Assembly: GCF_030684315.1 (NCBI RefSeq)
Contig: NC_081397.1
Span: 4,278,001-4,342,000, forward strand
DNA from: Stegostoma tigrinum
Lineage: Eukaryota
Reading direction: 5' to 3'
DNA length: 64,000 bases
Part shown: piece after piece, positions 1-64,000 of the stretch
Layout: every line of letters starts with the position of its first letter
How positions within the stretch are numbered: the first letter of the stretch is position 1
Notes under the pieces: generated by a model
Seen by the model: the letters and a program-made list of their open reading frames with translations, nothing else
Databases searched by the model: none
What the model was told of the DNA's origin: nothing
Program-made: the position numbers and the translations under genes

Positions 1-559
1 GACCCAAAAATGTTATTTTTTTTCCTTTCCAGATGTTGCCAGATCTGTTGAGGTTTTCCAGCAACTTTGTTCTTGTTCTGTTATTAAGTATTATCCCCTC
101 TCTCCCAGCAAACAGCATGCCTGTGCTAATCACAGAAATAGCCAATTGTTTTCAATGCCTGTACAACACTTTGTCCTTTTCCCTTAACTCTTTTGAAAAA
201 AAAACAGCACAGAGGACGGGTTCCATCATCAGGCACCCTTCATTTACCCGAGCACACTTTCGGCCAGCCCGGAGACAATTCTCAAGATTCTAATCTTCTG
301 GTTATTTTGTCCAGCCAATACTCTCCTGATTGGCCCGGGCCAATAAACCCTCACGACCTTCATAGTTCAAGTGCTCGACCTGGTCCCAATTATGACAGGT
401 TTACCTTGAAAGGAGTTGCTTTAGAAATTTACCACAATCTGTCTTTGATTTGGCTGTATATTAAGAATTTTCACGCACAGTCAATTACTGAGACGAATAA
501 CTTAAATTCTATTGCATATCGCAACAAAGTTGAGGCTACTCAAGTCACCAAGTTAGGCC

Positions 560-850
560 TCACAACCCAGCGTGGCCCTGATCAAATTCATAGTGAATAT
601 TCGCTATGATTCCAACCAACAGTATCTGTCTATAGATAGATGCTTGTGAAGTGTTGTTCTCCAAGGTTCTGCTGTCAAAAAGCTCTGAATTGAACGATCA
701 CACAGATTTCTGTCCTTCACGTTTATGGAGGTATGTTATTGATGGTCATGTTGAGTATTTCGTTCAAACTATGAATTACTATTTCAGTCTTCATAAATCT
801 GCAATTTAGTACCTCATCAGATTAAATGCCCCATCTCCTTTACACTTTTA
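560..850 (-). mobile_element. Possible 3' part of an env-like retroviral remnant
   Basis: The minus strand gives broken frames including EIVIHSLNEILNMTINNIPP and a hydrophobic ILLVGIIA stretch. A purine tract GGGAGAGGGGA lies further downstream (~93-103, minus). Tentative. Confidence 0.3.
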
Positions 851-859
851 CTTACTTGT

Positions 860-1970
860 AGTATGTGTGCGTTATGTATTTATGACCCATCCCAAGCTGC
901 CCTTGGTAAAGTGATGGTGAGCTGCCTTGTTGAGCAGCTGCTCTCCCCACAATGGCATTGGGAAGGGCATTCCAGGGTTCTGATGCAGTGAACGCGAAAG
1001 ATCGGTGAAATATTTCCACGTTAGGATGCTGAGTGGCTTGGGGAGGAACTTGAAGATGGTGGTGTTCGATTGCATTTGCTGCCCTTGTCCCACAAATGTG
1101 AAAATGGTCATGGGTTTGGAACATTCTGGCTGAGGATCTTTGGTGAATTTCTGAAGTGCATCTTGTAGATGGTATTCAGTGCTGCGACTCAGTGTTGGTG
1201 GGGGAGGGCGGGGCTGCATGTGGATGTAGTGCCAGGTAAAGAGAAGCTTTGTCCTGAATGCTGTCTCGCTTCCTGAGTGCCTTTGGAGCCTCGCCCAGAA
1301 AAGAGGTGTCCCCCATCTAAATCCTGACTTGTGCATTGCAGGCAATGGAGAGGGAGTGAGGAATCAGGAGGTGATTTCATCGTCACAGTATTCCAAACCT
1401 CTCGCGTGATCGTGTGGCCGTCCTATTTATATGACGATTCCAGTTCAGTTTCTGTTCAATGGCGAACACAAGGTGTCGATAATAGGTGTTTCAGTGATAG
1501 TAACACCGTGGAATGTCAATGAGTGATACTTAAATATTCTCTCATTGATTATAATCATTGCTTATCATTTGTGTCGTGTGAACATAAATTGTCACTTGTC
1601 AGCTCAAGCTTGGATGTTGCCCGAAACTTGTTGCATTTGAACATGGACAGCTTTAGTGTCTGAGCCGTCGTGAATGGGGTTGAACATTGTGCAGTCATCG
1701 GTGAGCATCCCCACTTATAATGGAGGGAAGGCCATTGATAAAGCCGCTGAAGATACAGGGCACTACCCTGAGGAACTCCAGCAGAAATTCTCTGGAGCTG
1801 AAATGACTGATTTATAACAACCACGGTCAACTTCCAATTTAACAGATAAGATTCCAACGAGTGGAGAGTTTGCACCCTGTTACCCATTGATTCCAGTTTT
1901 GCCAGATCTTCTTGATGCCACTCTTGGTGGAACGCAGCCTGATGTCAAGAGCTGTCACTCTCACTTCAGG
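860..1970 (-). mobile_element. Degenerate L2/CR1-clade LINE fragment (RT and 3' part)
   Basis: The minus ORF 1555-1887 contains ISAGVPQGS and a degenerate FADD region. The 3' part (EPWNALP) is typical of LINE ORF2 ends. Confidence 0.75.
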
Positions 1971-2789
1971 TCACATTCGGAATAAGACTGTATGCTGAAT
2001 CACAGCTTCTTGCAAGTAACTCATTATTTTTTTCAGGCCAACCATTTCTTCTCGTTGCATAAGGCTACCAGCTATTAAGCAAGTGTCGAGGTAAATTTGC
2101 TCATGTATCTTGTACTTATTATTTGCAATATATGCTAATTATTCTTAATCCCCAGTGCAATTTCCTGGCTTTGTTCCTTTACAGGTTATTCCAGACAATT
2201 AGTTCAATCCATAAACACTTAGTACGTCTTTGAATTTTCTAGTACGACAGACTCTACTATTAACTCACGGTTTAAATATGGTAAATAGATTTGAATATAA
2301 CTGGACATTTTACAGAATCTTGGTTTATTTCCGAGTTGATTTAATGTGAACTACATTTTCAAAGTGCACCATTTCAGTATCTGTTACTGATATACATGAA
2401 CTGTAATGAATCAATGAATGAGAGAAAAGTGGTCAATAAATAAAACACAAAAGTAGTAATCATGTACAAAGTAATAAACATGGCCGAAATGTAAACAGAT
2501 TAATAATCATGTCGATAAAGACATTCAACTATCACTGTGAAATAAGTCACATTTCCAGATATAAAATGATCACGTCTGAACAGAATGAATTCCCATTTCA
2601 AGTGCTGCAAGGGTTGCTGATGTCAAAGTGAAAAGTGACAGAAATACACATCAAATCTACCAACAAAAGAGAGAAAACAGAAAACCTTCCGACCGAGCAT
2701 ATATTACCCCCCAATTCCAGATGTCATTGCACCAAGAACATTACTGCATTTTTGACAGATCTGTCTTTATTCACTAACTATCAAACTGA

Positions 2790-4130
2790 AATTTAACATG
2801 TAATCTGTATGCCTGTGTGAAAATCCCTTTTATTTATTTCAAATATTCCTTTCACGTGGACTTTCTGGACGTCATAGTTTTGCGAATTGTGAGAAGATAT
2901 AATCATTTCTCTCCAGAAGTCAGTGTCGACAAAAATCATATTTTTTTTCCTGTGGTTCACCAATTCCATTATTCCTCGGCACATGGGCATTTGAGAGTCA
3001 AAGCAAAATGTCGGTTCAGTGATGGGACAAGACATGTTATGAAAACAATTATCCATTATATTCCTTCACGTGTATATTCAAATCCACATTTTTTTTCTCT
3101 CTCCAGTGATATGTGAAACGTCGAGGGTACAGTTAAATGTCTCATTACCGCTGGAATCGAAACTACATCGAGATCAACAAATTCTTGATCACACAAGGAA
3201 TCAAGGGATATGGGGAGGGTGCAGGGAAGTGGAGTTGAAATGCCCAGCATCCATGATTTAAATGGTGGAGTGGACTTGATGGGCCAAATGGTCTGACTTC
3301 CACTCGTATGTCGTATGGTCTTATGGTCTTACATCTGGTTTGTCCAATTGTGTACAGTGGTTTGGGAAAATAATAGTTTTATCAATCTATTGGGATTCTC
3401 TAATGGCTGTCCCGACAAAGTGTCCCCTTGTTCCAATGCATAAGGAAACCTCCCTAACTCTCACACAGGTTGTACTTTGGATCACCCAAAAAATTACAGC
3501 GATTGTAATATTTAATGGTTTGTCATCTGTACACATCAAATGTATCCCTAACCCATTCCATTCCTGCCAAAACACAGATTTTCAGTCTTCGCTTTTGATA
3601 ATCGCCTGAAATCACATACATTTTATTTAATGCTCTGACCCGACCACAAACCTCAGTATGATCATTTAGTCTATTGAATACCCCTTTAAATTGTGAAGTT
3701 AGTTGAGTTAATTGATCACTTGTCGCATCATTCTCTATCCTATTCATGCAGGAACGGTGAACCGCATGTGTCTGCAGCATCTCCGATCAATCTTCTACAT
3801 TCTCTGTTACTTTCTTTCTCTCTGATTGTGTAAACCTCTTAATTGAACAACATCTTGATCAATTCATTATAAATGTTAGGTAAACGTTCTGGACACCACG
3901 TTGGTAACTGAATACCTGAGAGATTCAAAACCAATTCGTGTTGAACTTTCCAAACAATATGTTACCCGCGCTTCAAATAGCCATCCATCCTTCGGGTCCT
4001 TCTTTTTCTGACAGGGCACTCCACAGGGATTTCAGGCTCTTCCCATGTAATAATGAGCGTGATTTAACACACTGTGCAATTGTCAGCGAATTTGGACTTG
4101 ATTTCCATTTTGCAAGTAAAATTAAACCAT
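2790..4130 (-). mobile_element. Decayed env-like (viral fusion glycoprotein) coding remnant, probable endogenous retroviral element
   Basis: Consecutive minus-strand frames read WCPERLPNIYNELIKMLFN...RECRR/LIGD (furin-like site), a heptad-like DQLTQLTSQFKGVFNRLND, and Cys-rich blocks (CPITEPTFCF). There are multiple stops and frameshifts. Confidence 0.45.
3190..3332 (+). mobile_element. CR1 3' tail fragment inserted in the env-like remnant
   Basis: GGAATCAAGGGATATGGGGAG...GGGCCAAATGG followed by a short TATGGTCT tandem tail, similar to other CR1 3' ends in the window. Confidence 0.6.
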
Positions 4131-4479
4131 GAGAATGTGGTGGCTGGGAGAGGGGCAGGGAGGCTTCTCCCAACTCCTCAGATCTGAACGCATCAACGTT
4201 TGATGAGTTCTGGAATTAGACACCTCATGATATACACAAGTACACAGGCTACAACTGGCTCTGCTGAAGGACTGGCTGAATGCTTTGGCTCCTGTGCCCC
4301 TCCCGAGGCTGAGAGCGTCACGTCTGTATTAATATTGTGAATCCCCACCAAGCCACGGAGGCACATTTGCTGATGTGTGACACATCACGCCAAGTGCCAC
4401 CTGCGGATCTTTGTATTTTTTCGAGTTCCCAGTCTGAATTGCTGACCTGCTGTCAATGCCCCGCTGCAACCTACAACAG

Positions 4480-4935
4480 CTCCCCACATCGTGCAAGTGC
4501 TCACCCGAACTAAAGACCGACTCCCCGCCATGGACAGGACCAGTGTCCTCTACAAGATCCCCTGCAGAGACAGCGAGAAACACCACATCAGACAAACAGG
4601 AAGGAAACTAATAACAAGAGTGCATGAACACCAACTGGCTACAAAAGGCACGACCAGTACTCACTCATCTCAATCCACATGGACAAGGAGAACCACAACT
4701 TCGACTGGGACAACACCAAGATCCTGGGACAGGCCAGGCAGAGGCAAGCGCCAGAATTCCTGGAAGCATGGCACTCCACAAAGCAGGCTACGAATAAACA
4801 CATTGAACTCGATCCCACATGCATTCCACTACAGAGGAAACCCGGATGTGAGGCGATCCATTGCAACGGACCCCAGAGTTTAAAAGCCAGGCAGGAAAAC
4901 CGACACTTCATCAGAGGCTGCATTGAGGATGCTTC
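4480..4935 (+). mobile_element. Penelope-like element, GIY-YIG endonuclease end (family B)
   Basis: VLYKIPCRDSEKHHIRQTGRKLITRVHEH, then HNFDWDNTKILGQARQRQAPEFLEAWHS after a frameshift. Confidence 0.8.
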
Positions 4936-5649
4936 TTTCATTTACTGTACACACAAAACAAATACTTCCTCTGCATGTCATGGAGCAGACACCTCAGCAC
5001 CTCCTTCACAACCCCCTCGTGAAGAGAAACCAAGCAGAAGAAATCACTCTTAAAGGCACATACATCTCTCTCTCTCTCGCTCTCTTTGGACTCTATCTCC
5101 ACCACTTCTCATCCCTCCCCTTCCCGACCATACCACCCCAAATCCACTCTTCAGTATAAATACCACTTATTCCCTGCTGATATCAGTTGTGATGAAGAGT
5201 CACCAGACTCGAAGCAGTAACTGTTTTCTTCCTACTGATGCTGCCAGACCTGCTAAGTTTCGAGGGTTTACTGTAACAATTTCAAAGATAATTAGTGATG
5301 AATAATGACTGATGGTTGATTTCGCCAGCCAATACACCAAAATGCAAAAGCTGAACTTTCTGCACTGCTACCTCGGGGAGTCTGTATCATTCCCTGCTCT
5401 TCCTTCTAGACACCGTACTATCTCTCAGCACAGACAGAATCCAAAGTGCAGAACCAAGCTGACACTTCTGCCTCCTGGAACACAATTGCCAGATAATCAC
5501 CCCCTGATTGAGACACTGGCCTGCACAGTTCAGACTTTATTACTTCATCACTGAGCTGCTGTTTCTTGAAATGCAGGCATTTGACAGGATCTTGTCAAAC
5601 CAGGTGGCCAGAAATATGATGTCATGAATTCAGCAAGCTACTTCAGAAA

Positions 5650-5696
5650 GAGAGGGAGACAGTAAGATGGAGAGGGCTGACCGACAGAGTGAGTAA

Positions 5697-5735
<39 letters not shown>

Positions 5736-6605
5736 CAAAAAATAAGAAAAAAAGATGCAGAGTCAAAGACACACAGAGAGACAATGAGAGAGTAGAGAAA
5801 CAAACGGTGAAAGAAACAGTGTGTGTGAGAGACAGAGACAGACAGGTAGAAGCAGAGCGTGAGAGACAGAGAGGGAGAGTGAGAGATACAGAGAGGAACA
5901 GAAACGCAGAGAGAGAGACAGAGAGAGGCACAGAGTGAGAGAAAGAGAGGGAGACAGGGTCTGAGACAGAGACAATGATGTGTATGTGAGAGGCAAACAC
6001 AGAGAGAAAGAGAGAGAGAAATATATTTGTGAGGGAGAGGGAGTCAGTGAGTGAGAAACAGGTAGTGTGAGAGAGACACAATGGGGAAGAAAGATAGAGA
6101 AAGAGAGAGAGTTCGAAGCAGGGCAAGACAGAAAGAAAGAGTCAGAGAGACAGTGAGACAGACAGAGAGAGGGAAAGAATGAGAGACAGAAACAATGAGA
6201 GAGCAATTGTGATAAAGACGGTGAGAGAGAGGAGAGTGATACTGTGACAGACAGAAAGAGACACAGTGAGTCAGAGAGAGACACAAAGGGGGGGAACACA
6301 AGGAGAGAGAGATAGATAGAGAAACATGACAGAGAGGGGGAAAGAGCAAAAGGAACGGTGAGAGAGAGAAAGGGAGTTTGACAGAGACAATGAAAGACAC
6401 AGAAAGAGGGAGAATGACAGTGAGCGAGAGAGATAGAGAGGGGAAGAGCGAGAAGTAGGACAGAGAGTGAGACAGTTGGAAAATGTGTGAGTGAGTGAGT
6501 CACTAAATGAAAGAGACACAGAGAGGGAGGCACTGAGACAGAAAGAATGAGAGAGAGACACAAGTGCAAGCCAGAGGGAGGGAGAGTGTGAGACGGACAG
6601 AGGAA
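5650..6605. repeat. Degenerate GA/GACA-rich simple repeat
   Basis: About 950 bp of AGAGAG/AGACAG/AGTGAG units. Confidence 0.9.
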
Positions 6606-6759
6606 GTCATCAAACTGAATGGAGAAAAACAGCCAGACAGAGGCACAAGAAAGATTCACTGACCTGAAACATTTCTTCTCTGAGCTAATTAATGACTCTG
6701 CCCTTGAGTCTTCAATTTATGTCACTATTCATGTTGGGCCACCCCTACTTTTCGTTTGG

Positions 6760-8130
6760 CCAGGCATTTACATCTTCTTGATCAATGAAATGCAGCATGT
6801 CCATCCATCTCTGAGGCCAACAGGCCAAGAATGCAAAGTGTAAACCAAAATTCAATCGCATTTGCATGTACATTTGCTTCATGCCCATTTGATGATGAAA
6901 CTCTGGAGGCTGGTTCCAGACTGTCCTCAAGTTGAGACATTTATTCAGTATTCAACATTTCAAAATGTGTGATCAATTATATAACCTCTACTTTTAAAAA
7001 AAAGGAAATATTTTCATATGCAATGCTGCTGCCATCTGACAAAATACTGTTAGGTTGAACTCTCCTCTGGAAGCGTATCCTTCCCTCATAAGATCAGCAA
7101 TACCATGCACTTTACTGAAAGGCACAAACCATTTGAAATCTGGCAAGTGGACAACATGACAGTGAAGTATTGCCTCACCACTGCTCCTGGTAATGCGACA
7201 GTCTGTGTACTCTGTGGTTTGGATATCTTGCGTTTAATAGAAGATTTTAACTATTTCAACATTTGTGATAAATTTAAGTTCCAGTCATGAGTAGAAGTCC
7301 AACAAGATCTAACCATAGGGAAGGGAAAGATTGTTGTCAATCAAAGGAAAAGATGTGTAAAGCTGAATTTGGGGATGAGGGGGGACACCTTGCCCTGCAG
7401 TGGGAATGAACAGGTGATTTGAAAAGTAGGTTACTTGAAAACAATTTGTAGAAAGCTGACGTTACACTTCAGGCCTGGAGATTCCGAACACTTTTGAATT
7501 CAGTAAAGTGAAATGAAGAATATAATGCATTACGAGAGAAAACAGCATGAAATTAAACTAAGAAGAGACATAAAAGCTTTCCCCGTCTTCTATGATTAGA
7601 TCTTGTTGGACTTCTGCTCATGATCAGGACTTAAATTTGTCACAAATGGGGAAACAATTAAAACCTTTGATTTAAAAGCAAGCTGAGCAGACACAGAATA
7701 TACAAACTGTCACATTACCAGGAGCAGTGGTGAGGCAACGCCTCACTGTCTGGTTGTCCACATCGCAGATTTCAGGTGGCATGAGCCAAATGCACATGAC
7801 TGGTGATCTTATGAGGGAAGGACATCGCTTCAAGTGGAGAGATCAATATAAGAGTATTTCTTCAGATGACATGCTTCCAGCAGTTGCATTCCACGTGAAA
7901 TTATTCACCTTGTTAAGAAAAAACAAAGTTGAGTTTTTTGAAAACATATTGAATTGTTAGATGCTGAAGTAATGTCTTACCTTGAGGAAAGTCTGGATCC
8001 AGCCACCGGCAAATCGTCATCAAATTAGTCCGAAGCAAAACAACATCCAAATGCAATCAAATGTTTTGTTTTGCATTTTGCATTCTACCCCTGTTGGTGT
8101 AGGAGATGGATGGATGTGCTTTGATGAAGA
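6760..8130. repeat. Long imperfect inverted repeat (arms ~6760-7330 and ~7580-8130)
   Basis: AGAAGTCCAACAAGATCTAA (~7293) is the reverse complement of TTAGATCTTGTTGGACTTCT (~7596). TGCCTCACCACTGCTCCTGGTAATG (~7171) is the reverse complement of CATTACCAGGAGCAGTGGTGAGGCA (~7713). Confidence 0.85.
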
Positions 8131-8234
8131 TCGTTTGGCCAAGAGACTGTTTTGCAAGATGTACGAAATTGGAGGAAGGCAAATTTTGAAAATGTTAAGC
8201 AAGAACTTTCAAAAGTTGGCGGTGTTTATTTGCA

Positions 8235-9365
8235 GGTAAAGGGACAGCTGGACAATGGGAAGGCTTCAAAAGTGAGATAGTGAGAATCCAGGAACAGTAT
8301 GTTGCTGTGAGGGTGAAGGGCAAGGATGGCAGGTAGAGGCAATGTTGGATGACTGCAGAAATTGTGGCTATTTCTGAAACAAAGAAGTGTACATCCGTCA
8401 GGAATAGACAGCAGGGATCAAGTGAATCCCGAGGAGAGTGTAAAGCCACCAGAAGGCTATGTAAGGAGGAAAGCAGGGGGGCACAAAGGGGGCATGGGTT
8501 TTGGTAAATGTGAGTAAGGAGAATCCTAAGGGATTCTACAAATGCATAGGGATAAAAGAAGTAACTAGGGAGAGAATACAGCTCATTAAGATCTACGTAC
8601 GTGTGGAATCACCAGAGAGGGGAGTAAATATGAATTGGGTAGTTTGCTTCAGATTTTATTGTGGAGAAGGATATGGAAACTAGAAAACTTGGAGAAATAA
8701 GAGTGAAATGTTTTTTCAAAAAGTCCATATTACAGAGGTGGTGGTGCTGGACGCCTGTACATACATAACGGTGGATAAATCCCCGGGACCTGATCAGGTG
8801 TCCCCTGGAACTCTGTGGGAAGCTCGGGAAGTGATTGTTGCGCCTCTTACTGAGGTATTTGTATCATCGATGACACAGAGTTTGGCTAAAGTGGTCTCAC
8901 TGTTTAAGAAACACAGTAAAGGACAGCCAGGGAACTATAGAAGAGTGAGCCTGACATCAGCGGTGGGCAAGTTGTTGGAGGAAATCCTGAGGGACAGAAT
9001 TTGGATGTATTTGGAAAGGCCAGGACTGATTAGGGTTGGTCAGTATGGCTTTGTGCGTGGGAAATCGCATCTCACTAACTTGATTGAGTATTTTGAAGAA
9101 GTAACAAAGAGGATTGATGAAGGCAGAGCGGTCGGTGTGATCTATATGGAGTTCAGTAAGGCATTCAACAAGGTCCTGCAGGGTAGACTGGTTAGTGAGG
9201 TTAGATGATGTGAAATACTGAGGGAACTAGCCATTTGGATACAGAACTGGCTTGAAGGCCGAAGACAGAGAGAGGTGGTGGAAGGTTTCATTTCAGATTG
9301 GAGACCTGTGACCAGTGGTAACCCACAGGGATTGGTGCTGGGTCCACTGCTTTTCGTTGTTTGAT
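8235..9365 (+). mobile_element. CR1 LINE ORF2 fragment
   Basis: KSPGPDQ, PGNYRRVSLTS, QYGFVRGKS and VIYMEFSKAFNKV (RT motifs), with stops. Confidence 0.9.
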
Positions 9366-10069
9366 CTGAGAGTCTGACATGAAAATGAGTCGTGCTTTGG
9401 ACATAGAAACATAGAAAATAGGACCAAGAAGAGACCGTTCGGCATTTCAAGCCTGTAGGATGTTTTATTTGTTTAAAAACCAAAAGAAATCTGGTGAGGA
9501 TTCTAGTCAGGAGAGAGGGAGAGAAAGACCCTCCTCCCAGATACTCAGTGAACTGAATTAAAATGGCCAAGCTGTGTCTTGCTGATGTCATTCTCAAATT
9601 ATATTGTCCTGCCGCACAAACATCACACATTACTCTGACATGAACAAGTCTTTTGGGAGAGTTTCACATGTAGGGTGTTCATTTTCTCTTCTGGGGGACT
9701 CCGGTCTGTTTGAGCTGCAGGTTAATGTGTTTATGTCAAATCTGAGGGTCCCAGTTACCTTAACCCCAGTCTTCAAACTGTTTTAAAATGACAAGGCCAC
9801 AACCCAACAGGGCCCTGTTAACCAGTGGCCCATAGCAAAAAAAGGGCTCACAAAAAAAATCAATCAAACCTCGGGGTAATAACCAGAAACAGCTCACATG
9901 GACACCATGGAGTGTTGCCTGTTGTACAGGCCTCAGGCCTGAGAGCTATGGCCCCCCTCTTGGAGGATGCTCTTGTACAAAGATCACCCTGTCCCAAAGT
10001 CACTCTCTCTCTCTTTGGATCTTCTGAGCGAACAACAATTCCCTGGGAGGAATGAGACAGGATTAGTTA

Positions 10070-11095
10070 AAGGAGACAGTATGAACAGCAGATGCTGGAG
10101 ACAGAATCAAACAGGGTGGGGCTGGAGGAACACAGCGGGTCTGGCAGCATCAGAGAAGCAGGAATGTCAACATTTCAGGTCAACAGCCCCCAATCAGGAC
10201 TGGGGAGGGTGAAAGGAGCTGGGAAATAGATAGAGGGAGAAGGGGTTGGGCTGGGGAAGGTATGTGGGATCGTGATTGGTGAATGCAGGTAGGGGGCAGT
10301 GGGGATTGTGTCAGTGGGAAAGGAAGGACAGATACATGGGAATGAAGATGGACAGGTTGTGTCAGGTCATGGAGGTAGGGATGAGAGGGAGGGTTGGACA
10401 GGGGATGAGGCCAGGGGTGGGGGGATTTACAACGAGTGAATTCTACGTGAGGCCATTGGGCTGCCGGCTCCCGACGTGGAATTTGAGGTGTTGTTCCTCC
10501 AGTTTGTGTGCCATGTCATTGTGGTACTGGAGGAGGCCTGAGATGGACATGACACCAGGGGAGTGGGAGGGGGGAGTTAAAATGGTCGGCAACCGGAAGG
10601 TGTTGTTGATGACAGCATTCAGAGCGCAGATGCTCCATGAATTGGTCACAGAGTCTGCGCTTGGTCTCACTGGTCACATCGGGGGTATGGATACAGTAGA
10701 CGAGTTTGGAGGATGTACTGGTAAACCCCTGTCAGAGAATGGAAAGTTTGTCTGGGGCCTTGGATAGAGGTGAGAGGGGAGGTGTAGGGGCAGGTGTAGC
10801 ACCTTCCGCAGTTGGAGGGAAAGGTGTTGGGTGTGTTGGGGTTAGTGGGGAGTGTGGAGTGGACGAGGGGGTCGTGCAGTGAGCGGTCCCTATGAAAGGC
10901 AGATGGGGAAATATCTCTTTGGTGGTGGGTCGGATTGCAGATTCTGGCGGTGACAGACGGTAGTGCACTGGTTGCGAATGTTGGTCGGACGGTATGTGAG
11001 GGCCAGGGGGATTCTGTCCTTATTTTTGTTGGGGGGAGTGGGTTTGAGGGCAGAATTGTGGAAATGCAAGTGACACATTTAAGGGCATTGTGAAT
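10070..11095 (-). mobile_element. Penelope-like element fragment (GIY-YIG end plus pLTR)
   Basis: KDRIPLALTYRPTN, CGRCYTCPYT and HKLEEQHLKFHVGSRQPNGL in minus frames. Confidence 0.85.
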
Positions 11096-12131
11096 CTTTG
11101 GGAGAGATGGCACAGCAAGATCCCAGCGATTCCAGTCTCAACAGGACACCGACAATCACTCAGCAACATATCATTAACAATTTGAATTTTGACTAGAGTC
11201 CTTTCACAAACGTCACAAGCCCCACAAAGTTGCTCAGCAGAACACTCCCTTCCTGCAGCAATGGCATTGCAGCATTTGTTGCAAAGCAAGATCCCACTCC
11301 AACAAGATAACAGCTGCCAGCCCAATAGTCTGATTCCTTTATCCTTTGCGATGCTGCTTACATGTTAACTGCTTGCTGTAACTCCAGAAACAAACTCATC
11401 TCGAATGCCTCTCTCTGTCTCTCCCTCCCACTCTCTTGCCCTCTTTCTCTCTCTGTTTCTGCCTCTGTCTCTCTCTGTCTCTCGGCCCCTCAATCTCTCT
11501 CTCTGTTCCCCCGCCTTCACCACACACACTCGCACACACACGCGCACAGAGGGACAGCTGCTCACTCCCTCGATACAGAGAGGGAAAACAGGATTTATAA
11601 ATGAATCTGATGCATTAGTCTCCAGATTTATTCTCAGTGAGGGCTTTATTGTCTCCTCCCACACAGAGAGCTCTCTGTCCCTTTGAGATGTTAATGTCAG
11701 GACAGGATCCTTGTTGAATCTCCCTCAACATTGACATGTTAATTCTAGTGCAGAAAACTTGATCATTCCTTGTTTTCTTTGACATTTTTTTTCAGCTTTG
11801 TTATTGTTATCAGTGCAGTTTGAAATGTTGAACATGGACATGGATCCCACACTCGCCTCTAAAATCCCTGACCCTAAAACCCCCAACACACACAGAAGTG
11901 ACTCGACTCTGGGGCTATTTGCTGAGGTCCTCGCTCTGAGGATTTTTATGCTGTCAGTGTGATTCCGAGATATGGCTCTCTCTCTCTCTCTCTCTTTCTG
12001 TTTCTGACTTTGTCTTTGTCCATCTCTCTTCCTGTCCTGCACTCATTGTAGCCATTTCAAGCCTGAATTTCCAACTTCCCCAGGCAAAAGACCAGGTGAT
12101 CTGTCGCACTCCAGCATCGGCATCTGCATCA

Positions 12132-12134
<3 letters not shown>

Positions 12135-12190
<56 letters not shown>

Positions 12191-12191
12191 T
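12135..12191. repeat. Compound (CT)n(CA)n microsatellite
   Basis: Directly visible perfect run. Confidence 0.95.
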
Positions 12192-13104
12192 CCCAATGTC
12201 AATTTTAAATTTCTGACATTATTACCCTGAAATTATGGCAAGTCTTTAGGAGACAGTTTGACATTTCGGGTTTTAATTCCCTCTTTGGGGAGTCCTGTCT
12301 GTCAGACACTCACTGGGGATGGTTGGGGTGAACGAGTTTGTGCCAAATTCCAAGACCTTGGTTTTTTAACCCCAGGCTGCAAACCTGTTTTAAAAATGAC
12401 TGGGCCACAATCTGACAGGACCTAGTGATCCAGACACCCCTTTAAAAAAAACCAGGGTCCAACAGACAAAATCAAACTTTGGGGGAATAAAGAGACTGAA
12501 CTCATTTGGGCCACAGGGAGTGCAGCCTGTCGAATAGGCCTCAGGACTGTGTGCCCTTCTTAGAGGATGCTCTTGTTCAAAGATTACTTTGCCCCAAACT
12601 CTGACTCTCTTCAGATCTTCTGAGTGAGTAACAATTCCCTGGGAGAATACAGACAGGACAAGAAAATCTGGACAGAGATGGCACAACAAGGTCCCAGAGA
12701 TTTCCTCTCTCAGCAACATTGAAATATTAAACATGCCAGCGGGAAGTTGGGTTTTCAGACCAGATCCTTTTGAAGAAATTACAAAACAAATGAATTCTCT
12801 GATTAGAAGACTCACTGCTTGCTAAGATGGCACGGTAGCAAATGACGCAGAGCAAGATCCCACATGGAACGACCAGATCATCTGATTCCTTTCTCCCCTG
12901 CAATGCTGCTTCAGTGTTAATCATTTTCCCTAATGACAGAACCCATCACTACTGCTGTTTCTCAATCTCAAATATCTCTCCGTCTCTCTCCTCCTGTGGA
13001 AAGGGTATTCACACTCCCTCCATGGAAGAAATATTGAGCAAACTCATGGAGCTGCAGTTTTTCAGTGTTTCAATTTTTTCAGTGTTTCAATCCTAAAACA
13101 AAAA

Positions 13105-13635
13105 GATGAAGAGAACAAAGAACAAACGGTAATATAGCACAGGAACTGGTCCTTTGGCTTTCACACGTACCCCCTTCCCCTTCACATTCAACCTGTGTCC
13201 CCCAGTAATTGACATCTCCACCCTGGGAAAAAGCCTCACAGTTTACCACAGTAGTCATGCTATTCACAATCTTATAGAAATCTGTTTATTTAGCCCTCAA
13301 CCTCCTGCATTCCACTGAAATCAAACCCAGTCTATCCAACCTTTCTGCATAGCTAAAATACTCTACACGAGGCAACATCCTGGTAAACCCTTTCTGTACC
13401 CTCTCAAAAGCATCCAAACCCTTCTGGTGGTGTGGTGACCAGAACTGTGTACAATATTCCAAGTGTGGCCTGGTTAAATTTCTCTAAAGCCGCAGCATAA
13501 CTTGCCCTTCGTTATACTCAATGCCCCGTCCAATGAAGGTAAGCATGCCATATACCTTTTTTACGACCTTACCTGCCTGTACTGACACCTTCAGTGGTCT
13601 GTGGGTCTGCACACCCAGCTCTCTGTGCATATCAA
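13105..13635 (-). mobile_element. CR1 LINE 3' fragment
   Basis: The reverse complement encodes a CR1 ORF2 C-terminus (RPHLEYCTQFWSPH-like) and the 3' tail. Confidence 0.75.
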
Positions 13636-13644
13636 TTTTTTTTT

Positions 13645-13905
13645 TCTTGATTCATTCACGGATGAGGGCGTCATTCGCCCATTTATGGCCCATACTTAAT
13701 TACCCAGAGGGCAGTTAAGAGTCAACCATATTGCTGTGGGTTTGGAGTCACAAGTAGGCAAGACCAGGTGAGGATGGAAATTTCCTTCCCTAAGGGACAT
13801 GAGTGAACCAGATGGTTTTTTCTGACAATCGGCAATGGATTCACTGTCATCATTAGATTGTTAATTCCAGATATTTATTGAATATAAATCCCAACATTTG
13901 TCATG
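13645..13905 (-). mobile_element. SINE-like interspersed repeat; related copy on + at ~22230-22550
   Basis: CAGTTAAG...TTGCTGTGGGTTTGGAGTCAC...AGACCAG matches the reverse complement of CTGGTCTGGCCTACATGTAATTCCAGACCCACAGCAG...CTTAACTG at ~22436-22490. Confidence 0.6.
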
Positions 13906-13909
13906 GTGA

Positions 13910-16900
13910 TCTGAGTCCCTCAGTGCTGAACACCACTGACTGCAGCACTCCCTCAGTGAAGCATTCCCTCTGCCAGGAGTGCTGCAGTAGGGGTGCTGCG
14001 CGGAGGGAGTGCAGCACTGAGGGAATGCTGCAGTAGCGGTGCTGCGCTGAGGGAGTGCTGCAGTTAGTGAGGTTCAGCACTGACGGACTCAGCACTGATG
14101 GCGGGGTCTCAGCACTCAGGGAATGCTGCACTGAGGGGTTTCAGCACTGAAGGGAGTGCTGCACAGTGCGGGGTCAGCACTGACAATGGATCAGCACAGA
14201 GGGATGTCAGCACAGATGGAGTGCTGCACTGAGCGAGCGCTGCTCTGAGGTGCGGGTCAACACTGAGGGGATTCTACAGAAAGGGTGCTGCACTGAGGGG
14301 ATGCTGCTATCGAGGGGCTGGTGGAGTCAGCACTGTGGGGGTGGTCAACACTGAGCGAGGGCAGAACTGTCAGCACTGAGGTGGGAGGGCTGAGCACTAA
14401 GGGAATGCTGCACTCAGTGGGGTCAGAACTGGGGGCATTCTGCACAGATTGGGGTAGCACTCAGTGGTGGGTCAGCACTGAGGGAGTGCTGTACTGTAGT
14501 GGGTCAGCTTTGGGGAGGTCAGCACTCAGAGGGGTCAGCACTGGGCAGGGGGAGGGGTGTGTTCAGCACAGAGGGAGTGCTGCACTGAGGGAGTGCGGCA
14601 ATGTGGGAGGGCCAATTTTCAGGGAGTACCGCACTGTCAGAGCGTCAATAATAAGGGAGTGCTATGCTGTAGAAGAGTCAATAATAAAGGAATTCTGCAC
14701 TGTCAGGGGGTTAATATTCAGGGAGTGCTACAGTTTCAGAAAGTTAATGTTGATGGGGGGCAGCGTAGCGTCAAGTGGCGATGGATAAGTGGTAAGTCAA
14801 GCGGCACTACTGAAGAGTCAGGACTGAGAGAAAACTACCCTCTCAGAGGGTCAGTATGAACGGATAGCTTCACTGTCAGGAGGTCAATCTACACAGTGCT
14901 CCAGCATTGAGGCTCAATATTAAGTGGCTGCTACAGTGTCAGAGGGTCAATGATGAGCATGTGTAAAAGTATTGCAGAGTAAGTACTGAGGGAGTGCTGC
15001 ATTGTCAGTGTCATCACTGAGTGAGCTCCGCACTGTCAGGAGGCCAATTTTTAAGGAGTGCTGCACTGTCAGAGGGTCATTACTGATGGACTACTGCACT
15101 GTCAGAACCGTCAGTCATCACAGAGGACTGCACTGTTAGGGGGTGAATGTCAATGGTATGCTACACAGAGTGGGGTCAGCAGTGAGGGACTGCCACACTG
15201 AGGGGAGTCATTACGAAGGGAAACTGCCATCTCAGAGGGTCAACAGTTAGAGTGTGTCAGAGGGTCAGTGCTGAGGAATTACAGCACTGAGAGACGCTCA
15301 GCCCTCCCTCAGTCCTGGCTCTCTGACGGTTTAGCTACTCCCTCAGATGTGGTACTGCCTCAGAACTAACCATCTGGCAACAAGGTACCAACTCAGAACT
15401 GACCCTCTCTTTGTTTTAACACTTCAAACATGAGGGTCTTCCTTTAATCATGAGGACGTTCAGCACTTCCTCAGTACTACTGCTCCCTCAATTCTTATCC
15501 CATTACAATGAGGCACTGCATTAGTATGGCCCTCTGACAAAGTAGCACAGCCTCAGAACTGACCCATTGATAATGAAGATTTCCTCAGTACTGTCCCTCA
15601 GAGTCTTGCTCTAACACAGCACTGACACTCCAATCCTGTAGCACTGTCTCAAATCTGATCCCTTTACAAGGAGGCAACAGCTCAGTATTGACCCTCTGAC
15701 AATTATGTACGCCCACAGATCTGACACTCTGACAGTGCTGCAAGACCTCAGTCCTTTCCCTCTTATGGTGAGGCACTTATTCAGATCTGACCCTTTTACA
15801 TTGACCTTCCTCATTGTTGACGCTGTCATGGTGCAGAATTCATTGACACTGACCCACTCCCAGCATGGCATACCCATAATACTGAATGTCTGACAATGCA
15901 GCATTCTCTCAGTATTGACCGTCTGACAGTATTTAGGGGAGTGCTGCACTGTCAGAGAGTCAGGACCCAGGATGACCTGCACTGTCAGAGGGCAAATATT
16001 AATGGAGTGCACGGGTCAATTTCAATGGAGTTGTGCAGTGTTACAAATTCAATATTAAGAGAGTGCTGCACTGTCAGAGGGTCAATAATGGGAGAGTGCT
16101 GCTCTGTGGAAAGGCCTGTACTGAAAGGCATCCACCCTGTCAGAGGGTCTATATTAAGGGAGTGCTGCACTGTGAGAGGGCCAATATGAAGTAAATGCTC
16201 CAGTCTCAGAGGGTCAATTTGATGGGAGCATATCTCTCTGACACTGTCTTATTGGAGGGTCAGTACTAACGTAGTGCTGCTCCGTCTGAGCGTTCGTATA
16301 AAGGGAGTGACGCACTGTCAGATGTTCAGGGAGTGCTGAAATGAGGGGGCGTCAGCACTAAGTGGGTGAGCACTGATTGTGTGCTTCAGAGAGTGGGCTC
16401 AGCACTGAGGGAGTCCTGCACTGATGGGCGGGGGGAGTCTGCACTGAGGGAAGACAGCAATGAGAAAGTGCTGCATGGAGTAGGGTTGCACTGAGCAGGT
16501 GCTGCAGTGAGTGGGGTCAGCACTGATAGAAAGCTGTACTTTTAGGTGTTCAATATTAGTGTGTCCTGCACTGTGAAAGGGTCAATATGACGGCAGACTG
16601 CAATATCAGAGAGGCAATGATGAGCGTATGCTGCACTGCTGAAGTGTTACATTTGAAGGGGTGTTCCATGGTCAGTGTCAATGGTAAGGGACCGTGGCAT
16701 TCTCAGTGTTATTGCTGAGAGAATACCAGGATGTCGGAGGGTTAATACTGTGGCAGAGATGCACTGTCAGAGAATCAATCATCACAGAGTACGCACTGAT
16801 GGAGGGTCAGTACTGAGGGAGTGTCTCATAATCAGAGGGTCGGTTGCCTGGCAGTGCTGGAAAAGCTCAGCAGGTCTGGCAGCATCTGTGGAGGTGAAAA

Positions 16901-18800
16901 CAGCATTACCGTTTCCTTCCTCAGAACTGTTCTGAGGAAGTTCCCCAGCCCAAAATGTTAACTCTGTTTTTCTCTGCACAGATGCTGCTGGGCCCGCTGA
17001 GCTTTACCAGCAACTTTGTTTTTGTTACTGATTTACAGCATCCACAGTTCTTTTGGTTTTTTTTTTGTCTGACAGTACTTGTTTGTTTGTGCACCAATCC
17101 CTCAATGTGGATGGAATGAACCGTCTCACGGGACAGAACCTCAGTTCATCAACCCCCACAAAATGGACCTCTCAAAGTCTGCCATATCCTTTGTAGTGAT
17201 CGTCGCAGCAGCTGCACTCCCTCAGTGTGGTCCCTCTGATAGTGCAGTGCTCCTTTAATATCAACCTTCTGAAAGCACAGCACATTCTTAATATTGGCCC
17301 TGTGACTGTCCAGCACTCCCTCAAAACTGATGCTCCAACAATGGAGCATTGCCTCAATACTGACCCCCAGTGTAACACTCCATCAATAGTGACACTGCAG
17401 CACACCCTTAATATTACCCCCTATCGGTGTGGAACTCCCTCAGTGATGACACTCTGACAGTACATCACTCCCTCTGACAGTGTTGCACACCCTGAGCATC
17501 AACCCACTGACAGTTTCAGTGTTCCCTTAATATTGATCAACTCACAGTGCAGCACTCCCCTAATACCAAACCCCTGAAAGTGAAGCACTCCATCAATCTT
17601 GGCTATTGACAGTACAGCCAACCTCAGTGCTGACCCTCCGACAGTGCAGAACTCCCTCATTACTCGCCCCTGAAACTGTAACATGCCTTTAATAATGACA
17701 CTCTGACAGTGTTACACTCCCTTAATATCAACCCTTCAACAGTGCAGCACTCCCTCAATGATGACACTGTGACAATGCAGGATTTCCTCAGTACTCGCTC
17801 TGCACGCCCCTACGATTGACCCTGTGACAGTGCAGCATTCCCTGAATATTGGTCATCCAAGAGAGTGGCAATTCCTTGATGGAGACACTCTGACAATGCA
17901 GTTTTCCCTCACTCCTGAGCTTCTGGCAGTGCAGCATTCTGTCATCACTGACTCCTCAATAGTGCAGCAACATGCTTCTTATTCATCCCACCGCCACAAC
18001 CCTCCACCCGACAGTGCAGTGCAGCACTCCCTCTGTACCGACTCTACAACATTAATATTGATCCCCTGACTGGTGGTTCCCTTTCATACTCACCCCCTCA
18101 AAGAGAAGCTCTCCCACATCTTTAACCGTCTGACTGTGCAGCACTGGCTTAATATTAACCCGCTACCAGTGTGGCACTCCCTTACAATTGAACTTCTGAC
18201 AGTGCACAGCTCCAAAAAATGATCCTGAGTGTTGCACACACTCAATATTGGCCCTCCAACAGTGTAGTACTCCCTCAGTACTGATCGTCTGACTCTCTCA
18301 ATATTGGCCTTCTGACAGTACTGCACTACTGATCCTTTGGCAGTGCCCCTTCATATCATTCTTCTGACGTTATCGCACTCCTTCAGTACTAACTCTCTGT
18401 AGGTGCAGCACCTTCTCAGGACTGATTCTGTGATATTTCAGCACTCCCACATCACTAAACCACTGACACTGCAGCCCTCCAACAGTGCACTATTTCCTTA
18501 ATATTGGACCTCTCATTGTGTGATACTCCCTCAGTGTCAAACTTGACAATGCAGCACTCCCTCAGAAATAACTCTCTGATTGAGCACATCCTCTGGACTA
18601 AACCTCTGAAAATGGAGCACTCTCTCATTACAGACCCTGACAGTGCTGCACTGCCTCAGTGCTCACTCACCACAAGTGCAGCACTCCATTAATAGTGGCC
18701 CTCCGACAGCGCGGTAATCCCCTAATATTGGTCCACTGACAGTACGGCACTCCCTTCCTACTGACCTGCTCGCAGTGCAGCACTGCCCTAATATCAAGCC
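13910..18800. repeat. Degenerate ~33-bp satellite (consensus ~CAGTACTGAGGGAGTGCTGCACTGTCAGAGGGT) with orientation switches
   Basis: Recurrent GGGAGTGCTGCACTGTCAGAGGGTCA on + and ACAGTGCAGCACTCCCTCA (its reverse complement) in alternating blocks. Confidence 0.9.
16850..17062. mobile_element. Fold-back element derived from a Penelope pLTR
   Basis: GCTGGAAAAGCTCAGCAGGTCTGGCAGCATCTGTG...TTCCTCAGAACTGTTCTGAGGAA...CACAGATGCTGCTGGGCCCGCTGAGCTTTACCAGC is self-complementary. Confidence 0.7.
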
Positions 18801-19599
18801 TGCAGCTCTGTCAGGTTGAGCAAGTGCCCCATTGTCAGCATGTCAATTCTGAGGCAGTGCACAATGCCCTTTAATGTATGGGTCATCATCAATACATAGG
18901 TGTCAGATTCTGCGCTGTTGATACGGACGTAGTTATCAAAATGGAACTGTCAGTTCATGCTGTGTGACAGTGGGAGGGTTATTACCAAGCTGATCCTGTC
19001 AGTTTCTGCTATATGGATATGTGAAGTTAGTAATCAAAATGAACCTGTGAGAATCTGCTTGTGAAAATTGGAGTGTAGTTATCACACTGCACCTCAGAAT
19101 TAAAAAAAAAACGGTTTATTTGAATGCAATTATAAAATTGGACCTGTGAAGTTACACTGTGAAACTGGAGTGTTATTAACAATCTGATCTTCTCTGTTGC
19201 TACGATGTGGATATGCAAGTGTAGTTATCATTCAGGTCCTGGTAGTTTGATATGTGAGCATAGGTATTAATTTGTACATATCAGTTTTCATAATGTGAAT
19301 TTGATAATGTTTTTAGGAAACTGTACATCAATACGTGAGCGTCAATCTGTTTTTGCCTCTTTCTACAGGGTGAATGATCGAGCAGAGGTAGCAACACACG
19401 CTTGTCAGTTTCTATTTGTCAATGTGGCTGAACTTTGGTAGCCAGTAACATTCTCTGAGAGGGTGCAATTTGTTATGTGGTAGCTGCTATTAGAATGATT
19501 TAATGCAGATTAGATTCAGTTCCTGAGTGTATATTTTGGATGAGTGTTCAGTCTCTCCATTTTCAAAGAATGGCGTAAACGTCAACAGGCTATGAATGC

Positions 19600-20745
19600 C
19601 GAAATGTGACGTTATTGACTTGGTCCCCGAGCTGGCTTGTTTTTGTTCACACGTTTTGCCACCATGCTAGGTGACATCATCAGTAGAGCCTCTGATGATG
19701 CAACATTATTCTCCTCTGCTTGGAATTTACACTGTCCAGTGTGTTGTGCTGAGTACTGTTATTTCAGTTTTGATCCGTATGTGTTTATACGTGGGGTCAT
19801 ACATGGGATCCAATTCTGTGTTTTTTTTTTAGATTCCCTACAGCGTGGAAACAGGCCCTTCGGCCCAACAAGTCCACACTGCCCCTTGAAGTATCCCACC
19901 CAGACCCATCTCCCTATAACCTACACATCCCTGAACACTATGGGCAATTTAGCATGACCAATCCACCTAGCCTGCACATTTTTGAATTGTGGAAGGAAAC
20001 CGGAGCACCCGGGGGAAACCCACGCAGACACGGGGACAATGTGCAAACTCCACACAGACATTTACCCAAGGCTGGAATCGAACCCGGGTCCCTGGCACTG
20101 TGAGGCTGCAGTGGAGAACCATCTAGGAACTCCTGTACGTGTTTGTTAGGCTTAGGCTGCTACGGTTTCTTTATCCAACAAAAGCAAAAAGGTGCTGAAC
20201 AAGCTCAGCAGGTCTGGCAGCATCAGTGAAGGGGAAAACAGTTAGCCTTTCAGGTTCAGTGATCTATCCTCGGAACAAGTTACTGCTAAGCTGCAGACTT
20301 TGTTTTTTGCTCCTGATTTACAGCATCCACAGTTCTTTGGTTTTATTTGGTTACTTTGTCCCATTTCAACTGATGACCTTCGTTGTCTGAATCTATCACA
20401 TATTCAGACAATAAAGGCCATCAGGTTAATATGGAGACAAAGTAACCATGGTTGCCCAAGCCAAACACAGGCACACACAGGAATCCCTAGAGGCATGGTT
20501 TTCCATCCATTCTTCAATCAACAAACACATAGAATCGGACCCCATATATGAAAACTCAGATCAAAACCAGAAATGACACTGCTCACCATAATGGACCATA
20601 CAGTATAAATTCAACTCAAGAGTGGAATAACATTGACTCATTGGAGGCTCCACTGATGTTGCCAATGAGCACAGTGTTTAACTGTATGGAAAAAAAAGCA
20701 AGCCAGCTCAACAAGCAAGTCAACATTGTCCAATACCTGAGCTGC
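19600..20745. mobile_element. Penelope family B fragments in opposite orientations around a SINE and a pLTR fold-back
   Basis: 19600-19820 resembles 46435-46640. 20410-20745 resembles 4690-4930 on +. Confidence 0.55.
19832..20113 (-). mobile_element. tRNA-derived shark-type SINE
   Basis: The reverse strand has a B-box GGTTCGATTCC, a GTGTGGAGTTTGCAC core and a CR1-like tail (GAAGGGCCTGTTTCC). Confidence 0.9.
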
Positions 20746-20948
20746 AGATCTTTGCCAAAAACATTAAATGCTGAAAGTTGTTCAAACTGGGCAGGTGTGC
20801 ATTGTGAATGTTGGAAAAAAAAACAAACTTGTATTTCCTCAGTGATGTTTGAACAAATCTCACTGGAAATTGACCTCAATGTGTGTCTGACTCAATCTGC
20901 TCTGTGACTGTGGAAACAATGTTCTCTGCTCCGACAGCAGGAACATAC

Positions 20949-21030
20949 CTTCTGTTTGTTAGATGCAGCTATTCACACTTGGCTTTGTGCCGAGGGAATA
21001 TTACTCTCTCTTAGTCACTCAAGTATTTGC
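20949..21030 (-). other. Exon-like cassette, copy A (82 nt)
   Basis: Minus strand reads CTTCTGCTTTCCTCCAG|GCAAATAC...ACAGAAG|GTATGT. Paralogous to three other copies. Confidence 0.5.
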
Positions 21031-24000
21031 CTGGAGGAAAGCAGAAGAGCGCCCTCCTGTAAATTAACATCAGCCAAGTTTGATAATATTTCATTGATCA
21101 ATGCAATGTTCAGTTAATAATCATTACAATATTTCATTTCAAGTCAGGAATCTTAACAGAATTGGGTGTTTGATGCCACTGTTGCTCTGAGCTGCTTCTT
21201 TGTCTTGCGATTTTTCTTTTTGTTAATTCCATACCAATTGAGTGAAGTGCAGACACTAAGTGTCTAGATCCACAAATGGGACTACACAATGCAAGTGTGT
21301 CTGTAGATATGAGTTTTTGTTGATCTATTCATGTCTCACACAAGCTGAGCCTTTGTTAAATTACTTATGTATTCACACAGCAGAGACTGGCAGGGACCTA
21401 TGAGATTCTGCCCTGCGTTTATTTGAGAAGTCATCAAACTGTACTTGACTGTGGTTTTCTTTCCCCTTTGTGAATATGAGAATGTCGTTGTCAGTTTTTA
21501 CCTGACTGTGTGTGATGTGGGAATGTTTGTGTCAGTTTCTGCAAGGTGAGTATACATATCCATCTGAGCCAGTCGTTTTCTGCTATCTGAATGTAGGACA
21601 GTAGGCTTCAATCTTTGCTTCTCAGTTTCTGCTATGTCAACATGTGAGCATGGTTTTTCATCTTTACCTGCAAGTTCCGAGCTTTGAACGTGTGGGTACA
21701 ATTGTTAACATAACCCTGAATGTTTCTGCTTGTAAAAATGCAACCATATTCAGCCAATCGTACTTGTCATTTTCAGACATGTGAATATGAAAGTCAGACT
21801 GATAACTACATTGTCAGTTTCTGTTCTGTAATTGAGTGTGCTTTTCAGTGCATACCAACCAACTTCTGTCGTGTGAATATGATTGTCATTAACAATCCGA
21901 ACCTTGTCAGTTTCTCCCCAGTGAATATTCTTGTGTAATTATCAGATTATACCTGTAAGTTTCAGCTGTGAATTATTCACTGTTAATTCATTCGTTATTA
22001 CCTTCTGTCCATCAGTTTCTGGTTTCTAATGTGTGAGTGCACCTAAGGTTTGTATGTGTCAAATATTGCAATGTCAATTTGTGCACACAGTTATCAATCC
22101 GCTCCTGTCAGCATCCTTTGTTAACATCAGGGTGCGGTCATTAATCTACTCTGTCACTTTCAGCTCAATGGATTTGAGAGTGTAGTTACCAATCCATAAC
22201 TGTCAGGTTCCAGTGTGAATGTTAATAGAAGAGGCAATAGTCTGGTAGCATTATTGTTGGACTATTATTCCAGAGAGCCAGATATTATTCTGTGGACCCC
22301 GTTTCAAATCCCATCATGGCAGACAGTGGAATTTTAATTCAGCAATAAACTAAGCAAAAAGTTGACTGACAATTCTCCACGAAAATAAATCTGATCCTCT
22401 AACATCCTTTTGGGAACAAAGTCTACCATCCTTATCTGGTCTGGCCTACATGTAATTCCAGACCCACAGCAGCGTGGTTGGCACTTAACTGCTTTCTGTG
22501 CACAATTAGGGGTAGTCTGTGACACACACATCCCATCAATAAATTAATAAAAAAAATGTTGGAATGTAGTTATCAATCTGTCTCTGCCAGTCACTGTTTT
22601 GTTAATGTGATGAAAGTTATCAACCTGTACCTGTCAATTTCTGTAATGTCCATATATATCAGCAGTTATTAATTTCTACCAATTTTTCTTGGTTTACGAT
22701 GTCACCAGAGAGCTGATCCGTACCTGTTAGTTTCTGCTCAGAGTGTATTTATCAAATTGTTCCTGTCAGTTTCTGCTCTGTCAATCTGAGAGTGCAGTTA
22801 TTAATCTATACCTGTCAGTTTCTGCAAGGTGAATGAGGGGGTTCTGTTATGAACATACACCATCAGATTCTGCTCAGAGAAGTGAGAGCAGTTATCATGC
22901 TGCCACCATCAACTTCGCTCTGTAAATCTGAGTGCAGTTATTCATCTGCACTTGTCAGTTTCACGTTTGTGAATGTGAGTAATGTGTTCTCTCCCCATCT
23001 GTTTCTTTTCCTTGAATATCAGTTTAGTTATCATTCTATCCTTGATAACTAATCATACATTTTCTCAGCTAGGGAGAGCTAGGGAACTTGGGGAAATAAA
23101 TATGGACGTCTTCAAAATAGTCCGCATGACATTAACAGGAGTTGTTAGAGGCAGCAAGAGTAAAAACACAAAGTGGCTAAATCGACAGGACCCAAACAAG
23201 TTTTTGTCGATTTTCAGGATATCAGGATTTTGTGGGAAGCTGTGTTGATAATTTGAACAAATGACATTGTTTTCGTGCTTTCTTGTAATATTTCGAGGGA
23301 AGGATCATCCCATCCCTGTCACATATTGCAATACGAAGTGTGACTATGGTCATCAAATGTGTACACTCAGTTTCTGTTATGTGAATGCGACAGTGCAGTT
23401 ATAAATCTCAGTTTCTGCAGTGATAATGAGAGTGTAATTATCAGTCTGTCAGTTTCTGCTATATCCATATGGGTTTAGTTGTTATCAGTACATGTTAGTT
23501 TCTGTCATATAAATGTGAGAGTGTCACCAGCCTGCCCCTGACAGTTACTGTACTGAAGGTGCGTGACTGTAGTTACCAAGCTGTAGCTCTCCATTACTGC
23601 CATGTGAATGAGGGTAGTTGTGCACCTACACCTTGGCTTTCTAATGATCAATGTGTGAGTGTCGTTGTCATTTATATACCTGTTTGGATTTGCTTGTCAA
23701 TCTGAGTTTAGTTATCGATCTGTACTTGTCAGATTCTGCTGAGAAAGTGTATGATTAGTTATCAAACTGTACCTGTCAGTTTAAACAATGTGAAATCGGG
23801 AGTTTTATTATTAATCTGTTCCTGTCAGTTTTTGCTGTGCGGATATGATAGATGTGTTATCAAAAGTCATCAGTAACTGCCATGTGAACATCTGAGTCTA
23901 TTTACCGGTCAGTCCCTGTCCGTTTCAGCTCTGTATCCGAGTGTGCAATTATTAATCTGCAACTGGTAGTCTCTGCTACATGACTATTTCAGGGCATTTA

Positions 24001-25469
24001 TCAAACTTTCCCTATCAGCCAGTGAGTGTGCTGTGAATGTGCTTCGCAATTTGGACTTGCCAGTTCCAGTGCAGAAATGTAAATAACAATTTCTCCTCGT
24101 CAGTTTCTGCTGTATGTGTTAATGAGTGGAGTTAGAAATCTGTACACATGTTTGTACCACACAAATACAGGTACAGATGTGACTCTTTCTCTGTATGTTT
24201 CTGCTACGTGAATATCTAAGCATGGTTACCAATCGGTACATGCCAGCTGCTGCTTTGTGAATCTGTGAATTTAGTTGTCAGTCTATGCCTGTCAGTTTCT
24301 GCTTTAAGAATGTATGAGTGCAGTTATCAACATGTACCTGTCAGTTATTGCTCCATCTATTTGTTTTGTGCAATGGATTGTGTAGAAGCAAAAGGTTTTG
24401 TAACTCCAACAGTGCAGAGTCTAACTGGGACAAGTTATCAAGGGCTGTTCATCAGGATAACATCAGCTTTTCTGACTGCATAGTAACATAATTCTGTGAG
24501 TAATGCTGTGGAATAGACAGATGTGGAATTCCTTCCTTCGAGTCTAAAGGAAAAGGGCAACGAACAAATCAACTGTATTCAGCTGAATGACCACAATGTT
24601 CCTTCTACAGGGAAGGGTATTGGCTAATTCACTTCATTATTCTCATGAATATTACATAACCCTGCTCTGTGGCGTGACGGTGCACGGCAGCAGCAATACT
24701 CTTATGGTGTGCTGTTGTGGGGATGAAGAAAGCAAAAGGACTTGTATTTTCTGTCTTACAGTGGAGAAGATTTAAACTTATTGAACATGGTCAAACTCTT
24801 TGCCAAAAATAATTGACAATTACAAGATTTAGTTAAGTAGATCATTCTTCATTGCTTTAAATGGTGATTACATCATTAATGTGAAGAAACAGCATTCTTT
24901 TTACGTGCTTTTTTTTGTAATTTCATTGGGAGGGGCAAGTGACACAAAACTGTTTAACCTCGTTGCCAAATTCACTTCCATGCTTCCCCACCGACGCCCC
25001 CAGACCCAAAAAGAAATTTTGCAAGCCAGATGGAAAATACGGTTTCTATTCCTGAAGGTGAACATGTTGAGGATCACGTTGTGTTGAAGTTGGGGTTGGC
25101 AAATCGTATACTGCCATGGCACACTTATTGAAATGGAATGCTGGCTGAATGGGATCAGAATTGTCAGGTGCTTGTTTTTGTCTACGATCAACCTGATGGG
25201 CTGACAGGTCTTTTATTCTGTCCTGTGGACTCCTCCTCTGCTTATATTAAAAAGCCGTAAACATTTTGTATGTATCCACTTGTTACCTGTAGTGTGTATA
25301 GGTATCATTGTTGTTAGTTTTTGTATGTTATGTGTTGATACAAAGAGGATATTTGGGACTCAATCTGAATCAGTCAGCAGCTTTGTGTGTGTCTGCATGT
25401 GCTCAGTCATGATTTGCTACTTGCCAGTAACACTACTTGTCACACGTGGTTGTTGAAACTATGTAACAT

Positions 25470-26455
25470 GATGGCTTTCTATGAGGGGGTAACAAGGTGC
25501 AGAGCTGGATCAACAAAGCAGGTCACGCAGCAGAGGAACAGGAAAGCTGATATTTTGGGACTGTTAGAAACGGGGGAAGAGAAAGAAGAGAGAAGTGAGG
25601 AGATGATGATGAAAGGTGCATAAGGACCAGATAGGTGGAGAGAAGATGGACAGGTCGAGGAGGCAGGGCTAGAGCCAGTAAAGGTAAGTGTAGGGAGGGA
25701 GTTTGGATGTGGGTTGGTCAGTTGAGGGAAGATGGACTGGTCAGGGAGGTAGGGATAATACTAGTAGGCCAGAGGTGCAGGTGTGGGTTGGTCAGTGAAG
25801 TGGGAGGAGCAGATTGGTCAGAGAAAAGATGTACAGGTCAAGGAGGTAGGGACCTGCTGGATGGGTTTGTGGTGGAGTGATTTTGAAGCTCACATTGAGA
25901 ACATTGGGTTGCAGGGCTCTCAAGCGAAATATGAGGTGCTGTTTGTGCAGCCTTCCGGTGCAACACTGTGGTACTAGAAGCAGCGTGGGATGGATATGTT
26001 GTCCAAGGAGTCGAAGGGGGTACTGAAGTGGTTCACAACTGGGAGTTGCAGTCATTTGTCAAGATGCGACCATAGGTGTTCAATAAGCAGACTCCAAGCC
26101 TCCGCTTGGTTTCCCCGATGTTGAGGGGGCCACATCGGGAACAGCAGATACAATGCAACGCATTAGAGGAAATGTAGATGAACATCTGTTTGATGTGGAA
26201 GGTTTTCTTAGGGCTTGGGATGGGGATATTTGGAGAGATGTCGGGGCAGGTGTCACACTTCCTGCTGTTGCAGTGAAAAATGCCAGGGTTGTGGGGCTAG
26301 TGAGAATGTGGAGTGGACGAGGGAGTCAGAGAGAGCAGTACCTCTGGGAGGCAGAGAAGGGTGGGGAGGGAAAAAAGTGTCCTTGGGAGTGGAGTGAGAT
26401 TGAAGGTGGCAGAAGTGGTGGAGGTTCATGCCTTGAATGCGGCTTGATGGAGTGA
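25470..26455 (-). mobile_element. Older Penelope-like element fragment
   Basis: HLIFRLRALQPN motif, degenerate GETKRRL, and a pLTR-like start. Confidence 0.8.
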
Positions 26456-26489
26456 TACTTGATGTTAAGAGGATACTGTCGTTATCTCA

Positions 26490-28430
26490 GAGATGATGGG
26501 AACTGCAGATCCTGGAGAATCCAAGATAAAAGTGTGAAGCTGGATGAACACAGCAGGCCAAGCAGCATCTCAAGAGCACAAAAGCTGACGTTTCGGGCCT
26601 GGACCCTTCAGAGACGGATGGGCAGAGTGTTGTGGAATAAATAGGGAGCAAAGGGGAGGTGGACCAAAGATGGAGAGAAAAGATGATAGGTGGAGAGGAG
26701 AGTATAGGTGGGGAGGTAGGGAGGGGATAGGTCAGTCCAGGGAAGACGGACAGGTCAAGGAGATGGGATGAGGTTACTAGGGAGGAAATGGAGGTGCAGC
26801 TTGAGGTGGAGGGAAGGGATGGGTGAGAGCAAGAACAGGTTAGGGAGACACAGACAGGCTGGGCTGGTTTTGGGATGCAGTGGAGCGAAGGGGAAGAGCT
26901 GGGCTGCTTTTGGGATGCGGTGGGAGAAGGTGAGATTTTGAAGCTGGTCAAGTCCACATTGATATCATTGGGCTGCAGGGTTCTCAAGCGGAATAGGAGT
27001 TGCAGTTCCTGCAACATTCAGGTGGCATCATTGTGGCACTGCAGGAGGCCCATGATGGACATGTCTTCTAAAGAATGGGAGGGGGAGTTAAAATGGTTCA
27101 TGACTGGGAGGTGCAGTTGTTTGTTGCGAACCGAGCAGAGGTGTTCCGCAAAGCGGTCCCCAAGCCTCCGCTTGGTTTCCCCAATGTAGAGCAAGCCACA
27201 TTGGGGACAATGGATCCAGGAAACCACATTGGCAGACGTGCAGGTGAACATCTGCTTAATATGGAAGGTCATCTTGGAGTGTGGGATGGGGGTGAGGGAG
27301 TTGTGTGGGCAAGTGTGGCACTTCCTGCGGTGCAGGGGAAGGTGCCAGGTGTGGTGAGGTTGGAGGGGAGTCTGGAGTGAACAAGGGAGTCACGGAGAGA
27401 GTGGTCTCTCCGGAAGGCAGAGAAGGGTGGGGATGGGAAAAGGTCTTGCGTGGTGGGGTCGGATTGTAGATGGCGGCAGTGCCAGAGGATGATACGTTGT
27501 GTCCAGAGCTTGGTGGGGTGGTGAGAGAGAACGAGGGGGATCCTCTTGGGGCGGTTGTGAGGGATGTGTTGCGGGAAATGCAGGAGACGAGGTCAAGGGC
27601 CTTCTCGACGACTGCAGAGAAAGTTGCGGTCCTTGAAGAACTTGGACATCTGGGATGTGCGGGAGTGGAATGCCTTATCCTGGGAGCAGATGCGGCAGAG
27701 GTGGAGGAATTGGGAGAAGGGAATGGAATTTTTGCACGAGGGTGGGTGGGAGGAGGTGTATTCTAGGTAGCCGTAGGAGTCGGTGGGCTTGAAGTGGACA
27801 TCAGTTTCTCGTTCGTTACCCGAGGGGTCCAGGAAGGTGAGGGATGTGTTGGAGATAGCCCAGGTGAACTTGAGGTTGGGGTGGAAGTTGTTAGTAGAGT
27901 GGATGAACTGTTTGAGCTTCTTGTGGGAGCACAAGGCAACATCGATACCGTCAGTCATCGATATAATGGAGGAAGCGGGGTGGGGGTGGGGCCAGTGTAG
28001 CTGTAAAAGATGGGCTGGTCCATGTATCCTACAAAGAGATAGGAATAGCTTGGGTCCATGTGGGCACCCATGGTCACCCCCTTTGACTGTAGGGAGTGGG
28101 AGGAGTTGAAGGAGAAGATGTGGGTGGTGTTACAGACATAGGTGGGACTTCCTGGACTTGGGGAGGCAGGTGGGTGGGTGTAGAAAAGGGAGTTGAGATA
28201 ATTGGAGATAAAAGTTTGGTGGGACAGGGGCAGAGGCAATGGGTCAACAGGGGCAGTCGGGTTTGTGGATTTTGGGAATGAGGCAGAAACAGTTAATATG
28301 GCGTTGGGGAAAGATGAGGTTGGAGGCTGTTGGCAGGACGTAACCTGAGGGGTTGAGGTTGTGGATGGTCTGGGAGATGATGTTTTGGTGATCAGGGCAG
28401 GGTCATGATCAAGGGGGTGGTAGGAGGAGT
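26490..28430 (-). mobile_element. Penelope-like element (RT plus GIY-YIG plus pLTR), frameshifted
   Basis: QSKGVTMGAHMDPSY, HPNLKFTW, TFLD, FKPTDS and HPPSCKNSIPFSQF (RT), then CPQCGLLYIGETKRRLGDRFAEHL (GIY-YIG). Confidence 0.95.
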
Positions 28431-28749
28431 CTCTCTCTATCCAATTTACATTGAGGAAATGTATTTTGCCTCAAACTGGATACAGTTCCAGTTTGAGTAC
28501 TTTCAACAAAGAGTCACCTGTTAACATTTCAAAGATGTGAATGTTGATGGACTATGAATGATGTTGATTGGAACTAGCGGGATGTCAATTGGCAATGGAA
28601 ACATGAAAAAGAGAAACTTGCCTTTTCTCAGTTGGGATTGGGTGGTTTTTCCCTTGGTCAAGTCTCTGGAAATCGAGCTCAATGTAAGTCTGATTCAATC
28701 CGCTCTGACTATGGGAAAGACATTCTCCATTCTGATCACAGGAACGTGC

Positions 28750-28832
28750 CTGCTGTTCGTTGGAAGCAACTGCGCACACTCGGCTTTGTACCGAGGAAAT
28801 ATTGCATCAACTGGTTTCTTCAAGTATTTTGC
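28750..28832 (-). other. Exon-like cassette, copy B (83 nt, GC donor)
   Basis: Minus strand reads TCTTCTGTCTTCCTCCAG|GCAAAATAC...AACAGCAG|GCACGT. Confidence 0.4.
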
Positions 28833-29045
28833 CTGGAGGAAGACAGAAGATATATCTCTCGTCAATCAACATCAGCCAAATTTGACAATATCAAACAGAT
28901 TAACATATTCAGGTACCAGTTATTAGGATGTTTCTTTTCTTGAACTTCACCTCTCAAAGCAGAACTCCAAAAGTTTGTGATTTTAAATAAGCCTGTTGGA
29001 CCACAACATTGTGTCATGTCCCCCTCCCTCCCCCCATCCCCCTCT

Positions 29046-29073
29046 CTGATGAAGGGTCTAGGCCCGAAACGTC
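29046..29073 (+). ncRNA. Minimal hammerhead ribozyme core 1
   Basis: CTGATGA-AGGGTCTAGGCCC-GAAAC-GTC. Stem I is only about 2 bp. Confidence 0.6.
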
Positions 29074-29366
29074 AGCTTTTGTGCTCCTGAGATGCTGCTT
29101 GGCCTGCTGTGTTCATCCAGCCTCACATTTTATTATCTTGGAATCTCCAGCATCTGCAGTTCCCATTATCTCTGATACTATTTTAACCTCACTGCGAAGC
29201 CTCTTCCAGGGATGCCTAACCTGAAGAAGTTACCCTCCTCCCTCCGGACCAACCTCAGGGAATCTCTCTCCCATTGCAACTCTCTTGTATCTTCTTTGCT
29301 CTCCATCTTCGGTCCGCCTCCCCCTCTCTCCCTATTTATTCCAGTTCCCTCCCCCCATCCCCCTCT

Positions 29367-29394
29367 CTGATGAAGGGTCTAGGCCCGAAACGTC
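29367..29394 (+). ncRNA. Minimal hammerhead ribozyme core 2
   Basis: Identical motif 321 bp downstream of core 1. Confidence 0.6.
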
Positions 29395-29687
29395 AGCTTT
29401 TGTGCTCCTGAGATGCTGCTTGGCCTGCTGTGTTCATCCAGCCTCACATTTTATTATCTTGGAATCTCCAGCATCTGCAGTTCCCATTATCTCTGATACT
29501 ATTTTAACCTCACTGCAAAGCCTCTTCCAGGGATGCCTAACCTGAAGAAGTTACCCTCCTCCCTCCGGACCAACCTCAGGGAATCTCTCTCCCATTGCAA
29601 CTCTCTTGTATCTTCTTTGCTCTCCATCTTCGGTCCGCCTCCCCCTCTCTCCCTATTTATTCCAGTTCCCTCCCCCCATCCCCCTCT

Positions 29688-29715
29688 CTGATGAAGGGTC
29701 TAGGCCCGAAACGTC
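29688..29715 (+). ncRNA. Minimal hammerhead ribozyme core 3
   Basis: Identical motif 321 bp downstream of core 2. Confidence 0.6.
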
Positions 29716-30414
29716 AGCTTTTGTGCTCCTGAGATGCTGCTTGGCCTGCTGTGTTCATCCAGCCTCACATTTTATTACATTGTGTCATGAGAGTTGTGTC
29801 TGATCTTTAAGGGCATCAATTTAAACACAAGTCTGAATCAATTCTTACATCAAGCTGCTTCTTGGCTGAGGATTGTGTTTTTAAATATGTAATTCGACAC
29901 TGAGTGAGATTCAGAAACTGAACAATAATTGCACAGCTCCATCTAAGGTGCTACCTGAAGATGCTGCACCGTTGACACAGCTCATGTTACCAGATCCCAA
30001 CACACTGACTGTTGAAGAGAACAACAGCCGCTATTCCAAATATTTTTCCCGAGACGTATGATCTGTTAACTCCAATCTGCGTCCTTTATAGGTCTTCCAC
30101 TGCGCCCTCCACCATCCCCGGCAACTCGCAACTAACAGCGTAAAACAGCAGCCAAACAGTGAATTTGCAGTGTTTACAAGTCTAAAAGCTACAAGACTGA
30201 CCCCCAGCAGCTTCTTGCCGCTGTGTCTCCCTCAGCAGGCCCACACACAGCCCGAGAAAGGCCTCTCTCTCCCCCTGCCCCCAGGCCGCTCTCTCTCCAA
30301 GTTCCGGGACCAGTTCCTGCCCCGCTCGGCCTCTGACCAACAGCCCCGGGTTCTCCCGGAACTGAGCCCGAATCAATGCCGGTCTCGGAGCCCCCCTCTG
30401 TGTCCCAGACTCAC

Positions 30415-30625
30415 ATCTCGATGCGCTGCCGGAAGGAGCCTGCTGCTCCCTCGCTTCCCTGGGCGCTGGTCTCTCCATTGCGGCCTGTTTCAAACAAACC
30501 TCTTCCACTCACTGAGTAAATGCCCCTCAATGGCAGCGCAGGGGGAGAGCATCACGCATGCGCTCCCCTGGTCATCAAAAAGCAACATTGGGGGCACCGG
30601 GCCAGCCTCACGCATGCGCTGTTAA
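30415..30625 (-). promoter_or_regulatory. CpG-rich promoter with two NRF1-like sites and putative first exon (left copy)
   Basis: GCGCATGCGT at 30554-30563 and 30610-30619 (minus). GCCGCAATGG start context (ATG at 30478). Donor GTGAGT at 30414-30409. Confidence 0.6.
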
Positions 30626-31168
30626 CCCCATTTTTTTTAAAAACCGTTTGCAGGCAGCGCGGACCGGACACGGGATCATTGCCTGATCTGAATGTACCAG
30701 TCAGGAGGGAAGCGCGGGGTTTAATACAGCCCAGGCAAACTGATCAACCGACTGGGTAACCGTGGTTAATCAATCTTATCAAACCCGCCGATTTAAACAA
30801 CTTCTGAGCGATTAATTACAGAATCCCATTTTTTTCGGGGCATGTTTAGTTTGTAATGCAATTGCTGCCTGAAATGTATTTCGCAGGCAAAATGAAGCAA
30901 TAACCGTTAAAACATCGCCAGAGATCGTAGCATCAACATTAGATAAAATATCATTCCTGGAAGGGTTATACTGCAATATGCAACATTAGTGTCTGGGCAG
31001 AATTACAAGCCGTGGGAGGAAATAACCAGATGCAGTTCCAGTGACCCTCCCCACATGATACCATCCTCATTTTCAGTCTCCGCTCTCGGAAATGTGATAT
31101 TTGAGTTAATAGAATCAATTCAAGTTTATGCTCTGTCTGCACTCGGAACCGGGACAGGGATAATTTGA

Positions 31169-31337
31169 CTTAGAGACGGAGCTGCAGATGCTGGACAATC
31201 TGACGTAACAAGGTGTAGTGTTGGATGAACAGAGCGAGCCGAGCAGCATCAGAGGAGCAGGAAGAAGGATCTCGGTCCGAAACGTCAGCTTTCCTGCTCG
31301 GCCTGTTATGTCCAGCCAGCTCTCCACCTTGTTATCT
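31169..31337. mobile_element. Fold-back Penelope pLTR insertion with ~14-bp TSD just 3' of H1
   Basis: Inverted pLTR halves, flanked by CAGGGATAATTTGA (31155-31168) and CAGGGATCATTTGA (31338-31351). Confidence 0.75.
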
Positions 31338-31359
31338 CAGGGATCATTTGATCCGGGCT

Positions 31360-31401
31360 CAGCTCTTTCCTGGAGAGATGTGGGTGGCTCTGAGAAGAGC
31401 C
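31360..31401 (-). terminator. H1 3' stem-loop and histone downstream element
   Basis: Minus strand reads CCAAA-GGCTCTTCTCAGAGCC-ACCCA (31386-31401), then AAAGAGCTG (31368-31360). Confidence 0.95.
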
Positions 31402-31437
31402 TTTGGGTTCAGGTGGTGACACATTACACCGACTGCT

Positions 31438-32076
31438 TCATTTCTTTGCTGCTTTCTTGGTCACTTTCGCTTTGGCCTTCGTCTTCGTTTTCACCGATTT
31501 TGGGGCCGGTTTTGAGGCCTTGGGGCTCTTGGTCTTTTTCACCTTCTTCACGGGAGTCTTTTTCTGAGGCGCTGCTTTCTTCGCCGCTTTCTTTGGCGTT
31601 GCTGCCTTCTTGCCGGCCGCTTTCTTTCCTGTTGCTTTCTTGGCTGGGGATTTCTTCGCTGCCACCTTCTTGGCCGTTGTTTTCTTCACGGCTGCTTTCT
31701 TGGCGGCTGCTGCGGGTCTCGCCTTCTTTCCCACTTTTGCCTTGACCTGATTCTTTGGGAGTTTGAAGGAGCCGGAGACGCCCTGGCCCTTCACCAGAAC
31801 CAGGGAGCCTTTCGCCAGGCACCTCTTGGTAGCCATCCTGATCTGTGCATTCTGCTTCTCCACATTGACCCCGCTTCTCTGCAACGCCTTCTTTATAGCG
31901 GCCAGAGACGTCCCCTTCCGATCGCTGTTCTCCCCGACAATCTTCACAATCCGCTCGCCCAACCCGGGACCGGCTGTTTTTTGCCTGGGGGCCGCCGCCT
32001 TCTTCTTCTTGGGAGTCTTGGGTTTAGTGCTGGCGGAGGCTGGAGGAGCCGTTTCGGCGGCTGCACTGTCGCTCAT
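31438..32076 (-). CDS. H1: Histone H1, replication-dependent, 212 aa
   Basis: Globular domain (DRKGTSLAAIKKAL...VKGQGVSGSFKL), K/A/P-rich tail with SPAK/TPKK/SPK motifs, intronless, with a 3' stem-loop. Confidence 0.97.
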   Translation of the reverse strand: MSDSAAAETAPPASASTKPKTPKKKKAAAPRQKTAGPGLGERIVKIVGENSDRKGTSLAAIKKALQRSGVNVEKQNAQIRMATKRCLAKGSLVLVKGQGVSGSFKLPKNQVKAKVGKKARPAAAAKKAAVKKTTAKKVAAKKSPAKKATGKKAAGKKAATPKKAAKKAAPQKKTPVKKVKKTKSPKASKPAPKSVKTKTKAKAKVTKKAAKK

Positions 32077-32154
32077 GTCGGGAACTCTGCGCTGAATCTC
32101 TCTCTGTCAGACTGAGCTGGGTCAGCGATGAAGCTGCTGGTGGCGGCACTGAGC

Positions 32155-32583
32155 AACTTAAAGGCAGCGAGCGGACGGCGCGGAGACAACCTGCCCTCAG
32201 CTCCCTGCTCCTGCTGCCTCTCTGTGTTTCTCTCTCGGCAGAAACTCTCCAATTCCTCTGCAATTCCGCATCTCCAGAGAGCCAGGTTCGATCGTTCCTG
32301 ACCATGACACGGGAAGGTTTGCGGCCAAAAAGTTTTCACTCGAATTGACGGCTCCGTTGTCGAGTTAAACGCATTTTGCTGCTGCTCTGATCGCGCTCTC
32401 TGAGCTGAGCGCTGGCATTATCCTCACTTTTGGACTGAAATCTTGAAATCAACAAATACACAGCCTTGAATTCTAGCTTTCGGGTTTAGTGGGGGAGCAG
32501 GTGGATAAATGGAATTGAAAATATTTTCGATCTGCACAAGAGAGATTCGGAAATATCATGATATGAGCGGACAGACAAACACA
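32155..32583 (-). promoter_or_regulatory. H1 promoter: TATA-like TTTAAG, H1 (AC) box and upstream TG box
   Basis: Minus-strand AAACACA at 32229-32223, TGTGTTT at 32583-32577 and TTTAAG at ~32162-32157. Confidence 0.75.
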
Positions 32584-32919
32584 GTGACGTTTGACTAACC
32601 CGCCCGCCCGTCTCCCACAGTCTCTCTGATTCAATATTCACATCCACACAGTCACAGGCCAGAAACATCGCCAAATGTAAATATGGAAGGATATCATTTG
32701 TTTTCCTTTCAGCTTTTGCTCGATATCAGGGAGTTAGTTGGAGATTTTCCCCTCAGTAACTCTTAAACTCTCTGAGGCCGGTGTGCTGGAGATTCGCTCT
32801 TCTCCACATTCAGCTGCAAAAGCCAATCATCTGGTTTGAAGTTATATTGATCACCCAGATCAGTTTTTTTTTAATTTTCATTCCGGTGACAAGACTCAAC
32901 ATCGGTTCTGGGAGTAATC

Positions 32920-34722
32920 AGACATAGAAACACATATAATGGCAACTTGGCCTGACCAATCGGCCCTTCAAACCACTCCTCCAACTCATCATGAAAATGG
33001 CAGGTGATCTAACTCAATAGCCTGTGTCCGTTCTTCTCTCATATGGAGTCGCTCAGCAAGGATGCATAACCTTCAGTCCAACCATAACATGCCGAATATA
33101 ATGCCAAACTGAACTAGTTCCACCAGCCTGTCCCTGGCCTGTTTCCTTTCAAACCTGTCATGTTTACCTACTTATCCAAACGCCGTTTCAAGGCTGTATT
33201 TGTAGTCACATGGGCCGTTTACTCAGGAAGTTCATTCCACTTGCAGCCGGCTCTGTGACAATAAAACCCTCGTGTCTTTTGTTTTAATCTCTCTCCTGTC
33301 ACTGTAAAAATGTTCACGCCGCTCCTCAATTCCCCCCATCCCAGGCAAAGGACAACTGCCATTAACTCTGTCTCACCCCCTCATTATTTTATGAACTTCT
33401 ATAAGCTGACTTTCAACATGCCACACTCTAGTGAAAAAAAAACTCCCAGCCTTTCCATCCTTCCTTTATAACTCGAAAACTACATACTCGGCAATTACCG
33501 GTGAGCCTCTTTTGAACCATCTCCACCTTAACACTGTCCTTCCTCTCACTGGCCAACTGGCCTCACCCAATGCCCAGTGTAACGTCAATGTGATTGTCAC
33601 CTCCTAAACTCAAAGGACTCAGCAGTGAAGGAAAGCGTGCCAAACACCTTCTTCACCATCCTGTTGAGGTGTGATGCAGACTGAAAAGAATTCTCGATCC
33701 TTCTGTTCTGCAACACTACCCATTAATTGTACAAGGCCTACCCTTGTATGTTGCACCAAAATGCAAAACCTCACAGTTATCCAGTTGAGTGCCATTTTGC
33801 AGCCCAGCCGATTGGATCACGATCCCTTTGTCATCTCAGAAAACCTTCTCCACTCACTGTGCTACTAACTTTGTCAGCATTCACAAACGTGCTTACCATG
33901 CCTTCTATATTCTGATTCCAATTATTTTTATAAATGACAAACAAAAACAGAGCCAGGACCAATCCCTGTGGAAAGCACTGGTGACAGGACCCTAGTCGAA
34001 AAAAAAACAGCCCTCCACCTTCACTCTCTCTCTATTGCCATTAAGCCAATTATACCTTGATTCCCTTTATTCACAATTGCTACACCCAATAACATTTTGA
34101 AATCATATAGTGAGTTGGATGTGGCTGATTTCTGCGGTAGAGAATTCCAGAGGCATACCATTCTCTGTGTGAAGAAATCTCTCCCTTTCTCAGCCCTAAA
34201 TATCCTATCCCATCTCTGAAAAATGTCACTCACACCGTCAGGAATATTTTTTCCAGCATTTATATTTTTTATGACTGCCAGTGTCTTACAGATTTCTAAG
34301 AAAATCCCTCATCATTCTGAATTTAAGTACACAACAATTCAATCTCTCCTTTCATCCCAGCAATCTGCCCACTAAAACTACCTTTATAGTGACACCATCC
34401 TTCCTCAGATAAGGAGGCCACACCTGCTGTCAATATTCTCAGTGTTGTCTCACAGATGCTCTGTTAAATTGTCACAATTTCTACTTTTCTCCTGTACTCT
34501 AATTCTCTCTCCATGAAGGAAAACATACCTGTTGCCTTTCTCACTGCCTGCCACACCTATATGCCTCATTTCATTGATTGATTTGTGAGGGCACCCAGGT
34601 CTCATTGCAAATTCCACTGTGTCCATTTATCGACGTCCAGAAAATAAAGTGCCTTCCTTTTATTTTGCTACCAATGTGTATAACCTTACATTTATACACA
34701 TTATACCATGCCTTCCTGGGTG
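32920..34722 (-). mobile_element. Two decayed CR1 LINE fragments
   Basis: FFTQRMVCLWNSLP and YKCKVIHIG motifs in minus frames. CR1-type 3' tails. Confidence 0.7.
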
Positions 34723-34724
34723 AA

Positions 34725-35168
34725 ATTGAGGACACAGTAATGGGAAGGGGAGTTGAACTGGTTCGCGTCTGGGAGGTGCATTTGTTTACTGCGAGCAAAG
34801 ATGTTCCATAAAGCAGTCCCCAAGCCTCCGCTTGGTTTCCCCAATGTACAGAAAGCCACACTGTGTACAGCAGATGCAGTCTCCCACATTGGCGGACATC
34901 CAGGTGAACATCTGCTTGATGTGGAAAGTCATCTTGGGGCCTGGGATGGGGGTGAGGGAGGAGGTGTGGGGGCAAGTGTAGCACTTCCTGCGGTTGCAGG
35001 GCAAAGTGCCGGGTGTGGTGGGATTGGACAAGCGAGTCACGGAGAGAGTGGTCTCTCCAGAAGACAGGCAAGGGTTGGGTGGGAAAAATGTCTTTGGAAG
35101 TGGAGTCGGATTGTAGATGGCAGAAGTGTCAGAGGATGACGCGTTGTATCGGAGGTTGGTGGGGTGGT
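34725..35168 (-). mobile_element. Penelope GIY-YIG segment (continues at 36215)
   Basis: CNRRKCYTCPHT...CGFLYIGETKRRLGDCF. Confidence 0.9.
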
Positions 35169-35169
35169 A

Positions 35170-36213
35170 ATGAACATAGAACAATACAGCGCAGAACAGG
35201 CCCTTCGGCCCTCAATATTGCTCCGACTTGCGAACTAATCTAAACCCCTCCCCCTACACTATCCCATCATTGTTCATATGCTTATCCAAGGACTGTTAAA
35301 TGCCCCTAATGTGGCTGAGTTAACTACATTGGCAGGCATGGTGTTCTATGGCCTTACCACTCTCTGAGTAAAGAGCCTGCCTCTGACATCTGTCTTAAAT
35401 CTATCACTCTTCAATTTGTAGCTATGCCCCCTGTACAAACTGAAGTCATCATCCTCGGAAAAAGACTCTCACTATCTAATCCACTGATCATCTTGTATGT
35501 CTCTATTAAATCACCTCTTAGCCTTCTTCTCTCCAATGAGAACAGACCCAAGTCCCTCAGCCGTTCTTCATAGGGCCTGCGCTCCAGACCAGGCATCATC
35601 CTGGTAAATCTCCTTTTCACCTTTTCCAATGCTTCCACATCCTTCCTGTAATGGGGCGACCAGAACTGCACGCAATATTCCAAATGAGGCCGCACGAGCA
35701 TTTTGTACAATTGCATCATGACATCATGACTCCGGAACTCAATCCCTCTCCCAATAAAACCTATCACACAGTAAGCTTTCTTAACAGCAGTATCAACCTG
35801 GGTGGCAACTTTCATGGATCTGTGTATGTGGACACAAGATCCCTCTGCACATCCACACTACCAAGAATCTTTCCATTGATCCAGTATTCTACATTCCTAT
35901 TATTCCTCCCAAAGTCAATCACCTCACATTTAGCCATATTAAACTCCATTTGCCAACTTTCGGCCCAATTCTGCAGTTTATCCAAGTCTCCCTGCAACCT
36001 GCAACATTCTTCCACACTCTCCACCACTCCACCGACTTCAGAGTCATCTGCAAACTTACTAACCCATCCACCAATGACTGCATCCAAGTCATTAATAAAA
36101 ATGACAAACAGCAGTGGTCCCAAAACAGATCTTTGAGGCACACCACTAATGAGCGGGCTCAAGGCTGAATATTTTCCATCAACCACCATTCGTTGCCTTC
36201 TTACAGAAAGCCA
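35170..36213 (-). mobile_element. CR1 LINE 3' portion inserted in Penelope
   Basis: [22 protein letters not shown]...SKFADD, RPHLEYCVQFWSPH and LFSLERRRLRGDLIE. Confidence 0.95.
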
Positions 36214-36214
36214 G

Positions 36215-36878
36215 AGGACTTTGGGATTCGCTTGGGGCAATTACTGTGAGGGCGTGGTGTGAGGGATGAGGTACAGAAAATGCGGGAGACACGGTCAACA
36301 GTGTTCTCGATCGCTGCGGGGGTGGGGGGGAGGGTGGTGATGTTGCGGCCCTTGAAGAACAACGACATCTGGGATGTGCAGGAGTGGATTGCCTCATCCT
36401 GGGAGCAGATGCGGCAGAGGCAAAGGAATTGGGAATAGGGGATGGAATTTTTGCAGGAAGGTGAGTGGGACGAGGTGTATACCTGGTAGCTGCGGGAGTC
36501 GGTGGGCTTGAAATGGACATCGGTTTATAGGTGGTTGCCTGAGATGGAGTCAGAAAGGTCCAGGAAGGTAAGGGATGTGTTGGAGATGGTCCATGTGAAC
36601 TTGAGGTTGGGCTGGAAGGTGTTGGTGAAATGGATGAACTGTTTGAGCTCGTCTTGGGAGCATGAGGTAGCGCCGATACATTCATCAATGTGACGGTAGA
36701 AGAGGTGGGGTTTGGGGCCAGTGTATGTGCGGAAGAGGGACTGTTCTACATATGCCACAAAGAGGCAGGCATAGCTTGGGCCCATTCCTCAGACGACATG
36801 TCCATCCTGGGCATTTTGCAGTGCCATAATGATGCAACCCGTAGGTTGCATGAACATCAATTCGTATTCTGCTGGAGG
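36215..36878 (-). mobile_element. Penelope RT segment plus short inverted piece (36785-36878)
   Basis: MGPSYACLFVAYVEQ...HIDECIG...PNLKFTW. The + strand piece reads SSDDMSILGILQCHNDATRRL. Confidence 0.9.
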
Positions 36879-36879
36879 T

Positions 36880-37086
36880 AACAGCGCATGCGTGAGGTTG
36901 GCCCTGCCCCCATTGTTGCTTTTTGATGACCAGAGGAGCGCATGCGTGAGGCCCTCTCCCTGCGCTTCCATTGAGGGGCATTCACTTAGTGAGTGGAAGA
37001 GGTTTGTTTGAAACAGACCGCAATGGAGAGACCAGCGCCCAGGGAAGCGAGGGAGCAGCAGGCTCCTTCCGGCAGCGCATCGACAT
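36880..37086 (+). promoter_or_regulatory. CpG-rich promoter with two NRF1-like sites and putative first exon (right copy)
   Basis: GCGCATGCGT at 36884-36893 and 36938-36947. ATG at 37023 (MERPAPREAREQQAPSGSAST). Donor GTGAGT at 37087-37092. Inverted copy of 30415-30625. Confidence 0.6.
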
Positions 37087-37880
37087 GTGAGTCTGGGACA
37101 CAGATTGGGCGCTTCGCGACCGGTATTGATTCGGGCTCAGTTCAGGGAGAACCGGGGGCTGTTGGTAAGAGGCCGAACGGAGCAGGAACTGGTCCCGGAA
37201 CTTGGAGAGAGAGAGCGGCCTGGGGGCGGGGAGAGAGAGGCCTTTCTCGGGCTGTGTGTGGGCCTGCTGAGGGAGACACAGCGGCAAGAAGCTGCTGGGG
37301 GTCAGTCTTGTGGTTTTCAAATTCCCAACCACTGATGGAAATTCCTTGTTTGGCTTCTGTTTCATGCTGTTTGTTGACATTGTGCAGTCAAAGTCGAAAC
37401 ACAGACAAGACTGTGGAAATATAAGAACCCTGTAAAGGACATGGATTAGAGTCAATATATTCTACAGTTAGTGCATTGGGATTTGGTAACATGAACTGCG
37501 CAGACATTGCAGTGGCTCTGGGTATCACCTTATGTGGAGCTGTACAATTATCGTTCCATTTCTAGATTTTACTCAATTGCTATTGAAACAGATATATATT
37601 TTTTTAAAAAATCCTCAGACAAGGCGCAGCTGAAAGCTAAAATGGAATCAGACCTGCATTTGAAATGATGACTTTAAAGAAAAGGCAGATGTCTCATGAC
37701 ACTGTCATCATCTCTCAGGTTCTTTTGAAATGACAGACTTTTGGAGCACTGTTGTTCAGAAGAAGTTAAAGAACAGAAACATCCTAATAATTATAAACTG
37801 AGTATTACAGTAATCTTTTTGACATGGTAAAACTTAATTGATGTTGATTTACAGGAGTAAACTCTGCTGTCTTCCCCCAG

Positions 37881-37962
37881 GAAAACACTTGCAGGAACAA
37901 GACAATGTTATGTGTGCTTGGTACGAAGCCAAGGGTGACCAGCTGCTTTGAACAACCAACAG
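37881..37962 (+). other. Exon-like cassette, copy C (82 nt)
   Basis: CTCTGCTGTCTTCCCCCAG|GAAAACAC...ACCAACAG|GTATGT. Confidence 0.5.
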
Positions 37963-38794
37963 GTATGTTACCATCTCCAAGCAGAGAACACGCTTTCCAC
38001 TGGCACAGAGCAAATTGAGTCAGAGATACATTCAACTCAATTTCTGGTGACATGCATGCAAGCCAACAGTCAAACACAACCAACAAAATAAAAATAGTTT
38101 CCCCCCCCACTCTGTTTTCTCAAAACACCACCCTGTTTCAAAAAAGATCATTTGTAGCCTACTGGCATTTACGGCATTTTTGAAAGGGAACAGACTGAAT
38201 TTTCATCTGAAACAGACACAAAAGAACGGCAGTAAATCTACATTTAGTACGCATGTTTTCAAATTTACTGTCAAGGTGAAGAAATAGTTCATGCTGTTAC
38301 ATAGTTACACCAACCAAACATATAGCAGATAATGAGGACAGATATGGAAGAAAACATTCAAGTTATCATGAGTAACTGAGCAGGACAGCATTCATCTTTG
38401 TCAAATAGATGTCCCAGGCACAGCCAGAACAGTTAATTAATGTGCCTTCCAAATGCACATCCTGTCCCAAAGCCTGACGTAGAATGCCAGCAGAGTGTAC
38501 GCACACACTTTCTGGCACACACGCACTCCACGGAGTTGTAAATATATCCACTATTTCCATCACAAATGTCACACCATCTAACAGCCATGAAGATCATGTA
38601 TATTGCAAACCTCACAGTGTAACAATGAAGATGATTTCCACTCACGGATTTCAGGTCAGAGAGCTAGCCTTTCATGATAAGCAACAAATAGAAAAGAATG
38701 TGAGCTAAATACTTCAATCCTCGTGTGGACATGCACTCCCATGTTCATAATGTGAATATCATTCATTCACAGTATTTGGGAAAAAAAGGACAAA

Positions 38795-39592
38795 TTTTGT
38801 GGCGTTCAGTTCAGGCAAATGCGAGGTGATGCACTTTGAAAGATCCACTTCAAGAGCGAACTATGTGGTAAATGGAAAAGCCCTGGCAAAAATTGATGCT
38901 CAGAGAGATCTGGGTGTTCAGGTCCATTGTACCCTGAAGGTGGCAACGCAGGTCGATAGAGTGGTCAAGAAGACATACTGCATTCTTTCCTTCATCAGAT
39001 GGGTCATTTAGTGCAAGAGTTGGCAGGTCATGTTACAGTTGTATAGGGCTTTGGTTTGAACACATTTGGAATATTGTTTTCGGTTCAGGTCACCACATTA
39101 CCAAAAGGATGTTGATGCTTTGGAGAAGGTGCAGAGGAGGTTCACCAGGATGTTGCCTGGTATGGAGGGTGCTAGCTATGAAGAGAGTTTGAGTTGATTA
39201 GGATTATTTACATTGGAAAGATGGAGGTTGAGGGGGGACTTGATTGAGGCCTACACAGTCATGAGATGAATTGACGGGGTGGATACCAAGAAGCTTTTTC
39301 CAAGAGTGTGGAACTCTATGACTACGTGTCATGATTTCAAGGTGAGGGGCAAAAGTTTAAGGATGATATGCATGGAAAATTCTTTACACAGAAGGCTTTG
39401 GGTGCCTGGAATGCGTTGCCAGCGGAGGTGGTAGAGGCGTGCATTATAGTGTCCCTTAGTATGTATGTAGACAGATAGGTGACTGGACAGGGAGCAGAGG
39501 GATACAGATCCTTGGAAAATAGGTGACAGGTTTAGATAGGGGATATGGATCAGCACAGGCTTGGAGGGCCAAAGAGCCTGTTCCTCTGCTGA
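38795..39592 (+). mobile_element. CR1 LINE 3' fragment
   Basis: KCEVMHF and QRDLGVQVH, with a tail GGGCCAAAGAGCCTGTTCCT. Confidence 0.9.
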
Positions 39593-42500
39593 AATTTTTC
39601 TTTTTTGTTCTTTGACACACTGAATTCGTAAGAAGTAGTCCAAGAAATATATCGAACAAGAGATTAACTTCACCTCTCTATGTGTCACCATCTCATCGAC
39701 TGAGAGAGATAATTAAAGTATCATTTTCTTTTGTACAAACTGGAGAAATTGCATATCAGGATAACTTTCAGATTGAAATTGAAATTGATATTGTCATTGC
39801 ATTTGTTTGCATAAAACTACAAACTGAATAGTGAAAACCATCTGATACACTTCTACTGAATATAAACTTTGCTATTAATAGACCAGAAGGAAATCAAGTA
39901 GTGACCTGAAACGATACAGAGAATAACCTACATTCAAGCAGACAACCTAGATTTTTGAATGTACAAGTAAGAATGTCTCATACAGTGAGCTTGCAACAAC
40001 AAATGAACATTAAACTCTCTATGTATCCAGACCAGAGACAGAGCAAGCCGAAATAAAAGACAGAAACCCTACCCTAGAAATTATACAGGGAGAGAATGAT
40101 AAATGCATTCACAAACCAGATAGCGTCAGGCATTGCCTAAAAACTCATCTCTCAGATTTCCAGGACAGGATCTGACGGGGCCAAATGGGTAAAAACACTT
40201 GCACAGCCAGAGAGAAGAAACTGACAGGCACGTATTGCTAACGGCGCACTCATATTCACATATCAGAAAAGGACAGGGACAGAAAGATAATTACACACAC
40301 ATTCAGACTGCAAAAACTGACAGGTACAGGCTGATAAATACATGCACACATGACAGGACAGCAAAAGCATAAGCAGATGTAGATTGATAACTACATTTGC
40401 ATATTCACAGACAAATTTGACAGGGACATATTTGTAACACTTTCACATTCACAAAAGAGGAATTGATGGATATAGATTGATAACTAAACTCACATATTTC
40501 ACAGCAGAAACTGAGAGGGACAGTTTGATGATTACGCTCATATCTTCACATGACAGCTAACAACAAGTACGAGTCGATGATTACCACTCACACACATATA
40601 TTCATAGATATCTGCAGCACAGCAAAGAGTCCTTTCTCTCACTGAATCTACACTGTTTAGAAACAAACAGCCGACAATTCGACATCAATTCAGCCAGGAT
40701 TCAAATTCCATAAATGTGTCATGTTGGCAGAGGAAGTATCATCCTCACGTTTATCAGTTGTCAATTTCTTCACCAAGCATGATCACTTTTTTTTATTCTA
40801 TATTAAGCAAGAGGACTTTATAATCAGAGACCTTTTGTTTTCAAATTAGCTTAAAATTTGTTCAAATAGCTCTGTGTTCCTCTTGACAATCCACCTGAAT
40901 TTTTACATAAAACACAAGAAAGCTTCATGCCATTTTTTTCAAACAAGCAATATCACAATATAACCGTCCTCACTTATATTTTGCAAAGATTGTTCAACAG
41001 TGTTTATTCTTCAGTAAATTCAATTTGACAGTTCCAGTTGTGCCCAGTGAATGACAGAAAACAAAAGGTCAACACCGAGCACGTTAATGTCCGCGCCGTA
41101 AAACGAATTCGAAGTAAGAAAGCTAATTTTCTTTCCTGCACAAGCAACATTGTGGTCAGTCAGCCGCAATGCAGTTGATTTGTTCATTGCACTTCCTCTT
41201 TGGCCATAACATACTAAATTGACATCTTTACTTTAGCAGCATTCCAAGACTGGTGTCATGATGCAATGTTGAATAATATTAATCTCATCCTGAAAATTTC
41301 CTTTGATATCACCACAGCGGTTAGACTCTGCAATGTATCCTTGGCGAAGGTCCATTGCTTGTCTGTCCTCAACTCTGAAGAAAAGCACAGACTCATTTCA
41401 GTTGCAATGCCTTGCATTTTCACTTTGCTTATAAATGCTGGAGGCACAAACAACTGAAGAACATGGGCTGTTTCACATTTGCGAAAGAAGAGATGAACCA
41501 AAAACTCTGTCCTCTGCCATGGTGGTAATTGGCTCTCCACTTTACAAGAAATACTTAATCTGCTCAGTAACGCAATACAGGAAGATAGAAATAGGATCAA
41601 TTGAGTGTATCTGTCTGTCTTGTTTCATAACAGCAGCTGTTGTGCCAATACACAGTAGGTACAGAATAACCTACAAAGTGTGGAGATGCTGCCAGGTTAG
41701 TAGATACCCAGGCAAAAACAAAAGAAAATGCCATTTCTCTTAAATATCACATGGGTGGAAAAGCTCCCGTTTCATTACGCATTAATAGGACAGGGTAAGA
41801 GCGAAGTTCTTCAATCCCAGTATGTGAATACTTTCCTTGAGGATTAAGTATGAGGTATCAGCTTGGCATAAAGTAAATTCGTCATGTTCACGACATCAGA
41901 AAATACTGAATCGATTGCATGATCGATGATGAATTCTACTGAAACAGCTCAAGAAGTAAATTGAAATCCAGATTAAATATGCCTCCAAATATCACACCAT
42001 GTCTTAGATTTGGACACGTAACTCGTGCATCAACTTCCTTTGTTGAAACTGAAGGAAATATATAGTAGGCCAAGTTTAAAATGAAATAAACATTACAATT
42101 TAGTTTGCTTCCAAAGAGGTACAAATTAAAAAGCAGCTCTCATCTCGTGCAGAAGTACTGCAGAAAGATGTTGTTAAATGGACCAAAGAAGAAAGCAAAT
42201 GGGGTCGTGAACAGATACAGATAGCTGGAGTTTATTGGAAATAGATTGAAGAAACGCTGATCTCATGATCTTGTTACAGGAGGAATAAATACACATGCAG
42301 TTTTTGAGTGACTGACCAATCCAGAACAAAACTTACTATCGTAAACCGGACAGTAACCAAACTGTATCTACAGAGTCAGAGACTGACAAAGGTATTAAAA
42401 CAGTTTAATTTACACAATCTGATTATATGGCATTGGGTAAAATCTCATTCATGTTGAGCAGCAGAGATTTGAACAATAGAAGAATGTCAGCAGTTCCTAC

Positions 42501-43609
42501 AAGTAACACGTTCAATGCAACATTACCCACTCGTTACCCATGTGAAATATGATGACAACGCATGAGGAATACATTGACACACAATGCCAGAGACTGAATC
42601 GATTCCATGCTGACTGTCAGCCCGATGCTGATGAAAACCAACAGTAACCACTCTTATAATCTCAGTGGGAGACTGACTATTTCAGAAGAATGCCCATACT
42701 CTCTTTATGATTAATGTATTATAAATTAGTGTTATAATGATATAATAGTTTATAATACACCTCATAAAGGGAATCAAATCATACATGCAGAGCTAGAAAC
42801 ACAAGCAGACGTTTGGAAGAGGACAGTGTCACTTAGCCCAATACCCATCTTTAATTCAGATTGGCACCTCATTAGAAATCTCCCTCTCATACAACAAACA
42901 GATGCTGAAAGGAAAGGAATGAAATTTATACCTCTGGTCAGCATGGACTGTTGGACCAAAGGTCTGTTTCCCAGATGTACTTTGACAATATTGCTGCACT
43001 CTCATATTCACAAAGCAGAAACCGATCAGAAGAAACTCACAGTACCACTCCCAAGCCGCATGTGGCATAACAAGGCATTTATATTCACAGAGTAGAATCT
43101 GATAGGGGGAAATAACAATTTTATTTCCATATTCAAATGACAGAAACTGATTGGAAAATGTTTACAACTGCACTTCAACATTCACACTGCAGGTAATGAC
43201 AGGGACAGATTGATGACAATGTCCGTATATGCACATGGCCAAGAATGTTAGGTAAAAATAGATAACTGTATTCTCATATTCATGGAGAGGAAAGCATGAC
43301 AAATTCATAACTACATTTATATATTCACATCACAAAAACTGATAGTTGCAGATGAATAACTACATTCTCAGGTTCCCAGAGCAGACGTGGACAGATACAG
43401 ATGGAAATTTGCACTCAAATATTCACGGTGCATGTTCACACGTCATTATCAACAGATTAATTACAAAACTCACATCTGTACAACAGAAATAGACACTGAT
43501 TGCTGTGTGAAGGTGCAATTGTATTTTTCAATCAGTCCCTGTCAGTTTTCACAATGTGGATGTGTTATTTCAGTTATCAATCAATACCTGTCAGTGAATG
43601 CCACGTTAA

Positions 43610-44780
43610 TGTGTGAGGATAGTGTAATGCACGTTAACTACATGGATTTTAGTAAGACATTTGATAAAGTACCATGCAGCAGATGAATCAGAAATGGAAA
43701 GGCTTTTGGGATACACAGCAATGTGCTAAATTGGAAGCAAAGTTTGCTTAGAACAGGAATCAAATGGTCAATGGCTGCCCTTGTAAACCGAAAGCTGTTT
43801 CAAGTGGTGTTTCTCATAGCTCAGTGTTGGGACTTCTGCTGTTTGTTTTATATGATAACAACTTGGACTTGAACATGGGGATACAATTGGGAAATTTTCA
43901 GCCAGCACAAAAATTTAACAGTGTACTGGTAGTGCAGGGGATAACTGTCAGCTCAAAAATGATACTGAAGTTTTGGTGGAAGGGGCAGATGAGTGGCATA
44001 TGGAGTTCAACTCTGATAAATGTGAGGTAATGCATTTCAGGAGGTGCAAGGACACAAAATAGGAATACATGAGGTGGTGTGGAAATTGTACGTAAAGTGA
44101 GTGGTTTTGGTGTGCAAGTGTAATGGAGTATGAAAATAGCAGTATAGGTGGATAAGATTGTGAAACTAGGTATATAGAATGCTGTCCTTTTTTGGCAGAG
44201 GTATACAACACAAAAGTCGGGCTATAATGATGAAAGTATTTAAGACACTGGTGAGGCTGAAATTGATGTATTGTGCGGCGCGATGGTCACCACATTACAG
44301 GAAAACGTTATTGCTCTGGGTATATTGCAGAGAAGATTTACTGGAATGTTGCCAGGGCTGGAGAGTTATAGCTATGAGGAGTGATTGTCGAGGTTGGAGC
44401 TGTATTATTTTGAACTCTGAAAGCTGGGAGTGAGGCAATTGGGATGGGCAGAGATAGAGTCGACAGGGGGAATCTGTTTCCCTTGGCATAGAGTTTAAAA
44501 ACCATTGGGTGTAGATTAAGTGAAGTGGCAGGACAATGAGAGATGATGGGAGGAAAACCATTTTTATGAGAGGGTGCTTATCTCAAATACGCTGCCTGAG
44601 TTGCTGATAGCAGAGATTCTCAACTCTTGGAAGAACACACCTGGACCTCCACATTAAGTCTGCAAGCTGCACGGCTATGGGATGTTTGCAACAAGATCGG
44701 ATTTTATGATGGCCATTTTGGGGTGTTTGGGTCAGCATGGATATAATGAGCCAAATGGCCACCTTCTGTGCTGTATAATT
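43610..44780 (+). mobile_element. Old CR1 LINE fragment
   Basis: YMDFSKTFDKVP, SGVSHSSVLGLLLFVLY and WSPHYRK. Confidence 0.85.
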
Positions 44781-45213
44781 TAAATTGGTCAATAGTTCCT
44801 GATCATTCTGTCCCTGTCAGCCTCTGCTGTGTAATACATGAATAATTACCAAAGACCTAGAGGGACACATTGATAACTACACTCACACGTTCACCAAGTA
44901 GCAACTGACATGAATAGATCAATAACTAAACTCGCATCCACTGACAAGCTTCCACTGGGTGGTTCCAGTCATGGAGCTGTACAGGTATCGTTTACTTTCA
45001 GGAGCTCATTCAAATGGTGTTGAAATTTTTAGAAATGATCAGACGTGGAGCAGCTCAGGGCAAGATTGGATCAAGACCCATAGTTATGTTAGAATTCCTA
45101 GTAATATTAATATATCCAAATGATTATTAACTAAATGTTGTGTTGATCAGTTAAACATTGTCAAACTCAATTGATGTTGCTTTACACGAACTATCTCTTC
45201 TGTCTTCCCACAG

Positions 45214-45296
45214 AAAAAAACACTTGAATGACCAAGACAAAGTAAGATTTCTTCAGTGCAGAGGAAGTGTGACCAGATCCTTCTGATAAACAGCAG
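45214..45296 (+). other. Exon-like cassette, copy D (83 nt)
   Basis: TCTCTTCTGTCTTCCCACAG|AAAAAAACAC...AACAGCAG|GTATGT. Confidence 0.5.
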
Positions 45297-46434
45297 GTAT
45301 GTTCCCACTGTCAGAGCAGAGAACATCCTTTCCGCAGTCACAGAGCAGATTGAGTCGGACACACAGTGAGCTTAATTTCCAACAGATATGTACAAATTTT
45401 TCCAACAGGAGAACAAGGTTGGAGAAATTAAACTTTATTTTTCTTATCTCTCCATTCCACATACACAGTTCCAACAAACTTCAGCATTCATTTCCCATTG
45501 ACTTTTACACCATTTTTGAAAATGGATAGACTGAAATTATACACTCAGTATCTGAATGAAATCTACGTAAACTTACTCTACTAGCAATTATCACATAATG
45601 AATCACACCTCCACTAAGAATATTACTGGCTGCTGACAATTAAGCCACTTTTACAAGTAGAAAATGACCAGTATGGATTGATGCCTAACCTCACTCATTT
45701 GTATTGCAAATGCATACAAAAGAAAAAGGATGACGAGACTCACATATTGACATTGCAGAAACCGACAGCTAAAGATTAATAAAGATATTCACACATTCAC
45801 ATCATAGAAACTGGGATACACAGGTTAGTAAACAACACTCACATTCACATAGCAAACTGACAGCAACTGAACGATAACTACTTTCACATATCCACACAGC
45901 AGAAACTGGCAGCTACATATTGATGACAACTCCCAATTTCACAGACCATAAAGTGACAGGTACAGTTTTATAACTGCATACCCACAGATTTAAAAAATAC
46001 CGACGGGTACAGTTTGATAACTATACTCAAATATTCACAAAGTAGATTCCCACAGGTACATGTTGATAACTTTACTTGCAAATTATGAGGGACTGATAGG
46101 TACAGGTTGCTGTACATGCATATATCCATACAGAAGAAATTGATAGGAACTGATTGACGATCACTTTAGAGATAGCAAGAGCTGCAGATTCTGGAGTCAG
46201 CCTTCCCAGTTTCACAAAGCATTAGCTGACAGGTACAGTTTGGTAACTACTCTCATATTCACAGAGTAGAAGCTGACAGGCCGTTATTGATAACTGCACT
46301 CACATGGTCACCAAGCAGAAACTCAGAGATTGATAACAGTGACATTCAAATTGCAGAAACTGGCGGCTACACAATGATAACTGCTGTCACACTTGCATTG
46401 CATGAACCGTTGGGGTCAGATTAATAACTATGCT

Positions 46435-47200
46435 GTTGTTGAATTGCTCGACAAGCTTGTTGCTTGTTTAGAGACATTTTGTCACCATCTACATAATACC
46501 TTCAGTGCACCTCTGGTGATGTGTTGCTGTTGTGTCCTGCTGGCTGTTTATGTGCTGCAGTTTGCTCGGGTGGCTGACATCACTTCTGGATTTGTTTCTC
46601 AGTGGTTGGTGTATGGGATCCTGCTCTACGCATTTGTTAATGGCATTCCAGTTTGAATGTCAGGCCTCCAGGAATTCTCGTGCATGTCTTTGGTTGGCTT
46701 GTCCTCAGATGACTAAGTTGTCCCAGTCTAATTGGTGTCCCTCTTTGTCCATGCGTATTGAGATGAGTGATAGTTGGCCATGTCTCTTGGTGGCTAGTTT
46801 GTGTTTACGAATCATGATGGCTAGTTTCCTACCAGTTTGGCCTTTGTACTGCTTTTGGCATCTGTGCACGATATCGTGCAAATAACGTTGGTTCTGTCAG
46901 TTGTGGTTGTTGGTTCGGGGCAATATGGTGCTCATTTCTGATATGTTTTTCATGTTTGGTCAGGTGACTAGTGTCCCTGGACGTGCTGTGTTATCCATTT
47001 GTCGTCTGTTGTGCAGGTGTCGAAGGACAATGCTTTTCAGGTAACCTTCGTTTCTATAGTCACTGTATCGTGTTCTTCCTCAGCTTTACGCAGCTCTGGA
47101 TGCTGCAGTGTGTTGTGGCTCACTTGAACAGTGTTTTGGTGCAGCTCCATGAGTAGATATTGGGATGATTGCTATTGTAGTTGAGTATCTGATCAGAATG
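46435..47200 (-). mobile_element. Penelope family B fragment
   Basis: The reverse complement encodes GQTGRKLA...HKLATKRH and HQLDWDN...HAREFLEA, matching 4480-4935. Confidence 0.8.
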
Positions 47201-47719
47201 TATTAAAACATGTAATAACTACACTCTCAGGCTCTCCTAATTGAAATTGATGGAGAGCGATTGATAACTAAACATTCACATAGCAAAACAGTGTCATGGA
47301 CAGACTGATAATTTCAGACACATATTCACTGAGTAGAAACTGACTGACAGAGAATGACATCTATACTCAGGTACCCGGATAGCAGAAACTGACAGGAACA
47401 GGTTGATGATAACACGGACATGTACATGATACCTACATCCCTCATTCCACTTGCATTAACTGAGTGGTACAGATTGATCCCTGCACTCTCACATTCACAC
47501 AACAGAAAGTGGCAGAGACAGATATATAACTGCATTCATTCACACGGCACAAACTGTGAGGACGAGGTTGTCAACTACGCTCTCACATTTACAGAGCAGA
47601 AACTGACAGGTACAAAGTAAATCTGCACTCATACATCCACAAATCAGAAACTGAAAGGCCCACATAGATACCCACGCTCAGTGTTTCACACAGCATAAAC
47701 GGACAATATAAAAACCGAA

Positions 47720-48820
47720 AGAACTGCGGATGTTCCCCCCGCAGCGGTCGGCAATGCCCTCAGCCGTGTCTTCCACATTTCCCGTGCCTCATCCCTCACA
47801 CCCTGACCCCGCAATAACCGCCAAAACAGAACCCCCTTGGTCCTCACATCCCACCCTACCAAGCTCTGGATACAATGTATCATCCTCCGACACTTGTGCC
47901 ATCTACAATTCAACCCGACCACCGAAGACATTTTTACTACCCGACCCTTGCCTGCTTTCAGATGAGACCACTCTCTCCACAACTCCCTTGTCCGCTCCAC
48001 ACTGCCCTCCAACCCCAGCACACCTGGCACCTTCCCCTGCAACCGGAGGAAGTGCTACACTTGCCCTCACACCTCCTCCCTAACCCCAATCCGAGGCTCC
48101 AAGAAGACTTTCCACATCAAGCAGATGTTCCCCTGCACATCCGCCAATGTGGTATACTGCATCCGCTGTACGCAGTGTGGTTTTCTCTACATTGGCGAAA
48201 CCAAGCGGAGCCTTGGGGACTGCTTTGAAGAACACCTCCGCTTGGTTCGCCATAAACAACTGCACCTCCCAGTCGCGAACCATTTCAACTCTCCCTCCCA
48301 TTCCTCAGACAACATGTCCATCCTGGGCATCCTGCAGTGTCATAATGATCCCACCCGTAGGTTGCAGGAACAGCAACTCATATTCCGCTTGGGAACCCTG
48401 CAGCCTCAAGGTATCGATGTGGATTTCACCAGCTTCAAAATCTCCCTTCCCCCCGCTGCATCCCAAACCAGCCCAGCTCTTCCCCACCTGCCGAACCTGT
48501 TCTTCCCCTCACCTCTCCCGTCTTCCCACGTCAAGCCGCACCTCCATTTGCTACCTCCTAACCTCAGCCTGCCCCCTTGACCGGTCCATCCTCCCCAGAC
48601 TGACCTATCCCCTCCCTACCTCCCCACCCATACTCTCCTCTCCACCTATCTTCTCCTCTGTCCATCTTCAGTCCACCTCCCTCTCTCTCCCTATTTATTT
48701 CAAAATCCTCTCCCCCTCCCCCTTTTTATGATGAAGGGTCTTGGCCGAAAACGTCAGCTATTATGCTCCTAAGATGCTGTTTGTCCTGCTGTGTTCATCC
48801 ACCCCCATGCCTTGTTATCT
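47720..48820 (+). mobile_element. Penelope GIY-YIG end plus pLTR
   Basis: CTSANVVYCIRCTQCGFLYIGETKRSLGDCFEEHL...QQLIFRLGTLQP. Confidence 0.93.
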
Positions 48821-49658
48821 GCGGAAGCTGTAAATCAGGAACAAAAACAAAGTTGCTGGAAAAGCTCAGCAGGTCCAGCAGCATCTGTGAGGGAGAAAAC
48901 AGAGTTAACATTTCAGGTCCGGTGTACAGATCCATAACTAAACTCACGTATTCACATTGAGGAATCTTTGAGCTAGAGACTGATAATCACAGTCAGACAT
49001 TCAGAGAACAGGAACACACAGGCATAGACTGATAACTAACTTCTGTATTAACATAGCAGAAACTGACTCGCATTGACTGGTAACTGCATTCATGTTATCT
49101 TGTCAGGTGCAACAAACAGGTACGGATAGATAACTACACTCACACATTCACACCATAAATACTGACAATGACAAACAGCTTCAATCCCACCTATTGCATA
49201 GCAGAGACTGTCAAGAACAGATTGATAACAAAGTGTGGAGCTGGACAATCACAGCAGGCCAAGCTGCTCCTGAGACGCTGCTTGGCCTGCTGTGTTCATC
49301 CAGCTCCACACTTTGTTATCTTGGATTCTCCAGCATCTGCAGTTCCCGTTATCACAGGAACAGATTGATAACTGCACTCAAATATTGACACATCAGAAGC
49401 TGGCAGGCGCTGTTTAATATCCAAACTCTCATATTCACATACCAGAAAATGGCAGGTATAAATTGACAACCACACTCACATACACACAGTCGCAGAAACT
49501 GACAGTGAAAGAACTGATAACAGCGTTCAGACGTTGACATCACAGAGCCTGGCAGAAACAGAGTGATAACTAAACCCTCACATTCTTATAACAGAAACTG
49601 CCATGGATAGACTGGAAATTTAATCATCAAGCAGAACCTGACAGATACAGAGTGATGT

Positions 49659-51075
49659 GATAATGGGAACTGCAGATGCTGGAGAATCCAAGACAACAAA
49701 GTGTGGAGGTGGATGAACACAGCAGGCCAAGTAGCATCTCAGGAGCACAAAAGCTGACGTTTCGGGCCGAGACCCTTCATCAGAGGGGGGGATGGGAGAG
49801 GGAACTGGAATAAATAGGGAGAGAGGGGGAGGCGGACCCAAGATGGAGAGAAAACAAGATAGGTAGAGAGGAGCCTACAGGTGGGGAGGTGGGGAGGGGT
49901 AGTTCAGTCCAGGGAAGATGGATAGGTCAAGGAGGCGGGATGAGGGGTAGGTAGGAAATGGAGGTGCGGCTTGAGGTGGGAGGAAGGGATTGGTGAGAGG
50001 AAGAACAGGTTAGGGAAGCAGAGACAAGCTGGGCTGGTTTTGGGATGCAGTGGGGGGAGGGGAAGAACTGGGCTGGTTTTGGGATGCAGTAGGGTGACCC
50101 CAGAGGATCCCCCTCATCCTCACATACCAGCCCACCTACCTCTGGATACAACATATCATCCTCCGACTCTTCCGCCATCTAAAATCCGTCCCCACCACCC
50201 AAGCCATTTTTCCATTCCCACCCTTGTCTCTTTCCGGAGAGATCACTCTCTCCACGACTCCCTTGTCCACTCCACACTCCCTCCAACCACACCACAGCAG
50301 ACACCTTCCCCTGCAACCGCAGGAAGTGCTACACTTGTCCCACACACCTCCCTCACCCCCATCCCAGGCCCCAGGATGACCTTCCATATCAAACAGATGT
50401 TCACCTGCACATCTGGCAATGTGGTATATTGTATCCATTGCACCCAGTGTGGCTTGCTCTACATTGGAGAAACCAAGCGGAGGCTTGGGGACTGCTTTGC
50501 AGAACACCTCCGCTCAGTTTGCAAGAAACAACTGCACCTCCCAGTCGCGCAACATTTCAGCTCCCCCTCCCATTCCTCAGACGACATGGGCCTCCTGCAT
50601 TGCCACAATGATGCCACCCGAAGGTTGCAGGAACAGCAACTCATATTCCGCTTGGGAACCCTGCAGCCCAGTGGTATCAACGTGGACTTCACAAGCTTCA
50701 AAATCTCCCCTTCCCATACTGCATCCCAAAACCAGCCCAGTTCTTCCCCTCCCACCACTGCATCACAAAACCAGCCCAACCTGTGTCTGCTTCCCTAACC
50801 TGTTCGTCCTCTCACCAATCCCTTCCTCCCACCTCAAGCCACACCTGCATTTCCAACCGATCACGTCATCCCGCCTCCTTGACCTGTCCATCTTCCCTGG
50901 ACTGACCTATCCCCTCCCGACCTCCCCACCTATACCCTCCTCTCTACCTATCTTCTTTTCTCTCCATCTTCAGCCCGTCTCCCCCTCTCTCCCTATTTAT
51001 TCCAGTTCCCTCTCCCCATCCCCCTCTCTGAAGAAGGGTCTAGGCCCGAAACATCAGATTTTGTGCTCCTGAGAT
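49659..51075. mobile_element. Penelope element with inverted arrangement (minus pLTR side 49659-50090; plus GIY-YIG and pLTR 50095-51075)
   Basis: VVYCIHCTQCGLLYIGETKRRLGDCFAEHL on +. 49740-50090 is the reverse complement of ~50720-51070. Confidence 0.9.
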
Positions 51076-52051
51076 AGTGATAACTGCTGCCAAACATTCG
51101 CAGAGCATGGATGAAGATAAACAGATTGATAACTAAACACCCGTTTTCACAAGACAGAAGACTGATGGGGAAAAATTAGTACATCCTCTCATAATTTCAC
51201 ACAGCAAAGACTGATATGGACGGAATGATAACTACAATTACACATTCATGCAACAGAATCTTGCAGGAATGTACTGATAATTGTACAAACAAACTCACTT
51301 AGGAGAAACTGACAGTCTCAGATTTAAAACCACACTCTCTTTGTCACAAACTAAAAACTGGGAGGTACAGTGTGACAACTGAACTCAATAGTCACAGAGC
51401 AAAGTCTCCCAGGTACAGTGTGATAACTACCTTCTCACATCTGCCTAACAGAAACTAAACTCGCATATTGACGGAGCAGAAATTGGCATGTGCAGACTAA
51501 TGCCTGCACTCTTACATTGATACCACCGAATGGACATGTAGGTACGAGTAACAACACTCATGCATTTTCTTGGAGAAACTGTCAGGCATGGATTGAGAAC
51601 TACACCCACACATTCACAGAGCACACATTGAAAGGTACAGACTAATAATGTCACACTTTTGGACAACAGAAATGACAGAGGTAGATGACCTGAAATATCA
51701 AGCGACGTTGAAGATCTGGTCAGGAAAGGGAAGAAGGCATACATTGGGTTTAAACTATCAGGCTCAAGTGAATCCCTAGATAACTATAAAAAGTGGAGAA
51801 GCACACAAGAGGGAAATCAGAAGAGCAAAAAGATGTCATGAAATGGATCTGGCAGAAAAGGTTACAGATAATCCCCAGAGGCTCATTAGTTATAATAAGA
51901 GTAAAAGGTTGGCTGCGGAGAGGAGGACCTCTTTAAGATCAGGATGGTGGTCCATGTGTGGAGCCACAGCAGAAGGGGAGGATTTTTAATGGATATTTCT
52001 CCTCAGTGTTTGCTGAGGAGAGAATCATGGATGCTAAGGAAATGAGATTAA

Positions 52052-52349
52052 TTCCCTACAGTGTGGAAACAGGCGCCTCGGCTCAACAAGTCCACACCAC
52101 CCCTTCAAGCTTCCCACCCAGACCCATACCCCTGTAACCCACACACCCCTGAACAGTACAGGCAATTTAGCATGTCCAATCCACCTAACCTGCACATCTT
52201 TGGGCTGTGGGAGGAAACCGGAGCACCCGGAGTAAACCCACGCAGACACAGGGAGAATGTGTAAACTCCATACAGACAGTCGCCCGAGGCTGGAATCGAA
52301 TCTGGGTCCCTGGTGCTGTGAGGCTGCAGTGCTAGCCACTGTGCCACCC
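52052..52349 (-). mobile_element. tRNA-derived shark-type SINE
   Basis: Minus strand reads GGGTGGCACAGTGGCTAGCACTG...GATTCGATTCC, then the core and a CR1-like tail. Confidence 0.9.
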
Positions 52350-53050
52350 TATAATCCCTATTAGAAATAAGGGAAGGAAGTAGAGATATTTTGGACTGCA
52401 TATGTATGAACAGAAAGGGTGTCTTTGCAGCCTTAGATCATACAAAGGTGGATGAATTTCTGAGTTCTGATAGTGTCCATCTCGGATTTTGTGGGAAGCC
52501 AGTAAAGAAATTGCAGAGGCCCTTCCTTTGCAGAGATTTTAGCTTCATTTTTAGCCACTGGCGAGGTTCCAGAAGACTCGAGGGTGGCTAAAGTTGTTAC
52601 ATTGTTTATGAAAGGGAGGAAAGACAAGCCAGGGAACTTCCAGCCAGTGAGCCTAACACCAGCAGTAAGCAAGTTATTGGAAAGGATGCTGAGTGACAGG
52701 ATCAATGAACATTTGGATATTCAAGGTATGATTACGGATAGTCGGCATGGATTTGTGTGCGGAAAGGCACATGTGACAAATCTTTGAGTTTTTCAAAGAA
52801 GTAACCAAGTGAATAGATGAGGGGAGGGCAGTAGATGCAGTCTGTGTGGACTTTAGTAAGGCCTTTGACAAGGTCCTGCACGCAGACTAGTAATGAAGGT
52901 TAGGTTGCAAGGGATCCAGGGAGAGCTAGCTAATTTGATTCAAAAATGGCTCGATGGTAGAAAGCAGAGTGTGATGGTTGAAGCTTGTTTCTCGGACTGG
53001 AGGCCTGTGACTCGTGGTGTGCCACAGGGGTTTGTGCTGTGACCTTTGTT

Positions 53051-53347
53051 GGGCACCTCGGTGTCTCAGTGGCTAGCACCGGGGATCTGGGTTCAATTCC
53101 ATCCTCAGGCGATTATCTGTGTGGAGTTTGCACATTCTCTCCGTGTTTGAATGATGTTCCTCCGGGTGCTCCGGTTTCCTCCCACAGTTCAAAGATGTGC
53201 AGGCTAGGTTGGTTGGCTATGGGAATTTTCCCGTAGTGTTCAGTCATGTGTTGGGTGAGTTCTAGCAGGATGGATCTGGGTGGGATGCTCGGAGTGTCAG
53301 CATGAACTTGTTGGGCCAAAGGGCCTATTTCCACACAGTAGGGATTC
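53051..53347 (+). mobile_element. tRNA-derived shark-type SINE
   Basis: CTCAGTGGCTAGCAC...GGGTTCAATTCC...GTGTGGAGTTTGCAC...GGGCCTATTTCC. Confidence 0.85.
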
Positions 53348-54957
53348 GATGATTGTGTGATAAGTGGCCTTGATGTGAATGTACAAGGCATGATTCATAT
53401 GTTTTCCAATAATACAAAATTAAGATGTAGTTTTGAAAGTGCGGAAGGTTTATCAAGAAAATAGAGGGATTTAAGAAGGACCTTGCGGAGTGGTGCACAT
53501 GTGGAATCAGCTGCCAGAGAAAGTTGTTGAGGCAGGTGCAATTGCAGCATTAAAAAAAGGGTAGGTTTTAGAGGGATATGGACCAAATGTGGGCAGTTGG
53601 AATTAGCTGAGAGGGCACCATGATCAGCATGAACCAGTTTGGGCTGAAGGGCCTTTGTCCATGCTGCATGACTGCCTGACCTCAGACTACAACAGGACCT
53701 TGATCGAGAGGACCAATGGGGTATGGAGTGGCAGCTGGGGTTTAATCTTGACAAATGTGAGGTGCTACATTTTGTCACAGAAAATCGGGGCAAGACTTGC
53801 ACACTTCATGGTCAATTCTCGGGAAGTGTTGCCAAACTAAGTGGCCATGGAATGCAGGCTCATAGCGTCTTGAAAGTGGAATTCCAGGGAGACAGGGCAG
53901 TGAAGAAGGTGTTTGATACAATTCCCTTTATTGGTCAGGGCATTCAGTGTATATTGAGGATTGGGAGGTGATGTTGTGGCTGTACAGAAGATTGGTTAGA
54001 CTACTTCTGAAATACTGCATTCAATTCAGGTGCCCCCTTGCAATAGGGAAGGTGTTGTTAAACTTGCATGAGTCAGGAACATGTTTAAAAGGATGTTGCC
54101 ACAGTTTGAAAGTTTGAGTTTCAGGGAGAGACTGAATAGACAGGGCTTATTGTGGCTTGTTTTGCAGCTTGTTTTCCATGGAGTGTCAGAGGCTGGGTGG
54201 TGACTGTGTAGAAGATATAAAATTAAGAGGGGCATGGATAGCATGAATAATCACGTTCTTATGCACACGGGATAGGAGTCCGAAACTAGAGGGCATGGGT
54301 TTTGGATGAGAAAATCACGATGTGAAAGGAATTTAAGGTGGGTAATGTTTGCTCACAGAGTGTGGTGTGGAATTGCAGTGAACTGCCAGAGGAAGTGGTG
54401 GAGTTGAGTACAGCTACAACATTTAAATGACATCTGGGCGGGTGTATGAATCGGAAGGGCTTAGAGTGATGTGGGCCAAATGCTGGCAAATAGGACTAGA
54501 TTAATTGAGGATATCTGGTTGCCATGGATGAGGTGGACCCACGAGTGTTGTATATCTTTATGACAGTATGACAGGAACAGACTGTGAGAGAGTAATAACC
54601 ATCCACACTTCATGAAAAGCGTCAGATGGATAACTGCACTCCCATTTTCATATCGCAGAGACTGACAGATATTCGACAAACTATCCCTCATTAAACATCA
54701 AGCTCTGAACACAATACTGCTTATAGTGTAATGCAGAAACTACAGAGAGTGATGAAACAAAATAATATGTTATACATGAAAGGTTGCTTTGAGCAGATAA
54801 ATACATTGTCGCAATTAAAAACTCTCAGGTACTGTGTTTAAAATATCAATAAATGACAATAACGAGTTAAATGTAGAGTGATTCGGGTACAAAATTTCGG
54901 CTTGTGTTTCACTTTTCGTTGCATGTCCTGACAGATCCCCGATGTATCCCACACTAA

Positions 54958-55068
54958 CCAATCACAGAAAAGCTAATCACATCCTCTGAGATTCTTGTAA
55001 ACTGTCCAATCATGAACAAGACCTCCCCAATCCCTCATTAGCATTGCTGACGCCAGCAGCCTATAAAA
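54958..55068 (+). promoter_or_regulatory. H2B promoter: three CCAAT boxes, octamer variant, TATA
   Basis: CCAAT at 54958, 55006 and 55027. ATTAGCAT at 55037-55044 (canonical H2B octamer is ATTTGCAT). TGACG at 55048. TATAAAA at 55062-55068. Confidence 0.85.
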
Positions 55069-55121
55069 AGCGAGCTCCGCGCCCACTTTCCCTTATTCTG
55101 TGTCTGACAGTGACCGTCGCT

Positions 55122-55502
55122 ATGGCAGATGAGAAGAAATCGCAGGCAACTTCCAAGAAAGGCGCGAAGAAAATCATCAAGAAGGCGCCGGGGAAAAGCG
55201 GCAAGAAAAGGAGCCGACGCAGGAAAGAAAGTTACTCCATCTACATCTACAAAGTGATGAAGCAGGTTCACCCCGACACCGGCATCTCCTCCAGGGCCAT
55301 GAGCATCATGAACTCGTTCGTCAACGATATTTTCGAGCGTATCGCAGGGGAGGCTTCCCGCCTGGCCCATTACAACAAGCGCAGCACCATCAGCTCCCGG
55401 GAGATCCAGACCGCCGTGCGGCTGCTGCTGCCCGGGGAGCTGGCCAAGCACGCCGTGTCGGAGGGTACAAAGGCGGTGACCAAGTACACCAGCTCCAAGT
55501 GA
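55122..55502 (+). CDS. H2B: Histone H2B, replication-dependent, 126 aa
   Basis: [23 protein letters not shown]...AVTKYTSSK. First ATG after the TATA box, followed by a stem-loop. Confidence 0.98.
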
Positions 55503-55544
55503 GACACCTCGCTGCTGAAAGCAGACACCAATCCAAAACCCAAC

Positions 55545-55560
55545 GGCTCTTTTAAGAGCC
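55545..55560 (+). terminator. H2B 3' stem-loop
   Basis: GGCTCTTTTAAGAGCC followed by ACCCA. Confidence 0.95.
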
Positions 55561-55606
55561 ACCCACAATTGCACTGAGGCAGCTGAACCGTTTTAACTTG
55601 GATAGT

Positions 55607-55716
55607 CGATGCTGGAGAATCTGAGACAACAAGGTGTGGGCCTGGGTGAACACAGCAAGCCGAGCAGCGTCAGAGGAGCAGGAATGTTGACATTTCGGGG
55701 CGAGACCCTTCTTAAG
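55607..55716 (-). mobile_element. Penelope pLTR fragment
   Basis: GATGCTGGAGAATCTGAGACAACAAGGTGTG...TTTCGGGGCGAGACCCTTC. Confidence 0.75.
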
Positions 55717-55959
55717 AAATTAGGTTTTAACTTTGTGGTTTATTCTGGGTCTGTATAATTCATGTCCCTAAGCTTTGTGTTTCGTTTTCAATAAATTTTG
55801 TTTAAAAAAATTCGTGTGATCCCTGACCCTCTGCCCTTTATTCTCGGTTGCGTAGTTCCCTGACTGTTTTCCCTGCCTGTATAGAGAGCATATTTATCGT
55901 CACGGAGTCATTTTTTTCTGCAACTTCTTTGTTTTCCGGTTACTCTTTAACCCTTGAAA

Positions 55960-56490
55960 ACAAAGTGTGAGGATGGATGAACACAGCAGGCCAAGCAGCA
56001 TCTCAGGAGCACAAAAGCTGACGTTTCGGGCCGAGACCTTTCATCAGAGAGGGGGATGGGGGGAGGGAACTGGAATAAATAGGGAGAGAGGGGGAGGCGG
56101 ACCGAAGATGGAGAGTAACATTTTGTTATCTTGGAATTTGGGGCGGCACGGTGGCTCAGGGGTTAGCACTGCAGCCTCACAGCGCCAGGAACCCAGGTTC
56201 AATTCCCACCTCAGGCTGTGAGGAGTTTGCACATTCTCCCCGTGTTTGCGTGGGTTTCCTCCGGGGTCCGCTGGTTTCCTCCCACAGTCCAAAGATGTGC
56301 AGGCTAGGTGGAATGGCCATGCTAAATTGCCCGTAGTGTTCAGGGGAGTGTGGGTTATAGGGAGATGGGTCTGGTTGGGATGCTTCAAGGGGCGGTGTGG
56401 ACTTGTTCGGCTGAAGGGCCTGTTTCCACACTGGAGGGAATCTTAAAAAAAAATTCTCCAGCATCTGCAGTTCCCATTAACACTGATACT
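55960..56490. mobile_element. Penelope pLTR fragments with a SINE (56141-56442, +) inserted
   Basis: Minus pLTR 55960-56115 has an intact hammerhead core. The SINE head reads GGGCGGCACGGTGGCTCAG...GGTTCAATTCCC. Confidence 0.85.
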
Positions 56491-57937
56491 CTTTAACCCT
56501 TGATCCGTGCATAAGCTACAGTGCCCCCTGGGGTATGAAACACGAGTTTCGACCCCGGAAAGGAAAGTAACTGTTCTCGTCCCACGAATAGATTTTGAAA
56601 CTTACTTGTCCTTTTCTTTTTTTTTCAATTTTCAAAACGCCACTGAGGCTTCGTCTGATGTTTGCAGAGCACTGCAAATGAGGCTGTCAGGTGTCGCGAA
56701 GAGGCTTTCAAACTGAACTGAGATGTGAAACTGGCTGAAGTCTGATCAAGGACAATAGGGACGGCAAATTTAAACTGAAGTTTCACCTCTCTCAACGGCA
56801 AGAACGTTATGTGAGTTTTTCCTTAATATTTCAGACGCACTTGCAATATGAAAATGAATTAAATTCGATGAAAAATTATTCATTCCTCTTTGTAAAACGT
56901 CTTTTTCCTATTTCGGACGTGTTGGAGGGTTTTGTCCCTGTGGGTAATGAGCCCTAAATTTCTCCCGTGGCAACGAAAGCAAATGACCCCATATTTGAGA
57001 CCAACGAAGAGTAGTATCGTGCGATTTGTGTTTTGTTTCAATTTCCAAATCTCTACGTGAAGTTCTCCGAGTTTATTTTCAGAATGCAGTATGTGGGGCT
57101 TGCCGTTCTCGGTAAGAGGCTTTTCAAAATGAAATCTAGCACAATAATTACAAAATTTGCCGAAGCCGGTATCACTCATTGAGTGAGAAAGAGAGGTTAT
57201 GTCAAGTATCAATTTTTGTAATCTGAAAGGAAATTAAATCGTAAGCATTCATGTAAAGCGTCTTCCTCGTATTGCCCATGTTGGCGGGCTTTTCAAATCG
57301 GAAAGAAAACGGTGGATGATTTGGCGCCGGTATTTTCCTACGGTTTCCACGCAGAGGAATTTTGTTTAATTTTCAAATCTCCCCGCGGGTTCTGTCCAGT
57401 TTTGCAGAAAGCTATAAATGAGGCTTTCTGCTGTCGGTGGGAGCATTTCAAAGTGAACCGAGATGAAAGCAGAACAGCTGCCGGACTGGCATCGCAAAAG
57501 TAGAAATATTGTTGATCTCGTGCAGTAGGGAGCGCGATTGTAAAATGTTGTTTAAAGCAGTAATGCGCTCAACGGGAAAGAAATTGTTGTGTGATACTGT
57601 TATCATTATATCCATTATCGGCATTATATGCTGATCTGAAATAAAATAAATCTGTGCAGAGACTTACTTTTGTCGGGCTCTTTTTTCTGCCATCTGCTCA
57701 TTCTTAAGTATTAAAAAAATCAGAAACACATCGATTCACTGAGGCCTGGGAATCAGAGAGAGATTGTGTGCAGTATACAGGTGTATTCTAACAGTAAATT
57801 ATCTGAAATATGAACGTATTCTTCTTTGTAAAACTTCTTCCAGTTTTGTACATATTGGCGGGCTTTCCGAGTTTGAAAGAAAGCGGTTGATGATTTGGCG
57901 CCAGGACGTTCCCGCCTCCTCCCCTGGCCCTCTCCGG

Positions 57938-58499
<562 letters not shown>

Positions 58500-58529
58500 A
58501 GAGGCCGTTCTTGAATTTGCAAACACAAA

Positions 58530-58545
58530 GGCTCTTTTAAGAGCC
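58530..58545 (+). terminator. H2A 3' stem-loop
   Basis: CAAA-GGCTCTTTTAAGAGCC-ACCCA, with purine-rich GAAAAGCAG at ~58561. Confidence 0.95.
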
Positions 58546-59257
58546 ACCCACCACATCAGTGAAAAGCAGCTAGACCATCACTGCTGGCTAATTAATTTGC
58601 ATTTTATGTGGAAACACGGGCCTCTAAATGAGCAAAAATAATCCCTTTTGCTTTCTCCTTCACACGGATAACAGTAGAACAGCTGCCGGACGGGACGAAT
58701 AAAGTTGGAGGTTTTGCTACAGGGACAGAGACTTGAAACAGTGACTCAAAGGGGCATTCCCATCAATACGCTGACAGGGAAATAGAGACATGGGATAGCT
58801 CTGCGCCAGAAAGAGGCCCTTCGAAACAGAACCGACCCTCCTCAGTGGGTCGAACAAATAGACTCGTGGGAGATTGGGCAAAATTTCGAGTGCACGAACA
58901 AAAATATAAAAATCGTTTGTGTGTTGTGGTGGGTTTTGAAATTGGCGATTGTCTTCCACCATCCTCCTCCGCCAAGTTCAGTTACAGCTGGGGAAACGCC
59001 CAGGGAAGCAATTCGCACACAGGCGTTTCAATTGGAAATGTATAAATTGTAAAACGTGGAGTGCAGTACTTGAATTTGTTGCGATTAGTGAAAGTGTATA
59101 AATCTGATTGCCCGGAGTAGCCTCTTGTCTTTAAGATGAATTAGTGCATCTCAGACACATTCAGTTTCTGTTAGAGCTGTTGCATTGAGCTGACATCAAT
59201 AGCATTAACTAAAGTCCGCAGTGCCTGATGATTGCTTCTCTCTCTGGATAGTGTAGT

Positions 59258-59273
59258 GGCTCTGAAAAGAGCC
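59258..59273 (-). terminator. H3 3' stem-loop
   Basis: Minus strand reads GGCTCTTTTCAGAGCC-ACTAC, followed by AGAGAGAGAAG. Confidence 0.95.
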
Positions 59274-59315
59274 GTTGTTTCTCGGGGTGAATGTGTAGGG
59301 TCGGGCACGCTCCTT

Positions 59316-59753
<438 letters not shown>

Positions 59754-59782
59754 CTATCAATGCTGAGCCTGCCGCCGCGCTG

Positions 59783-59825
59783 CCTATTTAAGGGAATGGA
59801 GAGCCCGCCCTAAAGCCTGGATTGG
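59783..59825 (-). promoter_or_regulatory. H3 promoter: TATA-like TTAAATA, GC box, CCAAT
   Basis: Minus-strand CCAAT at 59825-59821, GGGCGGG at ~59810-59804 and TTAAATAGG at ~59791-59783. Confidence 0.75.
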
Positions 59826-60529
59826 ATACAGCCCCGTCCCTCAACCCCCTGAGAAACAGCCGCTGAAGGACAGGAAAGGCAGCAAAATAATTGTTGGAGG
59901 CTGATTTGTTAAGTTGAAATGACAGTTGGTCAATTTCAAATCGCCCGCCGATTTCAGCCTGAACTTAAGTAATTTTAAAACGAGAAGTCGCATGCGTCTG
60001 CAACTAAGGTTATATCTTATGCTTTACAAAATTTTATTGTGAACCTAACTTGCAGTCAGCGCGGAGAGGGCTCTGAATCATTTCCTGATGTGTCTCTGAC
60101 AGGCAGTTAGAATGAACTCGCCACTAAAACATCAGCACGGCTACCAGAATCAAACTGAACAAAGTATCTTTCCTGGAAGCGTGAATGAAGTACAAACACT
60201 GCAATATGCAATTAGCGCCTGGGCCCAAAATTACGGACAGAGCAAATTATTATTCATGGTATGGACAACTGGTAGTATTACTGATAGACTGGTATCCACA
60301 AGAAAGGGCATAACCAGCTGCAGAACAGTATCGTCTCGATTGGCCGTGAAACCTCTATCTGTAGTGCAGGGATACCTTGTTTATAAAACACTTTACTGCA
60401 GACAGTATAATTTCTCCTGCAACGCGGGGCACGAAGTTAATATATTTCCTGAAAGGATTGGTTCAAAATTAAAAGTCGCTGCACCAGCCCTATGTGTTGC
60501 CTTTCCCCGTCCTCAGGTCTCCGCTCTCA

Positions 60530-60910
<381 letters not shown>

Positions 60911-61424
60911 TCACTGCAATTGCTGCCGAGTGAGAGCCGAGCTGCCTCACCTTCCGTCTTTATACAGCCCGCCCCGACCTGACTGAGAAAGAGCTGACAG
61001 AGAGTGAGAGGCGGCCCGGGCAGGAAACTGAGTGACAGACAGAGAAATGTCCAGCTCCGCCTCCAGCTAACTCCCGCCCCTCACTGGATCTGGAACTCAA
61101 CCTTTTCTCCACAAGGGCAGTGAACACAAGGCCCGGCAGAAAGCCTGCAGGCTCAAGCTTCATGTTCGAAGATAATAAAACCTGGAACTTTTAAAAGCAG
61201 TTGTGATACAATTAAACGCCCATGTGCCGGCCTTTCTTTCAGAAGACAGCATGTCAGCTTCCATTTCAAAGACAATGTCAATTTCCATTGCTCCAGCAGA
61301 ATCAGACAAAATAATTTCTTGAGGGCTGTGTTGTGAAGTAGGGTTTCTGCGCCAGTGTTACTCTCTCCCTGAATGTGTAAAATAGAAACGGACAGGAACT
61401 GAAATTGACTTTTCCACAGCCATA

Positions 61425-62060
61425 ATAACAAAGTGTGGGGCTGGATGAACACAGCTGGCCAAGCAGCATCTTAGGAGCACAAAAGCTGATATTTCGGGCC
61501 GAGACCCTTCAATCAGTCAATATCACTTTCCACAGCCATATCACATTCCTCAGTGACTGCCTCCGCCTCAGACTCACACCACGTGGATTCCAACTCAAGT
61601 TTCATCCCACATGTTTTGAATACTCCCAGGATCATAGATACCACCATGATGTTCAACATTCCACGGACGGCAGCTGTGGCCACATTCTGAGATCCACCCT
61701 CAATGCGATGCGGCGGCACATGCATACTCTCAACCTCTCTCTCCAACAGCATCGTAACACACTGGCTCAGGGCTGTACCATTCCTCAGTTCCACTTCATC
61801 CTCCGGCTCATTCGTCAGACTAACAAGGAATTTTTTTGTTTTCTTTTCCGATCAGGCAATCAGGCCCACAAGATGCATCAACTCAAAAATACCCATGGCT
61901 GTCTGGAACCTACCTCTCCTTCCCTTCGCTCTGACTCTATCCCCTCCCACAAACACCCCACGTCATGTTGGGTATTGGCCATCCCTCCTAACCTTCTGCT
62001 CTCTGATGCTGAATGCTCTGTACTCAGCAAAGGCCTCAGCTTTATCTCTCTGCATCCAGT
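61425..62060 (+). mobile_element. Penelope 5' ORF fragment preceded by an inverted pLTR piece
   Basis: SHITFLSDCLRLRLTPRGFQLKF...AECSVLSKGLSF, matching the N-terminal domain of PLE ORFs. Confidence 0.8.
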
Positions 62061-62311
62061 TCTGAGGAAGGGTCATCGGACCCGAAATGTTCACTTTTTT
62101 TCCCTCCATAGATGCTGCCAAATCTGCTGAGCATTTCCAGTAACTTTGTTTTTGTTCCTGAACTGCAAGTGCACCCGAACTGATGGTCAGTGAAAATGAG
62201 AGAGGGTGTCCTCACACTAATTCATTGTAGAATGTGCAGGAGGAACTGGGTGTAAATGGAGCCAAGAAAGTGTGCTTTGAGTGTTTCTAATTAATTAATG
62301 TCTACGTCTCC

Positions 62312-62482
62312 ACTTGGAACCAGGACAGGGACCCTTTGATCCGGGCTCAGCTCTTTCCTGAAAGATATCGGTGTCTCTGACAGGAGCCTTTGGGTTCAGA
62401 TGGTTACATGTTGCACCTATGGGTTCATTTCTTTGCTGCTTTCTTGGTCACTTTCACTTTCGGCTTGGCCTTCGCTTTAGTG
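62312..62482 (-). pseudogene. H1: 3' remnant of a second histone H1 gene
   Basis: Encodes TKAKAKPKVKVTKKAAKK* (stop 62427-62425). Decayed stem-loop GGCTCCTGTCAGAGAC at 62388-62373, intact AAAGAGCTG. Aligns with 31338-31490. Confidence 0.85.
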
Positions 62483-62759
62483 AACCTTTCCAATGTTTTC
62501 AACTGTATTTGCTTCTCCTGCTCTGACAGTGAACATTACAAAATCAATCCCAGCGGAGATCAGCTGTTCTCCACTAAACATAGACACACAGACCGTGCAG
62601 TTTCTCAGCATGGGGGGATGCAGCTAACCTCTGGTCAAGGTGAGTGTGTGCCTGGGCAGACTTTCCGAGAGGAGAAGGAACATTGACTGCTTTGCTGTAA
62701 TACAGGAGTATTGTTCTCAGGGTCAGTGTAACATGTCCAATTCTGTTCACTATCACTCA

Positions 62760-63520
62760 CATTAACCGATACAATACCATAGAGATTTGGGATTGTAGTG
62801 GGGGTTGTTGTGATGGAACTTGCTGTTCGGATGGATGGAGGCTATATCAAGTCTGATCAGTGCGTGAGGTGTAAAACTGCATCACAGCGACGTGCAGGAA
62901 GGCATCCTTTGACTTGGGCCTCAGCATCATTGTATCCTCCACTATCAACATCCTGGAAGCTACCATGAACCACAAGCTGAACTGGACTCGCCCAATAAAT
63001 GCAGTGGCAACAAGAGCAGGTCTAAGGCTATGGATACTGCAGCAAGTAACTTACCTCCTGACTTCTCAAACCTGTCCAAAATCTCCAACATTTAAGTCAT
63101 GTGTTAGTGCCGCTCCAACTGCACACGGCAAGCGAGATACTATCCATGAAAAAGCTGCACCTGTTAAATTGGCACCACATTCACAAACATCCACTCTCTC
63201 AAACATAAAATTAGACAGCACCTTCCAAACCCACAACTACTTCCATCTTGAAAGACAAGCAGCAGGTTCATGGGAACAGCACGATCTGCAAGAGCTTCTC
63301 CAGGCCACTCACCATCCTGACTTGGAAATGTATTGGCCATTCAGCCTCTGTCAATCTGTGAAAATCCTGCAATTCCCTTACTAATGGCAATGTGGATCGA
63401 CCTACAGCTCAGAGATTGCAATGGTTCAGGAAGACAGTTCACTACCCCCTTCTCACGGGCATTTCAGGAGGGCCAATCAATGCTCAGACCAGTCAGTGAT
63501 GCCCACATCTGGCATTTTTT
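62760..63520 (+). mobile_element. Decayed L2/CR1-clade LINE 3' fragment
   Basis: INILEATMNHKLNWTRPINAVATRAGLRL. The tail resembles the reverse complement of 860-1060. Confidence 0.65.
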
Positions 63521-63664
63521 TTCTTTGAAAAGTCTGCATTGTTCTTGCTCAGTAACAAAGACTGTCCAAATTCTCTTAAAACACCCAGTTGTGAAACAAA
63601 GCATAGACAGGGTAATCATTTTGAAGAGCATCTATGTACTGCTTGCAAAAAAGACGTTGAAATT

Positions 63665-64000
63665 CCTGTTGCCTAACACTTTAATGCACCACCCCGTTCC
63701 CAGTCCAACATCTCTGTCTCTGTCTTGCTGTAGAGTTCCATTGAAGCTCAACACAAGCTAGAAGAACAACACCTCATCTTCCACTTGGGGACCCTGCAGC
63801 CCTCTGGACTCAATATCGAGATCAATAATTTTTGTGCCTAAACTCTACCCCTCACAAGGCCTTGTCACCACATACCCTGCCATTATCCACCACCTACTGT
63901 CAGTCACTAATAGTCCCCATTAACTACTATTCAACCTCCCCGCCTGATCGTCATCAACTCTGTTCAACTGTTCTTCTTTCTGTTCGGCTCTATCCTATAA
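63665..64000 (+). mobile_element. Penelope 3' fragment
   Basis: HKLEEQHLIFHLGTLQPSGLNIE at ~63750-63825. Confidence 0.8.

Follow-up and report, generated by a model that had tools for sequence, protein, structure and literature searches.

Palindromes whose arms surround a spacer and undergo arm-to-arm conversion are known from sex chromosomes and from inverted histone duplications (chicken H2A/H4, mammalian HIST2), where the arms are near-identical throughout or the histone genes themselves are duplicated. A different layout, with a CpG-island promoter, short non-coding exons and a repeated exon-intron cassette, is found in snoRNA and miRNA host genes such as SNHG and C19MC. In primates, the head-to-head paralogues SIGLEC11 and SIGLEC16 lie about 9 kb apart, with the upstream region and first exons homogenised to 97-99% and lower identity further along; the edge of the tract has no motif (PMC5701461). 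In addition, replication-dependent histone genes with a stem-loop can splice into a downstream exon and give polyadenylated transcripts; in the human cases presented the donors sit past the stop codon, and H1C transcripts carry poly(A) without being spliced (PMC5100578).

Here we describe a mirror duplication in the zebra shark, Stegostoma tigrinum, within a window of 64,000 nucleotides (the whole stretch of DNA analysed, to which all positions refer). A tree of H1 sequences likewise gives the zebra shark as its most likely source. Self-alignment recovered all six matches listed in an earlier note, each in reverse complement and in mirrored order, among 117 minus-strand HSPs (Table 1). Another anchor (F), absent from that note, brings the total to seven across the two arms. 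Mirror orientation gave the three weakest anchors scores of 126, 74 and 154; in the same orientation their best scores were 28-31, and 40 shuffles of each reached maxima of 37-44. A degenerate 49-bp minisatellite is likewise strand-flipped, lying on the outward strand in 49/51 units left of 33 kb and in 66/69 units to the right. The mirrored matches and the flipped minisatellite support the earlier reading as an old inverted duplication and, together with outward splice signals, identify two paralogous, divergent units a few kb apart.

Table 1. Features of the mirror duplication (window positions; splice features are predicted)
Feature	Position	Strand	Mirror partner	Remarks
Mirror match; tail of left cassette 2	19426-19608	-	45475-45646	71%
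Mirror match	20848-21335		44907-45396	71%
Mirror match, anchor C	24409-24671	-	41073-41336	64%
Mirror anchor F	25055-25177	-	40661-40789	65-68%
Mirror match	28669-28995		37716-38044	71%
Mirror match covering the two innermost matches of the earlier note	29782-30630		36873-37702	79%
Minisatellite tracts, left arm	18901-24385	-		Degenerate, 49 bp
Minisatellite tracts, right arm	40137-51640	+		Degenerate, 49 bp; interrupted by retroelements
Cassette 2, left arm	20767-21329	-	44913-45488	
Cassette 1, left arm	28501-29005	-	~37705-38244	Exon and flanks
Cassette exon L2	20949-21030	-		82 nt, AG...GTATGT
Cassette exon L1	28750-28832	-		83 nt, strong acceptor, donor GC; acceptor used by P0001
Cassette exon R1	37881-37962	+		82 nt, AG...GTATGT
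Cassette exon R2	45214-45296	+		83 nt, AG...GTATGT
Young retroelement-end insertion	29020-29777			Left arm only
Left intron-1 continuation	29790-30190	-	37312-37696	68%; distal part is upstream piece of cassette 1
Right intron-1 continuation	37312-37696	+		
Left inner module, homogenised tract	30191-30624	-	36879-37311	CpG-island promoter, first exon, first 220 nt of intron 1
Distal intron-1 tract	30191-30320	-		0/128 substitutions against right copy; ends at step 30190
Right inner module	36879-37311	+		95% mirror copy; motifs 36884, 36938; ATG 37023; donor GT 37087
Unpaired CpG-rich DNA upstream of left promoter	30628-31160			~530 bp, o/e 0.86
Intact histone H1 gene, replication-dependent type	31438-32076	-		212 aa; same strand as left unit
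Retroelement pieces, right half of spacer	34736-36877			RVT_1 at 35815-36240

Alignable unique sequence makes up no more than about 2.5 kb of the left arm, which spans 11.7 kb. The arm bodies are 64-71% identical over the anchors and 60-80% by block, with separate insertions in each arm, as the earlier note had observed for the outer arms. One young insertion consists of 2.3 tandem copies of 321 bp (99% alike) with a 12-bp target-site duplication, and another element (~19615-20725) separates left cassette 2 from its tail. On a published clock, the arm-body divergence would correspond to about 170-380 Myr. The equal 10-kb arms of the earlier note were not recovered, because the right minisatellite extends to about 51.6 kb, with a single unit at 54.6 kb, whereas the left one stops at 18.9 kb. 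An ampliconic palindrome of the Y/X type was rejected, since block identity and separate insertions show that the arms are not near-identical along their length.

The spacer of 6.25 kb had been described as holding a solitary H1 gene and transposable elements only. It also contains the H1 promoter and unpaired CpG-rich DNA with no mirror partner in the spacer (score 27 against a shuffle mean of 27.8). The H1 gene is an intronless linker-histone ORF (Pfam Linker_histone, E=1e-15) with a stem-loop at 31361-31406 (Rfam Histone3), and it is alone only inside the spacer. Between 55.1 and 62.5 kb the window also carries H2B, H2A and H3, an H4 with a frameshift and a 3' fragment of H1 (H2B-H4 at 55.1-60.9), placing the core histones 23-29 kb away. 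An orphon H1 was rejected on the presence of H2B, H2A, H3 and H4 in the same window.

The matches near 20860/45040 and 28665/37730 represent a single cassette that occurs four times, twice in each arm. The cassette tree pairs them by position, (L1,R1)(L2,R2), with 100% bootstrap and informative sites of 40:18:7 in 574 columns; the cassette was duplicated before the arms. All four cassette-exon acceptors rank in the top 0.35% of 8768 AG and three of the four donors in the top 0.27% of 7348 GT, by splice matrices that are approximations and for sites chosen after being seen. In neutral simulations from a strong ancestral site, four strong acceptors were retained in 0.6% of 40000 runs, and the bare AG/GT dinucleotides survived in 7.4%. 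Strong acceptor-donor pairs showed no excess over the whole window (9 seen, 10.7 expected), conservation was not clustered along the cassette (P 0.39-0.59), and the inward strand had no conserved acceptor-donor pair that would suggest inward-facing genes. The outward-facing paralogous units of the earlier note agree with these outward-strand signals, one acceptor of which is used by an independent RefSeq model.

The cassette exons contain stops and their frames are not conserved; joining exon 1 to the next exon brings a stop after 29 and 21 codons, and neither a conserved frame nor a homologue was found within the window. The exon-1 read-through ORF (37023-37421) had no match among 37 candidates (lengths 73-233 only) or in 1.84 billion representatives, and its Atlas feature matches reached only 0.76/0.75, below lead level. 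Pfam searches of 231 of the 409 stop-to-stop ORFs of at least 60 aa, including 129 of the 184 overlapping 17.5-48 kb, returned only histone-fold families, RVT_1 and three sub-cut-off matches. A six-frame search of the window for C2H2 zinc fingers found no linker and one stop-broken C2H2-like pattern. In an Rfam search of 18000-47500 up to E=2, the histone stem-loop alone passed, and two matches lay far below cut-off; no intronic small RNA of a known family, as in a snoRNA or miRNA host, was found, and a tRNA search gave none. Folding of 90-nt windows gave z < -2.5 in 6/22 region-strand scans, and in no case did the positions correspond between the arms. A hairpin in the cassette introns pairs in 58/60 cells over four sequences, yet 33/500 and 139/500 shuffles reach its scores, and two of the four single folds differ. 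Each arm would read outward as a spliced, apparently non-coding gene, in which a CpG-island promoter and first exon are followed by both cassette copies of that arm, each with its predicted 82-83-nt exon.

Two other views of the units have to be weighed against this. They might belong to protein-coding genes (zinc-finger genes, for example) as 5' non-coding exons, with coding exons outside the window or lost. Zinc-finger genes are often found close to histone clusters in sharks. Short exons behind a CpG-island first exon form a frequent 5' UTR layout, which favours this view, and exon 1 shows a single substitution in the 64 nt that cover its ATG and first 21 codons. Speaking against it are the missing C2H2 linker and the stop-broken C2H2-like pattern, the restriction of above-cut-off Pfam matches in the 231 ORFs searched to histones and RVT_1, the exon-1 frame without a homologue, and the absence of a candidate coding exon within 18.9 kb on the left and 27 kb on the right; we consider it unlikely. 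Even less probable is that the arms are a macro-repeat or composite mobile element that has decayed and is not transcribed, its splice-like sites being chance matches passed on by inheritance. Arms made chiefly of minisatellite and retroelement DNA, the lack of a family match and the unclustered cassette conservation would suit such an origin, but both arms keep an intact CpG island, and all four cassette copies keep strong acceptors, one of them used by an annotation pipeline.

The innermost part of each arm is much better preserved. The earlier note had called the innermost ~440 bp nearly identical; high similarity was confirmed, at 95% rather than near 100%, with 21 substitutions in 430 columns and small indels. 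Assembly collapse was ruled out, as 21 substitutions and several indels separate the two copies. The left module has two NRF1-like GCGCATGCG motifs, an ATG at 30478 and a donor GT at 30414; the 5' edge of the right module adjoins a retroelement fragment. At 30190 differences step from 33/435 to 112/356, which none of 500 permutations reached, and divergence is 0.05 in the module versus 0.37-0.46 in the arm body. CpG sites follow the same division: 20/25 are kept in the module and none has decayed, and in three arm-body blocks 0/26 are kept and 18 have decayed. The result is a sharp-edged 5' tract, much more alike than the rest and including intron sequence. Substitutions number 10/144 in the promoter, 1/64 in the ATG exon, 10/94 in the proximal intron and 0/128 in the distal intron, and the longest identical run has P=0.011.

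The promoter ends had been proposed to be kept similar by selection or conversion; they are homogenised, and conversion fits where selection alone does not. Gene conversion is favoured because distal intron 1 is more alike than the motif-bearing promoter, and it seems to have homogenised the module, judged from one genome and two module copies. Purifying selection on promoter and exon 1, aided by the slow mutation of CpG sites in an unmethylated island, would explain why both motifs and the exon are retained and CpG decay is absent. Against such an account stand the abrupt edge, the invariant deep intron and the reach of CpG protection, just 25 sites, and we regard it as the least probable alternative. 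There is a modest chance that the arms are two members of a multi-copy histone-cluster gene family, the module being homogenised family-wide and the inversion incidental to conversion. Several close H1 paralogues of the zebra shark lie on one 15.6-Mb contig, and one RefSeq H1 model, P0001, differs from the window at 6/194 (H1) and 2/45 (L1 exon) amino acids, pointing to another cassette with a divergence of about 2-3%. The 64-kb window, however, contained no third copy of the promoter module, and P0001 covers H1 and the exon only, not the intervening promoter, and could be a divergent haplotype; its tail matched itself only (1/1 candidate).

P0001 joins H1 codon 194 (31495^GT) to AG^28832. The H1 donor is weak (top 14.5%), the splice would replace the H1 C-terminal tail, and the model may be a prediction artefact. 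P0001 belongs to a cluster of 8 members; the sister models (P0007, P0008 and P0022) fuse H1 to H3 and look like prediction artefacts. Elsewhere in the zebra shark there seems to be a further cassette of H1 plus the exon that differs by about 2-3%, and conversion may therefore have involved a third copy as partner. With a related cassette annotated in this species, the self-contained palindrome of the earlier note was not upheld, and the two local promoter modules may be no closer to each other than to other copies.

Overall, we give a probability of a little under 0.6 to the full sequence of cassette duplication, inverted gene duplication and promoter homogenisation by arm-to-arm conversion. 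On this account a Pol II gene, spliced and probably non-coding, would first have duplicated an internal exon cassette within a histone-cluster region of a shark; the whole gene would then have been duplicated inverted and head-to-head, probably before the zebra shark/whale shark split. Both gene bodies would have decayed and gained separate insertions, with selection visible on splice sites only. Non-allelic gene conversion, in tracts that differ in age, may repeatedly have rewritten the 430-bp stretch of promoter, first exon and proximal intron, presumably an unmethylated CpG island. The likeliest template would be the nearest one, the opposite arm 6 kb off, paired through an intrachromatid fold-back. 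As a likely effect, both genes would retain one promoter and fire together outward. H1 would be a histone-cluster neighbour in the spacer rather than a working part, although its read-through may splice into the left gene.

If so, the locus would be a clean example from nature of homogenisation that persists in a very short stretch of promoter long after the remainder of the duplicate has diverged by at least 30%, with the youngest homogenised tract lying in the intron. With slow clocks in sharks and assemblies for several carpet sharks, tract length, direction and age should be measurable. The analysis also draws attention to a type of spliced gene that lacks annotation in shark histone clusters, and the L1 acceptor accounts for an odd RefSeq H1 model. 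A bolder view is improbable: an undescribed functional family of spliced non-coding genes, at least 170 Myr old in the shark histone locus, in which selection keeps the 430-bp conversion island for co-regulation. In that view H1 read-through RNA would borrow an exon from the left gene, and the resulting spliced H1 isoform, its tail replaced by 45 new residues, would be free of stem-loop control.

Compared with known systems, the units resemble SNHG and C19MC in layout, without an Rfam small RNA or convincing conserved hairpin in the cassette introns. The locus differs from sex-chromosome and histone palindromes in having matched sequence over just 430 bp and in duplicating something other than a histone gene. 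P0001 resembles the spliced histone transcripts in that a stem-loop H1 gene is joined to a downstream exon, and differs from the human cases described in its weak donor within coding sequence (PMC5100578). The homogenisation process is known, and this head-to-head gene pair is apparently undescribed. The SIGLEC11/16 pair is protein-coding, with a tract of about 2 kb and the rest 88-93% identical, whereas the shark pair looks non-coding, has a 430-bp tract, is 64-71% identical elsewhere and encloses a histone gene; its proposed conversion, unlike that of SIGLEC11/16, is judged from one genome. Both pairs stand head-to-head (about 9 kb and 6.25 kb apart) and share a homogenised 5' end.

All six mirrored matches claimed by the earlier note recurred in a self-comparison of the window, each as a reverse complement and in mirrored order. 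A more sensitive comparison with the minisatellite masked lengthened them and added a seventh anchor. The three weakest anchors scored 126, 74 and 154, against at most 44 in same-orientation and shuffled controls. Of the units of a degenerate 49-bp minisatellite, 49 of 51 to the left and 66 of 69 to the right lie on the outward strand (reading away from the spacer); the minisatellite ends at 18.9 kb in the left arm and ~51.6 kb in the right. The inverted duplication is real. Unique DNA that can be aligned makes up only ~2.5 kb of the 11.7-kb left arm. Each arm has its own insertions, as the earlier note had described. The repeat names CR1, Penelope-like and HE1 SINE are presumed labels; RVT_1 is the one identity confirmed by search.

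Coordinates of the features in the window
Feature	Left or only position	Partner	Remark
Seventh anchor	25055-25177	40661-40789	
Cassette 1 exon (L1, R1)	28750..28832 (-)	37881..37962 (+)	
Cassette 2 exon (L2, R2)	20949..21030 (-)	45214..45296 (+)	
Inner module	30191..30624 (-)	36879..37311 (+)	CpG-island promoter, first exon, start of intron 1
Left-arm insertion	29020-29777		12-bp target-site duplication
Inverted 68% repeat	19615-19828	20520-20723	interrupts left cassette 2; flanks two short repeats; part matches element at 46437-46749
Perfect 11-bp inverted repeat	28470-28497		left cassette-1 tail (window z=-4.7); missing in other three copies
16/33-bp minisatellite, opposed tracts	13970-16530	17200-18800	stops where left-arm 49-bp minisatellite starts
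Further old inverted repeat	6794-7318	7590-8120	73% over 540 bp, spacer 270 bp; possibly a decayed DNA transposon
Spacer H1	31438..32076 (-)		
Short repeat fragment	31170-31337		inserted directly 3' of H1 stem-loop; imperfect duplication on both sides
Direct repeats upstream of H2A	57252-57328	57827-57902	resemble gene-less, duplicated pieces of histone promoter
Same, second pair	56619-56725	57360-57465	
H4	60527-60901 (-)		near-terminal frameshift abolishes usual stop
H1 3' fragment	62326-62478 (-)		stem-loop damaged; 85% identity to spacer H1, similarity running ~70 bp further into 3' flank

A single cassette, present in four copies, accounts for two of the matches (20860/45040 and 28665/37730); there is no fifth copy within the 64-kb window. 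In the cassette tree, built on 574 gap-free columns, L1 pairs with R1 and L2 with R2 (100% bootstrap; informative sites 40:18:7), so internal duplication of the cassette came earlier and inversion of the whole unit later. Read outward, every cassette shows a polypyrimidine-AG acceptor, then an exon of 82-83 nt, then a donor. With approximate splice matrices, the four acceptors fall in the top 0.35% of 8768 AG sites and three donors in the top 0.27% of 7348 GT sites, the fourth (L1) being GC. In 40000 neutral runs begun with a strong ancestral site, the AG and GT dinucleotides persisted as observed in 7.4% of cases and four strong acceptors in 0.6%; for three strong donors the share was 0.02%, a figure flattered by a threshold set at the root score. 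Conserved positions within the cassette were not clustered (P 0.39-0.59), and strong acceptor-donor pairs were not in excess in the window (9, against 10.7 expected at random), three of the nine being cassette exons.

Spliced to the next exon, exon 1 meets a stop after 29 codons (left) or 21 (right), and cassette exon frames differ between copies. We found no protein homologue, and for the arms no Pfam family (231 of the window's 409 ORFs scanned), no Rfam family and no convincing hairpin in folding tests. Our working reading, from sequence, is that the arm units would be spliced long non-coding genes; a coding exon may lie beyond the window edges.

The inner module carries two NRF1-like GCGCATGCG motifs, an ATG and, as donor, GTGAGT, whose ranks are within the top 1.5% and 0.7%. 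At 30190 identity drops from ~95% to 68%, a step matched by none of 500 permutations. The innermost ~440 bp, described earlier as nearly identical, do stand far above the arm bodies, but at 95%, with 21 substitutions in 430 columns after proper indel placement. The right module's outer edge is a retroelement junction; for the additional 530 bp of CpG-rich DNA beyond the left module we looked for a partner in the spacer and found none.

The earlier note left open whether selection or conversion keeps the promoter ends similar. The substitutions fall as 10/144 in the promoter, 1/64 in the ATG exon, 10/94 in the proximal intron and 0/128 in the distal intron (longest substitution-free run, P=0.011). 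Selection on promoter motifs predicts the opposite pattern, which makes patchy gene conversion the likelier cause. The module kept 20 of 25 CpG sites with none decayed, whereas three arm-body blocks kept 0 of 26 with 18 decayed, and CpGs were likewise lost in repeat pairs. Such retention fits an unmethylated, probably active promoter, although recent conversion would preserve these sites as well. The left inner arm (28650-30189) retains 18 CpGs against 6 in the right (37313-38062), perhaps owing to the adjacent H1 CpG island.

The template for conversion may be a third copy rather than the opposite arm, because P0001, a RefSeq zebra-shark H1 model, suggests a further cassette. P0001 joins H1 residues 1-194 at 31495^GT to AG^28832. 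This junction uses the L1 acceptor that we had predicted, on the strand predicted, and so lends it independent support. Forty-five residues from the left-arm exon (28832-28698) replace the C-terminal 18 of H1, and the tail frame is open to its stop in both versions. The H1 donor used is weak (top 14.5%), and P0001 may be a prediction artefact, since other listed models (P0007, P0008, P0022) fuse H1 to H3 and are probably artefacts themselves; these fusions imply that H1 as a rule sits upstream of H3 in the same orientation. Between P0001 and the window, 6/194 H1 residues and 2/45 exon-derived residues differ, more than expected of an allele, suggesting a second H1-plus-left-arm cassette ~2-3% diverged; it may instead be a divergent haplotype of this locus. 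The only relative of its tail was P0001 itself (1 of 1 candidate, lengths 131-419; its cluster has 8 members).

Called solitary in the earlier note, the spacer H1 has no other histone gene beside it in the spacer, but the region is a histone cluster, with H2B, H2A, H3, an H4 with a frameshift and an H1 3' fragment of 150 bp at 55.1-62.5 kb. It has a Pfam Linker_histone match and a histone stem-loop. Among the best 120 of 323 matches, its closest relatives are H1 proteins of zebra shark (Stegostoma tigrinum), and it falls inside a group of six zebra-shark paralogues (94% support; first 160 residues of the query and 16 chosen proteins). The H1 that belongs to the core histone group is truncated, the intact one lying in the mirror's spacer. 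The H4 is a pseudogene or an assembly error, with three substitutions from what we take to be the canonical sequence.

Zebra-whale shark dS is 0.061-0.111 across ~50 Myr (PMC13100897). Applied to the arms (0.37-0.46), this clock gives ~170-380 Myr; it places the promoter and proximal intron at ~33-60 Myr and the distal intron tract at <11-19 Myr. All these figures are rough and upper-leaning because non-coding DNA may evolve faster than dS.

We give somewhat under 60% to the following scheme. The cassette was duplicated internally and the whole unit then inverted, as the tree shows; both arm bodies decayed, as observed; the open-chromatin promoter island may have been converted repeatedly through fold-back pairing over the 6.25-kb spacer; and two outward non-coding genes would thereby retain a common promoter design. 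H1 would be a neighbour whose read-through may, as annotated, splice into the left gene.

A search by title and abstract start, with most subscription papers outside its scope, found no published description of the locus or of genes of this kind in histone clusters of sharks; the genome papers on zebra shark (PMC10620051) and whale shark (PMC13100897) do not use the word 'histone' in their main text. Mammalian spliced histone transcripts are known, with donors 3' of the stop codon in the accessible part of PMC5100578. The locus fits neither a Y-type palindrome nor an orphon H1 nor a known small-RNA host. It resembles SIGLEC11/SIGLEC16, head-to-head and ~9 kb apart with upstream region and first exons 97-99% identical (PMC5701461), and may belong with it among head-to-head pairs with homogenised 5' ends. 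The shark pair is real, and is a variation on an already known type of system.

Follow-up and report, generated by a model that had tools for sequence, protein, structure and literature searches.

The window, the whole 64,000-nucleotide stretch of DNA that we analysed, contains three histone stem-loops recognised by Rfam among many Penelope fragments. Five of its reading frames we take to be histone-like: H1 (31438-32106), H2B (54990-55502), H2A (58047-58499), H3 (59316-59753) and H4 (60527-60910). Among named proteins the best matches are from Rhincodon and Stegostoma, so that the window most likely represents a histone cluster of a carpet shark. In the H4-like frame, which may be a pseudogene or an error, the tail has a substitution and the sequence is no longer the usual one close to the end. 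Degenerate satellites with repeats of 16/33 bp and 47/49 bp are present in both orientations at 13.9-18.8, 18.9-24.4 and 40.1-51.6 kb. Inverted duplicate arms (28.7-30.6 kb and 36.9-37.9 kb) flank the H1-like gene; their identity is about 73% near the insertion described here versus 88-94% in the GC-rich stretch 30168-30596, a contrast suggestive of conversion or of a conserved element. The first arm carries a tandem array between two direct repeats, which we refer to as a target-site duplication (TSD).

29006..29018, + strand: left copy of the 13-bp TSD, an exact repeat whose core is present once in the mirror arm
29019..29024, + strand: 5' junction with six additional pyrimidines, of which three do not match the unit
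29025..29777, + strand: tandem array of 2.35 x 321 bp with one G/A difference (29196/29517), from TRF and the sequence
29777..29789, + strand: right copy of the TSD, whose first base fits the element too
37695..37707, - strand: paralogous empty site in the inverted duplicate arm, outside the insertion, from alignment

The sequence-only reading had described about 2.4 near-identical units with one G/A difference, bounded by a perfect 13-bp TSD and missing from the mirror arm, and all of this is borne out. On sequence comparison the direct repeat is exact (29006-29018 versus 29777-29789), with a chance of arising at random of roughly 2e-5 for a 20 x 20 search of offsets, and it exceeds 4 bp, as in non-LTR retrozymes. 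TRF gives 29025-29777 with a period of 321, 2.3 copies and 99% matches; we count 2.35 units, in which the sole internal difference, G29196 versus A29517, falls at a CpG. The 321-bp unit has neither RT nor endonuclease and only 26 codons of a Penelope-like element (PLE). Six bases precede the array (29019-29024), three of which do not match the unit, and these pyrimidines may stem from slippage or untemplated addition.

The mirror arm aligns as an empty site in which the target core occurs once, and a closer paralog in sequencing run X2 likewise lacks the insert (joint 29009 to 29809). The empty mirror arm and the empty X2 paralog identify the array, as judged from sequence comparison, as an insertion, undated, and the bounding TSD supports the single insertion site proposed earlier. 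Because identity of the mirror arm near the insertion is only 73% (284/391 aligned bases), it is useless for dating. The insertion had also been called recent, for which the single difference between units and the near-identical family reads speak; the mirror arm at 73% lends that part of the claim no help. The exact empty-site joint is absent among the 15 joints listed of 1255. One contig of run X1 matches 28864-29018 exactly and ends at the final base of the left TSD, which could reflect a branch between filled and empty sites, a nearby variant or a coverage gap, each of which fits.

A unit derived from a Penelope-like element

Each unit runs from PLE 3'UTR through a hammerhead, a tail and a 5'UTR into the first 26 codons of the PLE ORF, and then into 3'UTR again.

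29212..29289, + strand: first 26 PLE ORF codons, unit 1, from the match to XP_059505880.1
29533..29610, + strand: first 26 PLE ORF codons, unit 2, from the 321-bp period
29288..29289, again 29609-29610, + strand: deletion junction joining ORF start and 3'UTR, with two bases that could belong to either side, from alignment and loose ends at 29288 and 29609
29288..29366, again 29609-29687, + strand: end of the PLE 3'UTR, as behind GIY-YIG fragments in the window, from alignment
29138..29173, ends also at 29459 and 29494, + strand: PLE tail with the family's two common 3' ends about 35 nt apart, from loose ends

The ATG at 29212 opens 26 codons identical to residues 1-26 of XP_059505880.1, a Stegostoma PLE protein, and the ORF-start peptide is 96% identical to residues 1-28 of that protein (E 6e-08). 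XP_059505880.1 in turn matches two PLE sequences, an N-terminal fragment from the window (E 7e-27) and a full-length protein (E 3e-10). When the 30-aa frame itself was compared with a distant full-length PLE by BLASTP, the match was not significant. Two of the three HMMER matches for the ORF-start peptide (P0013 and P0014) are unrelated repeat proteins and were dropped. Past codon 26 the unit switches to PLE 3'UTR. From 29288 through the hammerhead and tail it is 81-96% identical to six other copies within the window, three of which sit behind GIY-YIG-type frames; one of these three frames gives a weak Pfam GIY-YIG match, below the cutoff, and is 87% identical to an RT-GIY-YIG protein. For the ~100 nt ahead of 29288 no counterpart was found elsewhere in the window.

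Since the ORF start matches a PLE protein and 3'UTR follows codon 26, the unit is, on this comparison, a PLE that has lost almost its entire ORF together with part of the 3'UTR by deletion. It retains the pLTR/3'UTR homology found behind a GIY-YIG ORF, an ORF start downstream of the hammerhead and a 30-40-nt tail, and it lacks the single ORF with RT and GIY-YIG of an autonomous PLE, the ORF being deleted after codon 26. We rejected a splice origin of the junction, as no AG lies ahead of the 3'UTR side. The sequence-only reading had thus overlooked that the unit is an internal-deletion derivative with an ORF start: RT coding sequence is indeed absent, as it had stated, and each full unit nevertheless holds the first 26 PLE codons. 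Its attribution of the array to PLE origin and PLE machinery gains support from the ORF-start match, the TSD and the family 3' end.

Hammerhead cores and their predicted folds

Three hammerhead cores begin at 29046, 29367 and 29688, 321 bp apart, and their GUC triplets end at 29073, 29394 and 29715, the predicted cut sites, just as had been proposed.

29046..29073, + strand: minimal type I hammerhead core 1, predicted cut after 29073, from the sequence read against PMC4209133
29367..29394, + strand: hammerhead core 2, from the sequence
29688..29715, + strand: hammerhead core 3, from the sequence

At least two consecutive units therefore carry a complete type I hammerhead, with three cores in all. 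Each core has an extra A ahead of a 4-bp stem II, a palindromic ACGU for a dimeric stem III, and a 2-bp stem I. These are the features of the minimal PLE hammerhead: the conserved core, an extra base between 9 and 10.1, a G10.1-C11.1 pair and the palindromic stem III. The stems are shorter than those of the Schistosoma type, in which stem I has 4-5 bp and stem II 7-8 bp. PMC4209133 describes the minimal PLE hammerhead as having the extra base and the palindromic stem III and as working as a dimer, and also reports a 2-bp helix I in D. virilis. Rfam at gathering thresholds gave no hammerhead in the window, its three hits all being histone stem-loops; the call here is made from the sequence itself and that published description of the minimal hammerhead (PMC4209133).

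In folding calculations the motif alone is most stable as a hairpin in which the catalytic core pairs with its own cut site, at -11 kcal/mol. This energy lies below the -5 kcal/mol that the retrozyme preprint (10.64898/2026.07.22.740005) uses as an operational threshold, yet the fold that it measures is the inactive hairpin. When a stretch with two cores is folded, stem II and the dimer stem III both stay unpopulated, and the active dimer fold lies ~22 kcal/mol above the minimum. Shuffled sequences are as stable as the circular unit (z +0.4). Because the preferred fold is inactive and the active one costly, cleavage of the naked RNA should be poor; with the count of stem I, these models make likely the weak cleavage anticipated earlier from a stem of about 2 bp. 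Activity is compatible with these folds, because the anole PLE hammerhead cleaved only with protein present (PMC11167929).

In another PLE subfamily of the window, a hammerhead-like core at 62062-62093 has a longer stem II and a changed stem III.

The family in public sequencing runs

Context for the family came from four of 17 public runs (X1, X2, X5 and X15); organisms B-E are not among them. None of the 17 is listed as an RNA run, which carries no information on expression. Bisulfite depth in X15, with the two units summed, was ~1,030 at the ORF start, ~22,700 at the 3'UTR end and 0-2 in the flanks, which corresponds very roughly, for an assumed genome size of 3-5 Gb, to ~3,000-5,000 family copies with the ORF start and 70,000-120,000 with the 3'UTR end. 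Since ~6,200 and ~6,500 reads depart at 29288 and 29609 into normal 3'UTR, the position of the junction is fixed. A 31-nt pLTR pattern had 0 matches in viral, metagenome and prokaryote contigs.

The common 3' ends of the family lie at 29138/29459 and 29173/29494, ~35 nt apart. In PMC11167929 the PLE tail is tied to two internal RT start sites, and by analogy the two common ends may be read as two such sites. The array's own 3' end, 29777, is ~3 nt short of the common end 29138/29459, which fits what would be expected of PLE target-primed reverse transcription.

Three of the 15 listed joints (1255 in total) are other fusions of ORF start to 3'UTR, with skips of 33, 64 and 56 and implied units of 288, 257 and ~265-269 nt. 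Two of these three are present in both samples, with microhomologies of 6 and 4 bases. In addition, three of the 24 listed pieces (of 248,593) span the junction region with 15-18 gap letters. Judged from such joints, similar deletion derivatives seem to have formed repeatedly. None of the 24 pieces listed of 248,593 places the exact junction of the array at another locus.

Two further joints among the 15 listed start at 29463 and 29496 and both lead to 29716, the base that directly follows a predicted cut. One is found in one contig and the other in 1+5 contigs, and each starts a few bases from a tail end. The double coincidence of tail end and cut site suggests that cleaved RNAs may sometimes be copied, in a post hoc reading of 15 joints out of 1255 whose sides of 21-24 letters were matched at 80% likeness. 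By contrast, X2 and X5 have their listed 5' loose ends (29045, 29683 and 29687) where the core starts or close to it, ~29 nt before the cut site, and none of the 24 listed of 2852 lies at the cut site itself; these ends at the core start count against a general role for cleavage. The loose ends of X15 at 29368 and 29689 we attribute to bisulfite trimming rather than to the ends of elements.

Many family copies start with the hammerhead core or close to its first base, family-wide at 29045/29687 and in the window at 61516, 55717 and 31260. Copies that start there often lie head-to-head on opposite strands, and the hairpin of core and cut site could let the cDNA fold back and prime itself.

Origin of the array

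We consider the array, with a probability of about 0.65, to be a non-autonomous mini-Penelope, or non-LTR retrozyme, of which 2.35 units were copied at once by a PLE RT-endonuclease acting in trans. As the sequence shows, a deletion that starts at codon 27 of the PLE and stops ~79 nt short of the hammerhead left the 321-nt unit, whose transcript would have been bound in trans by a PLE RT-GIY-YIG protein; by analogy with the anole PLE, the retained ORF start is a possible binding site. The endonuclease would have made nicks 13 bp apart and the RT would have started at the family's tail site, a step based on the TSD and the position of the array end, both of which are seen directly. Reverse transcription would then have covered 753 nt, passing three cut sites, all of them intact, and the same deletion junction twice, and have halted in the pyrimidine tract. 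Because the RT crossed three cut sites and two junctions, the template would have offered the unit more than twice.

The template may have been a 321-nt circle formed by hammerhead cleavage and ligation, a tentative proposal to which we give less than an even chance, or, almost as probably, an uncleaved transcript of a tandem source copy. Both predict the same array sequence, as does growth at the DNA level of an insert of 1.35 units. The circle is weakened as a template because the anole PLE in vitro had uncleaved RNA as its main substrate (PMC11167929). Likewise, the reading that involves cleavage is weakened because 8/9 Xenopus retrozyme dimers remained uncleaved in vitro and 1/9 was cleaved (10.64898/2026.07.22.740005).

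Growth at the DNA level would have begun with a PLE-made insert of 1.35 units, its junction copied once or made by one template switch, and have reached 2.35 units later by unequal crossover, with no circle involved. We think this unlikely: the terminal repeats of such an insert would be only ~110 bp, which is little homology for an unequal crossover, and repeats of this sort are more prone to collapse than to growth. The final sequence, TSD and ends would nonetheless be identical to those seen, and the exact junction does not recur among the rows listed. Junctions also vary genome-wide, often at short microhomologies, so one-off fusions seem common, and local amplification from PLE termini by unequal crossover is proposed in the preprint (10.64898/2026.07.22.740005). 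The variation in place of other junctions bears in the opposite direction on repeated template jumps by the RT on full-length or cleaved linear PLE RNA, with no pre-existing mini-element. Here the two deletion junctions are base-identical and the array reads through three cut sites with no bases added, so that such jumping appears improbable, even if the joints from tail to cut site suggest that the RT jumps or restarts at RNA ends. That the number of units is an assembly error, the true allele having 1.35 units or some other count, is the least probable of these explanations and very much so, given that one base, at a CpG, tells the two full units apart and that, in the flanks and at both copies of the TSD, the sequence is clean and stays collinear with the paralog; for its part, no piece spans the whole array among the 24 listed of 248,593, a set made up of contigs and 151-nt reads.

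Set against known systems, the mini-Penelope favoured here is a well-formed new example of an already described kind of retrozyme. It shares with metazoan non-LTR retrozymes, as described in PMC7229834 and 10.64898/2026.07.22.740005, head-to-tail units of ~300 bp, a type I hammerhead in each unit, the absence of RT, a TSD of more than 4 bp and a relation to PLE pLTRs; it differs in having a minimal PLE hammerhead where theirs is canonical, and its GC content of 50.8% narrowly misses the <45-50% of PMC7229834, a descriptive trait. PMC7229834 defines the metazoan non-LTR retrozyme class and its circular RNAs, and PMC4209133 proposes a circle model for PLE tandems. Penelope/Poseidon-type PLEs (PMC4209133, PMC11167929 and PMC3846280) share the minimal core, the extra base before stem II and the palindromic stem III of their pLTRs, as well as a 30-40-nt tail, a pLTR overlapping the ORF start, TSDs and, in neighbouring copies, inverted pLTR pieces; unlike them, the array has no RT or endonuclease and consists of the pLTR/ORF-start segment only, repeated. 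Multicopy head-to-tail insertions are also made by MRC1 and other non-autonomous Chlamys PLEs of Chlamydomonas, which differ in belonging to the clade with an N-terminal endonuclease and in having no canonical hammerheads (PMC8557442). Plant LTR retrozymes are likewise non-autonomous and hammerhead-bearing with a proposed circular-RNA route, and differ in their type III hammerhead, LTRs, PBS/PPT and 4-bp TSD, where the array has type I and 13 bp (10.64898/2026.07.22.740005).

According to the preprint (10.64898/2026.07.22.740005), non-LTR retrozymes occur in 20/31 vertebrates, including one chondrichthyan, where their mean length is 363 bp, and the preprint argues for an origin from PLE pLTRs; in its text from abstract to discussion the word 'deletion' is absent and 'TSD' appears once, for plant elements. 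Its supplementary tables may already include a similar family. Among the papers listed in searches of the open-access literature there was none on a shark retrozyme or on cut-site joints. New here are the derivation of the unit at base level, the end at an RT start site and the hint of cleavage footprints in the family. The deletion origin is resolved to the base for the shark array, unlike for known retrozymes.

The rolling-circle claim of the sequence-only reading is a plausible proposal. The retrozyme cycle of cleavage, circularisation and PLE reverse transcription has been proposed since 2014 from co-occurrence and phylogeny, and the preprint also allows plain satellite-style growth (10.64898/2026.07.22.740005). 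A TSD-bounded 2.35-mer that ends at a PLE RT start site helps to separate retrotransposition from satellite-style growth, and this locus alone does not settle between the retrozyme life cycle and such growth. A wider reading would join these observations: shark PLEs would repeatedly spawn retrozymes through separate deletion events, each leaving in place the hammerhead, the tail and no less than ~50 nt from the start of the ORF, the array would be a one-step rolling-circle copy, and the tail-to-GUC joints would be fossils of germ-line cleavage and of reverse transcription of cleaved RNA. We hold this combination to be doubtful; if true, it would map the cis-needs of PLE mobilisation and provide evidence from living cells for a ribozyme with hardly any cleavage in vitro.

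Flanking repeats were sought at 11 other family ends in the window. Repeats of 14-17 bp, which speak for the PLE mechanism proposed for the array, are found at three of the 11, one of them inside a 49-bp satellite, while one end has 10 bp, four have none and three have only distant or internal matches. At 55941-56503 a PLE end fragment and an inverted tail piece lie between 17-bp direct repeats; the similarity of the target to the 5'UTR of the element itself points to twin priming, and the insert that splits the inverted piece is presumably tRNA-SINE-like. A further inverted pLTR piece, with a 14-bp flanking repeat, lies at 61411-61540, at the start of the N-terminal PLE ORF fragment.

Follow-up and report, generated by a model that had tools for sequence, protein, structure and literature searches.

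Organization of the locus

We analyzed a 64-kb stretch of zebra shark DNA (the window) that contains histone genes and two CpG-rich blocks lying in inverted orientation, each followed by a series of small exons and a satellite-like repeat (Table 1). The H2B gene at 55122 has an intronless frame and a 3' stem-loop, which fits a replication-dependent histone gene, and it has kept its own TATA box. A GTGAGA donor overlaps its stop codon, and because of this overlap some related shark H2B models extend the protein by C-terminal residues; AATAAA/ATTAAA hexamers follow downstream at 55790, 56074, 56858 and 57233. Apart from histones, a Pfam search of all 231 stop-to-stop frames of at least 75 codons returned no more than two pieces of reverse transcriptase and three matches below threshold. 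Rfam found histone stem-loops only, and a tRNA search of the window gave none. A zinc-finger gene was discarded, as six frames showed no C2H2 pattern.

Table 1. Features of the locus, with coordinates counted from the first nucleotide of the window
Feature	Position	Strand	Remarks
Left satellite-like repeat	18900..24351	-	Opposite orientation to the right arm; common to both arms
Left exon 3	20949..21030	-	82 nt; acceptor and GT donor intact
Left exon 2	28750..28832	-	83 nt; acceptor strong, donor GC instead of GT
Left CpG-rich block	30190..30628	-	Inverted twin of right block
Left exon 1, ATG to donor	30415..30478	-	64 nt
NRF1-like motifs, left block	30610-30619, 30554-30563	-	56 nt apart
Remnants homologous to H4-H3 spacer (60050-60234)	30648..31006	-	Directly upstream of left block
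Histone H1 gene with stem-loop	31361..32076 (gene 31438-32076)	-	Between the two blocks
Antisense side of H1 promoter	32128..32284	+	Homologue is first part of a Hemiscyllium H2B model; first exon in a rival reading
Repeat fragment, presumably Penelope-like	36250..36873		Truncates right block
Right CpG-rich block	36875..37312	+	Putative distal promoter with first exon and beginning of intron 1
NRF1-like motifs, right block	36884-36893, 36938-36947	+	54 nt apart
Right exon 1, ATG to GTGAGT donor	37023..37086	+	64 nt
Right exon 2	37881..37962	+	82 nt
Right satellite-like repeat, degenerate	40214..54668	+	In leader intron; stops just before H2B promoter
Right exon 3	45214..45296	+	83 nt; old copy of exon 2
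Pyrimidine tract and acceptor in H2B 5' UTR	55076..55121	+	AG ends at 55110, 11 nt ahead of ATG
H2B coding sequence and stem-loop	55122-55502, 55540-55585	+	126-codon frame; stem-loop RF00032
Segments homologous to 3' exons of whale shark H2B models	57078-57128, 57375-57491	+	Within 57078..57491

Sequence properties of the twin CpG-rich blocks

The first-pass annotation had described two inverted CpG-rich copies, and alignment of the inverted blocks bears this out with 23 mismatches in 434 aligned columns (92.9% identity over 449 columns by blastn). No third copy was found by blastn in the window. The left and right block contain 23 and 24 CpG dinucleotides. In control windows of 445 bp taken outside the blocks and histone regions (1038 windows, overlapping), the median count is 6 and the highest is 20. 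The CpG observed/expected ratio, which had been proposed as a check, is 0.56 for the left block (GC 63%) and 0.64 for the right (GC 60%). The claim that the surroundings are otherwise CpG-poor is contradicted by the histone genes of the window, for which we observed ratios of 0.68–0.81. Applying the usual CpG-island criteria (at least 200 bp, GC above 50%, ratio of at least 0.6), the right block reaches all three values (445 bp, GC 0.60, ratio 0.64), and the left core (GC 0.63) falls below the ratio threshold at 0.56 and attains 0.68 when its upstream flank is included.

Both blocks carry, as had been noted, an ATG in strong context (G at −3 and +4) followed after 64 nt (21 codons plus 1 nt) by a GTGAGT donor. 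The right block has no TATA box, and ahead of right exon 2 no other CpG-rich stretch with a consensus donor lies closer than this block, at 794 nt; a repeat fragment truncates the block some 10 nt before the first of its motifs. The motifs, two per block and spaced close to the 55 bp reported before, read GCGCATGCGT, which we label NRF1-like and which departs from the NRF1 consensus at the tenth base. Their 9-bp core is exact at all four sites and the tenth base is T. This 9-mer has exactly four matches in the window, all of them in the blocks (0.06 expected; at least four matches in 0 of 100 shuffles), which amount to two independent sites only, because the blocks are duplicates. The full GCGCATGCGC has no occurrence in the window, and a metagenome scan for the twin motif gave nine loci, none with homologous flanks. 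Passages of PMC6923324 and PMC12420836 describe NRF1 as methylation-sensitive in vivo and as a regulator of germline genes in mouse. As in the NRF1-bound CpG-island promoters of these passages, CpG richness and a missing TATA box go together in the shark blocks with a pair of palindromic GCGCATGCG cores, but the blocks differ in the T at the tenth base, and NRF1 binding is here a prediction.

Both blocks may be active, unmethylated promoters, as the first-pass annotation inferred; for lack of methylation in the germline, the absence of CpG to TpG decay served as a proxy. Such decay is seen at 0/5 discordant CpG sites of the core and at 67/102 in repeat pairs (11 pairs, overlapping; p = 0.006). 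Against the age-matched four youngest repeat pairs, however, the difference (0/25 versus 2/24 sites) is not significant (p = 0.23).

Two inverted paralogous units

The copies had been taken to be limited to about 440 bp. Instead, the blocks head two older inverted paralogous units, each composed of the block, two exons of 82–83 nt and an oriented satellite, and homology continues at about 75% identity through the downstream exons and the satellite. Of the plus-strand satellite matches 19 of 20 fall into the right repeat and of the minus-strand matches 22 of 24 into the left one. The homology of the left arm stops near 18.9 kb, and no histone gene lies beyond this end in the window.

Identity changes abruptly at 30190/37312, from 23 mismatches in 434 columns to 95 in 371, and an equally sharp step was reached in 0 of 300 permutations. 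We judged it unlikely that selection on the motifs alone is the source of the 95% block identity, because intron and promoter are conserved to a like degree (95% over the intronic 225 bp, 92% in the promoter part). The best reading of the left block is a recently homogenized twin that has no target gene in the window: it would head the old inverted paralogue, whose histone target may have been lost or lie more than 20 kb away, and gene conversion or a non-allelic crossover may have made its first 434 bp nearly identical to those of the right type.

Small exons and their junction with H2B

At 72–77% identity the four exon copies have retained an intact acceptor in all cases and a GT donor in three. 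A rule combining a strong acceptor with a donor, which we devised after the copies had been seen, selects precisely these four on both strands of the window. Joined to position 55111, right exon 2 translates exactly to the zebra shark RefSeq model XP_059498483.1 (P0004); this and the other XP models are predictions. Comparing 190 H2B proteins, we found the exon 2 type in six, namely four zebra shark models, XP_043539670.1 of Chiloscyllium plagiosum and XP_060712804.1 of Hemiscyllium ocellatum, the cross-species homologues coming from a search with the H2B tail. The Chiloscyllium peptide scored above all 150 shuffles against each of the four window exons. For the Hemiscyllium peptide this was the case for three of four exons (1/150 for the fourth), and in a strict protein-level test its match was weak, with 36 of 1000 shuffles at best. 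In the models from all three genera the junction lies four residues before the H2B methionine and the same acceptor is used. A homologue of right exon 3 is used in H2B models of paralogous loci, and residues 1–62 of model P0006 as query led back to the zebra shark cluster only (1 of 2 candidates). The reading frames of the exon 2 type vary among the models, which fits a putative UTR leader and not a conserved peptide. A search of sequencing runs gave four runs from one study containing 32–37% of the words, with no RNA run among the matches listed.

Exon 1 occurs in none of the proteins compared. The exon 1 ATG is probably an upstream open reading frame (uORF), because the junction of right exon 1 with either right-arm exon creates a stop codon that closes the 21-codon frame. 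In the left unit the frame closes after 29 codons with exon 2 and after 27 with exon 3. Thus the exon 1 frame does not run on into a protein through these exons; joined directly to H2B it would be in frame, an arrangement used by no model. A search with the 40 codons that begin at the right ATG scored none of its 15 candidates (a search weak by its own note), and no protein with the 21-codon peptide was found. Since the uORF stop lies 82 nt ahead of the next junction, nonsense-mediated decay could follow.

A candidate distal promoter of H2B

Taken together, the features of the sequence lead us to favour, with some reserve, the right block as the place where a spliced H2B leader begins, with a distal promoter and a first exon whose ATG opens a uORF; promoter and first exon, the role assigned to the copies earlier, is also the most likely one here. 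RNA polymerase II would start in this TATA-less, CpG-rich block, plausibly under NRF1, and travel about 18 kb, crossing the H2B core promoter. Exon 1 (donor at 37086) would be spliced to exon 2, optionally to exon 3, and finally to the acceptor that the H2B gene, in other respects an ordinary stem-loop gene, has in its 5' UTR. The resulting H2B mRNA would be free of S-phase histone promoter control, its translation would be dampened by the exon 1 uORF, and the leader would belong to the carpet shark histone repeat unit. The proposed link to histone-locus transcription thus stands for the right copy, which may reach H2B 18 kb away, but not as read-through from H1 into the left copy: none of the 150 H1 relatives returned (the H1 of the window not among them) has a segment that matches the block or the left exons.

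A serious rival, though in our view an unlikely one, sees in the blocks the promoters of a gene family within the repeat unit, non-coding and with several exons, from which occasional read-through is spliced into the pyrimidine-rich H2B 5' UTR and yields no meaningful H2B. Poly(A)-selected data, poor in normal histone mRNA, would then inflate rare joins into gene models. The H2B acceptors are indeed promiscuous, because exons derived from LINEs, SINEs and the H1 antisense side are also joined there (models P0057, P0109, P0127 and P0069). Chimeric H1–H3 models at three zebra shark loci, the missing conservation of a reading frame and the left unit, which retains equivalent exons with no visible target, point in the same direction. 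Against this, three genera have the exon type ahead of H2B, two of them with a tandem pair, and all acceptors and three of the four GT donors have outlasted the divergence of the four copies described above.

It is improbable that the spliced H2B transcript starts from the H1 promoter, on its divergent side, and collects leader exons, the right block being an internal exon or a secondary start. Hemiscyllium XP_060712942.1 opens with a homologue of this H1 antisense segment joined to H2B (0/150 shuffles), a T-rich tract ending in CAG near 36932 lies between the two motifs of the right block, and the upstream flank of this block is interrupted by the repeat insertion. However, XP_060712942.1 lacks the exon 2 type, the paired motifs, CpG richness and missing TATA box are more fitting for a start site than for an internal exon, and the left twin has equal anatomy with no antisense H1 promoter ahead of it. 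That a young transposon or solo LTR was inserted twice and is CpG-rich merely through its youth, a case that the first-pass annotation had named against its own reading, is largely excluded and highly improbable. Sharp borders, 95% identity and the little CpG decay of young repeat pairs in the window would suit it. But the window holds two copies only (up to 12–13 overlapping matches for the repeats of the arms), and both occupy the matching place in an older duplication, which extends further on one side with homologous downstream flanks. The block has no Rfam family, the sole transposon family in the 231 frames is reverse transcriptase, in two pieces of LINE that lie outside either block, and neither terminal repeat nor poly(A) tail was seen by eye.

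An extension of the distal promoter reading, which as a whole we regard as rather improbable, combines a methylation-gated second route to H2B with a leader-exon switch and gene-converted promoter heads. In the germline or in cells that do not divide, the NRF1-driven promoter 18 kb upstream would supply H2B mRNA in spliced form. Inclusion of exon 2 or 3 would place a stop at the exon 1 junction and give a uORF with low normal H2B, and skipping of both would bring the exon 1 ATG into frame, for an H2B of 151 residues with 25 extra at the N-terminus. Gene conversion would keep the promoter heads of the repeat units similar.

Relation to known histone genes

Replication-dependent histone genes are the textbook case of unspliced S-phase genes. 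In passages of PMC12457037 we found no confirmation of an upstream exon in a human H3 gene. Genes of the H3.3/H2A.Z type have CpG promoters and a 5' UTR intron. The proposed shark leader resembles them in a CpG-rich, TATA-less start and non-coding leader exons before the histone frame, but these genes are single, dispersed and without a stem-loop, whereas the shark H2B keeps TATA box and stem-loop and its leader is repeated along with the cluster unit. Introns and poly(A) of these replication-independent variants are described in passages of 10.1101/720235.

For the mammalian replication-dependent genes HIST1H2BC, HIST1H2BD and HIST1H2BK, passages of PMC5100578 and PMC3661734 describe spliced, polyadenylated isoforms with splicing on the 3' side only, the donor lying between stop codon and stem-loop. 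Isoforms of this type are expressed in non-dividing cells. As far as these passages go, the likeness is that a stem-loop H2B in a histone cluster also yields spliced transcripts (predicted models on the shark side), with a donor where the coding sequence ends and with 3' exons in related shark models. The shark gene differs in the multi-exon leader entering its 5' UTR from 18 kb upstream. Its 3' donor, moreover, overlaps the stop codon, with an extended protein in some models, and does not lie between stop and stem-loop with the protein unchanged.

If only read-through is at work, a class of odd, extended shark histone RefSeq models would be annotation by-products. If the leader is true, a stem-loop H2B would have a distal promoter and a multi-exon 5' leader, repeated through the cluster and common to three shark genera. 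The described mammalian exceptions are spliced or polyadenylated at the 3' side; the shark 5' leader would then be a different way to make canonical-type histones outside S phase.

Twin CpG-rich blocks at the head of larger units

The two inverted CpG-rich copies described in the first-pass annotation could be aligned over 434 columns with 23 mismatches, and blastn found no third copy in the window. We observed GCGCATGCGT twice in each copy at spacings of 56 and 54 nt, in line with the described pairing at about 55 bp. This 9-mer has four matches in the window, all within the copies, against 0.06 expected; since the copies are duplicates of each other, only two of these sites are independent. 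Each copy also has the ATG, the 21 codons (plus one base) and the GTGAGT donor that had been described. With 23 (left) and 24 (right) CpGs, both blocks lie above the background (median 6, maximum 20 in 1038 overlapping windows leaving out the blocks and histone regions), so the proposed enrichment stands in this respect, but the histone genes have higher observed/expected ratios (0.68–0.81) than the blocks (0.56 and 0.64). The twin blocks are a real feature. A single copy of the palindrome CGCATGCG, the only one in the window outside the blocks, occurs at 59989–59996 in the H4–H3 spacer.

Judging by alignment, the blocks head larger units: their homology extends in the direction away from H1 at 70–79% identity. 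Each arm contains two copies of an 82–83-nt segment with strong acceptor and donor (exons 2 and 3), and the four segments including their flanks share 72–77% identity. Searching both strands of the window for a pyrimidine tract, YAG, 70–99 nt and a donor returned exactly these four sites, which measures rarity rather than prediction, as the rule was devised with the sites already known. A degenerate satellite is oriented like the arm that contains it, with 19 of 20 plus-strand matches at 40.2–54.7 kb (right arm) and 22 of 24 minus-strand matches at 18.9–24.4 kb (left arm). Among 231 open frames of at least 75 codons, Pfam matched histones (H1, H2B, H2A, H3 and H4) and two pieces of reverse transcriptase; three further hits stayed below threshold.

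Positions of the twin blocks, leader exons and second H1 remnant
Feature	Position	Strand	Remark
Left copy	30190–30628	−	pairwise alignment
Right copy	36875–37312	+	pairwise alignment
Right exon 2 (segment 1)	37881–37962	+	acceptor and donor
Right exon 3 (segment 2)	45214–45296	+	acceptor and donor
Left exon 2 (segment 1)	28750–28832	−	donor is GC
Left exon 3 (segment 2)	20949–21030	−	acceptor and donor
Second H1 remnant	62306–62478	−	only 3′ end and flank left, 84% identity to intact H1

Short non-repeat intron stretches at 24553–25177 (minus strand) and 40661–41194 (plus strand) are 76–84% conserved between the arms; no open frame or exon signal was recognised in them. Within left intron 1, at 29025–29777, a 321-bp unit occurs 2.3 times in tandem with 99% identity; either the end of a repeat was duplicated very recently or the assembly is at fault. 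A 33-bp degenerate satellite in both orientations (14000–18900) begins at the end of the left-arm homology.

A predicted H2B isoform with a spliced leader

According to gene models, the right unit leads to the H2B gene at 55122–55502. This H2B falls in a protein cluster made up of six zebra shark (Stegostoma tigrinum) entries from one 15.6-Mb contig, four of which are longer isoforms predicted by RefSeq. RefSeq generally builds such models from RNA-seq. In XP_059498483.1 the first 19 residues are identical to window positions 37905–37961, and the complete protein results when right exon 2 is spliced to the base that follows the AG at 55110. This acceptor falls within the H2B 5′ UTR, 11 nt ahead of the ATG, in a gene that still has its TATA box and stem-loop. 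The other three long isoforms are encoded at paralogous loci. Their leaders combine exon 2 with part of exon 3, which requires an internal donor that the copy in the window lacks.

Exons of this type were found in 6 of 190 H2B proteins among the matches listed, four from zebra shark, one from Chiloscyllium plagiosum (XP_043539670.1) and one from Hemiscyllium ocellatum (XP_060712804.1). Residues 21–48 of XP_043539670.1 matched all four window exons, with 0 of 1000 shuffles for three and 11 of 1000 for the remaining one; its first 21 residues matched exon 3 only (0 of 150). For XP_060712804.1 the protein-level test was weak (at best 36 of 1000), and a frameshift-tolerant score custom-made for this analysis gave 0 or 1 of 150. 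The join lies four residues before Met, at a common acceptor, in zebra shark, Hemiscyllium and whale shark models. Since the reading frame of the leader exons varies between models, it is the exon and its splicing that are conserved, not the peptide.

Exon 1 would be the transcript start, as the right block is the closest CpG-rich stretch with a consensus donor, lies 794 nt before exon 2, is TATA-less and carries motifs that we take to be ETS-like and NRF1-like. The end of a repeat fragment lies roughly 10 nt upstream of its first motif, so a functional right copy would need nothing beyond the block itself. NRF1 is described as methylation-sensitive in vivo (PMC6923324) and as a regulator of mouse germline genes (PMC12420836). 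Neither the protein search nor the models compared contained the exon 1 peptide, as expected if exon 1 is used, because its phase-1 end creates a stop codon at the junction (TGA when joined to right exon 2, TAA for right exon 3) that closes the 21-codon uORF; the left exon 1 frame ends after 29 or 27 codons. Joined straight to H2B, exon 1 would be in frame (151 codons), which happens by chance in one of three cases, and none of the models has this join.

The H2B at 55122–55502 is a member of a large subfamily in cartilaginous fishes, which has a divergent N-terminal tail and is present in many copies per genome. At 52686–52718 (plus strand) a LINE piece matches residues 1–11 of the zebra shark model XP_059498475.1 exactly; the model joins it to a frameshifted H2B, which suggests near-identical neighbouring units. 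Two similar modules upstream of H2A, located in a CpG-rich A+T-rich stretch (57200–57330, without a gene behind it, and 57840–57910), are possibly a duplicated histone promoter part.

The left copy and the similarity of the twins

As first stated, the left copy and H1 are on the same strand, with the copy some 750 nt downstream of the H1 stem-loop. The suggested link to histone-locus transcription holds for the right unit through the predicted isoform XP_059498483.1, but for H1 and the left block none was found: of 150 H1 relatives among the matches listed, not one contains a stretch that matches either the block or the left exons. The interval between them resembles first the flank of the second H1 remnant and then the H4–H3 spacer (31006–30868 versus 60234–60084, 99 of 154 columns, 0 of 300 approximate shuffles; 30704–30648 versus 60106–60050). 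These matches suggest that H1 marks the end of a unit from which H4 and H3 were lost and to which the inverted leader became joined. No histone gene occurs at 1–19 kb of the window, and the left unit is either an orphan or reaches a target beyond the window by splicing across more than 20 kb. The H4 gene at 60527–60901 (minus strand) has an unusual C-terminus and extends to 124 codons, apparently through a frameshift near its end; it also has two odd residues and is a pseudogene or an assembly error.

At 30190/37312 the mismatches step from 23/434 to 95/371, and none of 300 permutations came close. Twin identity is 95% in the first 225 intron bases, 92% in the promoter part and 98% in exon 1. 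This step, together with an intron as alike as the promoter, is better explained by a recent conversion or crossover event involving repeat units (separable only with more copies) than by motif-level selection. The twins have 20 CpGs in common, and 0 of 5 discordant CpGs appear as TG/CA, compared with 67 of 102 across 11 repeat pairs that overlap and are mostly older (p = 0.006). Against the four youngest pairs the site counts are 0 of 25 versus 2 of 24 (p = 0.23). Such a recent event weakens the CpG argument.

Alternative explanations and known systems

We lean, with reservation, towards reading the right block as a distal promoter that supplies the leader for a spliced H2B isoform, and its left twin as an orphan. 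Functionless read-through into H2B is possible, if doubtful: other models (protein records P0057, P0109, P0127 and P0069) join LINE-, SINE- or H1-antisense-derived exons to H2B, a contiguous upstream ATG is simply used in 32 of the 190 H2B proteins among the matches listed, and H1–H3 fusions in three zebra shark models also speak against function, so annotation of this cluster is noisy. A start at the antisense side of the H1 promoter (32128–32284), as in Hemiscyllium model XP_060712942.1, seems unlikely, and that the block is a transposon is highly improbable. In zebra shark RefSeq models P0206, P0356 and P0357 (outside the window) most of H1 is fused in frame to the H3 fold, by genomic fusion, splicing or prediction error.

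Human HIST1H2BC, BD and BK are reported as spliced polyadenylated mRNAs whose donor lies after the stop codon and ahead of the stem-loop (PMC5100578), and spliced human H2B mRNAs as polysome-bound and increased on differentiation (PMC3661734). The shark H2B would work alike, but its donor overlaps the stop codon (55499), so on that feature it is not a member; 3′ exons of whale shark H2B models are homologous to conserved segments at 57078–57128 and 57375–57491, 1.6–2 kb downstream. Whale shark, zebra shark and bamboo shark models have extra C-terminal H2B residues. A human H3 gene is a possible 5′ precedent. Supplementary Table S11 of 10.1101/720235 concerns human histone genes off the single-exon rule and may hold 5′ precedents. 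A search mostly of freely accessible literature found no report of splicing in shark histone genes or of 5′ leaders joined to stem-loop histone genes, and a catshark preprint mentions recently duplicated histone clusters only (10.1101/2024.05.23.595469). Spliced leader–H2B forms are already in RefSeq as models, without remark, and relative to the HIST1H2BC, BD and BK isoforms the distal 5′ leader would be an addition in the shark.
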